Below are positions 1 to 64,000 of a stretch of DNA of 64,000 bases, piece by piece. The DNA is from Haliotis rubra. Taxonomy: Eukaryota. Positions within the stretch are counted from its first letter, which is position 1; each line of letters begins with the position of its first letter. The notes under the pieces were generated by a model, which saw only the letters and a program-made list of their open reading frames with translations, was not told the origin of the DNA and made no database searches. The stretch covers positions 3,472,001 through 3,536,000 of the forward strand of contig NW_025766780.1 of assembly GCF_003918875.1 (NCBI RefSeq). Direction: 5' to 3'. The position numbers were made by a program, and so were the translations under genes.

Positions 1-758
1 ACGTTTAGGGGACATTACGATGTCATACCCTCGGGACGTTGTACACGTGATTAGATGTCAGGTGACAGGAAACTAAAGACATGTGCATGTCAATATTACG
101 TTTATGTGAATGATATTAACCATTCTTCAATATCATACTGTTATTTATATCATTATTGTCAGAAGTATATTAGGCTCAAAGTATTTTGATATTCCCTCGT
201 ATATCGCCTGTACTGAATGTCTTTATCAAACGTGTATTTCACACCTTCGATAAGATAACGCTAGTCAATGAGATGAAGCCACTGCTGGCTTATTTCAATC
301 ACTGCATTAGGCATAAGCAAGCCATCCGCATCCGAGGTAAGAAACTAAATATGTGAAATTCAAATTGGTATTTGATATTGGTATAACTCCTTAAAGATCT
401 TGAAATAGTTATGTTTAATAGTTATGTACAGGAAGAAATATGAATGTAGCTTGTGAGTCACCGTTGCCATATACCGAGATTGTAACGATGTGAATATATT
501 GATACAGTTTCCTCTAACCACAGAAGCTGGCTTCTTGTTAACAATGTTGTGCTTCTTCATCGATATTAGGAGCATAAGCTACACCGTATACAAACGCTGC
601 AGTACGTTTCCCACATCAACAGACATCTCTATTCTGAAAGCAGGGTTGATTGTACAATTCCGATTATATTTGTTTATGGAATCCAATAAAAATATAGTAC
701 ATGCCATGTATTGATCCATACTTGTCCTTGTCCCTAGGTGCCACGATCAACCTGCGAC

Positions 759-3700
759 ATGTGTCCGTTATTCTTCATTTTGTCCTTATTACAATGTAAG
801 TGATCCTTTCTTCATCTTGCTATTCACAGTGGACCGAGGTAAACAATATCCACTCTTCTGTCAGTTTGGGTAACAGGTTACACTTGAATATAAAAAAAAC
901 AAACAAAAACTGAATCTGTCGAAACAGCTGTTGACCGTTAGCCAAAAGTTTACGTCGCCATGAAACACATTTACCACTGTACAAGGATCAGTCATCGGGG
1001 GTCTGCTCGCAGAAATGACCGACGGATTGAACTACAGGACTACTGACTATTTTATAATTATAATTTTAACTGGCCAGTCTCATCCATGTTAAACACATCC
1101 TTTGCATTATATCCAGCTACAATTTCTGCAGCTTTTTGTCTGTCATCGACAATCAAAGTCCTGCAGCCAGTGTAATTTTGCAGTATAACCAGAGGATATT
1201 ACTTTTGTTCCGAAAACCATTGGCAAATGGCATTATTTCCTGTTTGGCATTATCACCAGGGTATTAAAAGGGCCATAAATCAGTTCTGGCAAAAATATGG
1301 CACTTTATCCAGGGTGGCATTATAACCAGGGTGCACTGTATATAGAAAAATATATATTCCCTTCAATATCAGCATTGATGCAAAGCGTCAAAACCCTTTT
1401 TGTAAGGTTTTGACACTTTTTGTAAACACGGAGTCAATTTATTCCCGACTCTATACGTATTAGTGCAAAAGGATAAAACCCCTCATATGTCCCTCTCATA
1501 TATTGTTGTAAAGGAAAGCAAAAAACCCACAAAAAGCAAAAATGAGCACACGCACGCACGCACGCACGCACACAAACACTACCACCACCCAAAATGAAAA
1601 TTCCAACAGAAAACAAAAGAACAAAGAAGACAATCTCATAAGCAAACGCATGTCTTGTTAAACACAACCAACTGTATGTTTCCTTGGGCGGTGGGGTAGC
1701 CTTGTGGTTAAAGCGTTGGTTCGTCACGCCGAAGACCCGGGTTCGAATCCCCACATGGGTACAATGTGTGAAGCCCATTTCTGGTGTCCCCCGCCGTGAT
1801 GTTGCTGGAATATTGCTGGAATATTGCTAAAAGCGGCGTAAAACCAAACTCAGTCAGTCGGTCAGTATGTTTCCACACAAACGGAATTGCGGAATACTGT
1901 TATGATCGTCTTTGTTTTACAGGCTTGTATCTTCTGCACGGACTGAACCATTCAGCCTGCTACAACTCCGAGTTCATCATTGACTCCCCACTGTGTGAAA
2001 GTACTGGGTATCTTGCCCCGAAGAAGTTTTTGTTTGGTCAAATCTCCCCCAGTAGTACATGTCGTACAGAACTCAGAGGACAACGAGACTATCATATTGT
2101 CCGAAGGTGTTGCAAAGTCCACAATGGAGACACCATACTCAAGGAAGTGTGTATTCCAGGACAGAAGGCGCTGTTGTCAAGTCCCCTGTCTCAGATGGCA
2201 AGCTACTGTAGTCGTGGACATCGCTGTGATTCCGGAAAGCGGTTGACCAGCACGGAACTATTTACTGGAGACTATGTTTCCTTGGAATTTGACTGTGTAC
2301 ATGGCGAGTAGCGATTACACTATTTCGTATACAGCGTCTATTTATCTATGCTATGGTACAAACTGAATGTAGAAATGTCAGTTAGTTTCTTTGGAACAAT
2401 ATGCCACCCCTTTGAGTTTCATGTGATTTCACTACGTTGTATCCGTCACACATCAAGCTTATTCGTGAAGATTCAGGTTAGGAATTAACTTCAGCAACTC
2501 ATACCATTCCGCTGACATGGGACATATGTAATAATTGTAATTAACAGTAAAAACCCCCAACAAATTCTAGACAAAGTACTTCACTGAGTCGATTCCCATC
2601 CTGGATGTGTGAGACACCATAGCGCCAAGACGAAAAGACAGCAATGAAAATAACTAAGCCGCAGAGGCTGGAGTTACAAATCACTTATCTTGTGTACACC
2701 TCTGACGTGTGTAAATTCAAATTCAAACCTTCCCTCCCCCCCCTACACACCCCTCCCCAAACCCCCAAAACACAACACTGCGAATGCAAAACACGTTTTT
2801 AAGGGCAGGTAGGATTAGATTATTTCTGTGTTGTTGCTGGAATATAGCTGTTATGTCACATTGATCTGAAGATGATATTTTTCACTATTATCCTCTTCCT
2901 CGAGTTTTTATTTATTCTGTTCTTTTTTTTAAGCAAAAGATGAAATCCATGTAAATTCCGATGAGGTGCTTTATGGGAAGAATGTTTATTTGATAAGCGA
3001 CAAGAAGGATGGAAGTGTACGCAATGCTAATTGTGCTGCCTACAGTAACAACCCGCAGTCTTCCATCGTCATCGCTCTTGTCGACAACCGTGTCCTCTCG
3101 GGAACTTGTACACTTTCATTCGGAAGTTCAATGTCTGGGACTTCAACCATAAATTGTGCCAAAACTGAGATTGTGAATGGTTGTAATAACGTTCTGTATA
3201 CCACCAGCAGCAGCAGGGTAGATATAAATCTAACGATGAACGTTCTTGCTAACAACAGTGATCGTCAGTTTCTGTGGATGATGGCTTCAGGTACGCACTA
3301 TTAACTCTGGATTATAATATATTACCAAATGAATAGTTTTTCGGTCACGTGTCAAACAAGTTTCAGTATTTATATTCACAACTTTAACTAGTAAATGTTA
3401 CACTTACGACATGACTACGAAAGAATTACAAATGAATCTAGGTTTTTCCTCAACTTCAATTTTAAAAGTAAGACCGAAGCATGATACAGTATATATGTCT
3501 TTGTAGTTTCTGATGGCAGTAAGCTGACTGTTGCCTGTGGGAAGACGATACCACCAGATGGAGCTTCTTCTACACAGTCGACTAAAAGCCGCCTGTCGAT
3601 TCATACGAGTTCACACAATTACATGACCAGTTCTTACTCAAAAGCAACATCACATTATCCCAGGGCTACCAGGACAACAGACATATGGACATCGTCGACA

Positions 3701-6700
3701 GGGTCGATGACCACAACAGCAACTGGGTTATTTGGGTCAGTTTCAAGCAAAGGGTATGAAGAAAGCACGCTAATGCATTTGAACTCTGATTCATCTTCTG
3801 GATTACAATTCACCACGTCTTCCTCGTTATTACTCACAACATTAAGGTCGACTACTGGTTGCAGGCACAACAGTCCCATTGCCGCCCACGAAAAGATCGT
3901 CTTCACTTCCACAAACGTATCCATCTTCACCGTCTATGACAGGAACACTATCGCCGCCACTGACACACTCGACCACAGGAGGAATACATTCTGCAGGACA
4001 TACATCATTCTCGACACGCCCAAGTCAAAGGTTGTCTTCGTCCTTGTTTGAAGCATCATTATCTTCAAGCGTCACACCATTTCATCTCATGAAGACAACA
4101 AAACAAACTTCACATCCAGTGACGGTGTCATCCTCACGACAGTCTGCAAGGAGTTCACCTTCATCATCAACATCAAGGGTTCAGACAGTTCCGCCTTCAA
4201 ACGTGCCATCACCCCAAACAAACAGAACATCTTCACATCAAGCATCAGGATCAATGCTGGCAACCTCCAATACTACGTCTTCTGAATCACACACTACAAC
4301 TGGGACAACTTACAACAGTCGGACTTCAAGGTCAACCACAGTGCCTATCACCTCTACAGCTACTTGGCTTACGACTTCAAAATCAACGCACGGTTCAAGA
4401 CGAAGCACACAAATTCAATTGAGCAAAACCAACTCCATGTCTGATTCACCTTCTGCATTAAAATACACCACGTCTTCCTCACCATTACTCACAACGTTAG
4501 GTCGAATACTGGTTGCAAGTACAACAGCTTCTTTGCCATCCACGAAAAGGTCATCTTCACTTCCACAAATGTATCCGTCTTCCCCTTCTATGACAGGAAC
4601 ATTATCGCCGCCACGCACACACTCGACCACAGGAGGGATACATTCTGGAAGACACACGTCATACTCGACACGTCCACCTCAAAGGTTGTCGTCGTCCGTG
4701 TTGGAGACATCATCGTCTTCAAGTGTCACACCATCTCTTTTCATGAAGACAACAAAATCAAATTCACATCCAGTGATGGTGTCAGTCGCGGAAAGTCCTG
4801 TACCTACACCTACATCAACGAGCGGAGGACCGAAGTCTTCAGACTTCATGTCATTCTCATCACATCCTGCAAGAAGTTCACCTTCATCATCAACATCAAG
4901 GGTTCAGACAGTTCCGCCTTCAAACGTGCCATCGCCCCAAACAAACAGAACATCTTCATATACATCATCAGGACCAATGCTGGCAACTTCCAATACTATA
5001 TCTTCTGAATCACATACTACAACTGGGACAACTTACAGCAGTTGGATTTCAAGGACAACCACAGTGCCTATCACCTCTATAGCTACTTGGCTTACGACTT
5101 CAAAATCAACGCACGGTTCACGTCGAAGCACACAAGTTCAATTGAGCAAAACCAACTCCATGTCTGATTCATCTTCTGGATTACAATTCACCACGTCTTC
5201 CTCACCATTACTCACAACGCTAGGTCGGATGCAGACAAGTACAGAAACTTCCTTGCCATCGACAAAAAGGTCATCTTCACTTCCACAAACGTATCAGCCA
5301 TCACCTTCTATGACAGGAACATTATCGCCGCCACTGACACACTCGACCACAGGAGGAATACATTCTGCAGGACACACGTCATACTTGGCACGCTCAAGTC
5401 AAAGGTTGTCTTCGTCCTTGTTTGAAGCATCATCATCTTCAAGCGTCACACCATTTCATCTCATGAAGACAACAAAATCAACTTCACATCCAGTGACGGT
5501 GTCATTCTCGCAAGGTACTGTACCTACACCTTCATCACCTACATCAACAAGCGGAGGACCGAAGTCTTCAGCCTTCATGTCATTCTCACCACAGTCTACA
5601 AGAAATTCACCTTCATCATCAACATCAATGGTGCGGAGTGTTCCACCTTCAAACGTGCCATCGCCCCAAACAAACAGAACATCTTCATATAAATCATCAG
5701 GACCAATGCTGGCAACTTCCAATACTATATCTTCTGAATCACATACTACAACTGGGACAACTTACAGCAGTCGGATTTCAAGGACAACCACAGTGCCTAT
5801 CACCTCTACAGCTACTTCGCTAACGACTTCAAAATCAACGCACGGTTCACGTCGAAGCACACAAGTTCAATTGAGCAAAACCAACTCCATGTCTGATTCA
5901 TCTTCTGGATTACAATTCACCACGTCTTCCTCACCATTACTCACAACGCTAGGTCGAATACTGGTTGCAAGTACAACAGTCTTCTTTGCCATCCACGAAA
6001 GGTCATCTTCACTTCCACAAACGTATCAGCTTCATCCCTTCTATGACAGGAACATTATCGCCGCCACTGACACACTCGACCACAGGAGGAATACATTCTA
6101 CAGGACACACATCATACTCGACACGCCCAAGTCAAAGGTTGTCTTCGTCCTTGTTTGAAGCATCATCATCTTCAAGCGTCACACCATTTCATCTCATGAA
6201 GACAACAAAACAAACTTCACATCCAGTGACGGTGTCATTCTCGCAAGGTACTGTACCTACACCTTCATCACCTACATCAACAAGCGGAGGACCGAAGTCT
6301 TCAGCCTTCATGTCATTCTCACCACAGTCTACAAGAAGTTCACCTTCATCATCAACATCAATGAAGCAGACAGTTCCGCCTTCAAACGTAACTTCGTTCC
6401 GTACAAACAGAATCAAGGACAACCACAGTGCCTATCACCTCTACAGCTACTTGGCTAACGACTTCAAAATCAACGCACGGTTCACGTCGAAGCACTCAAG
6501 TTCAATTGAGCAAAACCAACTCCATGTCTGATTCATCTTCTGGATTACAATTCACCACGTCTTCCTCACCATTACTCACAACGCTAGGTCGGATGCAGAC
6601 AAGTACAGAAACTTCTTTGCCATCCACGAAAAGGTCATCTTCACTTCCACAAACGTATCAGCCATCACCTTCTATGACAGGAACGTTATCGCCGCCACTG

Positions 6701-9700
6701 ACACACTCGACCACAGGAGGAATACATTCTGCAAGACACACGTCATACTCGGCACGCCCAAGTCAAAGGTTGTCTTCGTCCTTGTTTGAAGCATCATCAT
6801 CTTCAAGCGTCACACCATTTCATCTCATGAAGACAACAAAATCAACTTCACATCCAGTGACAGTGTCATTCTCGCAAGGTACTGTACCTACACCTTCATC
6901 ACCTACATCAACGAGCCGAGGACCGAAGTCTTCAGCCTTCATGTCATTCTCACCACAGTCTACAAGAAGTTCACCTTCATCATCAACATCAAGGGTTCAG
7001 ACAGTTCCGCCTTCAAACGTGCCATCGCCCCGAACAAACAGAACATCTTCAAATAAATCATCAGGACCAATGCTGGCAACTTCCAATACTACATCTTCTG
7101 AATCACATACTACAACTGGGACAACTTACAGCAGTCGGATTTCAAGGATAACCACAGTGCCTATCACCTCTACAGCTACTTGGCTAACGACTTCAAAATC
7201 AACGCACGGTTCACGTCGAAGCACTCAAGTTCAATTGAGCAAAACCAACTACATGTCTGATTCATCTTCTGGATTACAATTCACCACGTCTTCCTCACCA
7301 TTACTCACAACGCTAGGTCGGATGCAGACAAGTACAGAAACTTCTTTGCCATCCACGAAAAGGTCATCTTCACTTCCACAAACGTATCAGCCATCACCTT
7401 CTATGACAGGAACGTTATCGCCGCCACTGACACACTCGACCACAGGAGGAATACATTCTGCAAGACACACGTCATACTCGGCACGCCCAAGTCAAAGGTT
7501 GTCTTCGTCCTTGTTTGAAGCATCATCATCTTCAAGCGTCACACCATTTCATCTCATGAAGACAACAAAATCAACTTCACATCCAGTGACAGTGTCATTC
7601 TCGCAAGGTACTGTACCTACACCTTCATCACCTACATCAACGAGCCGAGGACCGAAGTCTTCAGCCTTCATGTCATTCTCACCACAGTCTACAAGAAGTT
7701 CACCTTCATCATCAACATCAAGGGTTCAAACAGTTCCGCCTTCAAACGTGCCATCGCCCCGAACAAACAGAACATCTTCATATAAATCATCAGGACCAAT
7801 GCTGGCAACTTCCAATACTACATCTTCTGAATCACATACTACAACTGGGACAACTTACAGCAGTCGGATTTCAAGGATAACCACAGTGCCTATCACCTCT
7901 ACAGCTACTTGGCTAACGACTTCAAAATCAACGCACGGTTCACGTCGAAGCACACAAGTTCACTTGAGCAAAACCAACTCCATGTCTGATTCATCTTCTG
8001 GATTAAAATACACCATGTCTTCCTCACCATTACTCACAACGTTAGGTCGAATACTGGTTGCAAGTACAACAGCTTCTTTGCCATCCACGAAAAGGTCATC
8101 TTCACTTCCACAAATGTATCCGTCTTCCCCTTCTATGACAGGAACATTATCGCCGCCACGCACACACTGGACCACAGGTGGGATACATTCTGCAAGACAC
8201 ACATCATACTCGACACGTCCACCTCAAAGGTCGTCTTCGTCCTTGTTTGAAGCATCATCATCTTCAAGCGTCACACCATTTCATCTCATGAAGACAACAA
8301 AACAAACTTCACATCCAGTGACAGTGTCACCCTCGCAAGGTACTGTACCTACACCTTCATCACCTACATCAACGAGCGGAGGACCGAAGTCTTCAGCCTT
8401 CCTGTCATTATCACCACAGTCTACAAGAAGTTCACCTTCATCATTAACATCAATGAAGAGGACAGTTCCACCTTCAAACGTAACATCGTTCCGTACAAAC
8501 AGAAGCGGTGTAACCACACTTAGTATCACTCCATCTGCTGCTGAACAGTCTACCGGAACACCTGGAACACCAGTGAACAAGTTTTCAATGTACTTTCCCA
8601 CAGTTTCCAGACAAGCACCTGTTGAAGAATCAACATTTAACACAGGTAGCAAAATTAGGATAAAACTCAACGGATTTGACTAAGATTGTGTATCAAATGC
8701 TGCTCTTATGTAACACTTTATAGAAAATGTAATACAAGAATATGACATTGGACGATTTTAACCTTTGTGGGAAAACCACTCGTGTATTATTAATATTTAC
8801 CATGGTTATATGGTTCTGAGATAATAGATTCTTATCGACTTACTTAAAACGTGCCATTAATCAACACATGTTTTATCAGTGCCATTATTATGTGTTTACC
8901 TGGAAAGCTTTGTCCATTTATTATAATAAATGTCGTCCTAACCCTACCATAAAGATCATGCGCAAAACACATAACAGAAATAGGAACAAAGATAGTAAAT
9001 ATCTTTTTATTTCCTTCCAGGTAAATCAGGCAACGACGATGACAAGATTGCGTTTAGTAAGTACCCTTGCCAAAGTAGGATTGGATGTTTACGTTGCATG
9101 TGTTGACGTGTTCAGTGCATGGGAGCTGTATGTCAATTCCCTCTGTTTCAGTACTCGAGGTGATCACAAGTCTGACGGGAGCAACGCTTCTCATACTGAT
9201 GGTGATCACAACAGCTATGTGTTTGTGTTTCAAGAAGAGGTACTGTATATGTGTATATAGGTCTTGTAAAAGAGTGTATGTAGCTCATAGTCAGATCGCC
9301 GATCCCCATTTTGATTGAGACTGCAATATCAATTTACAAAATGTGTGTAGGTCCATTTCATTTTACCTGGGTAAATTCAGTTTCAACAGCATTCAGAATG
9401 ACTATGTATGTATGGTAACTTCACTAACGTTTGAATATATTCACCTTTGCTATTCATATTGGTACCTCCACGTATGGTAATCAGAAAATGCCTTTTTAAA
9501 AGTGGTCAAATGTAACATGATATGTTTGGGATTACACCTCCTCAGTAAAGTACGGATTCTAGTACTTTTTGGGGTCGAGTCCCGTCCGATAATCGAATCC
9601 CAGAGTGAGGCACCTAATCGCCAACACGCAAAATCAGTGACGTAATCATGCTGAAATCATATCTAGTACGCATATATAATAGTTTTATATATATATTAAA

Positions 9701-9994
9701 AACCCATGTAACTTTCAGTATTAATTGATTTGGTTTATGTACGTTTACACTTCAAATATGAGCGGCCGATGTGACTATACATTTTAACTCACTCAAATAT
9801 GAGCATTAATTACGAGGGTTCACTAATTTGGGGTCAATATCAACGTCTTGTGTTGTTGCAGGATGAACGAGTTGAAACGGAATTCTCGTCATCGGAATAA
9901 ACTGTCAGAGACCATGGCTTCAAATCTGGAATTAAAGAGACGCTCCGTTGTATCTTTAGAATCTGGATATTGTTCCAATTCAATATCATCTTGA
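759..9994 (+). CDS. Paralog 1: type I membrane protein (signal peptide, SUEL-like, CUB-like, giant mucin repeat stalk, TM, short tail); frameshifts in stalk exon as assembled
   Basis: Manual splicing with consistent phases. Exons: 759-795 (MCPLFFILSLLQ), 1923-2303, 2934-3290, 3507-8645, 9021-9056, 9152-9239 (TM ILEVITSLTGATLLILMVITTAMCLCF), 9862-9994 (stop TGA 9992-9994). All acceptors are AG; donors are GT except a GC at 2304. Confidence 0.8.
1686..1864 (+). mobile_element. tRNA-derived SINE (family A)
   Basis: A box TAGCCTTGTGG, B box GGTTCGAATCC, tail GCTGGAATATTGC..(CAGT)n; TSD gtatgtttcc at 1674-1683 and 1865-1874. Confidence 0.85.
1923..2303 (+). CDS. Paralog 1 exon: Cys-rich SUEL/Gal_lectin-like domain
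   Basis: ACY..PLC..STC..RRCC..EVC..YCSRGHRC..DYVSLEFDC; Cys spacing matches the other four paralogs. Confidence 0.75.
2934..3290 (+). CDS. Paralog 1 exon: CUB-like domain
   Basis: VYLIS..NC..TC.L.F..INC..YT..VDINL..FLWM pattern; phase 1-1 exon. Confidence 0.7.
3507..8645 (+). CDS. Paralog 1 giant mucin-like exon of about 6.5 tandem ~729-nt (243-aa) Ser/Thr/Pro repeats
   Basis: ORFs 3623, 3879, 5965 and 6428 are pieces of one exon. The anchor atgtctgattca recurs at about 4437, 5160, 5889, 6524, 7253 and 7982. Frameshifts at about 3845, 5980-6035 and 6412. Confidence 0.8.
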
Positions 9995-10564
9995 TATGGC
10001 TAATTCAGCACAGTGCATATGACAGTTTTCTTGCTTCCCGCATGTACAAACAGCTTTTACGGTGTGGACGATGTATGCTGAATGAATGCGAAACAGAAAT
10101 ACACGCAGTCTTTGTGGACATGGTTGCCTTAAGAGTGAGAAAACGTGAAGATATCACCCGATTAATATCATTAAACAGTGTACTGATAACACATATTTTG
10201 ACACCAGGTGTAATTTTTCACAACAGTTGGTCATTGGAACAGTGGCGCCAGCAGCGTCTGCCATCTGTAGTTGGCAGTGTCTACTCAACACATAACCGGG
10301 TAGGCACAACTAATATTTGCAAACCAACAGACATGCATAGACAATACCCAGTTGTCGCAGCTGCCTGTCATAAGACTCACTGACATTTGCATCGTCGTAG
10401 TGCAAGCAGCGTTACATATACAACACAACATGCCCAAAGATCATCACAATATTCCTTGACGTGTCTACTTACGACTATGAACTGTTTTGTATATGGGAGT
10501 AGCGGCCCTTGGACCAAGAGGACTGGGATTGGAAACGTCAGCCCCGTGTCTGCTGATACACATG

Positions 10565-10915
10565 CGTCAGACAGAATTCAATGCAAATTCATCCTGTTTG
10601 TTTTCAAATGTCTCAGTAACGTAGCTCCAAAATATCTGTCTGATCTGATCACCAGATATAATCCCGACCGAAGTCTCTGGTCTGAAAATCTTGGTCTTCC
10701 TGTTGTCCCACACTTTAAGCCCAGCACCAGGTTTGGGGATCGATCTGTTCAGGTGACCGGACCCACTCACTGGAATCAACTTGGAATTAAGGACCGTTAA
10801 CAACCTGAGGATTTTCAAATCTAAATTGAAAACATACCTTTTTAAGAAAGCATACAGAACTTTTCACTCTCGAGTTGTTCGGAGAGTGCTACTGAGCAGT
10901 ACTTTTGGACTGGGA
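10565..10915 (+). mobile_element. CR1/L2-clade LINE ORF2 3' end fragment
   Basis: RIQCKFILFVFKCL..APKYLSDL..Y.P.RSL.S..L.VP..RFGDRS..GP..WNQL, followed by FKSKLKTYLF. Confidence 0.75.
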
Positions 10916-11599
10916 CTGGCAATGATGATGTAACCTGAGAGAACAATAAACACTTATTGTATTTATACACCTCTCTTATATCAACCTCGTCTATTTTCAA
11001 ATATATTTTGAATTTAGACGATGTTGTAAGTAAATAAATGAGGACTGAATACTTTGCTACACTAGTCCTACTTAAACTTTCGAAACACTTTTGAAAGCTT
11101 CAAAGGCGTGGGTAACACGCTTTCGTTCGTCGGTTCCATTTTGAAATACGCGCAATGTAATAAACTTGGCAATTCACGGGAACTCGTTCAGTAAGACAGA
11201 CAAACAAACACACATACACAAGCGTATATAAATGCAGGTTTGATGGATCTGTTTTTACAGATCTGCATATTGATGACGATGTACAGTGCACATGGAATTG
11301 TAAAATTTAACATACATAACAAGATATGTGTATGTACATACTCTGATCACGGTGTATATGGAAGATAGACTTGAAGCATCCCATGTGCATTTTTGTCATG
11401 GGCAATATTATGAGCCTCCTCTTGAGCTGAAGTTGGTCCTATTTATCCGCATTGTCATTGTTTTGTAATGTTATACAGTCGACAACCGTTGTGAGGAACA
11501 TGAAAGTAGTCGAGTTCTCCATAACCGAAAATATTATGCTTTAAGAAGGTATACACATTATAAGATGTTCACTGGTCTCGAGGGGGACATGGGTTGATG

Positions 11600-11990
11600 T
11601 ACCCTCGATGTTTGTTTATGTTCCCTTCGGAACAAAATCAAAGATTTTGTACATCATGTAAATCTAAAGGTCTTACCTATATTGAAGATGAATTTCATGT
11701 ACTATTCATTTGTGAATCCTATTCACAACTAAGAGAGAGGTTTATGACAAAATGTGTTAAAAAGCCTTATACTGTATAATCTTTAGTAAGTCTTTTCAAG
11801 AATACTAATGTAGACACTGTAAAATATGTTGCCTTGTATCTATTTTATGTTAAAAGGATTATTACAAACACACTTGAATGATCATTGTGCCCCTGACTAC
11901 ACTGGCATTTCCTTTTGAATGTATTTTGGGCCTACGGCCTTTTACTGGAAATAAACTCTGTCTGTCTCCGTCTGTCTGTAAATAAATGAA
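11600..11990 (+). mobile_element. Non-LTR retrotransposon 3' end (zinc-knuckle region, RTE-X-like)
   Basis: RFCTSC..IEDEFHVLFICESYSQLR motif; aataaa and (tctg)n tail. Confidence 0.6.
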
Positions 11991-12291
11991 ATATATGTGT
12001 ATTCGTTTTTCATCATTCTGTTTTCTGTCTCTATTTCCCTTCGAGTCCACCGTTTCAAAAGCAGTGTCTGTCTCTGATATTACTAATCTGCATATTGTCG
12101 TAACTGCGTTCGGGCGTCAGTAGACCCTACAACTGTTATCTAATAGTGTTGCCGTTCCATGTTGTCATCTTGATTGTAAGCTGGGTCTCTATACTCGTGT
12201 GGTCTGTCGAGTGGTCTAAGTCGAGGCGTGAGTCCACATCACATGCATGCATTGGCGAACAGCACATTCATACAGTGATTAACGCAACACC

Positions 12292-12402
12292 TGGGCCCCG
12301 TTTCACAAAATGATCGTAGTGCTACGACTGCCGTAAGTCTATGTTAAAGTATGGAAGTTACGATCACCTTAGCGCTACGATCGCTTTGTGAAACGGGGCC
12401 CA
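12292..12402. mobile_element. Palindromic MITE
   Basis: 18-bp TIR tgggccccgtttcacaaa / tttgtgaaacggggccca; a partial related copy lies at about 24851-24926. Confidence 0.75.
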
Positions 12403-12819
12403 AGTTCTTACTCAGTCCCTCTCTTCATTTCAAGGACATGACAGGGCAGGCCTTTTTACCAATGGTGGAACTGCAACGATCGCCATGTGAATGTTAAGCT
12501 GACTTTGAAACCCACAACTCTTTGCTAGTGCCGGCGGCGTCCTTTTAAGGTGTTCGAGCCTGCTCCGTCCTGGTCACATGTCCCGATACAATATTTCTGA
12601 TTCGTTCAAAGTTACAACATTCCATGGTCTCATGTTTTACCTCGTGACCGGATCATTACTGAAAACTGCTCATCGTTTATTCACTGTTAGCTGATATGCT
12701 GCTACTCCCGGTTGTCATGTTCTATATCTCTTGATTTATTACCAAGCATCACGAAATAACCGCAATTCGCAATATTGGGTTTGTGATATTTTTATTATTT
12801 AGAATATACCTCGATTCCT

Positions 12820-13165
12820 CTCTCAACATGGACAGACAGTTCAGCGAAATCGTCAAGACATTTTCCACATCAGATCTATCGGAAGTATTCGCCACATGAT
12901 TACAGTCAGCAGCTGCGTCACTTGTCCTGTCATTGATCTAGTCACGACTCGACTCCTGCCACAACATCCTCATTGGAATATCAAGCGCTCGTAGGAGATT
13001 CATAATACAGCTGCCTGAATTGTAGTTCGACTCCCACATCATCATCAACACTCAGACAGCTCCACTGGCCACCTGGCAAACAGCGGATTGAGTTTACAGT
13101 GCCAGTATTGACCCACCTTTCTTGTCACAAGCCAAACCACTTTGCATGTGAAGTATATCCCCCTC
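12820..13165 (+). mobile_element. Degraded CR1/L2 RT fragment
   Basis: Remnants of RKY..LV.SL..SRLD.C..L and QLHWPP..QRIEF motifs. Confidence 0.5.
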
Positions 13166-13170
13166 CCTCA

Positions 13171-13290
13171 TCTGGAGAGACAGTGTACCTGATCAGTGAG
13201 GTTACAGATGGGACTGCAACAGGGGATACTTGTGTCACCTATGCTGCAGACTGTGGTGCTGGGGTTGACGTGCTTGTCGTTGTCAGTGTT
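13171..13290 (+). pseudogene. Orphan fragment of a CUB-like exon from a lost sixth paralog
   Basis: SGETVYLISEVTDGTATGDTCVTYAADC aligns with paralog 1 YGKNVYLISDKKDGSVRNANCAAYSNNP; flanked by a LINE remnant and a SINE. Confidence 0.6.
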
Positions 13291-13302
13291 AATTAAACCT
13301 CT

Positions 13303-13540
13303 ACCCGTCAAGATCCGGGTTAGAATTCGGCAGCCCATGCTTGTAGTAAGAGGCACTTAACGGAATCGGGTGTTCAAGCTCTCTGACTTGGTTGTCACTC
13401 GTCATCGCATCCCAAGTACGTAGATCGTTGCCCATGCTGTTGATCACTGTATTATCTGGTCCAGACTCGGTTATTTATAGACTGCCACAGTGTAGCTGCA
13501 ATGTTGCTGAGTGCGGCGTTAAACATCCAACAAACAAACA
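13303..13540 (+). mobile_element. SINE family B (non-tRNA head, RUDI/V-SINE-like)
   Basis: Head acccgt..aagatccgggttagaat..gcttgt.gtaagagg; tail gctgagtgcggcgttaaac(aaac)n. Confidence 0.8.
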
Positions 13541-15068
13541 CAATCATGATCAGTTGGTACGACGGGGTTGCCTTTAGGGATGAACATTCACCTGAAGAGC
13601 TGGTGCAAACACTTTGTTAAAACATACTAAACATAATGGAGACCAGTACGTCTACATCCCTCTAACAGGATTTGCTACCAGATACGATAGAGAAGGAGTC
13701 CTTCTGGATGAAATGGAATATATATATCACTCAGAGTTTGGTGTGGTGTGGCTTGTTTCGCTTTCAACAAAGTGTCGAAATACCTTTATAAATGTTTTCT
13801 AAACTACCGAGTTTACACCCTAGATTTCCCATATCATATCTACAGTTGCATGTCAGTCCTAGGTTAACTCACTGTTGTCTCAACCTGGGGCAAATGTGCA
13901 TGTGATCTAATCTTATCAATTGCGATGTACTCTTCCTATTGCTTACTCTAACCCATTGTTAATGTCCAGCATATAATACAATACGTAAAAATATAATTCA
14001 TTAAAGCATTTTAATTTGTCCATCCATCAATTGATCAGTTTTCTTCTCTATTGAATTGTTGAAATGTTTATATTCATCAAGCCATGATGATAAGAAAATT
14101 GTTCATATGCAATGTACTATAGCCTATGGCCTCCTCAGTACTGAAGAAAGATTGATTGATATACAGAGAGATGGTGGTTGAAGTTTTGTCTTTAGCGTAA
14201 AACATACAGCCAAGTTTTTACAAATGTGAAACAAATACTTATACGGTATCTGTGCATTGAAACCGTCCCACTGGAATACCAAAGGAGTGTGCGAATGGGT
14301 CTTGTTTATTGCCGCTTTTATCAATACTCAAGCTATGTTATGGCGTGTCATCTTAATGTGGGAGGGACGCCTAAAGTGATGGAGGTCTCAGACTTTTACC
14401 ACTTTGGTGAAATCCAGGAGCTGACAACCCTGGAGGGAACCCAGATTCGAAACCCAGTTCAGATTGTTTTTATCCCAAAGGTACGCAACTCTGCACAACG
14501 AATTGTAGCGCATGAGACAACTGTACAACCCACACGCTATGTAAAATATGATCACTGAACATATATTGAGGGAAACAAGTAAGGGAACACCACTTCATGG
14601 CATTATTCCTTTATTTATTATCAGATTTCCTCCCACAGCGCTATTAAAAACAGGTGATGAAGCCTGGAAACTATTATATTTTTATTTTCATGTGTTCCTT
14701 TATTTGTTTCTCTCAGTATATGCTGACCACTTAGTATACAGTATACATGTATACAGTATGATCCAATGACGCGTTAAATATTTGGTACATTACACACCGA
14801 CATGAATTTGACGCCAGCATGTTGTATTTTAGACTTGGTAGAAATGACAAGCTCACGTGTTATCCTTTTGTGACGAGTTGACCTCTTAGATAACATATCA
14901 GACTGCATAAGATTACACATGACTGTTTGTGATATATATAACGCTATTGTGACGTAAAAGATAGGGAGGTTGTGTTCCAAAGGTTGTTTGGTTAAAATGA
15001 CTGTTAGAATGTGTTTCAGCTGTGTGCAGTACTGTGCCAACGACATCGATCTGTAGTCGATACCGAGG

Positions 15069-18000
15069 ATGTATATCAAGATGAAGATAACTGTACTGTT
15101 TGTCACATTAATGTGGGTACAATTTGCTTCTTCAGTATCTCAAGGTAAGCCGTGTCTTTCTCGGAGTACTTAAGTTACGATAATTGAACATGTACACTTT
15201 GTTAAGCTGAGTGTTTACGGTGTAATCATGTCAGTACATGCAAACATCCTCCATTGTCGGCTTTAGAGACATCACATTGCGAATTACACTGAATACCATA
15301 TTCTTCTGAACCCATATTGTCTGCGTCATGTCATTCTATGACACGACAACCAACTTAATATCTGCAGTATTTTGCATTTTCCAAAATGGCGGATGTTTCC
15401 TCCATGAAACTCAAAATGTTACCAGACCCGTGAAGATCCGAGTTAGAACTGGTCTTCAGCAACCCGTGCTTGTTGTAAGAGGCGACTGACGGGATCGGGT
15501 GGTCAGGGTGGCTGACTTGCTTGACACATGTCATCGTATCCCAACTGAGTAGATGCTCATGCTGTTGATCACTGGTTTGTGTGGTCCAGAGTCAGTTATT
15601 TACAGACCGCCGCCATATAGCTGGAATATTGCTGAGTGTGGCTTTAAACAAGAAACAAACCAACCAACAAAACGGTAATCTTACAGTTAACGTATATCTG
15701 TATGTTGTCAGTTGACGCTTAACTGAAGTAAGTGTTGAGATTACTAATATTATTTCTTAAATTTTTAGACCTGAACTCGCCATGTCTGAATGTCTCAAGA
15801 TAATATACAGACACACTGGCATTATGGATGTGATGGTGTATATTTCAGAATCATATTGTAGCATTGGTATTACCGCCAACCAAGCTGTGTCTGAGCTTGT
15901 CTTTACGCAGTTAACCAACTTGTGTCAGTAATGAGATATTGATATAGTAAAGTATGGACTTCTAGAAGGAGCATATTGTCCTGTTGTCACGTAGTCGCAT
16001 TGTCGTACTTTGGTTAATTCTGCTACTTTTGGGGTCTTTTTTTATTTTAAGGACGACGTGTCTCTTCTAAGATTACATGGTTTAGAGGTTAAACCACAAT
16101 GGCAAGAATATGAGAGACTGACATTATACTCAGTGATATTTAATAACAAGATTATACATTATGATTTTTATTACAACAGCCAAAATGATTAAAAGTTTTT
16201 CTAATATCAAATATGTTGACCTCATGTTGTCAACAGCAGGCTTGTACATGCTTGTATCTGAGTCATCAACCACATTGTGGTTCAGTATATCCTTCAACGA
16301 TGTATATACGATATGAATATGGGGGGTTCAGTATATCCTTTAACGATGTATATACGATATGAATGGTACCTAGGACATTTGAACATTTGTTTCAGACCTG
16401 AAGGTTGTGTACACGAATGGGTCAGCTATTCCATTCCACAACAAAACCCTATGTTATCAAGAATGGTATGACGTGCAATGCGACAAGGATTGGTTTGCAC
16501 CAATAAGAAACATATTTGCGCTCAAAGACCCGGCGTTTTCATCAGATAACAATTGCACTGGCCAGAACACATACCCAAAACAATGTTGTAATGTGGATCC
16601 AACTGACTGCAACTTTACAAGCATTAAGGACTTTGACCAGATTAGAAATGTGTGTTCGGGGAAGACATATTGCAAGGGCAGAGAGCGCCGTGGCACCCTG
16701 TGTATGAAAATAAACCCAACATGCGCTGCCCATATCAACAAGGGTTGACATCTGTGTTGACAACCCAATACGTCACAACGGAATACATGTGTGCACCATG
16801 TAAGTATCAACGTATGAGAAATAATGTAATCCACCTTGGCCACTAACATGATTATGAATCTGCATAAGATCATACGCTTTAAATGGATGCATATCTTAAG
16901 CCTTATTGTCAAGTCAATAAATGTTCACACATTCAACCTTGTTTTCCGTTGCAGCCACCTATTTTTGAGCTCAAGATACTTCAAACACTACTCCTTCCTT
17001 ACGAATTGACGTGACAAATGTTCATAAGGATTGATCATTTAAAATAATAATGATGAATCAGCAAAGAGGCGAATAGTTTGTTCTCAGTTCAAATGGGTAT
17101 TTTAAAGATCTGATTCCGAAAATTGCAATACATTTCAGACCTTGATACAGACGCATTACACATGGACTTGCAGTAAATTATATATCAGATTATATTATGT
17201 GCATTCTTTACAAGTTGTTATAGTCTTTACAATGAATAAGCGAACGAACGCCGCAACGAGTAGGAGGGTCGTCGAGGTGAGCGTCGAAGCTTGGGCGCGA
17301 GCCTGAGTGGAGCCGCCTTGGGTGCAGATCTTGGTGGTAGTAGCAAATATTTAACTATTCCAGCTGTATGGCATTATATATTATACTTAATGTTAAGAGA
17401 CAGCTCAAATGATTCATCACACAGATTTTACCACTTTAGTAGGGATCAGTCATACCGACGAAGCAAGGCATTTACTAGGAACAAATCTGTGATTCGTATC
17501 TGTATGTCCACGACCATGTGCTTATGGTACTCCAAGGCAACATAACCAGTCAAAATATACCAAATCATAAATGTTAACTATAGATATATACGTAATCTCT
17601 TTCGTGGTGATTCCATACAGTGGTGCAAGATAGGGACACTTCGTGGTTTAATGGTGACCTTTGTGGAACGTTTGATGATCGTTATACTGCATTACTCAGA
17701 ATGGCAGCTTCTTTCGAAAAACAACCGATACGTAGCTTGTTTTCTTTGCAGATCGATCAATTCAGCCCATGTGTGAAAGGGGACAAAGATGGGGAAAGGA
17801 CTGTTTCTGTCGTCAAAAGATTATCCCGACTACCATCCTCAACAAACAGGCTTCAACTGTTCTTGCCAGGTTGTGTTTGGGACCAATACAACACTGAAGG
17901 TTGCAGCGATTGATCTACGACTTTGTTCTTCCAGTAGCCGATGTGGGCGTATTCTCAACATAGGTGATGCCCCGCCAATCAGTGTCACCAACACAGTGGA

Positions 18001-20537
18001 GGAGAAGGATCCCTCCTTACCCGATTCAATCTATGGCATTGTTGGAATGAAGGAAATCTACTCGGTCGCATCAACAACTGGTCACGTGACGGTGGAACTG
18101 ACGGATGTGGATTCCAAGGAAGACGTATATTTATGGATGTANNNNNNNNNNNNNNNNNNNNNNNNNNNNNNNNNNNNNNNNNNNNNNNNNNNNNNNNNNN
18201 NNNNNNNNNNNNNNNNNNNNNNNNNNNNNNNNNNNNNNNNNNNNNNNNNNNNNNNNNNNNNNNNNNNNNNNNNNNNNNNNNNNNNNNNNNNNNNNNNNNN
18301 NNNNNNNNNNNNNNNNNNNNNNNNNNNNNNNNNNNNNNNNNNNNNNNNNNNNNNNNNNNNNNNNNNNNNNNNNNNNNNNNNNNNNNNNNNNNNGGCAGCT
18401 TTCAGCCCGGCATTTTCTAGAGAGAGAGAGAGACATATGATGGGTTGTTGAAAGTAGTTTCAATGTTTCAGGTTCCGATATGACCGTAACATGTGATGAT
18501 GTGACTACGTTCACTACAACCACCACAACCACCACGACAACAACTACAACTGCACCAACCACATCAACCACACCGACTACACCCCAAGATCCACAACGCC
18601 CACAACAACGTCCAAACTTGACGACTCCTGTAACCACGACACCAACTACAACAACTGCGGCTACTACAACTACTAAACACCAAACACCAACTCCAGGTAA
18701 GATGCGGCTGAAGTGAGGGGGACCAGACCAATGTCTGACCCGCCACTGATAGAAGTGTCCTGCTCTGTCGCTGGAGGTGGATCTTGATATTTTGTCGTTA
18801 ATGTCACCAAACCAAACTATACTTCTTTAGCATGATGAATTCTGTAACAACACACCTTTGACACCCAATCCTATTGTTAGAACCTGAGGTTAATTATTTT
18901 TAAATGCCTTTATTGCTTGCAAGAGCTATTTTTCAAAACAATCTTAGGGTGGTCGTTATGCCCAGTACATATTCCGGCTGACTGAAACTGGATGTAAATG
19001 ATTTGTGTACTGGACGTCCCAGTTGTTTAAAACATATTTCAGCTGTTACTAATGGTTGACTGCAAGGGGAGTAGTCATGCTACATTACATACTCTGTAAC
19101 ATATATGGTAATTGTTTTCTGGAATGTGTTGGGTGGTTATGAAACGCCAACGAACAAAGAGTGTTTTGTTCATACGGATATGTGATATATTTCAGGCGCT
19201 CCAAATAAAGCCGAGAACAATATCGGCTGGAACTATGCGCCAGTGTGTAACTGTGAACGTGTATCAGCTCTATCAAGGAAGCTTTATTGTAAGTATTCTA
19301 CTAATACCCACGTGTCTATATGTATTTGATTGTATCGCCTTTATGGGGCATGTTTACAGCTGCTTCCGGTACAAATAGCCTGCTTACATAGGGTGTTAAA
19401 CCTACACCCAAACGTCGCTCTAATTGCAATAAAGAAGTTGTTTATCCATATATTGTTATCCTCCCTTAATGGAAATGCATGTTCAAACTCATTGTTATAA
19501 GCGTCAACAACATGTTTCAGATATCGAGCTGGCATCATCCGCGCTCGGAGGTATTGTCTTCACTGCAATATGCTGGTGCATGTATTCTATGTGGCACAAG
19601 TAAGTGGCAAATAAGTACAGAATGTACCTGTAAACAGTTGTATTGATGATTCTAACAATGTCACATATTTCAAGAGTAGCAGTTATTTCACGAGCATGTC
19701 GTTACGTCTTGTAGATTCATTCATATGTATTGCGTTGTATTATATACAAAACAACCAAAAACAAATTGCCTAATACATGAAATATCTAAGCGCATCAGAG
19801 AAACTCTACCAGTTCATTCACCTGTTATAAATAACAAAAGTATTTTTATACAGACGTCATTAGACCAGATTGACAAAGGTAATCAGTGAGACACCAGTGG
19901 TCTAAGTACGTAAAGACCATATATCATGGATCTTTAGTTGACATATGTGTCATTTGTTTAGTTGACATAATTATGTTGCAGGCATAAAAAGGCCAAAAAG
20001 GCCAAAGCCCTGAGAAGGAGGAAAGTCTCTGACCAGTTTCCCATGGACGGAGGCAGAAAGAACTACTTCAACAACGACACACGGAGTGTCTACAGCATCG
20101 AGCCATGTGACTCAGCTTCTCAGGTAGGGGTTGCAAAGCCACGCTATGTGAACTATCTCAACAGAAACCAGCAAGCAGCCCGACAAGCCCAGAAAGCAAA
20201 CCAGAGAGGAGCTAACCAAGGTGCCCCACGGAAAGTATCTATTACGCATGATGTCCCTAATGAATACGATGTGATAGATGAGGGTCGCACGAAGACAAAT
20301 GACGAGGAAGTGCAGTCGAAGGATGATATCATCAACAAGCTGGCTGATAAGTTCAGTGCATATCCTGACTTAGAGAAGGTAGTACGGCAGCAAGCTAAAG
20401 AACGTGTCAATTGCCATTATGAGACTGATATTAATGATGATACTGACATCAAGATTATCCTCGGCGGCTTTGGGTTGGAAATACTAAAACAAACCTTGTC
20501 AGACATGGAATCACAAGATCAAAGTTGTCCGTCTTAA
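15069..20537 (+). CDS. Paralog 2: type I membrane protein (signal, SUEL-like, CUB-like, Thr-rich stalk, TM, Tyr-motif tail); two frameshifts as assembled
   Basis: Exons: 15069-15144 (MYIKMKITVLFVTLMWVQFASSVSQ), 16396-16799, 17752 to gap at 18141, 18472-18696, 19196-19288, 19521-19599 (TM ELASSALGGIVFTAICWCMYSMW), 19982-20537. Frameshifts at about 16683 and about 17778. Confidence 0.75.
15425..15670 (+). mobile_element. SINE family B
   Basis: Full-length copy of the same consensus. Confidence 0.85.
16396..16799 (+). CDS. Paralog 2 exon: SUEL/Gal_lectin-like domain
   Basis: LCY..VQC..NNC..KQCC..TDC..VCSGKTYC..RCP..QYVTTEYMC (joins ORF 16407 and ORF 16652). Confidence 0.72.
17250..17351 (+). 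pseudogene. 28S (LSU) rRNA fragment in an intron
   Basis: Contains the conserved eukaryotic LSU segment GGTGCAGATCTTGGTGGTAGTAGCAAATATT preceded by ACGAGTAGGAGGG...; only about 100 nt long. Confidence 0.8.
17752..18141 (+). CDS. Paralog 2 exon: CUB-like domain (3' end in N gap)
   Basis: LFLSSKDYP..CSC.V..LKVAAIDLRL..C..L.IGD..VYLWM. Confidence 0.72.
19982..20537 (+). CDS. Paralog 2 terminal exon: cytoplasmic tail
   Basis: Phase-2 continuation from the TM exon; basic stop-transfer KHKKAKKAKALRRRK, then ORF 20043-20537. Confidence 0.75.
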
Positions 20538-21119
20538 GTGCTAGCTATTGGTTCATGTAGAACACAACTAGTCATGTACGTGGTACAAACGATCCCTAAT
20601 CTGCCTTCACTACTTTTGTACCTTCTTTGTAATGCATTACCTTCACTTAATCGTACTTGGCCCACATGTGTCTTAATCGTTACAGAGTAAATAGGCCTAT
20701 TCAAGATCGCGCAGTATGTGGTAACTGATTGCTGATTATGAGATGCTGAATGCTTAGAAATAATGTCGTTTATATTACATAATAGTTATGTGACTAAATT
20801 GGGAAGCTCAGGTTTAGCTTATCCTGCCCCGTGCAAGCATGTATGCTACAGAAAGATACAAAGATCATCTCGCTACTTACGATTGATTTTTCTGGATGAC
20901 CTACGCATGGTCATAATAACACAGGTACTTCAACACTTGTGATTAACTCGAATTAATAAAACACCTTTTAGAAAACACGACATGTGCTACTGATGATTGC
21001 TGGTAACACATGTCTAAGGTGTTCGTCAAAGTATACAAGTGGTCCACAAAAAAAGCGGGAAGACAGTTTTCTCCTGTTTGCAACTCGGCGTCATAGCTTC
21101 CTGAGTCCCCCACTCACGG

Positions 21120-21174
21120 GCTGATCTGGGGTATTGTTGATCTGGGGTATTGTTGATCTGGGGTATTGTTGATC
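21120..21174. repeat. 16-bp tandem repeat
   Basis: gatctggggtattgtt x3. Confidence 0.75.
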
Positions 21175-22574
21175 AAATATTGTTTGTTGGCTTTGTGTGG
21201 CACAGCAATGTTTTGTTCACGGAATATGGTAATTCAACAAATGCACACAACTTGTACGTATTATCTTTTAGTGGTGATCGTTAGCAGTAGCGTATAATAA
21301 TGGACATGTTTCATCATGTAATGTATATTAGCTGTTGTTTTTTGTGCATATCCATATCGCTGAAGATAACGAGATGACGTTATTATTGTGAGTCATCTGC
21401 TGATTTCTTGCGTCACGTGTTCCTGCTATGCATGTACTTTAGAATTGGAAAAAATAAATGATCGAAACTAAGATTTATTCTGATAATGATACTTGGCTTG
21501 TCCATAGTCAAAGCCTTTAGCTTAGATGGATGCATTTTTGTATGCACTTTTCTGTATAACGCTTTAGTCTTGCCGTTGACCTCAGTTCTATACGAGACAT
21601 TTAGAAACTGCCGAAATGCCCAATAAACTAACATAGTTTTTCCTCAGGGAGAGGATGTACGGCTTGGGAGGGGTTAAGAATGTAGGCTGTCCAAATGTGA
21701 ACGTTTGTCATTCCTGCACACCAAGCTCTGGTGACAATACATAGAGAATACTACACGAGGTCTCATTACATACGAAATATACGAAACGAGTGTCCTTTCT
21801 ATGGTATCTGACCTTCTAATAACATAGGAAAGTCACGAGTTTCGTATAATTCGCATGTAATGAGACCCAGTGTGGTATTTTATTTATTGCCCACGTCTTA
21901 CATGCATTAAATTGACAAAACGCGTATTTTTGTAAATATTTTGGTTTCAAACCGAAACCGGTTTCATAAAGAGGTTGCGGAAACGTTTTGTACTGTAGTA
22001 CAAATTTGCATGACGTCACACTGTAATGACGTCACTGCCTTGGTAACCGACGTCACGATGCATGTCAGTTGTCATCGCCTCGTACAGCCTCCTACAGTAA
22101 ACTACTCCGTAGCACCCCGTTTCTTGGTTTGCAGCTGCTTCTTTCGGCCAACATCACTGGTGGAAACATTGCGTTTATGTTTTTTCGACGGATATAATGT
22201 CTCAGATCGACTCACACATTAAACAGGACACGGCAACGTTCGCGATGTTAACATTCCCACAATGCATTTAAGTTGTAGAATGAATGAATTCACGTGTTTG
22301 TTATGAATGAAAAAAATAGTTACGTCAGAATGTGACCTATTTGAGAGGTCATCGGTTATCCAATCAAATCGTTAGAATCTCAGGTCAAGTCGTTACGACA
22401 CAGGTCAACGCGATACGACACTCGTGTGACGAACGAGATTAGTATGCAACTACCCATACGTTGACCACGTGGGTAATAAAGAATGTTTTCCTATCAGTTG
22501 ATCAGTACTACAACATTCAAGGCCTCGGTATGGATTTCAAAATATGCCAGACACTTTGAGCACAACATTTGTGA

Positions 22575-22700
22575 TATTTGGGATTCCATTTTCTAAGTAA
22601 ATTACAGATTCTAGTACTTTTGTTGGGTTGAGTCCCATTCGATATTCGTACCCACACTCTCATAGTCAGCCAGCTAACCCGCTCAGCCACCGCGACTGCC
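22575..22700 (-). mobile_element. Further tRNA-like SINE family (second copy at about 9524-9610)
   Basis: Shared tgggatt..agtaaa.tac.gattctagtactttt..gggt.gagtccc..cgat between the two loci. Confidence 0.5.
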
Positions 22701-23254
22701 ACGTGGAGTACATTTCTATATGAAGCATCAGTGACACAGTTATGTGATACCACTCTCAGTTTGACTTGTGCTATATGTTCTCGTGTTTTTCAGGTGAACA
22801 TTTGACTTGTGCATGTTTGTGACGGCTCCTACACCCGTGAGAAATGTCACCAAAAAATATATTCTTTTGAAACTGTAATAGGCTTCTCTGCCCAGTGACA
22901 GTTGAAGTTGGCTATAATAGGGTTTAGGACCTTGTGTTGTGTACTTTTTTATGTGGGGATGGTAAAGTAGCCAACTTCAAATAGGCTCTATGAATCAGGC
23001 CTCATTGCTGGTAAAAACATAACAAAGAGAAACTCAATTATTTATTTACAAAACCCGAAATATCCCAAACTACCACAAAACATTCTAAAATGATATTTTC
23101 CCAAGGCTAATGATGACAGCAAGGGCTTCCACAGCTACGTTCAGCGCACCAAGTTTGTTGGACAGCATATGAAAGTTGAGTTAGAGGACGTCAATGGAGT
23201 GGTCACAGCACAGGGCCACAATAGGTCTTCTGCCTCGAAGTACTGCTGCTCATA

Positions 23255-24325
23255 AACGGTTACGAATGGCTTGCGCTCACACTCACACAGCACGTTCACA
23301 ACAGAGGCACAGAGCACTCACACAACATGCACACAACACACATGCACCAGATGCAGACAACACGCACACACTCACAGAACATGCATACAACATGCACACA
23401 CAACACGCACCACACCACACACGCAACACAAACCACACACAAGCAACACACGTACCACACTTACTCGCCCCGAGCTCACAACACGCACTCACACAACACG
23501 CTCATAACACTCACACAACACGCTCACAGCACACACGCACCACATGCCGACAACACGTGCAAAACACTCACACAACATGCACACACCAGACACACGCGCC
23601 CCACGACCCCCACCCCCACCCTTTCGCGTCCCTCGTGGTGCACGCTCACAACACGCACAAAACACTCAGTCAACATGCAAACACACTCAACACAACACGC
23701 TCACAACCTTCACACAACGCTCACACAGCCTGTACACTATACTCAACACGCTCACCACCTTCACACAGCATGCTCACACAAAACGCACACAACATTCACA
23801 CATCACGCACAGAACACTCATTCAACATTTTCACAACACGCTTACACCACACACGCACCACGTGCATACAACACGCACATAACACTCACACTCCGCGCTG
23901 ACAACACTCACCACACACGCACCACATGTAGATAACACGCACTAAACACTCACGCAACATGCTCACAACACGCTCACACCACACAAGCACCACTCACCAC
24001 GTGCAGACAACAGGTACACACCCCTTACACAACACGCAAACACTCATACAACACATGCAGAGAACACGCTCACAACGCGCTCACACAACACTAACACAAC
24101 TCTCAGGCAACAATAACACAACACGCAAACACACACAACACGCTCACGCAACATTCACAGAACACGCTCACAACAATCACTCAACACGGAAACACTCAAA
24201 CAACAATCACATAAGTCGCAAACGCTGAAACAACACTCAGACAACACGCTCACACATTACTCACACAACACTAACACAATGCCCACGCAACACACGCCAT
24301 GCTCACACAACACTCACACAAGACA
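23255..24325. repeat. CA-rich degenerate minisatellite (cacaacacgctca-like)
   Basis: Low complexity; produces spurious His/Thr-rich ORFs in all three frames. Confidence 0.85.
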
Positions 24326-24337
24326 ACAGGCCTGGTT

Positions 24338-24520
24338 CTAATAGGCGACTAATGGGATCGTGGTCAGGCTCGTTGACTTGGCTGACATGCTATCGTATCC
24401 CAATACGTAGATCGATGTTCATGCTATTGATCACTGGATTGTTTGGTCCAGACTCGATAATTTACAGACCGCCGCCATATAGCTGGAATACTGCCGAGTG
24501 CGACGTTAGACAAGCAAAAA
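24338..24520 (+). mobile_element. SINE family B, 5' truncated
   Basis: ggcgactaatgggatcg...gctggaatactgccgagtgcgacgttaga. Confidence 0.8.
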
Positions 24521-25702
24521 ATCAAGGGTTCATATATGTCTGTCTCACAGTACAGTACTCAGTTGTGTAAGTAACACAACCATTTTAGACATATGTTAGA
24601 GAGTAATAAGACGAAGAAGTCGTGTAAAGAACCAGTAGGCATATGTAGGACTTGTGGAACCAGTGGAATGAATGATGCAGAAATATTAAATAAACGTTGT
24701 GTCTACTCACATTTATTGACGTCGCGACCCCACGTGTAACTGTGGCTGCGGGTGCGGTTGTCATTGGGGTCGCAAATGGAGTGGATGACGTCGATGACGA
24801 CGCCCGGTTCACGGCATGTGAAGTTGGTGTAGCCTGGGCTGGACACGGTTGTACAAAGCGATCTTAGCGCTAAGGTGACCGTAACTCCCAAACCTTAACA
24901 TAGACTTAAGATAGGCTTAGCGCTACTTCAGGTTGTTTTTGGGCCAGCTGCATCAGACCTAAAGATCGTAACAAAGGAAACATGGCTGATGATACTAGTA
25001 AAGTCAATAGCGAATAAGTATTGCGATCAATAAACGACACACGTGAAAGATCTGTGACAATATCTGTGTGTTACAGTACGCCATTAGGGAGCAACCATTT
25101 CAAAGGAAGGGGAGCTTGATTGAGGTTTGAGATCAGCAGTTTCTACATGTTTAGAAGCTTAATTATTTTTTCCAACATAATGAAAAAGGGACTCCTCTAT
25201 GATTCGATACACACCGCCTGAAAGAAAAAGGGGCACATATATTCCAGTAAAACAGAGACTTTACTATTTCAGAAAATACCAACTCCCCACCGCGAAAATC
25301 AAATGGTTGCGTCCATAAACCCGTCCAGCAGCACGTGCGAATCAGCTGAAAGTTCAAGCCTTGCGTCAAATTGCAAGCATCTGAAACAATGAAGTACTGA
25401 GACGTCTCAAATCTAAATACCCACCCGACTGTGTTACGCAGCAACGTCCTAGGTGCATATGAGTAGCACGCATTCCCACACAATGGAGATCAATTTCGTT
25501 TTTGAAATCAAAGCACACAAACTGTATCACCTATAATCTGAATTCTACTTGATCATGCATGAATCTTTTGAAGATATTCATGTGTTTCAAAATCTACGCA
25601 CTGATGTTACGAAAGAGTGTTGTGAGATGAGCTTGTCCATTTATGAGTTTCATAACTGGTGGGCATGTGAATATGTATAAGTTTATGTAACTTTCAAAAT
25701 CT

Positions 25703-26971
25703 ATTCTACCATTGCTACGTGAAATTCTCGAATTTGATTGGTCAATCACAAAAATCAGACGGTATCAATTTTGGATTGACAATGCGTCTGATTTCACGGC
25801 GCTTCACTGCGCACGTATACATCACTGCCGCACTACTTCAGCTTGGCCACCAACATGACTAATATCAACACAACAGACGTGATGGAAATGCTGATAAAAC
25901 ATTTATATAAACTCGAAAAATACAATTATAAGGGAACAATTATTAGGGAACCTCACTATCATAATTATTACCTTCTATTATAAAAAATATTCAAACTCAA
26001 TTACAATACACAGCCCCAAACATAAACAAACAATATCTAACATATAAATCAGAAGACCTTGTAAAAATACATCCCTATCTATCCCTATTTGTGCGGCAAA
26101 ACGTTCGTAAACATTTACTTTCCTGGTAAATGGTTTATTTGTTTCAGTTTAGAATGGGAAATTCGCACCATAACCGTCAGGCGAAACACAAAATTTATGC
26201 CACTCATACTCCATCATGTCTCGTTGCATCGTTCAAAATGTCAAAAATTGAACCACGAGAATTCCGCTCCCTGACACCTTCCCCGCAAGGCTGTCACTGG
26301 TGTTCGTACACTTTGAAAAAGCTTGGCCACAATCCAGTCCCAAATGATGAGAACAATGTTCCAAGGAATGCCAAGTTAGTCGCATGTACACAAAGCAGCA
26401 CTGTCACTCTTTCGTCGCATGCCGGGGTGGAGGCATGATCGACACTCGCCGGTCATAAAAATCAATAGTCTTTGATGAGTTACAGGTCGTAGGTCGATCA
26501 GAAAAGGATCTATTCTTCGATTCTGCAGGGTTCAGGTTCGATAGTCAGTCAAGTATTTTCCACTGTCACTTCAAATTTCAACCTTTCGCAAAATGTAAAC
26601 ACTGGCTTGTCCGCCATTTCAAACTGTTGCCTAACTGTCTACTTCCAAGAAAATAAGTAGGTCAGACGATTCCATTATAGTGTGGCCAGGGAGGTACAGT
26701 AACACAGCACACAAAACAATAGGCTGGTTTCGGTCGTGTGGAGTTATGATTATAAAAAACAAGCTCTTAGGTGTTACATTATTGCATTGACTAAACAGTA
26801 GTTTGTTTTCTTTGGACAGAATAGTTTTTATGTTGCAATGTTTAACAAAATACGAACGGCACCTACCACTCCCTTCACAGATGAGTTCAATTCGCCTCTC
26901 GTCCCATGCCGGATTACGCAGTGTCTTCCGCAGGACGAGGAAGTTCGATTCTAAATCGATTATGGTAGAAT
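25703..26971. mobile_element. Putative non-autonomous DNA element
   Basis: 10-bp terminal inverted repeat attctaccat / atggtagaat with subterminal gattggtc; no intact ORF. Confidence 0.35.
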
Positions 26972-27424
26972 TGAGATAAACATACTGTGTTTGGAAATTA
27001 GATGAATCTTCGGCTTCAAATGAAATTTAGAGACTATCAATTCGGGGAAAGACTTCTGCCCGTATTCCCCCTTAAAATTCATTCTGGTCAAATCATATCA
27101 CCTGAATATATATTCCTCATCTGATAAGGATGAGTTTTAACATGTTTCTTTAATTGTATCTGAACAGACTGAAAGACATATCCAACTTCTATAAATGCCA
27201 CTCAAAGAAATTTTTCCTTATCGTTAAAAGCTAGGGGGGATACAGGCGGAAGTCTTACCCTTAAAAATACTGGAAAGAATCATTTGGAGATACTAGAGAT
27301 ATGCATTAATGAATACAAGTGTAGGATCTTTATAGCACATGTTCTGAGGACAGGTTTGACATTGAGATTCGCGTCGTAAAGAAAAGTTGGTAAAACGGTC
27401 GTTAAGGTTAACTGCATTTGACAA

Positions 27425-27947
27425 CCTACTGCATGTACTTTCACCACCATCACCACCACAAATACTACTATTATNNNNNNNNNNNNNNNNNNNNNNNNNN
27501 NNNNNNNNNNNNNNNNNNNNNNNNNNNNNNNNNNNNNNNNNNNNNNNNNNNNNNNNNNNNNNNNNNNNNNNNNNNNNNNNNNNNNNNNNNNNNNNNNNNN
27601 NNNNNNNNCCATGACCACTTCCATTACTACTACTACTACCACTACTACTGGTACTAATACTACTGCCACTATTACTACTGCGACTTTCACCAATGCTACA
27701 ACCACTACTACGTGTACTACTTATGTTACCCCTATTACTACTACGACTATTGACCCGTGAGGTCTGGGCTAGAATATTGATCTTCAGTAACCCATGCTTG
27801 TCGTAAGAGGCGACTAACGGGATCGGGTGGTCAGGCTCTACTACCTGGCTCTACTACCTGGCACCGCCACTACTACTACTACTACTACTACTACAACTAC
27901 TACAACTACTACGACTACCCCTACCACCATTACTATTACAACTATTG

Positions 27948-27978
<31 letters not shown>

Positions 27979-28171
27979 CACCACCCCTACTACCATTACT
28001 ATTACAACTATTGCTTCTACCACTAGTACTATTACTACTGCCACTGCTACTACCCCTTCTACTACTATCACTACTGCTTCTTCACCAATACTACCATCTC
28101 CACTCTCATTACCGCTGCTGCTACTACTAAAATTACTACTACCACTACTACTGTCACCAATGCTACCATCA
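27425..28171. repeat. (ACT/ACC)n trinucleotide array with gaps
   Basis: tactac repeats interrupted by a SINE and N gaps. Confidence 0.85.
27752..27838 (+). mobile_element. SINE family B, 5' portion within (ACT)n array
   Basis: gacccgtga...gcttgtcgtaagaggcgactaacgggatcgggtggtcaggctc. Confidence 0.8.
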
Positions 28172-28312
28172 NNNNNNNNNNNNNNNNNNNNNNNNNNNNN
28201 NNNNNNNNNNNNNNNNNNNNNNNNNNNNNNNNNNNNNNNNNNNNNNNNNNNNNNNNNNNNNNNNNNNNNNNNNNNNNNNNNNNNNNNNNNNNNNNNNNNN
28301 NNNNNNNNNNNN

Positions 28313-28817
28313 GGCGAACTGGCTAAAGCGCCAGGCTAGTGATCCAGCGAGGTTGAGATGATGGGATCGAGCCCACCTGTGACCGGGTGTAAAAACCTTG
28401 GAGTCAACTTTGTGTGCCGACTCTTTCAGTGTTGTCACAACCCCTAGTGTACAGTACACAACCCTGTGCACTTAAAAGAACCCACGAATCCGTTGGTATA
28501 TGACCAGATGGTGGCCACATGAATACGTGCAAACACCTTGTTGCGGGTACACCAACGTGCAGTAAACTTGGACAAAGTACTGTGACTATGTGTCCAAGTC
28601 CACCCAGCTGTGAATGGATACCTCGTAAGGATGGGAAAGCCACACTAACTCGGTGGGCCTAGTGGCTGCAAGAGTTGTATGATCCCCAGGGAGTTGAGAT
28701 TGATAATACGAGTTGCCGTTTGGATTGACATCCAGTGATCGAAGGGAAAAAACAAAGCGCCTTTGAGCAGCTTACAAATCGGCGCTATACAATTGTTAGT
28801 GTGTAAATGTAAATGTA
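28313..28817 (+). mobile_element. tRNA-derived SINE with Deu/Nin-like core and L2-type tail
   Basis: tggctaaagcg..gggatcgagccc; ccacccagctgtgaatggatacc; aaagcgcctttgagc..ggcgctatacaa..(gtaaat)n. Confidence 0.6.
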
Positions 28818-29804
28818 CTACTACTACGACAACTACTTCTAGGTGTAAACACCTAAGTAAAATGTATGATCTAAAATGCCTTAAGTTGCGATATATGTAA
28901 TTTAACGGAAATTGAGGACGGATATAATTTTTATGGGTGTGTCCTTACTATAAGTCAAGCAGAGAGCTGTTGTTGTCCTTATACTATCATCTATATAAAT
29001 TAAAACAGAAACTTTCAGACCTTATGTCAACAAGAAACAGCCAAATCTTACAGGATAAGCCATCCTTCTGAAAAGGAATTATTGAAAATAATATCCTCAC
29101 CTACTGTATTTATATGCTGTGAAAAACACATCACCACGCCATGTATATATCTACGTGTACACTTGGCCACGGGGCCTCAAACATTGAACAAACTTTAGGT
29201 GATACCATCTGGAATAATTTGGGCAGTTTATAATTTCAAACATCATTTCAAACGTTCGAACTGACACGTCTCCATTTCCGGATGTGGAAATGATTAGGAA
29301 TTTGTACAATTTCAAATGTTTTGTGCACGTTTGGTATGTATGAGACCCGATTTGCAACTATATGGATGGGGTAACTGAGAGACACACATCCCATACCAGT
29401 GAGCTGTGTGCACTTGTATTTCCATTTCAAGACCACATACGATCATAAATGCTTGATGAAACCACAAGAAACATAATGAAAATATAAGGATAGTCACAGC
29501 TCATTAAGGTGGACAAATTAACGAGGAACATCTAATTGCTTGTGGCTACAGGAAAGGTTTAGTTTAACTTATTTGCAACTTTATCAAAGATGAACTTTAT
29601 TTGATGAAGAAATATTAAGACAGAAACGCATTGCTTTAAAGGCAAAACATTAAGTGCCTGCTGTTATGGACAACATAAAGATATTCCTAGATAACATTTA
29701 TATGAACGTCATGCTGATATAACATATATAACGTTCATAAAATATGCAGGCCTCAGTGTTAGTAATATCTAATGATATTTACACAAAAGACTTTCACATA
29801 ACAT

Positions 29805-29945
29805 GGTCATGACACTATTGAACATCGGTCTTCGCAAGTGGGATACTATGGCATGCATCAATCAAGTAACTAAGAACCACCACCCGACCACATTAGTTCC
29901 CTCTTACGACAACATGGGTTGCGGAAGAGCAATTCTGACCGAAAT
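29805..29945 (-). mobile_element. SINE family B, degraded
   Basis: Reverse match ttagttccctcttacgacaacatgggttgc. Confidence 0.55.
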
Positions 29946-31698
29946 TGTTTTATGGTTCCAACATATGTGTGAACCTATGAGAATGGTTAATGGATATATG
30001 CATAGTCAGTCTTATGATGTGGATAACAGTTCATTCCAAGTTCTATTATTGCCAACACTATGTATGTCGCCAATATCCACTGGTCTCTGCATAAGTCGTA
30101 CCTTAGAGAGGGAATTGTCAAGTTCCATATAATCACTATCAGTTATTCAATACACCCACAGACGTTGGGATAGTCGTTGGCAGACGAGTTTGATGCATTA
30201 GAAAATGGTTTTGCGCGGAAAATCTTCAAATTGTATACGCATATTGACAGTAGTAGGTGGCATTGACAAGATGGATACTATCACGCCAACTGTTGTTCAT
30301 TTTCCGATTTCAGTATGTCGCATTACTGCGTTGTCAGTCAAGCAGAGAGAAAATGAATTGACAATAGTTAGCGCATCATGGAATTCGCCCACGTGAATCA
30401 CATTGAAATACCTCTCTCAGATGAATACTACCAGGCCGGATGTCGTCAACAAATCATGAAGCCACCAGCTGTTTTCAGCAGAGCCTGTTTTAAATGAAGG
30501 ACATCTCCTGCTTACCTTAGCATGAGATGTCCGGTTTTTAAAAAAATGCGTTTCCTGCTTGGTGCGAGCCAGATTCACTCTGTATCGCTGGGGTCTTAGG
30601 CATGCCAGTAGTCTGTCTCATACTCCAAACTTTCTGCCCAACCCATTCTGCAATACAAAAGTCCAAAATAAAGCCAATGTAGACTCCCGCTTGTTCTGAA
30701 TCTGCTTGCTCACCGGACCTAATTCAGTATAAACGGAGTTACCTATTGCTAACACTATTCCCTATTTTCAGAGACTTAGTGTGTGTGTGTGTATGCGTGC
30801 GTGCGTGTTTGTGTGTGTGTGCGTGCGTTTGTGCGTTTGTGCGTGTTTGTGTGTGTGTTTCTTGTTGCATTTTCAAGATGAAATTGGTGAAGTATTTTTC
30901 AGATATTTTGTTATTGATTGAATTTTATAATGCACGGATGCATTGTAACATTGTCGTCGTTTAACACCCAGTAAATGAGAAGAGCGTAATAACACATTGC
31001 ATAACTTAAACAACTATAAAACCCCAATGTGATTGACAACATTTAAGCTTGTAACCTCTGTAGCTCTTTTCTCCCACTAACATTTGACTAAAGAAGAAAA
31101 GAAATATACCTGTAGAGGAATGCCCTACCTGTAACATTGATGTCCAGTGTCTATTACAATAAATATGTTGTTATCCATTAAGTATCTTACTTAATACTGC
31201 TCACCAACTTCTAAATGACAATCAAACAGATCATCCGTAAAAAGTATTTCAAGTTGATTTGCGCCTTATGTCCCCGCGTATGAAAAAGGTACGGGTTATT
31301 TAGCATAATGTACTTGATGGTAGTTGGATAAATCCCTTCCACCAATCCTAGCTTTGTATAATCTGCATCATTCCTTGTTTCTATAACTTGGATCTTGCCA
31401 ATATTTTCTCAAGTGAGTCGTGAGATTATGGTCCCACAATTCTACGTTTGACTCCGATTTCTCACTTTGACAGCTGGAAATGTTTTCACGAAGTTTCCTA
31501 TTTAACGAGTTTCTTCACTTATGATTTATTATTTGATTGCCCCAATTTACAAATTCAAAGACAAACAGGCTATACATTTCTGGAAAGATGAGTGTCAGTT
31601 GATTAAAAGCGTTTCAATTAAAATATGTCTACCTAGTACACCAGTTGTTTTAGGGTCATCCAACATTGTGTACAAGCTTCCTTTGACCTCGGACACAT

Positions 31699-31823
31699 GC
31701 CCATGAAGATCTGGGTTAATTGTCCTTCAGCAACCCATGCTTGCCGTAAGAGGCAACTGGTAATACTATATAGTTGGAGTATTGCTAAGTACGGCGTTAA
31801 CACAAACAAACAAAGCAAGCAAA
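31699..31823 (+). mobile_element. SINE family B, internally deleted
   Basis: Head and tail present, middle absent. Confidence 0.7.
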
Positions 31824-32859
31824 CCTCTGACATACACCCATCATGTTAGGATACCTCAGCCTCTGAATCTTTCCCATCTGGCATGTGTAAAGGAACGAGA
31901 CATTTCCTTTGTCCTTGCTGTCTATTCTTTCACATAATATTTCATACTGTGATAGTTCAACTACCTCAACTTACCTATTAACCACCAGTCAATTGTCAGC
32001 GTTATAGACACTTGTCAGTAGGGCACTACTAGAGTTTTAGTAATATATTGTTCTATGTTGTACCAGGAGAAAGTACAGGCAGGTGTCACAGGTTCAATTG
32101 TTCATACAATGTACAGCACAGCACCCCTGGCACATTTTACAATTTGTGTCCCTAACAGCTTGCCATACAGATTAGCTGGCTGCCGGCAGGTACGTCCTGG
32201 GCTCTGGCACATGCTGCTCCTGCAGTCTGTGCACTCAGGTGATATAAAAGCTGCATGTGCCATGTGCCCGGCACACACCATGTTGGCAGTGGCAGCCCTC
32301 TATGTAATTTCCCTTATTACAGGTTTATGGCACGCTCGTGTTTGTACCACGATGGCAAATGGCACAATAAAGACGTTGAGCACCAGCCCAGTGGTCGTGT
32401 TTTAATACCCCGCGACACATACATTACTATTCTTGCGACAATTTGTGTTACTTATCTATGGAGATAATGCAAAGAATTCACTAGATGTTGTTAGAGTGGA
32501 TGAGTTATAAGTTCATATCCTATCATACGACTACATATGCCGTTCATGGTTTACACGCGATTTTCTTACTTATTGATGCCATGTTATAGGTACTGGAAAA
32601 TATACTTGTACATATTTGACTCAAGTTGAGATTCTATACGAGGGCATCAGTCAAGGATGCCGTTATTGTCACCTCTGAATTACACCCTGGTCGAAGTTTA
32701 CTTGAGCATGTCCTTTTTCAAAATGTATCTGATATCGTGTCAAATTCATATTGTACCACCAATTATGTTAGTCGTGGATTAATACTCTTTTAAGTGCTGC
32801 AGATAAATGGCAGGGCCTCATTCTGACGGTAGAACATGCACACTCGTTTCCTGCTGTCA

Positions 32860-33160
32860 TCATCTGGCAATACATTTGCTGTTACTGACGAGTCCTGCCG
32901 TACAAGCCCGAGCGCTACCACGAAGGCCCAAGTCGGTCAACATATTTTCCACACAATGTTCCCCACGATGTACACGTTGTGAATGCATTATTATGCATCC
33001 AGTGACCACTCTGTGCAGAACATTTCATCCCTCACTTGGGTGCCCACGCCCAGGGCCATGTTGTGCGATTCAGATGTTGTTGTAGCCTTGCACACAGTGA
33101 ACTGCGTTTAGAGCAAACACGATAACAATAGAATCATGACTTCTCCAGACCAGAGAAGAG
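32860..33160 (+). mobile_element. Highly degraded Tc1/mariner transposase remnant
   Basis: Traces of TDES, ARAHV and SPD motifs in the expected order. Confidence 0.35.
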
Positions 33161-34477
33161 CCAGTATATTCAAAGGGGCCGGAGACGTGTGAATATTTGT
33201 GAATTATGTGCCGTATTACATGTAGACCATATGTATTGTCATATAATCGTCTTGATAACTTTTATGAACTGAAACTGAATAATATCTTGTTGTGTTCATG
33301 CTTTGTGGTTCTGAACACTTTCAAATTGAATAAATCTATATGCGTGGGATGGCCCGGTGGTTCATCTTTACCAATCGACCATGGCGAATCGCCGTCACTC
33401 AGCGTCTGACTATTGCACGAGCCTACACTGTCTCGTGTTGAAGTTGTGGAAGGAGCTAATGGACTGATACCAAAAAAAATATGAGTATTAAACCCGTTGT
33501 TGCATTAATGATTGTATAAATGTCGAAAAACCAGGTGACCGTAGAGTCCGGGCGTATATCCCCCAGGACATCATGTAACGTTAATACGATTAGGCATCTG
33601 TTCTCGGGTCTACAGACGCACGATTGCTGTTACAATATTCAAATATACAGGTTTAACAAGGCATCATTGAGTAAAGCAACACAATGCTTGATTGCAATCC
33701 AGTTATAACATGAGTAAGATGTAGACATAGTAGGCAATAGAAACGCGATGGATTGTTTCGTGATGAGCTTATGGTCGGTCTTGTCATAACCTTATCACTG
33801 GTTATTGCTTGTTTACTAATGGTTAGAGTCTTCGGGGATGTTTTCAAGGGGATCATCTTATCCCGCAACAGATTGCAGTAGTGTCAGTAAACCGACGTCC
33901 TTCACAGGACCAAAATACGCACCACTGAAATACATGCTATGATTGGATTTAGGCATGTTTGCAGATATTTCCTAACTTCAGGCATATATTTTCTATAAAA
34001 TACTATACTTTTGAAACATATGCTCATCATATATTTTTGTATGCACAAGCACCTCGTTCATGTATGCTATGACCGGAATTTCAGCATCAATTTACAAATA
34101 GATACCCCAGCCAATACGTGATCATAGAGTATTTCCAATGCTTTTCATTGAATTGCAATGGGTGTTGAAATTATCGATTTCGTTTACTGGGGTTGGAGAC
34201 ATGGACACTACCTTAGGCGTTGAAAGATATGTAAATGTTCAAATGTTTACCCAGCTTAGATAATTATGTACCATGCCGGATATCATTTGCTTCCATCATG
34301 TGAAATACTTGGTTCCTGTAACTTCATTTTTACACATTTGAGTACTTTTGAAATCAACGTTCATAACCTCATTAATTTTATCACCTAAAGCCGTTGACAA
34401 GCTAACAGACAGACAGAATTTTTATTTCAGTCTTTCCTCACTGAAAGGAACATATAAAAACATACTATATATACAGC

Positions 34478-35051
34478 ATGGGACTGTACCCGGTCGTGGA
34501 TGAAGTAGCAAAAACACTGGAACCCGTAGACGGGTTCCGTTTGCGACAGATATGTGAGATTAAACAACAACTAGAACGTGAACGCATTACGCGGTCGGCA
34601 TTACAAAATAAAATATCACAGGGCCGTCAATTCCGTGGACGGTGTTGACAGCGCTCTGGTTTCAGTCAGCATGGGATTAAGCATAGCAGGTATCTGGTAA
34701 TTATCCACCATCGTGGCCGCACCCGTGGTGCTAGGCATCGAAATAACAGCCGGAGTGGTAGGGTTGATGGGATTGACCCTTATGTTCATATCTCGCAGAC
34801 TGCAACGTAAAGCATTGAAACACGACGAAATTAGAATTCTAGCCGAAGCGAAGTTAAACACGATAGACGATCATATTTCCACCGCGATCACCGACTCTAA
34901 AATCTCCGAGGAAGAGTTTCGTTTGGTGCTATCAGAAATCGCAAAATATCACAGAATGAAACAAGAGATTCGAACCAAGTCTCGTACAAACGCCGTCATC
35001 AGCGAAGACGAGAAAACAAATTTCATAGAACAACGGAAGCAACAGGCCTGA
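34478..35051 (+). pseudogene. Decayed Polinton/Maverick (adintovirus-like) membrane protein gene, resembling the 'gasderminX' family
   Basis: MGLYP..FRLRQICEIKQQLERE..R..L..KY.R..N, a hydrophobic hairpin, then KHDEIRILAEAKLNTIDDHISTAITDSKISEEEFRLVLSEIAKY. Frameshift at about 34614 and stop at about 34698. Family assignment from recall. Confidence 0.55.
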
Positions 35052-37923
35052 CAATCCTTCATTACGAAAACCAAACAAATCATAGAAGGAGATTCACAAT
35101 AAACTGTTTCGCGGACATCAACATAACGTAGCAAGCCATCTCAGCGAGCTGTAGGTAAATAGCCGAGGCGACAGATGGTTAAACTATAACAAAACGGCAT
35201 TGGAAACACTCTCGTTGACTTCATTAGATTAATTAAGACTTAATTACGACAAAAAGTTGGACATTTTGCCTTTTCCCGACAGACCCCATGCTCACTTAAA
35301 AGTCAATATTTCAGAAACTATTCAACCGATTTTCATCAAATTTTGCATGTACCTCAGTAGTAGTATACACAATGGGGCTACGGGATTAGGGACTTCCCAA
35401 GGGCTCAATTTTTTAAAATCACATTAATATTCGTTTTACAGCTTCTTTTCTCTTAACATGCTCACGTCAAAACTGATTTAAATTTTTATTGCAGATAAGA
35501 GAATAAGACAATAAATAGTATGCCAAATTATCGTTACCATGACAACCCTGTGATATTTCACTTTATGTAAGAGAGTAATAAATACGATGCAAGGTGTGGC
35601 AGTACTACTGCAGATGATAGTGTATGTCGTAAATTTCACTAAGTTGCTGCAGTGCTATCCCTAATCACTGGGTATCTATACAATTATATGTGTGATGGAG
35701 GAGAACATGCGTCGCTACTTTTCTCAATAATCTGAATACATGTACGTAGCGTGAAACCCGCAGATACCTATAGAAGAAAGTGTTTGCCCTGCCTGTAACA
35801 ACCATGTCCCGTGTCTATGAAGGGGATATAATGTGGGAATGAATGACATGTACTTTTATCTGGGCCTGTTTATGATGAAACATTGTGCGATCTTTCACAA
35901 TAATCCCACTGGCTATCAGATTGAGGGTACTTTTAAAACATAACCGGTATTTCTATTATTGTATTTATACAGCAATATTCTTCGAACTGTCTCCATATAC
36001 GTCTGCCAGATACATCGCACACTACCCCTTTCTCTCTTGATCTTCTCAAATGACTGTTGCAAGTTCGAAGAATCCTGGTCAAATTAGACAAGTCTTAAGA
36101 CTATCCCCTACAAATCTGTAACATACACATTGTACCCTAAATGGGTACAGCTTCCATTCGGGGGAACATTAGAAGGACAGCGATACAATTATCTCCAATG
36201 TTGTAGAAAGCACTTCACTAATCAATATTTTCGGTACCTTTCAGATCTGAACTTGAACATGCGTGGTCTGCGGCTGTCAGGCTAAAGGTCTGCAAGATGT
36301 TTAGCAACACTGGGGCGTAAGAGTCATGGGCCTGCTCCAAACAACGGAATATATATCTTGTGAGAAGGACTTCTCCGACAGGGAAAATTACAGCAATGCA
36401 ACATCACATTTACTTGTGACATTTGCTTTCGGAATCTGGTTTATGAATCGTCAATTTAAAAAGGACAATCAAGACGAATTTCACAAAAGACACGGAGGTC
36501 CAACATGCCTATGGTATACTCAGAGAACGCACCCGCCTGTGCTATCCGGTCATGATCGCTACACGATAAAAAGTATTTTTCATTTCATGTCTCACAGAAT
36601 ATATTATTTGATATGGCAATGTTTGTTATCATATACGTTTGTATTAATGAAACAAATTTGGACAATATTTAGTTCATGTATGGCGTTATTACAGCAAAGG
36701 CTGAGCGGAAGGAGAAATAACATGGTTCAGGCACTGTGAGACTATTAAAGGTCACATGCAGTGCAATAATATTCCAATTATGTACTGCCAAAACTATTTT
36801 ACAGTACTGATGCGCGAGCTGAAGAGACTTAAGAAATTACGAGTTGGTTCGTGTAGAGTATTTGGCCGCTCTCCAAGAGAGATAAAGTGCTATTCTGTTG
36901 GGACAGCTAGGGACACTTGCAAGGACAAAGGGGCACTCATCGCCCTTTTGTTTACCACTCACAAGATTTGCCAACACCGCAGACAAAGCGTAACTGATAC
37001 TGGTAGCAAGAGCGAGCGCAGCTTAATAAGCCATGTTAGCTTGCGTAATATTGCTTTCTTAGTCAGGCTCTTTTGATGATAAGAATAATGAGGTCACGTG
37101 AACGTTAATTTCAAACGTACTAAATGTGTGAAAATGAAATTACATGAACCAAGTAATTCACATGATGGAAACAAATGATCATCTTGCTTGAGCACAGGTC
37201 GCATGAAGGTGTATGAACCGTTCATATACATACCCCTGAAATCCGGTATGATACATAAATATCTAAGGTGTGTAAACATTTGCAAATTTGAAAATGTACA
37301 TGTGTTTCCCCACCTACGTAAATTTACATGTTTCCAACCTGAGTAAACTTAGAACGAAATCGGAAATTTCAGCACCCATTGAAATTCAAAGGAATGCACG
37401 GAAATACTGTATGATCATGTATTTACTGGGGTATCTGTTTTGCAATTCATGTTTGGAAATACTTGACAATCCGGTCATTGGCATGAACGAGGTACTTGTG
37501 CATACGAAAATCTACGATGAGCTTATGTTTCAAAGGTATAGATTCATATGAAATATATGCCCGAAGTTAGGAAATATCTGAAAACATACGTAAATCCGGT
37601 CATGGCATGTATGTCCTACTGTATTTACGTTTATTTCAATGGTTTACTATCCGGCTTTTGGTCCTGTGCATGTCATTTGGAAAAGGCCTCGACAAGGAGA
37701 ATCCCTTTTGTCAGTACACAGTAACCCTTGGCAATATGTTTACGGTAATCCATATGAAGGAAGTTGGTAGGGGGTGTGCGCAGAGGAGGTCCTGGATGAT
37801 AACCTTATTTTTTGCTAATAAAGATAGGGTACAGTGACAGACAGACAAGCAACGACAAATACTGCATTATCACCGTACACACGTATCTGCAATCGTTCTT
37901 AACACAATGGCTAGAGGACTGTG

Positions 37924-38086
37924 AGTGAGTGACTATGGTTTTACGCCGCTTTTAAAAAGCAATATCCAGCAAAATCGCGGCGACGGACACCAGAAATGGG
38001 CTTCACACATTGTACCCATGGGGGAACTCGGACCCGGGTCTTCGGCGTGACGAGCGGACACTTTATCCACTAGGCTACCTCTGCCC
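37924..38086 (-). mobile_element. tRNA-derived SINE (family A)
   Basis: Reverse copy of the 1686 element; 13-bp TSD ctagaggactgtg at 37911 and 38087. Confidence 0.85.
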
Positions 38087-38537
38087 CTAGAGGACTGTGC
38101 TCGAAGCTAGATGTCAGCTACGTGCCGTGACTATCTCGTGGTCCGAATGTCACAGTGAACGTGCAGGGCTGTTGGAATGTCTGTGTTGATAACAGTGATT
38201 ATTAACTGATAAACAATGTCCTGAATTTGTTTTTTATTGTAAATATATGCTACCGACAGAAAATGAAGGAGCGGATGATTTCAATGCAGCTATCGTTGGA
38301 GTTTGCATACCGAACGCAACATCTAATCACAATGAAATTTCACATTATATATTCATGAAAGGCTCGCAAGGCACTTCCCAACAGAAGTGAAACTGTGTAT
38401 GTCTATTAATGGGGAAGGAAGTACAGCAAATCACATGCTTAAAATGCATCCGAGACCAATGGGGTGGTGGCGTCGTGGTGTGGGGCATCAACACACATGA
38501 CATGCAGATCGATTTGATTGATATGACATTTGACGAG

Positions 38538-38700
38538 CGAGTGAATTGTGTTGTACGCCGCTTTTAGCACTATTCCAGCAATATCACGGCAGGGGAGAGC
38601 AGAAATGGGCTTCATACATTGCACTCATGTGGGGAATCGAACTCGTGCCTTCGGCGTGACGAGCGAACACTTTAAACACAGGCTACCCTACCTCCACCGA
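38538..38700 (-). mobile_element. tRNA-derived SINE (family A)
   Basis: Reverse copy; flanking ttgacgagc direct repeat. Confidence 0.8.
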
Positions 38701-40187
38701 CACTTGACGAGCAAACACTATGTTGATAAATTGTTTTCTTTTGTCGGAGCTAATTTCGCTGGATCGGCAGACACACTGAACTGCAAGCTTACACTGTCAT
38801 TCATTATAGTATCTGGGTCGTCACAGATCATCCGTATCAAGTAGACCCTCTAATTCCTCTAAGGAAATTACAAGTTACCTCCATCACATCAAAACAAACC
38901 GAAGCTTAAGTATTGAATCCAATATGGTGCAGTGTGACTTTATGTAGGCAGATAGATGCTAGTTGACACAGCGTGAGATACATCTTACTGGTGTACTCTC
39001 ACACGCAACATCACTGACAGTAATTAATCAGCATTTATTGTTGTATTTAATATGCAAGTGCCCTGGTCTGAATTCACAGGGTGTTATATAAGGCAGGTGC
39101 ATATTTGCAGCAAAGTCAAACTCGGTTTCGCGGAGATTGTCTGAAGGCACCTGTTACGTCACTAACTTCTATCTTCACAGCTGGACAGTGACTCAGACAT
39201 TAGCGAGGCCGACGGTAGGACACGTTTGTAGAATCTCCAACAGTTGGCACTAAGCTGGCATAGGTGGTGCGTCGTCAAACACACCCTCCGATCTGTCACA
39301 AGTGGCCAGCCAAGAACATCACATGTGCTTGTTTTACTAGTCCATTGTCACAGATCAGTATTTCAATTAACAGTTAGTCTTAAGTTTGCAGGTCAACAGT
39401 TGGTCATACACATTGATTGGCAAGATTGTTCGGTGTGTAATTCAGGCTCTCTGTTCGAAATTCCATCTGATGCTTGAACGATACGCTCTTATTATGTGGT
39501 GTTTCCGCCATATTTGCTGTAACACTTACTTTAAATATATATGCACGATCTATCTATTGTAACCTAATCACAGTATATATATTAACTATTTAAAAAGGAC
39601 AACTGATACTGACTTACCGAGGAATAAAAGAGTGTTGATCTAAAATGTATTAGCTACCACGGTGACCAGCAGTCATCTAGTTGGTGGGTAATAGATGGGA
39701 ACTTAACAGATCTCTGCACCTTAGTACAGCATTTCTTTCCCAACTATGTGTGTACATAGCATTTACCAAACACATACTAGAGCCTTGTACGTAATCCGTG
39801 TCTTGATATCTCCAGGACATGAAGTAACTGAAAATCCGTCCTACCGCCTATTACCGGATGGAAAACACACACACACACACATATCAAGAATAGCTCAGCA
39901 ACAACCAGGCAAAGAAGGATATACCACCCGCATTAGAACAATAATATTTACCGCCAGGCTGTACGTCCTTGTTTGATATAGAGATTAAAACATTTCTCCT
40001 TGGAGATAATACTCCCTGGAGAGAAAGGTCATCTTTGCTGTTGAAACGGAAAGGCTATGTTTTGAGAAGCGATTAAGCTTACAATCCTATTATTTCAACA
40101 CGACTTGTAAGCAAATAAAGCAATGATGAGACACCAATCTGAAGCCAACCTAACGTGATCTCGAGCAGAACAGCGAAGGATGAGGAC

Positions 40188-43100
40188 ATGAGTTACACAT
40201 TGCTCTTTATTGTTTTCTTCGTCCAGTTTGCCTGGCAGGAATCCACTGGCAGAGCTGAAGGTAGGGGTACTTCACTGTACTATCGGTGTCAGCTAATTCA
40301 TATGTCTTGTTGAGCGTGTGAACGTGTTCTCATCATAAACGAAGACGTCAGTTTCTTGAAGCATGCACTGCTTGTCGGGAGTAAGGACATACTTGTAGCG
40401 TTAGCTCCGTAGCATTGTGTGCATAATATGATAAATATGACATTGGAAGTGAGTAGTACGACTTAAAAAGCCACTGTCATACTGTCACACAGCCCATTGT
40501 CACGCAGGAGGTATGTATGTTATATAGAATCTCTCATATCGTCAAGGGTTGCCTTCCATTACTTTTCAAACACAAATTCGTGGTTGATTAGAACTATCGA
40601 TTTGAAAATCTACATTTTGTCACCTTACTATAATTCTGCAAGTAATAAAGTAACAATGCCCACCGACGATGACTGAGAAACAGTAAGTTTGCTATAAAGA
40701 CTAGCTCCAGGGCTGAAATCGGCTGTTTCAATCAGTGCATGTTGATTTGATATCTGTGATTGACTGATCAGAATAGAGTAATTTCTAAACACATGGTAGA
40801 ATATAGTTTACGCATATTTTACCGATCGAGACACTTGAAACTTGATTTTTCATACATACAAAATAATTAGTGATCAAGTCATAACAAGTTATGTCAAAGC
40901 ATGAAAGGTGTGCTCATGTTTTAGGTCCACTGCCGTTGCAATCACATCAAACATCTGGTTGTTATGGTAACGGGGATCTACAACGTGATTTCATAAATGC
41001 AGAGTGTCAGTGGTGAGCGGGTAGCAATGTACACCATACAACATGCTTCGAAACCCAGATCGACAGCATGTCCCACCGAGATGTTGAACGGGACCCTACA
41101 GGATTGCTGCGTGCCGGAGATCGGGGCCTGTGCCTTCCGTCTGCCTCACAACAACACGAGGGACTTCTTCACCAGCTGTACAGGATACAGACGCTGCAAT
41201 AAACCAGTCCGCATCTCCAGGTCCCGGCTGGTTACATCACCCACCTGTAGCACCACCCAACATCTGGAATACTCCAACTACATGATAGCTAACTTTTACT
41301 GCATAGCAGGTAACAAAAGGGCTTCCAACGAAATACACGTCGACCTGGTATGACTAGAAGATAAGAACGATAATGCATCTACTTACCATCTACATAGATG
41401 ATTGTGTACATGCCCTTCAAGTCTGAGCCCGTGAAGATCCGGGTTAGAATTGGTCTTCAGTAACTCATGCTTGTCGTAAGAGGCGACTAACGGGATATGG
41501 TGGTCAGGCTCGATGACTTGGTTGACACAAGTCATCGTACCCCAGTTGCGCAGATCGATGCTCATGCTGTTGATCACTGGATTGTCTGGTCCAGACTCGA
41601 TTACTTACAGACCAAGCCATATGGCTGGAATATTGCTGCGTGCGGCATTGAACAGCAAACCAACCAACCCTCAAGTAAGAAAGTACTATGCTTTGACATA
41701 TAGTTAATGAATCCTACTTCCAGTGATGCTGTACTCCGACGTTGACGAGACGTCTTCTGTGTAGATAGGATATATAAAAGGTAATTCATCTAGAGAACAG
41801 AGAATATGATGTTGTATTGTTGGGCACTGAACAATCATTAACTCATTCACCCAATACGTTTGTTGTTTTCAGAATCGTCCATGGTTTACATGGACGACAC
41901 AACTGAACGTACTCGGACATCATTATACCTTGCACACACGACGTACCCGGCTGTTGCACAGTTGACGACTACACATACTTGCTACATCAGTACATCTTGT
42001 GAAGATGTAATCCAGATCATGGCTATAGATCTTCACTTGAACTGCAGTAATTGGATGGAACTCTCGGACGACGGTACAGTGACGAACTTGTCCTGCAACG
42101 CCAACAATGATTACTACATGAGAACAATATACACAAGCTTCTCTAGCGCGGTTACCATCAGAACCGTGGGAGTCGGACCGCTTCGATTCTGGTTGCACAT
42201 TCAAGGTAACTCACTTGATGAAGTAGGGAGATGGACGCATAGAGTGAATGGTTGATAGAGATGTTTTAGTAGCTGGAACTAGTTAATACTGAAGGCCTTT
42301 TTAATAGTTTTACAAAATAATATTACCGAAGACTTGGGGCCATAGAGGGGAGATGTTCACATGGTGAATGGTTGGTATATGTGTTATAATAGCTGGAATA
42401 TTGGATCTCTTTTTAACAGTTTTACAAATGTTACCAAAGATGTCGGGTGAAGATACTTAACAGTGACAATCAAAGACAGCGCAGTTATGTATACTGTCAA
42501 CGGCATCAAGATAATAATATTTTTAAGTAAAGTGTAGATATTTATAATTTATAAAATTCCTGTTTTCTTAGCTTCTAGTCCAAACAGCAGTGTGACAGTG
42601 ACTTGCGGCCAAGTGGACGTGGGTAATACACACAGTGTATGCTCTAGCTCCACCATGGGCATTTCAAGCGATGTGTATGCGGATGTGTCACGGGGCACAT
42701 ACGTGTCAACATACGACCAGTTGCAGACCAGGAGCCTTGAGGTTGAATCAGGGTTAGACACCTACTCCCCATCACAGAGAGAACTGGAACCGTCTTTTTC
42801 TTTAACTATGTGGACGGATACAGCGCAGAACAGTTTCAAAAATGATCTTACCAGTGACTTGGAGACTGATTTTAGCTTGACTGAGAGTGATGACATAACT
42901 AGTCTTTCTACCAACGATAGAGACACTTTTGAGTTTGGAATAGTATCATCATATAAACCAAGTGATGTTTTTATTCAGGAAACCATGCTTCATCCAGGAT
43001 TTGATGCAAGTGTTCGAGGTAGTGGTTCTAATGTGTATGGAGTTGTATCTGAAAGCAGTGGTCATTTACCGATTCCTTCAACAGATTTGCACACGAAGAC

Positions 43101-46100
43101 GATTACCATGACACAGACTACGTCTGTTGATATTATGATCGCCAGCGCCATTGGCGTTGATGAAACAGACAGACTGTGGGACGATTCCAACTTCTACAAA
43201 ACAAGTTACCTTCCTGAACGTTGTTCAGATTCACCCTGTATAGCAACATATTCGACGATAACTGTAACGAAAACCATATATGTGTTAGATACATCCAGCT
43301 TTAATGCACCGTCTCATGTGCATCCAGTTTTCGATCGACTCTTAAGTCGATATGAAACCCTGCCATCAGCCTTACCTACTGACGTCACACAATCATTGAC
43401 CACTGGCCCCTTTAGTTCCACCTTACCTGCTACATCCGGGTCCCCAGGACACATTTCAGGTAACGTTATCTTTAAACAAGCTCACATCCTGAGTGTACAA
43501 TAACTTAGTCTGTTTGGGAGGTACAAGTGGTGAGTCTAAACATATAAGGTAAGGTTTTCAAGACGCTCATATAGAATTTAGTTTAGTTTAATAAGCATTG
43601 GTACGATATATTGGACTTAGTAGTTTACCCCGACCATTTTGTTTAATGCTGCAACAGTCCAACTGGATAACGGGTGCTTGAATATATTCGACACTGGACC
43701 AGACAAAATATTAGTTGATATTAGGAGCAACAGATTCCTTGTACACTCAACTTATGTTGATATAGGTCCTACGGTTACCCAGAATCCTAATATGGACACA
43801 TATTACGCCTAATACTGTGGAGATGCACTCATGTCAAGAGTTTTGGAGTGACCGAGTTTGGTTTTACGCCGCACTAAGCAGTATTCTAGCAATATGGTGG
43901 CAGCCTGTAAATAATTGAGTGTGGACCAGACAATCAACAGCATTAGCATCGATCTACGCATTTGGGATAGGATAGCCTGGGTCAACCAGACAACCCGATC
44001 CCGTTTGTCGCCTCTTACGACATGGGTTACTGAAGATTAATTCTAACCCGGAACTTCACGGATCTGTTTTGGATAGATATGTCGTAGTTAAACACTCTGA
44101 AAAACATCTTTGCAAGTATTCAAACCACATTTGGGTAATTCTTCAATTTATTACAAAACATCAACGTTCTAGAGTATAATGTTAAGGTTTAAGCAAATGA
44201 CGAACTTTCATCCTTATCTCACGAACTGGTTCATTCTGTATAAGATATATGGCTTGAGTTTTGTGATTTTTATCCTTGTCTTATTGTCCCTTTTACTTTT
44301 GACCAACTAGTTTTGAGTAAAATTGGTATATTTGATCTGATATTTAGATGCTGTTCTGTTACGATAGTTTTCGAGAGAACGCCATACAGAGAGTTACGTC
44401 AGACTTTCGGAACTTTACGTCAATAGTCTCATTTGCGCTTTCAAGTTCAATTTTCAATGTTTTAGAACCCGACTTTTTACTACTCTGTTTCATATCAGTG
44501 ACTGATTAAAGAACGGTGTCGGTAGAAATCCTCCAAAACACAACCTATCAGCAGACATGTTTCATTGATGGAAACACATATAAAGTATGCGTCTATCGAA
44601 TTGCAATCAGGAACATAATTTGGTTGAATGATATAAATTATCATTCCAATCCACAGCTAAGACTATTATTTGAAAAAAGACCCCAGGATATCTTTTTTGT
44701 CTGCAGCAATACTCGGAGGGGTATTTGGAAGTATCATTGGAGTCATAATCGTCCTCGGTTTTATCTTCAGAAGAAAGATTTGCAACAACAAAGTAAGTAT
44801 TGTCATCCGGACATAATTATGCTTAAAGTCACAACGGCAATATTTCTCGGCATATTTTGATTAGACCATTTACCGTTAATTCATGTCATACAGTGATAGC
44901 ATCGTTTTTTCACAAATAATTTTTTGGCAAAGCATATAATAGTAAAATAAACTTGGTTGTGAGCACTAAAATCTTTATCAAGGTAACACAATACACACCC
45001 GGGCTAGTGTACCGGTAACCAAAGTATGACGGGAACCAACGCGACCTTTGTTAATATGCTAGAGCAATCTGCAGGAACTGGTTCATCACTTCAATTCGCC
45101 ACTGATAGTTGATGTATACAAAATAATTCATATATAAAGTTCTTTAACGATAAAAGTCCAATCTAAAGTTTTGTCCAATACAAAGGATACACTATATTGA
45201 TACACTACGTCTTTATTGACGTTACACCTAGCTTCATGTTCGTATTAAGGGACCCATGAAGATCCGGGGTAGAATAGGTCTTCAGCAACCCATGCTTGCC
45301 ACAAAAGGCGACTATGCTTGTCGTAAGAGGCTCGCTGACTTGGTTGACACATGTCATCGGTTCCCAATTGCACAGATCGATGCTCATGCTGTTGATCACT
45401 GGATTGTCTGGTCCAGACTCGATTATGTACAGACCGCCGCCATACAGCTGGAATATTGCTGTGTGCGGCGTCAAACTAAACTCACTCATTCACTTACTCG
45501 TATTAAGGCATGCAGTGATTTACGGGAGTTACTTGTGTTTTCCTATTTGGTAGAGAATATTGCCTAAAAAGGCATTTACTAAGAACAGATCGGCGTGGGG
45601 GCAAAATTAGTTGCACACACTAAAGCCAACATTAAGCTAGCACATAAACCTGTATCATATGCAATGTGTTTTAGTGATGTTCCTTCTCAGAGTACATGTC
45701 ATCTGTCTTCTATTAGTTACACACCAACCCGTCACTAAACAAGCAAAGGCATGGGTCACCATTACTCCGTAAATCGAATTAAGTACTCACGGTTGATGTG
45801 AAAATGTGAATATATCACCCATAATGATAACCTGGTGTGATGCACATTTACGGAAATATATCTTTCTTTATTACCCGAATTCTCCATATTGTTCCTGCAG
45901 GTTGCTTCAGCGAAAGACGTGGAGGGAGTTGACGACGGTGTACAAGAGGGATCTCAGGGGCAAAATGATGTCTCAGAATCGACGAATCTTTTTCAGGGAA
46001 ACGATTTTTGCCTAAAACACAGATTCCACCCCTCGTGACACAACAGTTGCAGATACCCCGGAATCATGTTGGCGGAGGTAATCGGGTAACACAACTTCCG

Positions 46101-46613
46101 CCATTACAAGGAGCAGTACCTTCACGAGGACTACTGAACACCTTGAACACCGAGAGTCTGATACAGCCTCTTGGACATAGCAGTCAAACTATTTCTTCAG
46201 CATCTGCATCTACATTTACCCCACGAACAGGAACACTGCCGACATTAAGAATCCTACGAGATACACCTCCCAATATCAACCCTGATACAGAATGTTTATC
46301 TCAGCAAGTTGAAGAGCTGGGGATGTATGCAGATGTAACACCACTCGATTCGAGCCGTGTAATGGAAGAAGAGGCTGCGAAGAAAAAGACGAAGAAGAGG
46401 AAAAAGAGGAAACTTAAGAAAAGTAGAAGCGAGAACATATTAAAGAATAAAACAATAGCGGAAACTTCACCTGTGTCGCATCGTCCATCTGGTGAGAATG
46501 TTCTAGATCATGTTGACTCACTGGACAATACAACCGGGCAAAAGAAAACGAAAAGAAAACACAAGAAACGTAAACAAGAAGAGGAAACATCTGCGCCGGT
46601 TGATCCTGTCTAG
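40188..46613 (+). CDS. Paralog 3: type I membrane protein (signal, SUEL-like, CUB-like, acidic S/T stalk, TM, Pro/Lys-rich tail); two frameshifts as assembled
   Basis: Exons: 40188-40260 (MSYTLLFIVFFVQFAWQESTGRAE), 40925-41309, 41873-42205, 42572-43459, 44707-44792 (TM AILGGVFGSIIGVIIVLGFIF), 45901-46613. Frameshifts at about 41007 and in the T5 run at about 46005-46009. Confidence 0.75.
40925..41309 (+). CDS. Paralog 3 exon: SUEL/Gal_lectin-like domain
   Basis: SGCYGN..EC..TACP..QDCC..GAC..SCTGYRRC..PTC..SNYMIANFYC. Confidence 0.75.
41427..41669 (+). mobile_element. SINE family B
   Basis: Full-length copy in a paralog 3 intron. Confidence 0.85.
41873..42205 (+). CDS. Paralog 3 exon: CUB-like domain
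   Basis: LYLAHTTYP..HTCYI..IQIMAIDLHL.C..LSD..LSC..IYTS..RFWLHIQ. Confidence 0.75.
42572..43459 (+). CDS. Paralog 3 exon: S/T/D-rich stalk
   Basis: Begins ASSPNSSVTVTCG, the start conserved among paralogs; ORF 42592; donor at 43460. Confidence 0.75.
43848..44063 (-). mobile_element. SINE family B
   Basis: Reverse copy. Confidence 0.8.
45250..45493 (+). mobile_element. SINE family B
   Basis: Copy with a duplicated head hairpin (gcttgccacaaaaggcgact and gcttgtcgtaagagg). Confidence 0.85.
45901..46613 (+). CDS. Paralog 3 terminal exon: cytoplasmic tail with LPPL and poly-Lys blocks
   Basis: Acceptor ctgcag at 45900. ORF 46008-46613 is reached only after a 1-nt correction in the T run. Confidence 0.62.
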
Positions 46614-46786
46614 GAGGTTGAAGATGAGCAAAATATGAATAGCTTTGACATATGACGTAAAACACCGGATCACATGTGTGGGTTCCTCGTAGGTCGTCAT
46701 GAGGGTTGTCTGTAACTAACTTGCAACTAGATAGACGGAACTGTTACGTCTTATTGTTTTCTGGTTTGTTTGTTCTACCAATTGTT

Positions 46787-46993
46787 AAGCTATCTGTGTT
46801 GATTTGCCAGACAAAGAACAATTGCTGAGCTATGTTGATTTGCCAGACAAGGAACGGTTGTTGAGCTATGTTGATTTCACAGACAAGGAACACTTATTGT
46901 TCAGCTATGTTGATTTCCCAGACAAGGAATATGAGCTATGTTGATTTCCCAGACAAGGAACGGTTGTTGAGCTATGTTGATTTTCCAGACAAG
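46787..46993. repeat. ~36-bp tandem repeat in putative 3' UTR of paralog 3
   Basis: gagctatgttgatttcccagacaaggaac.. about 6 copies. Confidence 0.8.
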
Positions 46994-47275
46994 CATGTCG
47001 GGAAGACGATATTTTCGGACTAACAGGTTTTAAGCAATGTACTGTTTAATATCTAAGAGGTAAACAAAATCGAATTACCTTCAAGGTCTTAGTGATCTCT
47101 GACGGGATCCATGTTCAACACCACCCTTAGGATTGCTAAGCTTTATTGTTTGACAACTAATATATCAGTATTCATCATATTTGTATTGTGTATTTCATTT
47201 ATTTGATTTGATGTATAATTTTATACAATTTATCATTTTATAGTCTCTCATAACCCATTTTGGGTGGTTCACTTT

Positions 47276-47333
<58 letters not shown>

Positions 47334-48056
47334 CATAAGATTTTATGTTTTTGTACCATATGTATTTTATGTATAAATTGAGGTGAGACTTGAATAAATT
47401 ATCTGTCTGTCACATTTGTTATATGAGTGACGAATCCGCGTTATTCAATCGGAAAGTCGTGATTAACTGTGGGCTGTTCCCTACATAATATAAACATTTT
47501 TTTAGAAGCATAGTCAATGCGCTGAATAGCTGCCCAAGTGGGGTAATAGGGACGGACAGATGTTGTTTTATGTCTACCATTTGACAGTTGAGAGTGGTCT
47601 GTGTTGTCTATTTGGTAACTGTGTTAAGCCTGCACAGAGAGTGGTGTTAACTCAATCGAACCGATACAACAGTTTGAAATTGAAATACATTGCACAAATG
47701 TAACTAGCATATCACTGCGTTATGTTTTGCTGAACATTCAAGCTGTCTGTAACGAAATCAATGCCGAAATATCGCGTGTCATTCTGCACTTTGAGCACAA
47801 GATTATTGACCAGTTGAAGGTAATTTGACGCAACCCAGGGGGGGTATCTACTGGAGTATACCTCAAGGCACCTGTCCCCTACTTTTCTGACACATCAGAA
47901 TATAGAACTACTGGAGCTTGGCGTGATCTATTTGATTACCCTTGACATAAAGTGTGCTTTAAGTTGTTCACTATACACTAAGCCAGGTACATGGAATACC
48001 GGAATACATGACATGCGTAACTTACGTAAGGTTTAATATGTTGGTCTCTTTGCCTA

Positions 48057-48176
48057 GAGTAAGTGACTGACTTATATCTTAAGCCTCTTTTTAGCAATGC
48101 ACCAACAATACAACGGTAGGGTACACCAGAAATGGGCTTCACACATTGTACCCATGTCGGGAATCGAACCCGGGTA
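48057..48176 (-). mobile_element. tRNA-derived SINE (family A), partial
   Basis: accagaaatgggcttcacacattgtacccatg..gaatcgaacccggg. Confidence 0.75.
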
Positions 48177-48678
48177 TATCATCTGGTGCTTTTAAAATCC
48201 TTTTTTGCAACAAGTGCCATGTGGCAGCAATTGTAAATAGAACGTATACCATTTCACATTAGTGTCACACAATATTATACCATTTTAACGGCTCTACCAT
48301 TTAGCATGCATACTTCCGTGTGATGATTATGCGCTACCCATGGCGAGAAAATAAAACAAAATTGCATATCTTGTGACACTCAGACCTTCTGTTTTATGTC
48401 CTGCAAAGCGTGAATCATTCAACTGACCTTCTTGAATAGATCACACGAAGCGTAATTGTTAAATGACCCGATTAGCTCAATTCTTAGTAATTACTGTGGC
48501 CCAGAATACCCAGAAAACGTTCTTGGCTCAGCTCATTGGTTGTTTTCAACCAGGACGTTTTGGGTGTATAGAGTACGTTAATGAAACGTCTATGAGCTCT
48601 TAGCAAAATAACTGTCCAAGTGGCATGCATAAATGCTTACGTTTACTTACTAGAAGGAGAAAAGAAACTCATGTAACA

Positions 48679-51600
48679 ATGCATACCCTAATGTGCCAAT
48701 ATGCATTATGGTTTTCCATATTATTTCTACCACAACATGCAGCTAAAACTGGTAAGTGTACGAAAATCAACTTAATATTAAATCTGTTTTTGATATATCC
48801 CATGTAAAATTGAAATATAACGTTCTTGGCATATTTTTGAGATTTTATAATCTTAAACTTATGAATGCATGATCTAAAAATTTTGTTTCCAGCAGGATTA
48901 TCGGTTCCGGCTCAAGTCAGTACAGGTTGCCATGGGAACACACATGGTGATTTTCTTATCCCTGCATGTGCAAACCAGACTATCATTGCAGTGGCTGGTG
49001 TTTATGCTATGGTGAAGAAGGAAGACACCGGGTGTCCTGAGGCTGCAACAGAAACAAACAGGGATGAAGCAAAGTGTTGTACCTACGACTCCAGAGACTG
49101 TAAGCTGTTGTATCTGGCTTCAGAAATGTCCTTCTATGAAGATTGCACGGGAGTTTACACGTGCAAGATGAAGGTAGCTACACAGCTGACCCAGGGTTGT
49201 AACGATGTTGGATACTTCTTAAGATCCAACTACATGATGATGGAATATCTCTGTATACCAAGTACGTACCATCTTAACCTCTTCTTACTTTTAATATTCA
49301 ATATGTCTTCGTCATTACGGAGGTAGAACTTCGTAGAAGATTTCTACATTTAAACTCAAATGGTGGTCCTGTGCATAGGGCTCAGGTCACAATTCAGTTG
49401 AAGTTAAGCAGCATTGAGCTCAGAGAGTCCTTTTGGGGTGGGTAACCGTGTTTGGCAGCTTGACTCCTGAGAGTCTCCAGTACTTCAGTCCTGCCCCACA
49501 ACGAAACACATGTGATACATGTGGTCTCACCTTAGGCAAGTTAGTTTGTTCAAAATTGCCTCTGTTCATCCAGCAGAGAATGGGTACCCGGTGGGATAAG
49601 TCATGTGACTATAACCTTAAGCTTCTAGCGCCTAAAAGGCAGCTTGGGTTAACAGGGGTAATAATGTTGTGATGTTTGTGCGCGCTTTGAGCACGCCCTT
49701 TTGTGGTGTAGAGTATTGCGCGGTATAAGTACCCTCAGTTATATTATCATCATCATGGTGTGTACGCGTGCTTCGCGACAAGCGTGACTGTGTTAATTTG
49801 ATGTAACTCAGTTTATTATTCCAACTCCACCATGATCTGTCAGCCTTATAGGTATAGGTTTTTCGTGTTCAATTAAAACACGACTGAAGTCTTTGAAGGG
49901 GATTTAGTCAGGTTGAAGAAAAAACGACATGAAAAACGGTAGCTTATCACAGGATTTCCTACGTCTGAAAACGAGGCACATTGAGTCCCTAGTAACTCAT
50001 ATCGCATAGATGAAATAAAAGATACCCTGTCTGTACACCAGCCTGAATGTTGCCTGCAAGGTTGATTGTGGTACTGGTTAACTGTATGTACATGTGATAG
50101 TTACACGGACGGCTCGTCTCGTGCAATCCAGATGCGCTATCAGTTTAAGATTGGACAATCCGGGTCAGCGCACGTCAGGGTTTAATGACGGGAAGATAAA
50201 TAGAGAAAGATCGCCCGTTATGGTCAACCAAAATATATAATTATGCAAAAATGGTCATTTTAAAGAGCTCAATGTGATCTCCCCTCGTTCTAGGAGTGAC
50301 TNNNNNNNNNNNNNNNNNNNNNNNNNNNNNNNNNNNNNNNNNNNNNNNNNNNNNNNNNNNNNNNNNNNNNNNNNNNNNNNNNNNNNNNNNNNNNNNNNNN
50401 NNNNNNNNNNNNNNNNNNNNNNNNNNNNNNATATATATGTTTGTCCGTTGTTTAACGCCGCACTCAGCAATATTCCAGCTATATGACGCCGGTCTGTAAA
50501 TAATCGAGTTTGGGCCATGCAATCCAGGGGTTGACATAACGAGTATCTATCTGGGATAAGATGACATGTGTCAACCAAGTCAACAAGCCTGAACATAATA
50601 ACCACCCTTACGACTGTAACGATGGGTTACTGACGACCAGTTCTAACCCGGATCTTCACGAGTACCAACGTATATTATCACATAATCAATGGTATGAAAC
50701 TTAGTTACTATACCCGGACATGCTGAAACAGTATGACACGCGTAATCGTGTATTTGTACTATTTGGCAACATGGTCATACGTTTTAAACTAATTTAAGGC
50801 TTATCTTGGTTTTAAAAGGATAAAAACGAGGTCCGAGTTCGAGTTCAATTGATGTCAATTGATGTCAACTCTGTTCTGATTTCTAGTTAAGGTTCATTAA
50901 CCACTTTCGTTTTGTGTCGACATAGACAACACGTGTACTCATCTTCTCTGTTGATATCAAATTATATAAAATGATATCATATTTGGTAGGATCTCTGACG
51001 TTGGAGGGAGTGGAAGATGCAAGTGTCTCCGGCACGTCGGTGTATCTCAAAAGCAAGGATTATCCTGCTGGTATCCCAGCTGGTACTGAGGTAAGCTGTT
51101 CCGTAGCCGCATCCTGTCGCCATCACCGCAATCCACGTGGATCTTGGATCTTCAGAACGATAGCAGTGGATCGTGTCAGCAGCGTCTCAACATTAAAGAC
51201 AACGATGAAGAAATGCAAATAGATTGCGGCAGCAACAACGGGGACACCTTTAAGATAACTGAGGCCTTCAAGAGCAAATCTCATTTTCTGGTGATCACCT
51301 TCTTGAATAACAACAGTGGAAATACTGGACGCTACTGGCTTGAAATAAAGTGTATGTTGTGTTATTATCTTTGTGTGTGTTGAGTAGAAGTGAGGTTAGT
51401 TTTGTATAGGTATTGTTTCAGACATATAGCGATCCCTTTCAAATATCAGAGTACACGGGTTTGTTTCGCTCCAAAGTTCGACGCAGTCAACACATTGCCG
51501 GTTTTGTCCGAAACTAATTAGAATTTATTAATATTTTGGTAGTCGTATATCAGTTTTGTTTTTACATTACATATAGAATGCATAAACATTATTAGTTACG

Positions 51601-53150
51601 AAAGTACATCAGATATAATACCTAACATGCTTATTCTGAAGAAAGTATACTCCGCGGAATAGGTGGTCATTTCCTTTCTGACATTGCTTTCACTACAAAG
51701 TGGATTTTCAATAATATTTCCATTATAATTTACATGAAGACGTATGGCTACAGTTGGTAATTTAAATTACTTCGTTCCATACTTTCATTTCAGCTGAAGC
51801 AAATGGTGCAACTGTGGAAATGACGTGTGGAAATGACGCAGCATCTACCCCTCCAACTGTTGACAAGTGTACAGATAACAGTACTGATCATTCTAAAGGG
51901 CCTGCTACTGTCACAGAGGATCCCGTCATGTCAGAATTAAGTAAGAACTAGATTCATAGCTCATTTTCTACTACGAAGAGAAGGTGGTTGATGTGTTTTC
52001 TCCTGGGAAGAAATGCCCATATTATTTGACAGTTATAGAATTCTGGAACTGTAAACTCAATACAATTATTTTATTAGATGCCTTCTAGTCTTGTGGTCAT
52101 ATTCTATCAGCCAGTTCATCAATTGATTCAGAACGTGAGATTAGTAGGTGCTATGCATGTACATTTCATACCAAAGGCAACACACACATTAACATGGACA
52201 TTTATCTTCAATTTGTTTCAAACATTTTAAATAATTATTCTTCTAATTTCAGACAAATATAAGTATGCTACGATTGGTCTAGGTGTTGCCGTAGCTATGT
52301 TCGTCACTGTCATAGTGTGTGGGTTCCTCGTCAAATGTCTGAAGGCCTTAAAGCAGTCTAATAAGGTAAGGCAATTCAGCATCAGGCCTTTGAAGTCAAC
52401 ATAATTATGTTTTTGATGTCTCATATAATTTTCAAAGATCTTCAAGACCATCTCAAACCGTACCCTCTATTTCAAATATGTGGGGGGCGGTAGGGTAGCC
52501 TAGTGGTTAACGCGTTCGTTCGTCACGCCGAAGGCCCGGGTTCGATTCTCCACATGGGTAAAATTTGTGAAGCCCATTTCTGGTGTCCCCCGCAGTGATA
52601 TTGCTGGAATGTTGCTAAAAACGGCGTAAAACCATACTCAGTCAGTCAGTCAGTCAAATATGTGAACTGAAAACGGAAGTAAATGGATAACATGATTGCT
52701 ACCACACTCATTATTTTATTGAGGTAAGTAGCAACTTTAACTTAAACTTAAACACCTGGCCATTTGTGCTACTGCCATGTATCTCCGTGATGTCAGCTTC
52801 ACAGCAATCATTTACCCAATACGGCAGCCTGTTTTCAACAAACAAATTATTCCATTATCATTTCTGCACACATATGGCCAATGATATGTAAGGAACGTAG
52901 CACCTGTAGCACCTGTATCTAATTACTCTTTCTTCTATAAATATATCCTAATTGGTATCACTTTCCCTTTTCACTCACAGCAATACGATATACCTGTCCA
53001 AATATGTAACTGGTATAGTCACGATGTATACTTGCAAACGTGGTGAAAGAATTGCTTTCATTTATTGTAAACCGTACTGATTTTCAGACAAAAGTCAAGC
53101 CCATCACCAAGAGATCCGATGGGTTTGGTGACCAGCAGGTAAAAAGTTAA
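48679..53150 (+). CDS. Paralog 4: type I membrane protein (signal, SUEL-like, CUB-like, short stalk, TM, very short tail); disrupted CUB exon, possible pseudogene
   Basis: Exons: 48679-48751 (in-frame ATGs also at 48625 and 48691), 48893/48896-49261, 50990-51351, 51794-51940, 52253-52365 (TM YATIGLGVAVAMFVTVIVCGFLV), 53088-53150. Confidence 0.75.
48893..49261 (+). CDS. Paralog 4 exon: SUEL/Gal_lectin-like domain
   Basis: TGCHGN..PAC..TGCP..AKCC..RDC..DCTGVYTC..QGC..SNYMMMEYLC; intact frame; NAGNAG acceptor. Confidence 0.8.
49435..49755 (+). mobile_element. SINE with core/Deu-like domain and L2-type tail
   Basis: ccttaggcaagttagttt..catccagcagagaatgggtacc..gcgctttgagc..gcgcggtataagt..(atc)n. 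Confidence 0.55.
50437..50662 (-). mobile_element. SINE family B
   Basis: Reverse copy. Confidence 0.8.
50990..51351 (+). CDS. Paralog 4 exon: CUB-like domain (frame disrupted)
   Basis: VYLKSKDYP..VSCSV (ORF 50971) joined to DLQND..SCQQRLNIKD..IDC..RYWLEIK (ORF 51144). Confidence 0.7.
52483..52653 (+). mobile_element. tRNA-derived SINE (family A)
   Basis: Full copy; 11-bp TSD tcaaatatgtg at 52472 and 52654. Confidence 0.85.
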
Positions 53151-53662
53151 CTACTAGTATGCGTCGACAACCTTCTTTGTGTACACATCTTGAAGCGCTG
53201 TTATCTGTTACAGACAAATCAGGATATCAATTACCTAATAACCTTACTCCCATACTTAAATCCTCAACATTGGTTGCTTGAATGTTCAAAAGATCATTTA
53301 TTTATTGAATATTTTTTAATCTGCAACATTAAATTACTTCCTTGAGTAACAATATATACTCATGCCAATAATGGTTGTCATCCCCTTCAATATTTTTCAT
53401 TGGAGAGGGGTTGTGGGGTTGTGGGTTGTGGGTTGTGGGTGTGGGGTGTTTGTGGGGTTGGGGTCCAATAGTATGACCAGAAATATTTGAGAATTTTAGG
53501 AATATGTTTAATTGGATTTCTAGTATAAACAACCTTGACCTGCTATCAAGTGCTTGGTTTCATTCAATAGAAACAACTCCGTTAATCCTTTATCATTAGT
53601 TTGTGAAGAGTTATCCCCCTTTGTTTACTTGCTAGCAGACGACATTTTCAGAGATCCTCAGT

Positions 53663-54642
53663 ATGGATGATTTAGAGAAGAGGACGTTAATTTTAGAGTA
53701 TTATAACAAAGACATCAGATCAGCTAAAGTGATTTCAAGTAGAACAGGCATCCCTTTGTCCACTGTTTATCGTGTTTTGAAAAATATTGCAAATGGATAT
53801 GGCATTGAGCACCAGGGAGGCGCAGGTAGGCCCAGAAAATTGACTGTCGGTGACAGGAGGCGGCTTGGTATTCTTGTTTCTAAAAACAAACGAAGGAGTT
53901 TAGAAAACTTAAGGCTGGATATGATTGATAGAGGAACTGTGGCTGTCTGTAAGGAGACAATTAGAACTGAGCTGCATGCAATGGGTTGGCAGAAAAGTCG
54001 AGGAATTCCATCACCGATCATGAAACCTGAACAAAAGGAGCGAAGGTTGAACTGGTGCTTACAGCATAGAAATTATAACTGGGACAATGTGATTTTCTCA
54101 GATGAAAGTTCTGTGTGGCTGTTTCCTAATACACTGAAATTCTGGACCAAACAAACTGAAACACCTTTGTATCAGCGCCCAAAGTACAGTCCGAAATTTA
54201 ACGTGTGGGGGGGCATATCTGTGTTAGGGGCAACGCCCCTCTGTGTATTTGAAGGGAATATGCACAGTGAGCGGTACACAGATATTCTCGAGGGACATTT
54301 ACTTCCATCTGCTCACGTGTTCTATGGAAATTTTTTGATTTTCCAGCAGGACAACGACCCAAAACATCGTTCAAAGCATTCACAGGCCTGGTTTCGGACC
54401 CAAATATGACATTATTAGATTGGCCAAGCTATAGCCCTGACTTAAATCCAATAGAAAATGTTTGGGGACTTATGAAGGAAAGTGTCAATAACAAAAATCT
54501 GACTAATATTGCTGAAATGAAAGAAGAGTTGGTCCGATATTGGGACAGCATGGACCACGGCTTTCTAACTTCTTTGATCAGTAGTATGCCCCGCCGCATT
54601 GAAGCCTGCATTGCTGCCCATGGTGACTTGACAAAATACTAA
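53663..54642 (+). mobile_element. Tc1/mariner (DD34E) transposase, one frameshift at about 54403
   Basis: HTH-like N-terminus, GRPRK, VIFSDES, FQQDNDPKH and WPSYSPDLNPIENVW motifs. The second D-to-E spacing is 34 aa after adding 1 nt. No matching right TIR found. Confidence 0.9.
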
Positions 54643-56904
54643 CTGTTAACCTGTCTTTGAAGCTGGAGTTATGTTCTGCTAATTTTCACATTTAATACGT
54701 AAGTAATGAGTGAAATTTTAAAAAAAATTACAATTGTCAAACTGTTGTCGAGAAATAGGATCGGTCTCTATTCTCACCAACCTTTCCATCAAACTTTCGG
54801 TGTGCACAAACTCGATTTGACGTGTGATGTGTTGTCAAACTCGTTTTGTTCAGGAACAACCAATCGCAGTCAACGAACTTGTCACGTGACCGCACCGATA
54901 GAGACTTGCCGCTCAAATGACACGAAAGTTTGACAACATGTGTTTGACGTGTGGAAACGCGAGTTTGACAGTTTCTAAAATTTTAACAGCATGTGTTGTC
55001 AAACTTTAGTTGTCCGTGTGAAGGCCGCTTAAGTATCGACGTGAGGTGGTAACATGTATTCATGCATGTACAGTACAACATTTAACTGCAACCACAGTGG
55101 GAATTGATCCCCGCCTCCAAACGGATCACACAATCACGAACAATACAATATACATCCAGAAAGTACTTGCAAACTGTCCTTGGTGCCTCTATTTATGATC
55201 CTGTTTTCACATACCGCACACCTCGTCACGCAATCAACAAGCAAGCCACTGAAACGGATCAAACTTAACCGCACCTTGCTGCTTAACGTAGAGTTCCCGG
55301 ATCTATTGTAACACATGCAAACTCTAATTGACAGGACGTCTAGCGTATTGACAAGTCGATGCTTACAACCTCTGACTCGTTAATAAGGTGATTTTAACGT
55401 CAGAACGACATTGAACGGTGATGGTTGTGTGGTTAATAGAATGATAGCATTTGATGATTGTTTGGTTGATAGAATGATATCATAAGATTATTTGAAAATC
55501 ATTTAAACCATACAGGAACTTGTTTTCAATACGTTTTTGTACCCAGAAGCGTATATAACTCATATATTTTATAATAGCGTAATATACAAAACACATAGAG
55601 CGTATACTACGTATTCGCCGGTTACAACATTACGATGTGTCGAGTGAAGCATCTATTCTCCTGGGCGTGTTACACAAGAAGGTTTTGTGTGCTGATTGAA
55701 TGCGCGGTGTATATAATCATCTTATTTGAGCCTGAATACTTTTGTTTCAAGCCTTTACCACTCTCTGATTCTTCTGTAACCTGGGTTTGATTGGCCTCTC
55801 AAATAGTGTCATATAGGCAAGTAAAATGTACTGATTGTGCTTCATATAAAGTTAACTAAATGATCTACTCTGAAGTAATGCAACTTTAAATACACATTCC
55901 TTCGTCATTATGCATGCTACACCATACGTGTTGTTTGTTAATGTGAATAACACACAATGAGTGTTTAGCTGTAAGGTGCTCATAATAACACTTTTATCTA
56001 ACCATAACGGTTACACAATGCCATGGCTTGCTAATTTGCAACGTCCACGCGCCGAAGGTTGAAGTTTCAACATTGTGTCAACCTCTTTATATATTACAAT
56101 TTGTAGCTACTGACATTGATTCAATTGATTGAATAGAACTGGTCCGTTACCCATTTGTTCCTGTGGTGCTCGACAAAGCCGTCGAAATATTGGCGTTGTT
56201 TCATAGCATTTTACCGTTATTATGTCAACATGGCTAAAGGTGTTTTCTTCTTACAAATGTACATGTAAATATTCTTACATATGTAGTGTTATTAACACCC
56301 TTCCATCCATTTCACACAAAGTTCAGGATTCTTTCTTGTGTACTGCTTATAAGCCTAACACTGTTAATGATTTGACATCAAAGAAGACTTGTCATGACCT
56401 CAGGGAAAGAATCGAGCTATTTGTTTCTTATCATACGTAAATCGATTCTTTATTCGTTAAGGGGAGTCAACTCATGGGTGCTTGAGTGTTCGTTGAAACG
56501 TAGGACTGTGTAGGACATACACTCTGTATTGACAGAATACATGTACTATTTTATCCGAGAGACGTTCGACGAATTTTTGTTATGTGTTTATAATGATGAG
56601 CCCCTAAGTATACGCAGCGATAAGTGTTATGGGGATCTTTGGACATGAAAAGTTGTCCATACCATCTATAAGTCAATATTGCTTTAACTACAACAAAAGT
56701 GACACTCTATTGTACGCGTATGGCTTCGAATGCTCTGCCGCAGACACTGGCGGACTTGACATGTTCAAGAGAAATATATCAGTACTGTTTCTGAAGATTC
56801 ATGCTTCTCTAGTGTTTTGTAAACATAATAGCGTCCAGCTTGAGTTGATTATCCACCGAAGAGCAGAGATGTTGCAGTGTACAGCTCCACAGGCCTACTG
56901 TACG

Positions 56905-57128
56905 GTTGTTTGCTTGTTATTAAACTCCGGACCCAGCAAAATTCCAGCTATATGGCGGTGATCTGTAAATATAATCGAGTGTGGACCAGACAGTCAAGTG
57001 ATCAGCAGCATGAGCATCGATCTATGCAACTGGGATACGATGACCTGTGGCCTGACCGCCCGATCCCGTTAGTCGCCTCTTACGACAAGCATGGGTTGCT
57101 GAAGATTGATTCTAATCCGGATCTTCAA
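56905..57128 (-). mobile_element. SINE family B
   Basis: Reverse copy. Confidence 0.8.
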
Positions 57129-57944
57129 GAGTCACGGGACTACCGAAGTCACCATGACCACCTGTTTTAAGAAACAGCTGTGTGTGGGATTTTTCATAAA
57201 AGTGGGCTCTTCAATATCATTCAATACATTTCATTCTACCATTGGCATCATATTTAATTAAGGGTGAGTTCTTTTCTTTAGGCGGTCACAAAAGCATCAG
57301 ATTGTCGAAAAACATCTAAAAAACGAAACTGTTGCTGTTTCATAGATATATACTGGGTACACATGTACACTACTTTTAGATCTTCTTGATCAAGGTGAAG
57401 CGTCTGACATTGCAGAATACAATTACATGAATTTCAAAGTGGTAATTGGACAATTTCAGAGTGAGAGTGTCACATGTACAGTTGTTATATCCATTTTGTA
57501 AACGTGTTTTCTATTCCTTAATTGTGTTAACATCATACAGAGGGCCAAGGGTCAGACCACCCGTTTAAGTCTAGCAAGGCGACTGGACAAAGCCACACGA
57601 CCATATACCCTCAATGCAGGGCATGAAGCAATGCCACTCAAAGAAGTTAACCTATGAGATACATGACCTGGCATTGCTTGTGTTAGCTGCCCAGCAGCAG
57701 TTCCACCCTGAAATCTTAGGGTATTCATCTGTCAGAGTGGCAAAACCCTGTATCTTGGACATATTGTGTGATCGGTAACAAACTCCACTATTATCGAAAC
57801 ACATGGGGAATATCTGAAAGCAGGTACCGCATACAATGGTTTAGGATAACCATGTACTTTATATCTGTGAGTAAGTTTCCTGACCTTGCAGAGAAACATT
57901 GACATTTATGGACAGTGGGCGAGCGAATGCGTTTAGGTTGACGG

Positions 57945-58057
57945 CGCTGACAACACAGCTCCTCGCTGACAACACAGCTCCTCGCTGACAACACAGATAC
58001 TCGCTGACAACACAGCTCCTCGCTGACAACACAGCTCCTCGCTGACAACACAGCTCC
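57945..58057. repeat. 19-bp tandem repeat
   Basis: cgctgacaacacagctcct, about 6 copies. Confidence 0.85.
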
Positions 58058-58318
58058 CCAGCTCCTCACGTACAAGGATCCGGCGATAATTAAAATAACG
58101 TCAGCTCTATGGTTCAAATCTATGGATACCGCATCCCGAAGAAACTAGTGGATACTTTTGCACAGTGATTGTGCCCTCTTCGACAACCAAGCGAACTTTG
58201 TCCTGTTTTCGATATTAAACACTTCATAAAAATCCCATTAGATATACGATCAAAGACAAAATGCGCAGTTCAAATATTGCAGTTACATAGTATATATATA
58301 TATACATATGTATGTATG

Positions 58319-58361
<43 letters not shown>

Positions 58362-58535
58362 AAACGAGGGAAATTATTATAAGACCCTGCACATCCCATA
58401 CTCAATGAACAATTGTGTGTCAAAATTTCAACCACTGATTGGGTGCAATTCACTCGTTTACTGGTCCCCATGATCCAGTCCAAGGATTGTGGGGCGTGAT
58501 GCTTGACACCGTTCACTGACCTCCACCTCTATTCG

Positions 58536-58894
58536 ACCGCCTCCGTGGTGTAGTGGTTAGAGCGTCCGCCCGGAGAGCGGAAGGTCGCGGGTTCAATCCC
58601 GGACCGCGTCATACCAAAAGACGTTAAAATATGGTACTTGTTGGTCCCTGCCTGGCGCTCGGCATTAATGGGTACAACAAGGACTGGTCGGCTCGGAGTT
58701 AGTATAATGTGTCTGAGTGGGATATTCATGCTTCACTGCGGCATGGTATCTCAGTGAGCTAGCACTATAAAACAAGCTTCAGTCTGGGCTAGTACAAGCA
58801 GCCGCACATACACATACACACACATGCACGTCGCCATATGAGCGAAATATTCTCAAGCACGACGTTAAACCCAATTTCACCTCACCTCACCTCA
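58536..58894 (+). mobile_element. tRNA-derived SINE, MetaSINE-like
   Basis: A/B boxes (tggtgtagtgg, ggttcaatccc); central aaaatatggtacttgttgg..gcattaa..ggactggtcggctcggag; (CACCT)n tail; 13-bp TSD ccacctctattcg at 58523 and 58895. Confidence 0.85.
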
Positions 58895-59097
58895 CCACCT
58901 CTATTCGGTCGGGTTGGTAATATGGCCTGCTAGGCAGAATTTCATGGCGTTATGCAAAATTAACTGACTCTCAGATTTATTCCGGTTCTTTTCGCAGCAA
59001 GTTTGAAAAGAAAATCACAGGAGATGAAAGTATATTATTCACATGTATTCATTGTTGTTCTGTTCCACATGGTTGTAGCTTGCATCCCCCTATAAAG

Positions 59098-60116
59098 TGC
59101 TTCACTTTGAACAAGATGTCCGTGACGAGCCTCCCCTATATATTGCTTCACTTTGAACAAGATGTCCGTGACGAGCCTCCCCTATATATTGCTTCACTTT
59201 GAACAAGATGTCCGTGACGAGCCTCCCCTATATATTGCTTCACTTTGAACAAGATTTCCGTGACGAGCCTCCCCTATATATTGCTTCACTTTGAACAAGA
59301 TGTCCGTGACGAGCCTCCCCTATATATTGCTTCACTTTGAACAAGATTTCCGTGACGAGCCTCCCTATATATTGCTTCACAAAAGATGTCCGTGACGAGC
59401 CTCCCTATATATTGCTTCACTTTAAACAAGATGATGTGACGAACCTCCCCTATATATTGCTTCACTTTAAACAAGATTTCCGTGACGAGCCTCCCCTATA
59501 TATTGCTTCACTTTGAACAAGATATCCGTAACGAGCCTCCCCTAAATATTGCTTCACTTTAAACAAGTCCGTTTTCCTACAATCGCCAGCGGCTGACGGG
59601 ATGGTGTAAATCCAGCTAGGGTCCATGCAGGTAGCAAAAGTAATGTAAGTCCCCATGGTTCCTAGTATGGTGATCTACCATCAGTTGTTGGCGATCTATA
59701 GCCCGTGTTTTATACTGTATTGTCCTCTTTAATTGAAATGTTTTAGCTTTGTTCGCTAGTTGTATTCATATCTGTGATTCTCTAGTATTTTTACTGTCCA
59801 TCGTCGACAGGTTTTAATCTTAAAAATGTTCTCTCTTTATATTGTATAAATTGTTTTCGTCACGATATGGCTGAGATATTGCCGATGTGACGTTAAATAT
59901 TAACTCACTCACTCACTCACTTGAACAAGATGTCCGTGACGAGCCTCCCCTACATATTGCTTCACTCTAAACAAGTCCGTGACGAGCCTCTCCTGTATAT
60001 TCCTTCACTTTGAACAAGTCCGTGACGAGCCTCCCCTACATACTGCTTCACTACAAATAAGTCCGTGACGAGCCTTCCCCATATGTTGCTTCACTATACA
60101 CAAGATGTCCGTGACG
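59098..60116. repeat. 46-bp minisatellite interrupted by a retroposon insertion (about 59570-59920)
   Basis: tgcttcactttgaacaagatgtccgtgacgagcctcccctatatat, about 10 copies then about 4 copies. Confidence 0.85.
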
Positions 60117-60263
60117 CGCACCCTGTTTGCGTTCGTATACGAAGGACTCTCTACTCACCTACCGTAACAAGAAACTCGTGTCATACGTTACGATCTCATT
60201 TCTTGATAATCACTCCAAGTCGTTACGCACAGACAATCAGAACGTCTACTATAACCGTTAGAC

Positions 60264-63200
60264 ATGCTGGTCGTTGTGATTGCGATTCTTTTGTGCTTAC
60301 AGAATTTGCGTAAGTACATGGGTTTAATTCTTACCTTCCNNNNNNNNNNNNNNNNNNNNNNNNNNNNNNNNNNNNNNNNNNNNNNNNNNNNNNNNNNNNN
60401 NNNNNNNNNNNNNNNNNNNNNNNNNNNNNNNNNNNNNNNNNNNNNNNNNNNNNNNNNNNNNNNNNNNGCTATTTCCAGATTGCATTCCATGGCCTCTGCA
60501 GACAGCCACCGGGTGTTTTGGAAACACCTTTGATGACTTCCTTACTCCTTCTTGCAATACTTCACATGTTATGGCTATCAGTGGGGTGTTTGCAATGGTC
60601 AAAGAACGGACAACAAATTGTCCAGAAGAAGCGGAGTCCAGTAACAGAGATGAGGAGAAGTGCTGTCGTGTAGCACCAGAGGACTGTAAAATGGTCTGCA
60701 CGGTCTCGGACATGCCATATTATTCAGAATGCAGTGGGTTGGAGACTTGCGTGTCTAACGTTGCTAAAGCTGTCACCACATGCAATGATACCAACTTTCT
60801 TGACACATCAAATTATATGCTGATGGAATTCTACTGTATCACAAGTATGTCAAGCATGCATTCCTTATTCTGTTATAATACTTGTTTTCATGCATATGTA
60901 TTAACAAAGCGCCATTCTGTATATACGCACGGTGTATATAAGCGTAATAGAATATAATACATTGCATGTGTTTAGGATTACACCTTGTCAGAAAATATAT
61001 AACATATCTTACATTTGACCACTTTCTAAATGACATTGTCGATTCATTAAACATATTCCCCCTATTTCTTTAGGTATCCGGGCAAAATATCTGTTACGAT
61101 AAGAATACATAACATATGATACGAGAAAGAAATGTAAATATATTTTCTTATACATCTATTCATTTATATACACGCATCAAGGTCTTCTTTTCTGACTCTG
61201 AATGAGGTTATATGTGCCCTGACCAGTAGATCCGTGTGCATTCAAGTTACCATTCACAATTCCCTAGGGACTATATACAACACATGCTGCTGGGACACTA
61301 GATGTTTTACTTCCATATATCTTATATCCTGATGGATGGACAAGTCAAGAAATATCACGCTAGTCTAGAATGATGTGGCAAGTCTGTATCGCCTCAGCTA
61401 CTGAAAGTTGGCATTGTATTTTATTTGTTGGCAGATATATATTATTAAATGAGACAGACTTACTCCTGGGACTAGATGTTAATGTAGGTGAACAGAGGCT
61501 TTATTGAACTAACTTTCTTGCCTCGGATGAGACCACGGTTTTCATGTGAATGTACTGATTCGGTTTTCACCGACACTTCATATCCGTCAGATTACGTACT
61601 GGGCCTAGTTATTGTAAAGAAAATTATTGGTGAAGAAATATCACTATCGGGTTACGATCTTAGGGGCAGGAGCTTTAGAAGACCAAAGAGGACGTAGTGA
61701 CAACTATCTTCCTGAAGGTTAAGAGCATCTTAGGATATCTTCTGATGAACAAACGCAGTTAATCATCAAATATTAGTGGCTTACTTTCGTTCGAATTTAA
61801 CTATTGATTGACTTGTTTAATATCATTTCTCGCCAGGGTCCCTCATCCTCAATGCAAGCAGCACTGAAGCAGGTACAACGAGAGGGACCGCTGTGTATGT
61901 ACAAAATCAAGGTTACCCTAAGTCGTCAGAAATAGGAGGGTCTTGCAGTGTTTCCTCCTCCTGCAATACAACAATAGTATTGAGTGTCATACACCTCAAC
62001 CTTAACAACAGCTCCAACGCATGTAATCAACATGTGAACATCACTGATGGAAGCGACAATCTCAGCATTAACTGTTCCCATAACAACCATGGAGATCACT
62101 TTCCTATTACAGATGTCTACACAAGCATCGGCTATTTCCTTGTGCTGGATTTTACTACTGTCGTGACTGGCGCCAAGGGACAGTTGTGGATAGAAATTAG
62201 AGGTAATAGGTAGCGCAGGAGGTAAAAAAACGTCTGTTCAAAAATTCGAAATACTTTTGAAATAGAAGTTTGACGTTCAAAGCCTGTAATATACCCTCGG
62301 ACACAGAGCACGTTGGGATTAAATTGCATGAGTATCATAGCAAAACCATTTATCAGTGTCTTTATCAATGTTAATATTATTAACTGCAAACGTTTACAAC
62401 GTTCAGCTGACGGCCCCAATACGCTTCCTTTCGTAAGGTTCAAATCCATATTCGACCATGGACCTTCGATGTGGATCGTCAGCAATTTCTGAACCTTTGG
62501 CTGTTGACGAATGCCCCGTTAACACAACAACAACAACAACAACAACAACAGCGTCCACGACAACACCATTATCACACATGGTGTCGGAAAGGACGTCTAC
62601 CATCCTCAGAAACACTTCACGTTAGCATTGATTGGGTTGGATATATATAGTTATTTAATTGTCAAACACCAATACATGCATGCTCTACATTACCAGCAGT
62701 TAATATGTAAGTCATATATCTAATTGATATGTGCTGTATTCGGAACTTAACTTTAAACCTCGTACTGATGAACTTCCTCAGGAGTGTAACTTCATTTCAT
62801 TGACGTATTTGGAAACTAAACAGCAAGGAACAATGTCATTTGTCAAATTAAACCAATATGTTGTGAGATATGACGGGTATTAATTCTCAGTATATAGGGA
62901 TAGGTTTTGAAGTATCAGCAGATACGCAAAAATGAATATATCATTGTATACAAGTAGCTCAGATTAAAGAAAGGCAACTTTTGAGGAAATCAGCTTCACT
63001 TTGGTCCAGTTTCATTGATTTCACATAAATATGTATTCCCCTTTACTTTCAGAAAACTGGATAAACGTATTGATTGTCGTTGGGATACTCTTAACCATGA
63101 TGATTGTGTTTTCGGGAATACTTGAATGTAGATCTCGGAGACAGAAGAGAGCGAACAAGGTATTATTCCATGTCTTGATGTACCATTTGTATCACATTGT

Positions 63201-64000
63201 TCCAGTGTACTATTCATGAGTTTCAGAGTTTGAATGCTTATTGCGTAGGTATGACCATAGTTTTCTTCTTAGTCTTAACATACCACGTTGTGAACCCTTT
63301 AACTCACTCCTTGCGGACAAAGGTCGGTGGTCATAAAGTTTCTTAATGCTTGTTCACATGGGTTGGTCACCTCTCAGTGACCCCGCCTTCATGGTCCGTT
63401 GTTCTCAGCATTAGCCATATTTAGTTTTCGGAGCAATATCAATTGCACAATACATTACGTCGTGGAATGTTTTTTTCCAAGTTGCATTATTAGTGTGTTA
63501 TTTCATAAGGTAAAATTGATAGTGAATCACCCTGACAACTTGGCATGTTGTACAGGTACATCCATCCGGTAACACACAGGCCAGCGACCATCATGGACTG
63601 CCTCTCTATGCTTTTGGCCCGAAACCGGAGACAATTACACAGATAGCGCCAACCCGAGGAATACTGTCTCCGCAACAGTCATCAAGACAAACCGTACATA
63701 AACGCACCTCCTCAAGTGACTCTGTTCCACCGGAACTGAGGAAGTTCGGCGATACCAAATTGCAGACTATACCGAGTGCTGGTCAGACACTTCCTCCAGT
63801 CAGGTCTCCACAGCCTCCTCGGTCAGTAGACGTGCCCACATTATCTTCACAATCTCCAACTGTGTCAGCATCTGCAGGAGCGCTAAATGGTCACGTTGGC
63901 AACAACATCGTTGTGGAAGATGCGGGCCAGAGTGAATACATGCAGACAGAGAGGAACAGGAAAAAAAAGAAGAGAAAGAAAGACAAAACGAGTGAAGATG
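60264..64000 (+). CDS. Paralog 5: type I membrane protein (signal, SUEL-like, CUB-like, Thr stalk, TM, Pro/Lys-rich tail), runs off window end; 31-nt insertion in stalk exon
   Basis: Exons: 60264-60309 (MLVVVIAILLCLQNL), 60479-60844, 61837-62202, 62407-62620, 63053-63159 (TM WINVLIVVGILLTMMIVFSGIL), 63556 to beyond 64000 (open frame VHPSGNT...RKKKKRKKDKTSED). Confidence 0.78.
60479..60844 (+). CDS. Paralog 5 exon: SUEL/Gal_lectin-like domain
   Basis: TGCFGN..PSC..TNCP..EKCC..EDC..ECSGLETC..TTC..SNYMLMEFYC. Confidence 0.8.
61837..62202 (+). CDS. Paralog 5 exon: CUB-like domain
   Basis: VYVQNQGYP..SCSV..IVLSVIHLNL..AC..V.ITD..INC..VYTS..QLWIEIR. Confidence 0.78.

What the first reader, a model, noticed from the sequence alone, without database searches (positions are those of the whole stretch)
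759..64000. Hidden tandem array of a SUEL-like + CUB-like + mucin-stalk single-pass receptor family
Seen in sequence: five co-oriented genes share the exon order signal, ~125-aa Cys domain, ~115-aa beta-rich domain, stalk beginning with a conserved (V/L)x(V/M/L/A)xC(G), TM, tail. All ectodomain introns are phase 1, yet the paralogs are very divergent apart from the Cys/Trp/Tyr framework. Established knowledge: the Cys spacing (C..C..C..C..CxGxxxC..C..YxxxxYxC) is that of the SUEL/Gal_lectin fold, and LxSxxYP..C.C.V..I.L..C..L.I.D..C..W is CUB-like. Inference: a lineage-expanded, fast-diversifying family of surface receptors for glycan or ligand recognition (immune, gamete or larval-settlement sensing). 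I do not recognise it as a named family.
Basis: partly seen in the sequence, partly recalled or inferred. Interest (0 to 1): 0.9.

Follow-up and report, generated by a model that had tools for sequence, protein, structure and literature searches.

The report
Abalone SUEL–CUB mucin-stalk receptor gene array
The window holds five neighbouring, very divergent copies of an unstudied mollusc gene family for cell-surface proteins that carry a lectin-like plus CUB "head" on a sugar-coated stalk; the family is real and widespread, but it is already present, unnamed, in public protein sets, and four of the five copies are frame-broken in this assembly.

Summary
There are exactly five SUEL-like and five CUB-like exons, all on the + strand. 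They form five genes with the same plan: signal exon, Cys-rich exon, beta-rich exon, Ser/Thr stalk, TM exon, tail. Every ectodomain intron is phase 1.

The domain calls are right. A high-confidence model of the g4 orthologue's head (pLDDT 94) gives a CUB fold (Z 13.5) and an RBL/SUEL fold (Z 7.1-7.6). The SUEL domain is atypical: it has ten conserved Cys and lacks the YGR/DPC/KYL sugar motifs.

The family is pan-molluscan, with 146 clusters. It is annotated only as "uncharacterized", "mucin-like" or "SUEL/CUB domain-containing". I found no paper on it.

"Fast-diversifying" is not supported. Orthologue dN/dS is 0.14-0.42, and the five copies are old paralogues.

As assembled, g1-g4 carry frame breaks. 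At g3, DNA reads of the same species restore the frame.

No RNA evidence could be obtained, and function is inferred only. The scan noted a similar cluster on another piece of this genome (s1-339701).

The parts
759..795 (+). g1 exon 1, signal peptide (MCPLFFILSLLQ + 1 nt), GTAAGT donor, phase 1
   Evidence: Matches the N-terminus of the H. asinina orthologue P0006.
1923..2303 (+). g1 exon 2, SUEL-like domain. GC donor, phase 1 at both ends.
   Evidence: 90% aa identity to P0006.
2934..3290 (+). g1 exon 3, CUB domain
   Evidence: 88% aa identity to P0006.
3507..8645 (+). g1 exon 4, stalk. It starts with the KLTVACG strand, then a ~729-nt tandem Ser/Thr/Pro mucin repeat (44% S+T). The reading frame changes at ~3844, ~5998 and 6392-6413.
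9021..9056 (+). g1 exon 5, 36-nt mini-exon (KSGNDDDKIAF), phase 1 to phase 1
9152..9239 (+). g1 exon 6, transmembrane segment (LEVITSLTGATLLILMVITTAMCLCFKK), ends in phase 2
9862..9991 (+). g1 exon 7, short cytoplasmic tail (42 aa) and stop
15081..15144 (+). g2 exon 1, signal peptide
   Evidence: Same 21-aa length as the H. cracherodii P0008 exon 1.
16396..16799 (+). g2 exon 2, SUEL-like domain. One base is missing at ~16674-16676 relative to the orthologue, so the frame shifts f2 to f1. GTAAGT donor.
17799..18141 (+). g2 exon 3, CUB domain. It runs into the assembly gap 18142-18393, so its last ~5 codons and donor are not readable.
18472..18696 (+). g2 exon 4, Thr/Pro-rich stalk (54% S+T), starts with the DMTVTC strand
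19521..19599 (+). g2 exon 5, probable TM exon (SSALGGIVFTAICWCMYSMW), phase 1 to phase 2, GTAAGT donor
   Evidence: Inferred from splice phase and hydrophobicity only.
19982..20537 (+). g2 exon 6, cytoplasmic tail that starts with the polybasic HKKAKKAKALRRRK
   Evidence: No Pfam family.
40188..40260 (+). g3 exon 1, signal peptide
40925..41309 (+). g3 exon 2, SUEL-like domain. The window is 2 nt short at 41008, so the frame shifts f0 to f1. Two DNA runs of the same species carry CG there, which restores the frame.
41873..42205 (+). g3 exon 3, CUB domain
42572..43459 (+). g3 exon 4, 296-aa acidic Ser/Thr-rich stalk that starts with the SVTVTCG strand. The 3' end is the best donor found (CAG|GTAACG).
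44680..44792 (+). g3 exon 5, TM exon, phase 1 to phase 0, ends ...NK|GTAAGT
46023..46613 (+). g3 tail exon (acceptor uncertain: 46023, 46047 or 46053). Two Lys/Arg clusters; ends ...APVDPV.
48679..48751 (+). g4 exon 1, signal peptide (MHTLMCQYALW...)
48896..49261 (+). g4 exon 2, SUEL-like domain, intact
50990..51351 (+). g4 exon 3, CUB domain, broken by an 11-nt deletion after 51116 and a 7-nt tandem duplication at 51148-51154 (net -4 nt)
51794..51940 (+). g4 exon 4, short stalk (TVEMTCG...)
52253..52365 (+). g4 exon 5, TM exon, 113 nt as in g3, ends ...NK|GTAAGG. The tail exons of the H. rufescens orthologue have no match in the window.
60264..60309 (+). g5 exon 1, signal peptide. It is separated from exon 2 by the gap 60340-60467.
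60479..60844 (+). g5 exon 2, SUEL-like domain
61837..62202 (+). g5 exon 3, CUB domain (the only window exon with a direct, weak Pfam CUB hit, E=0.058)
62483..62620 (+). g5 exon 4, short Thr-rich stalk
63053..63159 (+). g5 exon 5, TM exon, ends ...NK|GT. Exons 1-5 splice into one open frame.
63556..64000 (+). g5 tail exon (acceptor uncertain), open to the end of the window, with a Lys/Arg cluster

Best explanation
The window is from an abalone-like (Haliotis) genome. It holds a tandem array of five old paralogues of a pan-molluscan family of type-I membrane glycoproteins.

Shown:
- Each gene encodes a signal peptide, a rigid two-domain head, an O-glycosylation-type Ser/Thr stalk of very different length (45 to ~1,700 aa), one TM helix, and a non-conserved, partly polybasic tail without a known domain.
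- The head is a divergent ten-Cys SUEL/RBL-fold domain packed against a CUB domain.
- Orthologues in other Haliotis species are under purifying selection.

Inferred:
- The stalk holds the SUEL-CUB head above the cell coat, where it binds an extracellular ligand.
- The ligand is more likely a protein than rhamnose or galactose, because the RBL sugar-binding motifs are replaced throughout the family.
- The proteins therefore act as adhesion or co-receptor molecules. Comparable cases are the latrophilin and EVA-1 SUEL domains and the neuropilin and CDCP1 CUB domains.
- g1, with its huge mucin array and 42-aa tail, is closer to a membrane-tethered mucin.

In this assembly four copies are frame-broken:
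- At g3 this is an allele or assembly difference.
- At g4 the 11-nt deletion and 7-nt duplication look like real inactivating mutations.
For: Architecture and splice phases.

Exactly five copies, all on +.

Fold:
- AF2 model of P0002:25-271 (the H. rufescens orthologue of g4, 75-85% identical) has pLDDT 94.1 and pTM 0.89.
- CUB matches reach Z 13.5, rmsd 2.5 A over 111 residues.
- Almost every solved-structure match to residues 6-124 in the Foldseek-independent search is an RBL/SUEL domain: ADGRL3 8djg_E Z 7.6, latrophilin-3 6vhh_B 7.5, SUL-I 5h4s_A 7.3, CSL3 2zx0_A 7.1. The one exception is PfRIPR 8cdd_A, Z 6.6.

Sequence:
- The family profile against PDB sequences gives only three hits: two latrophilin RBL domains (E 0.022, 0.094) and the neuropilin-2 CUB (E 0.15). 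Each spans its whole domain.
- SUEL_Lectin and CUB are the two Pfam families hit by most members (5 and 3 of 53, best E 4.4e-5 and 8.7e-4).
- Atlas features agree.

Family range: 146 clusters. All 30 looked up that carry a source name are molluscs, covering chiton, limpets, abalone, Biomphalaria and many bivalves.

About 43 members show SUEL+CUB, then an S/T-rich region, then a TM.

Constraint: dN/dS is 0.14-0.42.

Expression of a family member: a 708-aa uninterrupted ORF sits on ~5.03-kb contigs from four independent runs.

Sugar motifs: YGR/DPC/KYL become AGA/xxC/NYM, and the Glu after the first Cys becomes Tyr. The motif definition is from PMC10817417.
Against: - No transcript evidence for these five genes. 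The runs found were all DNA.
- No ligand, tissue or phenotype is known.
- Pfam does not recognise the window's own SUEL exons at all, and recognises only one CUB exon weakly.
- RBL structural Z-scores (7.1-7.6) are in the range the tool calls middling.
- Four of five copies are not open reading frames as assembled.
- g3 compared with a ~2-5% diverged relative shows 12 nonsynonymous to 4 synonymous changes, which is compatible with neutral drift.
- Tails are unrelated between paralogues, which argues against one shared signalling mechanism.
Confidence: 0.6

Rival explanations
1. These are membrane-tethered or shed mucins with a mainly structural role (mucus, barrier, lubrication, epithelial coat). 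The SUEL-CUB head serves only to cross-link or anchor, and there is no signalling.
For: - g1 has ~1,600 aa of 729-nt tandem Ser/Thr/Pro repeats (44% S+T) and a 42-aa tail.
- Sources name relatives 'mucin-17-like', 'mucin-2', 'integumentary mucin C.1-like' and 'serine-rich adhesin for platelets-like'.
- The H. cracherodii g2-like model ends after the stalk without a TM.
- Tails are not conserved between paralogues.
Against: - g4 and g5 stalks are only ~45 aa, and g3's is acidic rather than mucin-like.
- g2, g3 and g5 have tails of at least 158-214 aa.
- The conserved part of the family is the head, not the stalk.
- No SEA or VWD module typical of membrane or gel mucins was found.
Confidence: 0.2
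2. These are carbohydrate-recognising pattern-recognition receptors: a membrane-bound rhamnose/galactose-type lectin with immune function.
For: - The domain has the SUEL/RBL fold.
- RBLs in bivalves and fish bind bacterial LPS (PMC10817417).
- The genes sit in tandem arrays with copy-number differences between species.
Against: - The YGR, DPC and KYL motifs that define RBL carbohydrate-recognition domains are absent family-wide. The equivalent Arg, Asp and Lys positions are Ala, variable and Asn.
- dN/dS gives no sign of an arms race.
- A different sugar site cannot be excluded.
Confidence: 0.12
3. In this genome the array is largely a set of decaying pseudogenes. Only g5, and perhaps g3 in some haplotypes, is functional.
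For: - There are frame breaks in g1 (three), g2 (one), g3 (one) and g4 (two).
- The g4 lesions are an 11-nt deletion and a 7-nt tandem duplication, which are not typical homopolymer errors.
- g4 tail exons were not found.
- g3 N:S is 12:4 against a close relative.
Against: - At g3 two independent DNA runs of the same species carry the intact frame.
- The g2 and g1 breaks sit in short homopolymers or at a repeat-register jump, as assembly errors do.
- Long-term dN/dS of 0.14-0.42 shows that any decay is recent.
- Orthologues in three other Haliotis genomes are intact models.
Confidence: 0.25
4. These are gamete-recognition or larval-settlement receptors evolving under positive selection, by analogy with abalone lysin/VERL.
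For: - Stem branches to g1 and g2 are very long (2.1-2.3 changes per site).
- CUB evolves faster than SUEL.
- CUB spermadhesins share the fold (1spp, 1sfp).
Against: - Gene-wide dN/dS is well below 1 in all four orthologue comparisons.
- The family is present across classes with very different reproduction.
- There are no expression data.
Confidence: 0.05

Closest known systems
SUEL/rhamnose-binding-lectin (RBL) domains of latrophilins (ADGRL1-3) and of EVA-1/EVA1C
   Same: - Same alpha/beta fold over the whole domain (Z 6.7-7.6 to 8djg, 6vhh, 6ska; EVA-1 and EVA1C are among the Swiss-Prot matches).
- N-terminal position on a membrane receptor.
- In latrophilin the domain is used for protein binding (teneurin complexes 6vhh, 6ska appear).
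   Different: - Ten conserved Cys, including an adjacent CC pair, instead of eight.
- The YGR/DPC/KYL motifs are lost.
- It is followed by a CUB domain and a mucin stalk, not olfactomedin/GAIN/7TM (latrophilin) or a second SUEL plus FAM176 tail (EVA-1).
- Below Pfam thresholds.
CUB-domain single-pass receptors and co-receptors (neuropilins, CDCP1, Kremen, NETO)
   Same: - CUB beta-sandwich at Z 11-13.5 and rmsd 2.2-2.9 A to MASP, C1s, neuropilin, Kremen and Neto2 CUBs.
- Type-I topology with a tail lacking a catalytic domain.
   Different: - A single CUB fused to a SUEL domain.
- Only three conserved Cys lie inside the domain. The fourth appears to be the conserved Cys at the start of the stalk exon (inference).
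- The Ca2+-site residues were not tested.
- No FA58C, MAM, Kringle, WSC or LDLa modules.
Membrane-tethered mucins
   Same: - Long tandem-repeat Ser/Thr/Pro stalk between a folded head and one TM helix (g1 44% S+T over ~1,600 aa; g2 54%; g5 47%).
- Repeat period and number differ between species (729 nt here against 564 nt in H. asinina).
   Different: - No SEA, EGF or VWD modules.
- In g3-g5 the stalk is short or acidic.
- The conserved element is the SUEL-CUB head.
Unnamed predicted proteins of other molluscs, e.g. H. asinina XP_067676264.1, H. rufescens LOC124112732 and 'serine-rich adhesin for platelets-like', H. cracherodii XP_071085388.1, Lottia V4B1G6, M. gigas K1QS15
   Same: - These are true orthologues and family members: 61-90% aa identity to g1, g2 and g4 with the same exon junctions.
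- Same domain order.
   Different: They are only computational annotations, and none is characterised. The window copies differ by frame breaks and by copy number: one g2 here against three head units in H. cracherodii, and g4+g5 here against two near-identical g4-like genes in H. rufescens.

Membership tests
SUEL/RBL lectin domain (Pfam PF02140) | Characteristic ~100-aa alpha/beta fold | tested here: met
   For model residues 6-124, the matches are RBL domains: 8djg_E Z 7.6 (89 of 98 residues), 6vhh_B 7.5, 5h4s_A 7.3, 2zx0_A 7.1, 6ska_D 6.7. The one other match to that range is PfRIPR 8cdd_A at Z 6.6. An Atlas SUEL cluster gives TM 0.62 and rmsd 2.7. The model is of the H. rufescens orthologue of g4.
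SUEL/RBL lectin domain (Pfam PF02140) | Sequence match above the Pfam gathering score | tested here: not met
   There was no PF02140 hit for any window exon at E<=10, nor for ten full-length relatives at E<=0.1. Five of 53 family heads hit it, best E 4.4e-5. The profile against PDB gives latrophilin RBL at E 0.022.
SUEL/RBL lectin domain (Pfam PF02140) | Eight conserved Cys forming four disulfides | tested here: inconclusive
   The family has ten near-invariant Cys (positions 13, 26, 48, 62, 63, 70, 85, 91, 103, 121 of the model). Which eight correspond to the canonical set was not resolved.
SUEL/RBL lectin domain (Pfam PF02140) | YGR, DPC and KYL carbohydrate-recognition motifs (PMC10817417) | tested here: not met
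   The aligned positions are A/G/A (never Arg), variable-variable-C, and N-Y-M. The residue after the first Cys is Tyr in 31 of 47 and never Glu.
SUEL/RBL lectin domain (Pfam PF02140) | Binding of L-rhamnose or D-galactose | not testable with these tools
   This needs a recombinant protein and a glycan assay.
CUB domain (Pfam PF00431) | Ten-strand beta-sandwich of ~110 aa | tested here: met
   Z 13.5, rmsd 2.5-2.6 A over 111-112 residues to MASP-1/3 CUB2. There are more than 20 further CUB structures at Z 10.5-13.3, covering model residues 129-247.
CUB domain (Pfam PF00431) | Sequence match above the Pfam gathering score | tested here: not met
   The only hit among the window exons is g5, E 0.058 and 14.2 bits against a cut-off of 21.4. 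Three of 53 family heads hit it, best E 8.7e-4. Atlas features score 0.93 to CUB clusters.
CUB domain (Pfam PF00431) | Four Cys forming two disulfides | tested here: inconclusive
   C160 and C187 are invariant. C204 is conserved without a conserved partner inside the domain. A conserved Cys follows in the first stalk strand (xVxVxCG) and was not in the model.
CUB domain (Pfam PF00431) | Ca2+-binding acidic site of the ligand-binding CUB subclass | not tested
   No tool-derived residue mapping was made. Only column frequencies were obtained (Q189 in 32 of 42, D195 in 38 of 47).
EVA-1/EVA1C | Two SUEL domains, a TM and a FAM176 cytoplasmic domain | tested here: not met
   There is one SUEL-like and one CUB domain per gene. 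No PF14851 was found in the tails.
Membrane-tethered mucins | Tandem-repeat Ser/Thr/Pro region plus a TM | tested here: met
   This is met for g1 and, more weakly, for g2 and g5. g3 and g4 stalks are short or acidic.
Membrane-tethered mucins | SEA (or VWD/EGF) module next to the membrane | tested here: not met
   No such Pfam family was found in the window pieces or in ten relatives.

The most novel reading that the evidence does not exclude
The rigid, sugar-motif-less SUEL-CUB head may define an unstudied class of protein-ligand surface receptors. It may be shared across spiralian phyla, not only molluscs.

- AlphaFold-DB clusters match the whole two-domain head at TM 0.64-0.86. By their accession series, which I recall from memory and did not check with a tool, some of these appear to be brachiopod, annelid and rotifer proteins.
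- Tandem arrays with species-specific head duplications would supply recognition diversity. An example is three 3.76-kb four-exon head units without intervening TM exons in H. cracherodii.
- The Lys/Arg clusters near the C-termini of g3 and g5 could act as nuclear-targeting signals after cleavage.
Probability: 0.15. Interest if true: 0.65.

Novelty: new variant of a known kind. Interest (0 to 1): 0.4.

Why it matters
Molluscs lack most vertebrate-type recognition receptors, and many of their expanded surface-protein families are unannotated.

This work defines one such family:
- It has a clear architecture: SUEL fold, CUB, stalk, TM.
- There is a confident head model.
- It is pan-molluscan, and its orthologues are under constraint.

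The work also shows that the SUEL domain here has lost the lectin motifs. That redirects experiments from glycan binding towards protein ligands.

For genome annotation, it shows that Pfam-based pipelines miss both domains. It also shows that this locus in the present assembly contains frame errors or null alleles that would break automated gene models.

It is not a new kind of biology. The components are known and the proteins already sit, unnamed, in public databases.

Tried and rejected
- **Direct Pfam on window exons.** Nothing for SUEL and one sub-threshold CUB hit. This is uninformative rather than negative.
- **AF2 on the five-paralogue alignment alone.** pLDDT was 49.9, unusable. I replaced it with a 53-row family alignment.
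- **RNA evidence.** Both run searches returned only DNA-like runs. The contigs cover introns evenly and show no splice joints at exon borders; the listed joints all fall in high-copy repeats. Junctions therefore rest on orthologue models, phase and consensus.
- **Looking up P0002's locus.** This failed because only the longest isoform is on record. P0151 worked.
- **A sixth copy or remnants between 20.6 and 40 kb or on the minus strand.** None was found. A weak tblastn hit at 23022-23069 was not confirmed.
- **Tail homology between paralogues, and g4 tail exons from H. rufescens.** No matches.
- **VxPx ciliary-motif idea (s1-344887).** The motif occurs twice each in the g3 and g5 tails and not at all in g1 or g2. 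It is too short and unconserved to carry weight.
- **Literature by accession and by domain words.** Nothing on this family.
- **Exact positions of the g1 mucin frame changes.** These are only partly resolved, because two repeat variants and a register jump at 6392-6413 confuse the alignment.
- **One piece of the g4 CUB dN/dS.** It was mis-framed. One search gives the corrected figure.

Full report
**What is in the window**

The sequence is eukaryotic, about 40% GC, with five N runs. Translation of open segments on the + strand shows two kinds of conserved exon, each recurring five times:
- a Cys-rich exon of about 120 codons;
- a beta-rich exon of about 115 codons.

The five pairs lie at about 1.9/2.9 kb, 16.4/17.8 kb, 40.9/41.9 kb, 48.9/51.0 kb and 60.5/61.9 kb. 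Pairwise identity is 14-47% for the first exon and 17-35% for the second.

I built profiles from 43 outside relatives plus the window rows and scanned all six frames. The scan finds exactly these five plus five, all on +, and nothing else. tblastn with the window's own pieces also finds no sixth copy.

**Gene models**

Each copy has, upstream, a short Met-hydrophobic exon ending in a phase-1 GT donor, four of the five with GTAAG. Phase-1 AG/GT sites bracket both domain exons and the stalk exon. TM exons were located by hydrophobicity and phase.

The models agree with orthologue proteins at the junctions:
- g1 against H. asinina XP_067676264.1. The signal exon, the SUEL|CUB and CUB|stalk junctions, a 36-nt mini-exon, the TM exon and the tail exon all correspond.
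- g2 against H. cracherodii XP_071085388.1.
- g4 against H. rufescens LOC124112732.

g1 intron 2 uses a GC donor that is conserved in H. asinina.

The TM exon gives two subgroups. In g1 and g2 it ends in phase 2. In g3, g4 and g5 it is 107-113 nt and ends in phase 0 after "..NK". So the claim that all ectodomain introns are phase 1 holds for every junction I could define.

**Gaps and frame breaks**

| Gap | Location | Consequence |
|---|---|---|
| 18142-18393 | 3' end of the g2 CUB exon | Last ~5 codons and donor unreadable; orthologue intron of ~200 nt is compatible with the estimated length; continuity unknowable |
| 50302-50430 | g4 intron 2 | None for coding |
| 60340-60467 | g5 intron 1, ending 11 nt before the acceptor | Signal exon linked to g5 by position only |
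| 27475-27608, 28172-28312 | Intergenic ACN microsatellite | None |

As assembled, only g5 splices into an open frame. The other four are broken:
- **g2** lacks one base at about 16674 relative to the orthologue.
- **g3** is two bases short at 41008. When DNA contigs of two runs of the same organism were laid on it, both carry "CG" there, giving ...TGT CCG AGT GGT... in frame. A ~2-5% diverged organism has a different two-base-short version.
- **g4** has an 11-nt deletion and a 7-nt tandem duplication in the CUB exon relative to H. rufescens, net -4 nt.
- **g1**'s mucin exon changes frame three times. At 6392-6413 it jumps in repeat register.

The g3 case shows that at least some breaks are allelic or assembly differences. 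The g4 lesions look like real mutations. I could not test the others because the single read-laying run was used on g3.

**What the domains are**

Pfam sees nothing in the Cys exons and one sub-threshold CUB hit. Language-model features point uniformly to SUEL_Lectin (0.95) and CUB (0.93).

A profile of the five Cys exons retrieved 146 representative clusters, 40 of them at E<=1e-10. I assembled a 53-row two-domain alignment from them. Three results came from it:
1. Against all PDB sequences its profile hits only latrophilin RBL domains (E 0.022 and 0.094, full domain) and the neuropilin-2 CUB (E 0.15, full domain).
2. Member-wise Pfam scanning puts SUEL_Lectin (5 members, best 4.4e-5) and CUB (3 members, best 8.7e-4) on top.
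3. AlphaFold2 on the H. rufescens orthologue of g4 gives pLDDT 94.1 and pTM 0.89, which indicates a fixed two-domain head.

Structure searches on that model:
- **CUB.** Foldseek and VIA-align match residues 129-247 to more than 20 CUB structures at Z 10.5-13.5, rmsd 2.2-3.0 A.
- **SUEL.** In the Foldseek-independent search, the matches to residues 6-124 are RBL/SUEL domains: ADGRL3, latrophilin-3, sea-urchin SUL-I, salmon CSL3 and latrophilin-1, at Z 6.7-7.6. One PfRIPR domain appears at Z 6.6.
- EVA-1 and EVA1C also appear in the Swiss-Prot search.

The SUEL domain is nonetheless atypical. It has ten near-invariant Cys, including an adjacent pair. The three motifs that define RBL carbohydrate-recognition domains (YGR, DPC, KYL; PMC10817417) align to A-G-A, x-x-C and N-Y-M, and the Glu after the first Cys is Tyr.

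In the CUB domain one conserved Cys (C204) has no conserved partner inside the domain. A conserved Cys sits in the first stalk strand (xVxVxCG). A disulfide between them is my inference, not a result.

**Family and evolution**

All 30 clusters I looked up that carry a source name are molluscan. They include:
- a chiton (Liolophura);
- limpets (Lottia, Patella);
- Haliotis (four species);
- Biomphalaria;
- many bivalves.

Source names are "uncharacterized", "mucin-17-like", "mucin-2" or "serine-rich adhesin for platelets-like". UniRef auto-names some "SUEL-type lectin domain-containing" or "CUB domain-containing".

About 43 members show SUEL+CUB followed by an S/T-rich region and a TM. AlphaFold-DB cluster models match the whole head at TM 0.64-0.86. 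The organisms are masked in that output.

A family member occurs as an uninterrupted 708-aa ORF on ~5.03-kb contigs from four independent runs, which reads as mRNA.

The window genes are nearest to H. asinina, with dS of 0.12-0.20. dS is about 0.5 to H. rufescens and H. cracherodii.

| Comparison | SUEL dN/dS | CUB dN/dS |
|---|---|---|
| g1 vs H. asinina | 0.28 | 0.30 |
| g2 vs H. cracherodii | 0.16 | 0.42 |
| g4 vs H. rufescens | 0.14 | 0.23 |

The g4 stalk gives 0.34. All of this indicates purifying selection. g3 against the close relative shows 12 nonsynonymous to 4 synonymous changes, which is near neutral, but the counts are small.

In a maximum-likelihood tree the five copies do not form one clade:
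- g1 and g2 sit with their Haliotis orthologues on very long stems.
- g3 pairs with a Lottia protein.
- g4 plus its orthologue is sister to g5.

So the array consists of old paralogues. Recent duplication is seen elsewhere. H. rufescens has two g4-like genes with dS of 0.05. H. cracherodii has three 3.76-kb units of the four-exon g2-like head.

**Function**

Nothing is known experimentally, and I found no paper on the family. Tails have no Pfam domain and are unrelated between paralogues. g2 has a juxtamembrane polybasic run, and g3 and g5 have Lys/Arg clusters near the C-terminus.

The best-supported reading is a set of type-I surface glycoproteins. They present a rigid, probably protein-binding SUEL-CUB head on a stalk of variable length, and act in adhesion or as co-receptors. 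g1 is closer to a tethered mucin. Rival readings and their odds are given separately: structural mucin, lectin pattern-recognition receptor, pseudogene array, gamete receptor.

**Verdict**

- The fold interpretation is right.
- The evolutionary and "hidden" parts are not supported.
- The family is uncharacterised but already present in public protein sets.
- The scan's own notes list a similar cluster on another piece of this genome (s1-339701), which I did not test.
- Interest is moderate.

Noticed in passing
window 53663-54642: A Tc1/mariner-type transposase lies between g4 and g5 (HTH_Tnp_Tc3_2 E 7e-10; DDE_3 split over two ORFs). A stop or frame change at ~54406 interrupts it.
   Followed up: partly
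window 41350-41750, 43750-44150, 45150-45550 (also 13303-13524, 15425-15641, 24339-24502): Interspersed repeats of very high copy number sit in g3's introns and elsewhere. Summed contig depth is in the millions in all four DNA runs, and the many 'joints' all fall between these repeats. Copies are also present in the H. asinina and H. cracherodii loci.
   Followed up: partly
L003 (H. cracherodii) 6247-16994: There are three tandem 3.76-kb units. Each holds only the signal, SUEL, CUB and stalk exons of the g2-like gene, with ~550 nt between units and no TM or tail exons in between. The RefSeq model ends by reading into the intron after the stalk. This could mean secreted isoforms, or head cassettes that share downstream exons.
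   Followed up: partly
L001 (H. rufescens) 10001-14397 and 20636-24397; 15620-17560: There are two near-identical tandem g4-like genes (SUEL dS 0.05). Between them is a minisatellite of ~58-nt period. One RefSeq model (252 aa) uses it as its C-terminal coding sequence.
   Followed up: no
window 2304 and L002 (H. asinina) equivalent: The intron after g1's SUEL exon has a GC (not GT) donor, conserved between the two species.
   Followed up: yes
window 3507-8645 versus L002 12390-16630: The mucin repeat unit is ~729 nt in the window but ~564 nt in H. asinina. Repeat period as well as copy number differ between species.
   Followed up: no
window 23100-24340 and 27400-28340: The first region is CA-rich low-complexity sequence, open in all three + frames, with strong GC skew. 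The second is ACN (Thr-codon-like) microsatellite flanking two of the assembly gaps. No family exon is nearby.
   Followed up: no
window 41104, 41120, 41127: One DNA run of the window's own species shares three substitutions in g3's SUEL exon with the diverged organism B, and carries the intact-frame CG. This suggests two old haplotypes at this exon.
   Followed up: no
window 34713-35048: A 112-aa ORF has an N-terminal TM-like segment and a charged coiled-coil-like tail. It has no Pfam match and its origin is unknown.
   Followed up: partly

Follow-up and report, generated by a model that had tools for sequence, protein, structure and literature searches.

This locus raises the question of whether VxPx-like motifs in the cytoplasmic tails of a set of abalone receptors are ciliary or flagellar targeting signals, as was proposed in a preliminary description of the same DNA. 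The window, the whole 64,000-nt stretch that was analysed, matched QXJH01000027.1 from Haliotis rubra (blacklip abalone) at 100% identity and was collinear with H. asinina. Three tandem genes of a mollusc single-pass receptor family (paralogs 3, 4 and 5) were located, the region with the quoted motifs covering their 3' parts. Each receptor begins with a signal peptide and a SUEL-like lectin fold, which are followed by a CUB fold, a stalk, a membrane helix and, last, a disordered tail. The tail strings quoted earlier were all found in the sequence where they had been placed, as were LPPL/LPPV and the poly-Lys blocks.

Homology searches for the receptors were run exon by exon, rather than with a joined spliced model. 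Using P0001 as query, a word-based protein search returned two Haliotis orthologues and nothing else; with a 27-row family alignment as query P0138 was the sole addition, and with a tail alignment P0151 and P0152 were found. All 23 of the family proteins whose source organism was looked up came from molluscs, and a literature search on six locus names of family members gave no match. With the receptor exons, and with full-length P0132, a further family member, no Pfam family scored above its threshold. The tails matched K-rich nuclear proteins weakly in Pfam, which was discarded as an effect of low complexity.

The lectin-like reading of the ectodomain held up when the folds were compared (a SUEL-type and a CUB fold, then a single membrane helix and a tail that is disordered). 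The N-terminal domain was modelled with a pLDDT of 91.5, and its top nine Foldseek matches were the lectin domains of latrophilin, LAT-1 and SUL-I (probability 0.99-1.0, E from 4e-3), with CSL3 at rank 11. The fold is that of the SUEL/rhamnose-binding lectins (latrophilin Lec, LAT-1, SUL-I, CSL3), a group to which domains of SpREJ3 and PKD1L2 also belong, with a TM of about 0.5-0.59, and their cysteine pattern is common to the C-terminal half of the mollusc domain, which differs from them in an extra CC pair. Pfam PF02140 gave no match for the receptor exons at E up to 1 or for full-length P0132, and a PDB profile search with the SUEL-like domain returned CSL3 alone, at an E of 0.46. The sugar site of SUEL domains is marked by the motifs YGR, DPC and KYL; in an HMMER alignment to CSL3, DPC and KYL faced other residues in the family consensus. 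The lectin domain of latrophilin binds teneurin, and the mollusc SUEL-like domain may likewise bind protein. For the second domain, Foldseek matched the CUB domains of C1s, MASP, TSG-6, Kremen and cubilin with probability 1.0; the Pfam CUB model PF00431 reached 14.2 bits, below its cut-off of 21.4. A membrane-adjacent CUB fold, type I topology and a signalling tail are also found in CUB-domain single-pass receptors of the neuropilin, Neto, Kremen and DCBLD type. To our knowledge, CUB is not combined with a SUEL-like domain in any other receptor. In the P0132 model a helix at residues 328-351 ends at the exon boundary, and the tail beyond it has a pLDDT of less than 50.

Paralog 5 was annotated as follows.

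60264..60309, + strand: signal-peptide exon with a GTAAGT donor, phase 1; the same donor is conserved in H. asinina
60340..60467, no strand: assembly gap in intron 1, with exon phase 1 on both sides
60479..60844, + strand: SUEL-like lectin-fold exon, intact
61837..62202, + strand: CUB-like exon, intact (CUB fold from the model of P0132)
62458..62620, + strand: Thr-rich stalk exon (start as in the public model; the true acceptor lies slightly upstream)
63053..63159, + strand: membrane-helix exon, ending ..ECRSRRQKRANK, then a GT donor, phase 0 (hydrophobicity scan, public model)
63148-63159, + strand: RANK, before the GT donor
63556..64000, + strand: tail exon, continuing beyond the window
63556-63576, + strand: VHPSGNT, after the AG acceptor (VHPS 63556-63567)
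63640-63654, + strand: QIAPT in the tail
63790-63801, + strand: LPPV in the tail
63958-63987, + strand: poly-Lys block in the tail

Its KVHPS spans the 63159/63556 junction. The public model P0151 (267 aa) corresponds to this gene, whose complete product has its end, ..AEKEL, beyond the window.

Paralog 4 lies upstream and is broken in its CUB-like exon.

48679-48751, + strand: signal-peptide exon (tblastn with the H. rufescens and H. asinina orthologues, sequence read)
48893-49261, + strand: SUEL-like exon (tblastn with the same two orthologues, sequence read)
50302..50430, no strand: assembly gap in intron 2 (flanks collinear with H. asinina; neighbouring exons complete against P0132)
50990..51351, + strand: CUB-like exon, broken
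52254..52365 (start approximate), + strand: membrane-helix exon, ending ..KALKQSNK, then a GT donor, phase 0 (hydrophobicity scan, public model P0138, peptide location)
53088..53138, + strand: first cytoplasmic exon, starting TKVKPI (53088-53105)
53091-53105, + strand: KVKPI
53663..54642, + strand: remains of a Tc1/mariner transposase, in two ORFs, lying downstream of the gene and outside the receptor (Pfam HTH_Tnp_Tc3_2 and DDE_3)

Compared with H. asinina, the CUB-like exon has lost 11 nt and carries a tandem duplication of 7 nt, near 51118 and 51145, and the public model P0138 (153 aa) begins only downstream of these breaks. SNK ends at 52365, and the model continues past the first cytoplasmic exon into VKS-stop. 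The splice junctions that had been read for paralogs 4 and 5 were the same in P0138 and P0151. Both assembly gaps are intronic, with flanks collinear with H. asinina, and none of the motifs depends on either of them.

Paralog 3 was annotated from its membrane helix onward.

44661..44792 (start approximate), + strand: membrane-helix exon, ending ..RRKICNNK, then a GT donor, phase 0 (hydrophobicity scan, peptide location, orthologous H. asinina exon)
45901..46613, + strand: tail exon, starting VASAKD
46095-46106, + strand: LPPL
46380-46421 and 46542-46574, + strand: poly-Lys blocks
46590-46613, + strand: SAPVDPV and stop, the end of the tail
46599-46610, + strand: VDPV
46611-46613, + strand: derived TAG stop

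Like paralog 4, this copy is frame-broken in the H. rubra assembly: the tail exon changes frame through the loss of 1 nt near 45993-45996. The assembly also shows an apparent 2-nt loss near 41010. The 1-nt correction on which the earlier reading depended is justified, since H. asinina and a third species (P0152) both read the exon in a single frame. The terminal motif fared differently. VDPV owes its C-terminal position to the TAG stop, which is GAG at the same site in H. asinina; there and in P0152 the tail continues past it, and in two other species it does so for 9 and 15 further residues. PVDPV also lacks a preceding K, R or Q, and none of the 38 family tails ended in a C-terminal VxPx. 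As read from these orthologues, VDPV came to be terminal by accident, through a derived stop in a gene copy whose frame is broken, and is not a rhodopsin-like terminal signal. Because its tail exon begins VASAKD, paralog 3 has no juxtamembrane VxP; the motif is absent from this gene in both H. rubra and H. asinina.

Conservation of VxPx among orthologues, which the preliminary description had named as a refuting test, was divided. It extended to the annotated products of paralog 4, which keep the motif in three species as KVKPI, KVQPA and KVGPP (the DNA alignment of H. asinina with the other two species being ambiguous, with an indel of 8-10 codons), and to the juxtamembrane site of the family as a whole. 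It failed for the terminal position of VDPV in paralog 3 and for KVHPS in paralog 5, where K|VHPS is K|VHTS in the H. asinina orthologue, with Thr in place of Pro. On sequence grounds the two most striking look-alikes, the polycystin-1-like KVHPS and the rhodopsin-like C-terminal VxPx, are unreliable.

The possibility was then weighed that all of these motifs are chance products of proline-rich disordered tails, in which the valine would be kept by the exon-initial G after ..AAG|GT.. and the proline would be neutral. Counts within the window agreed with it, V.P per tail standing at chance level against shuffled tails (2 vs 0.89, 2 vs 1.05 and 1 vs 0.05), as did the loss of the proline from H. 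asinina paralog 5, its absence from paralog 3 and a high dN/dS in the paralog 3 tail (0.64). Across the family the counts were different. V.P occurred in the first 25 tail residues of 13 of 45 representatives, where shuffles gave 2.7 and distal windows 9%, a five-fold and a three-fold excess, and the form preceded by K, R or Q ([KRQ]V.P) in 8 of 45 vs 0.74 in shuffles, about ten-fold, although the shuffle test overstates independence, the representatives being homologues. The remaining 32 of 45 had no V.P, and two thirds of members had no proline. Motif-bearing members were found in Haliotis, Patella, Lottia, Mytilus, Potamilus, Mizuhopecten, Mya and Ruditapes, and the motif has thus persisted in gastropods as well as bivalves. 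Mizuhopecten, Mytilus and H. asinina have an intron that separates K precisely from V; the exon of Patella, H. rufescens and H. rubra paralog 4 begins two codons before V. The valine is thus the third exon codon and not the first in three genes, and cannot be merely a by-product of the splice site; the splice consensus was ruled out as its full explanation. We regard chance as unlikely. Because it is enriched family-wide, in gastropods and bivalves, and where the first cytoplasmic exon begins, the juxtamembrane K-V-x-P appears in these comparisons as a real motif of the mollusc receptor family, facultative, old and recurring. A reading as a cytokine-receptor Box1-like element was rejected, since this needs V-x-P-x-P and the second proline was present in only about 3 of 15 motif-bearing members.

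The motif was compared with known targeting signals. The background cited earlier was confirmed: the signal of polycystin-1 is KVHPSST (PMC3172256), and the sperm protein SpREJ3 carries a SUEL domain (PMC1934368). With the (K/R/Q)VxPx class of polycystin-1 and rhodopsin, which binds Arf4, the abalone tails share the K-V-x-P-x pattern and its setting in a disordered cytoplasmic segment of a membrane protein; KVHPS in paralog 5 is identical to the first five residues of the polycystin-1 signal. The known VxPx motifs, however, stand at an extreme terminus of multi-pass proteins (the C-terminus for rhodopsin and polycystin-1, the N-terminus for polycystin-2), whereas those of paralogs 4 and 5 are juxtamembrane, roughly 7-18 residues past a single membrane helix, and not terminal. 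The other of the two known signals nearest in form is that of fibrocystin (PKHD1), an 18-residue juxtamembrane ciliary targeting sequence that contains three palmitoylated cysteines and a critical KTRK and is characterised by Rab8 binding and sufficiency for ciliary targeting (PMC2812845). Both fibrocystin and the mollusc receptors are single-pass type I proteins with the signal directly after the membrane helix (P0132 model, exon structure), and in both a cysteine beside a basic block is followed by hydrophobic-x-Pro (IKP in fibrocystin). At least one juxtamembrane cysteine was present in 29 of 45 family members. Paralogs 3, 4 and 5 have one each, in the basic block, against the three of fibrocystin; palmitoylation in the abalone copies is only assumed, and sequence homology is not claimed.

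The explanation that we consider reasonably probable is that of three tandem SUEL-CUB receptor genes in which K-V-x-P is a family motif and a putative membrane-proximal signal, the VDPV of paralog 3 being accidental. In paralogs 4 and 5, K-V-x-P would be the local version of a short motif that is old and facultative in the family. The first cytoplasmic exon opens with it, so that it follows the end of the membrane helix, past a cysteine and a basic block, and it would act there as a membrane-proximal sorting or docking signal. Such a sorting function is suggested by resemblance of form to the signals of polycystin-1 (PMC3172256) and fibrocystin (PMC2812845). That K-V-x-P serves some post-Golgi sorting is, by this analogy, a fair possibility short of an even chance; that it is a helix-ending proline without a partner is less likely, and cilia as its destination would be improbable.

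A second use of the tails had also to be considered, namely nuclear signalling or adaptor docking, with K-V-x-P as a minor element or as a docking site for a FERM- or kinase-type partner. Polybasic blocks would serve as nuclear import signals once the tail had been cleaved at the membrane, and [KR]-x-LPP[LI] would recruit an adaptor of the SH3, WW or EVH1 type. The tail statistics lean this way: [LF]PP[LIVP] was present in 15 of 38 tails vs 0.9 expected and polybasic runs in 14 of 38 vs 0.7, both signals being stronger than that of V.P, and the LPP motif and the polybasic blocks are kept in the paralog 3 orthologues. Parts of the fibrocystin tail are also reported to concentrate in the nucleus (PMC2812845). 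Both the cleavage site and the partner are hypothetical, however, polybasic runs could simply bind acidic lipids, and nothing in such a role is incompatible with sorting by K-V-x-P. As the main function of the tails we hold it to be improbable.

About as improbable is that K-V-x-P and V-x-P-V are true rhodopsin/polycystin-type signals read by Arf4-type machinery, making these proteins ciliary or sperm-flagellar lectin-like receptors: the exact polycystin-1 pentapeptide, the family-wide juxtamembrane enrichment, the fibrocystin-like layout and the SUEL domain of SpREJ3 speak for it, but KVHTS replaces KVHPS in H. asinina, paralog 5 ends ..AEKEL with its motif near the membrane, the only terminal VxPx has a derived position, and it is itself disputed whether ciliary delivery needs Arf4, which has been reported dispensable (PMC3930517, PMC5409180). 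Ciliary signals have moreover been reported as 'not stereotyped' (PMC11240719). The strongest form, in which cysteine, basic block and K-V-x-P make up a sorting signal older than the gastropod-bivalve split that delivers SUEL-CUB receptors to ciliary/apical membranes, is improbable too. Were it true, it would define a single-pass ciliary receptor family in a lophotrochozoan, and VxPx- or fibrocystin-type signals would work in a juxtamembrane position outside vertebrates. If K-V-x-P is a working sorting signal of any kind, it would assign a function to an unstudied receptor family and provide a compact and testable way into the sorting of membrane proteins in molluscs, animals with heavily ciliated epithelia and larvae.

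The family, unstudied and fast-duplicating, is now described with three recurring tail motifs (K-V-x-P, [KR]-x-LPP[LI] and polybasic blocks). Orthologues of paralogs 3 and 5 were sought at the H. rufescens locus, which holds a tandemly duplicated paralog 4 instead.

The span under study covers the 3′ portions of paralogs 3, 4 and 5, which are arranged in tandem on the + strand. Exons in each copy are ordered signal peptide, Cys-rich, CUB-like, Thr-rich stalk, membrane helix and tail exon(s); the last residues of the membrane-helix exon are ..NK, after which comes a phase-0 GT donor. The preliminary description had read VxPx motifs resembling ciliary targeting signals in the tails (KVHPS in paralog 5, TKVKPI in paralog 4 and a terminal VDPV in paralog 3), and these strings are present at the places it gave. 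Its splice junctions are those used by the H. rubra public gene models for paralog 5 (P0151, RANK-VHPSGNT) and paralog 4 (P0138, SNK-TKVKPI).

The two most striking resemblances, KVHPS and the terminal VDPV, fail comparison with a sister species. The paralog 5 gene looks intact and carries K-VHPS, but its H. asinina orthologue, with an unchanged acceptor, reads K-VHTS (CCA in H. rubra vs ACA). The full paralog 5 product ends ..AEKEL and therefore has no terminal VxPx. In paralog 3 all three species compared retain the internal V-x-P-V, but only H. rubra has it at the terminus: the following codon is TAG in H. rubra and GAG in H. asinina, with 9 further residues in H. asinina and 15 in a third species (orthologue P0152). 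The terminal position is a recent accident. Since its tail exon begins VASAKD (VVVEKD in H. asinina), paralog 3 has no juxtamembrane VxP in either species. Paralog 4 was found to encode K-TKVKPI in H. rubra, and the annotated products carry K-VKVQPA in H. asinina and K-VGPP in H. rufescens. At the DNA level the H. asinina exon could be aligned only ambiguously, owing to an 8-10 codon indel. This first cytoplasmic exon (H. asinina locus L001, 13462-13545) exceeds its counterparts in H. rubra and H. rufescens by 8-10 codons and has a short repeat within it, which makes homology of KVQPA to KVKPI uncertain.

Four frame-breaking indels relative to H. asinina were found in paralogs 3 and 4: a 2-nt deletion in the paralog 3 lectin exon (~41010), a 1-nt deletion in its tail exon (~45995), and an 11-nt deletion (~51118) and a 7-nt duplication (~51145) in the paralog 4 CUB exon. 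The public model of paralog 4 is truncated. Ectodomain exons of both paralogs gave dN/dS values of 0.21-0.30 against H. asinina, no higher than paralog 5, so the breaks are recent, allelic or assembly errors.

Within the window, V.P counts equalled the shuffled expectation. The family was examined using 45 membrane-anchored representatives, most of them ≤50% identical to one another. Among these, 13 have V.P within 25 residues of the tail start (2.7 in shuffles; 9% of distal windows) and 8 have [KRQ]V.P there (0.74 expected); as the tests ignore shared ancestry, these counts show retention of the motif and not its independent origin. The gastropods and bivalves that carry the juxtamembrane motif span at least eight genera. 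In Mizuhopecten, Mytilus and H. asinina, K is the last codon before an intron and V the first after it. Where the exon starts two codons earlier, as in Patella, H. rufescens and paralog 4 of H. rubra, it still encodes K-V-x-P; a splice-site effect therefore does not fully account for the valine. A facultative juxtamembrane K-V-x-P is therefore a genuine family trait. A membrane-exit cysteine was present in 29/45 representatives, and none of 38 family tails ended in VxPx.

Two other tail features were enriched above V-x-P: [LF]PP[LIVP], most often just after a basic residue (15/38 tails, 0.9 expected), and polybasic runs (14/38, 0.7 expected). The former, usually as [KR]-x-LPP[LI], occurs at window 46095-46106 and 63790-63801 and in family proteins P0009, P0019, P0050, P0057, P0058, P0060, P0115 and P0132. 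Polybasic blocks at window 46380-46421, 46542-46574 and 63958-63987 resemble nuclear import signals. The blocks are retained in the paralog 3 orthologues of H. asinina and the third species (P0152).

The first domain had no Pfam match, and the second scored 14.2 bits against Pfam CUB, below the 21.4 cut-off. A sequence profile of the first domain matched only CSL3 (E 0.46), and alignment to CSL3 showed the DPC and KYL sites to be replaced. In Foldseek, a model of the domain built on the paralog 5 exon (pLDDT 91.5) had latrophilin, LAT-1 and SUL-I lectin domains as its best nine matches, with CSL3 at rank 11. In the AlphaFold model of P0132 (H. asinina orthologue) the ectodomain is confident, the second domain resembles CUB domains, the helix (328-351) stops at the exon boundary and the tail after it has pLDDT below 50. 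These models support the lectin-like receptor part of the earlier proposal. Profile search among 1.84 billion representatives yielded 131 relatives; all 23 whose source organism was looked up were mollusc proteins (gastropods and bivalves), none with a described function.

The background cited for a ciliary role holds: KVHPSST is the signal at the extreme C-terminal end of polycystin-1, with class notation (K/R/Q)VxPx (PMC3172256), and SpREJ3 has a SUEL domain (PMC1934368). In position, the abalone motif is closer to fibrocystin's juxtamembrane signal of 18 residues, which has palmitoylated cysteines and in which blocks named CCC, KTRK and IKP have been mutated (PMC2812845). Ciliary or flagellar sorting of these receptors might be entertained as an idea. 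Three papers counsel caution: Arf4 is reported to be dispensable with respect to ciliary assembly and rhodopsin and kidney phenotypes (PMC3930517, PMC5409180), and a third paper calls ciliary signals not stereotyped (PMC11240719).

Contig QXJH01000027.1 (GCA_003918875.1, H. rubra), from a hybrid Nanopore/Illumina meta-assembly (PMC6774278), matched the window at 100% identity with N runs at identical places. Window 39673-63592 was collinear with H. asinina L001 (DNA identity about 65-83%), which holds orthologues of paralogs 3, 4 and 5. Neither assembly gap bears on any motif.

Assembly gaps and adjoining paralog 5 exons (window coordinates)
50302-50430: assembly gap in paralog 4 intron 2, flanks collinear with H. 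asinina
60264-60309, + strand: paralog 5 signal-peptide exon with GTAAGT donor, 5′ of the second gap
60340-60467: assembly gap in paralog 5 intron 1, flanks collinear with H. asinina
from 60479, + strand: paralog 5 lectin-like exon, 3′ of the second gap

Both exon edges around the second gap are in phase 1, and H. asinina has the same signal-peptide exon and donor. At the H. rufescens locus (L002), paralog 4 is in tandem duplicate (10249-12948 and 20861-24051) and paralogs 3 and 5 were not found within 10 kb; thus the receptor array changes quickly from one abalone species to another. More divergent family copies, with CUB-like and lectin-like exons, lie upstream at window 2939-3322 and 16395-17971. 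The interval between paralogs 4 and 5 contains two related arrays, one a tandem array of 46 bp (10.6 copies) and the other of 43 bp (59087-59567 and 59932-60104). A Tc1/mariner transposase remnant with two ORFs (HTH_Tnp_Tc3_2, DDE_3) lies at 53663-54642, directly downstream of the last annotated exon of paralog 4. A repeat at 52484-52650 and 38535-38703, which H. rufescens also has (85-92% identity) and which starts with a tRNA-like stretch, may be a SINE.
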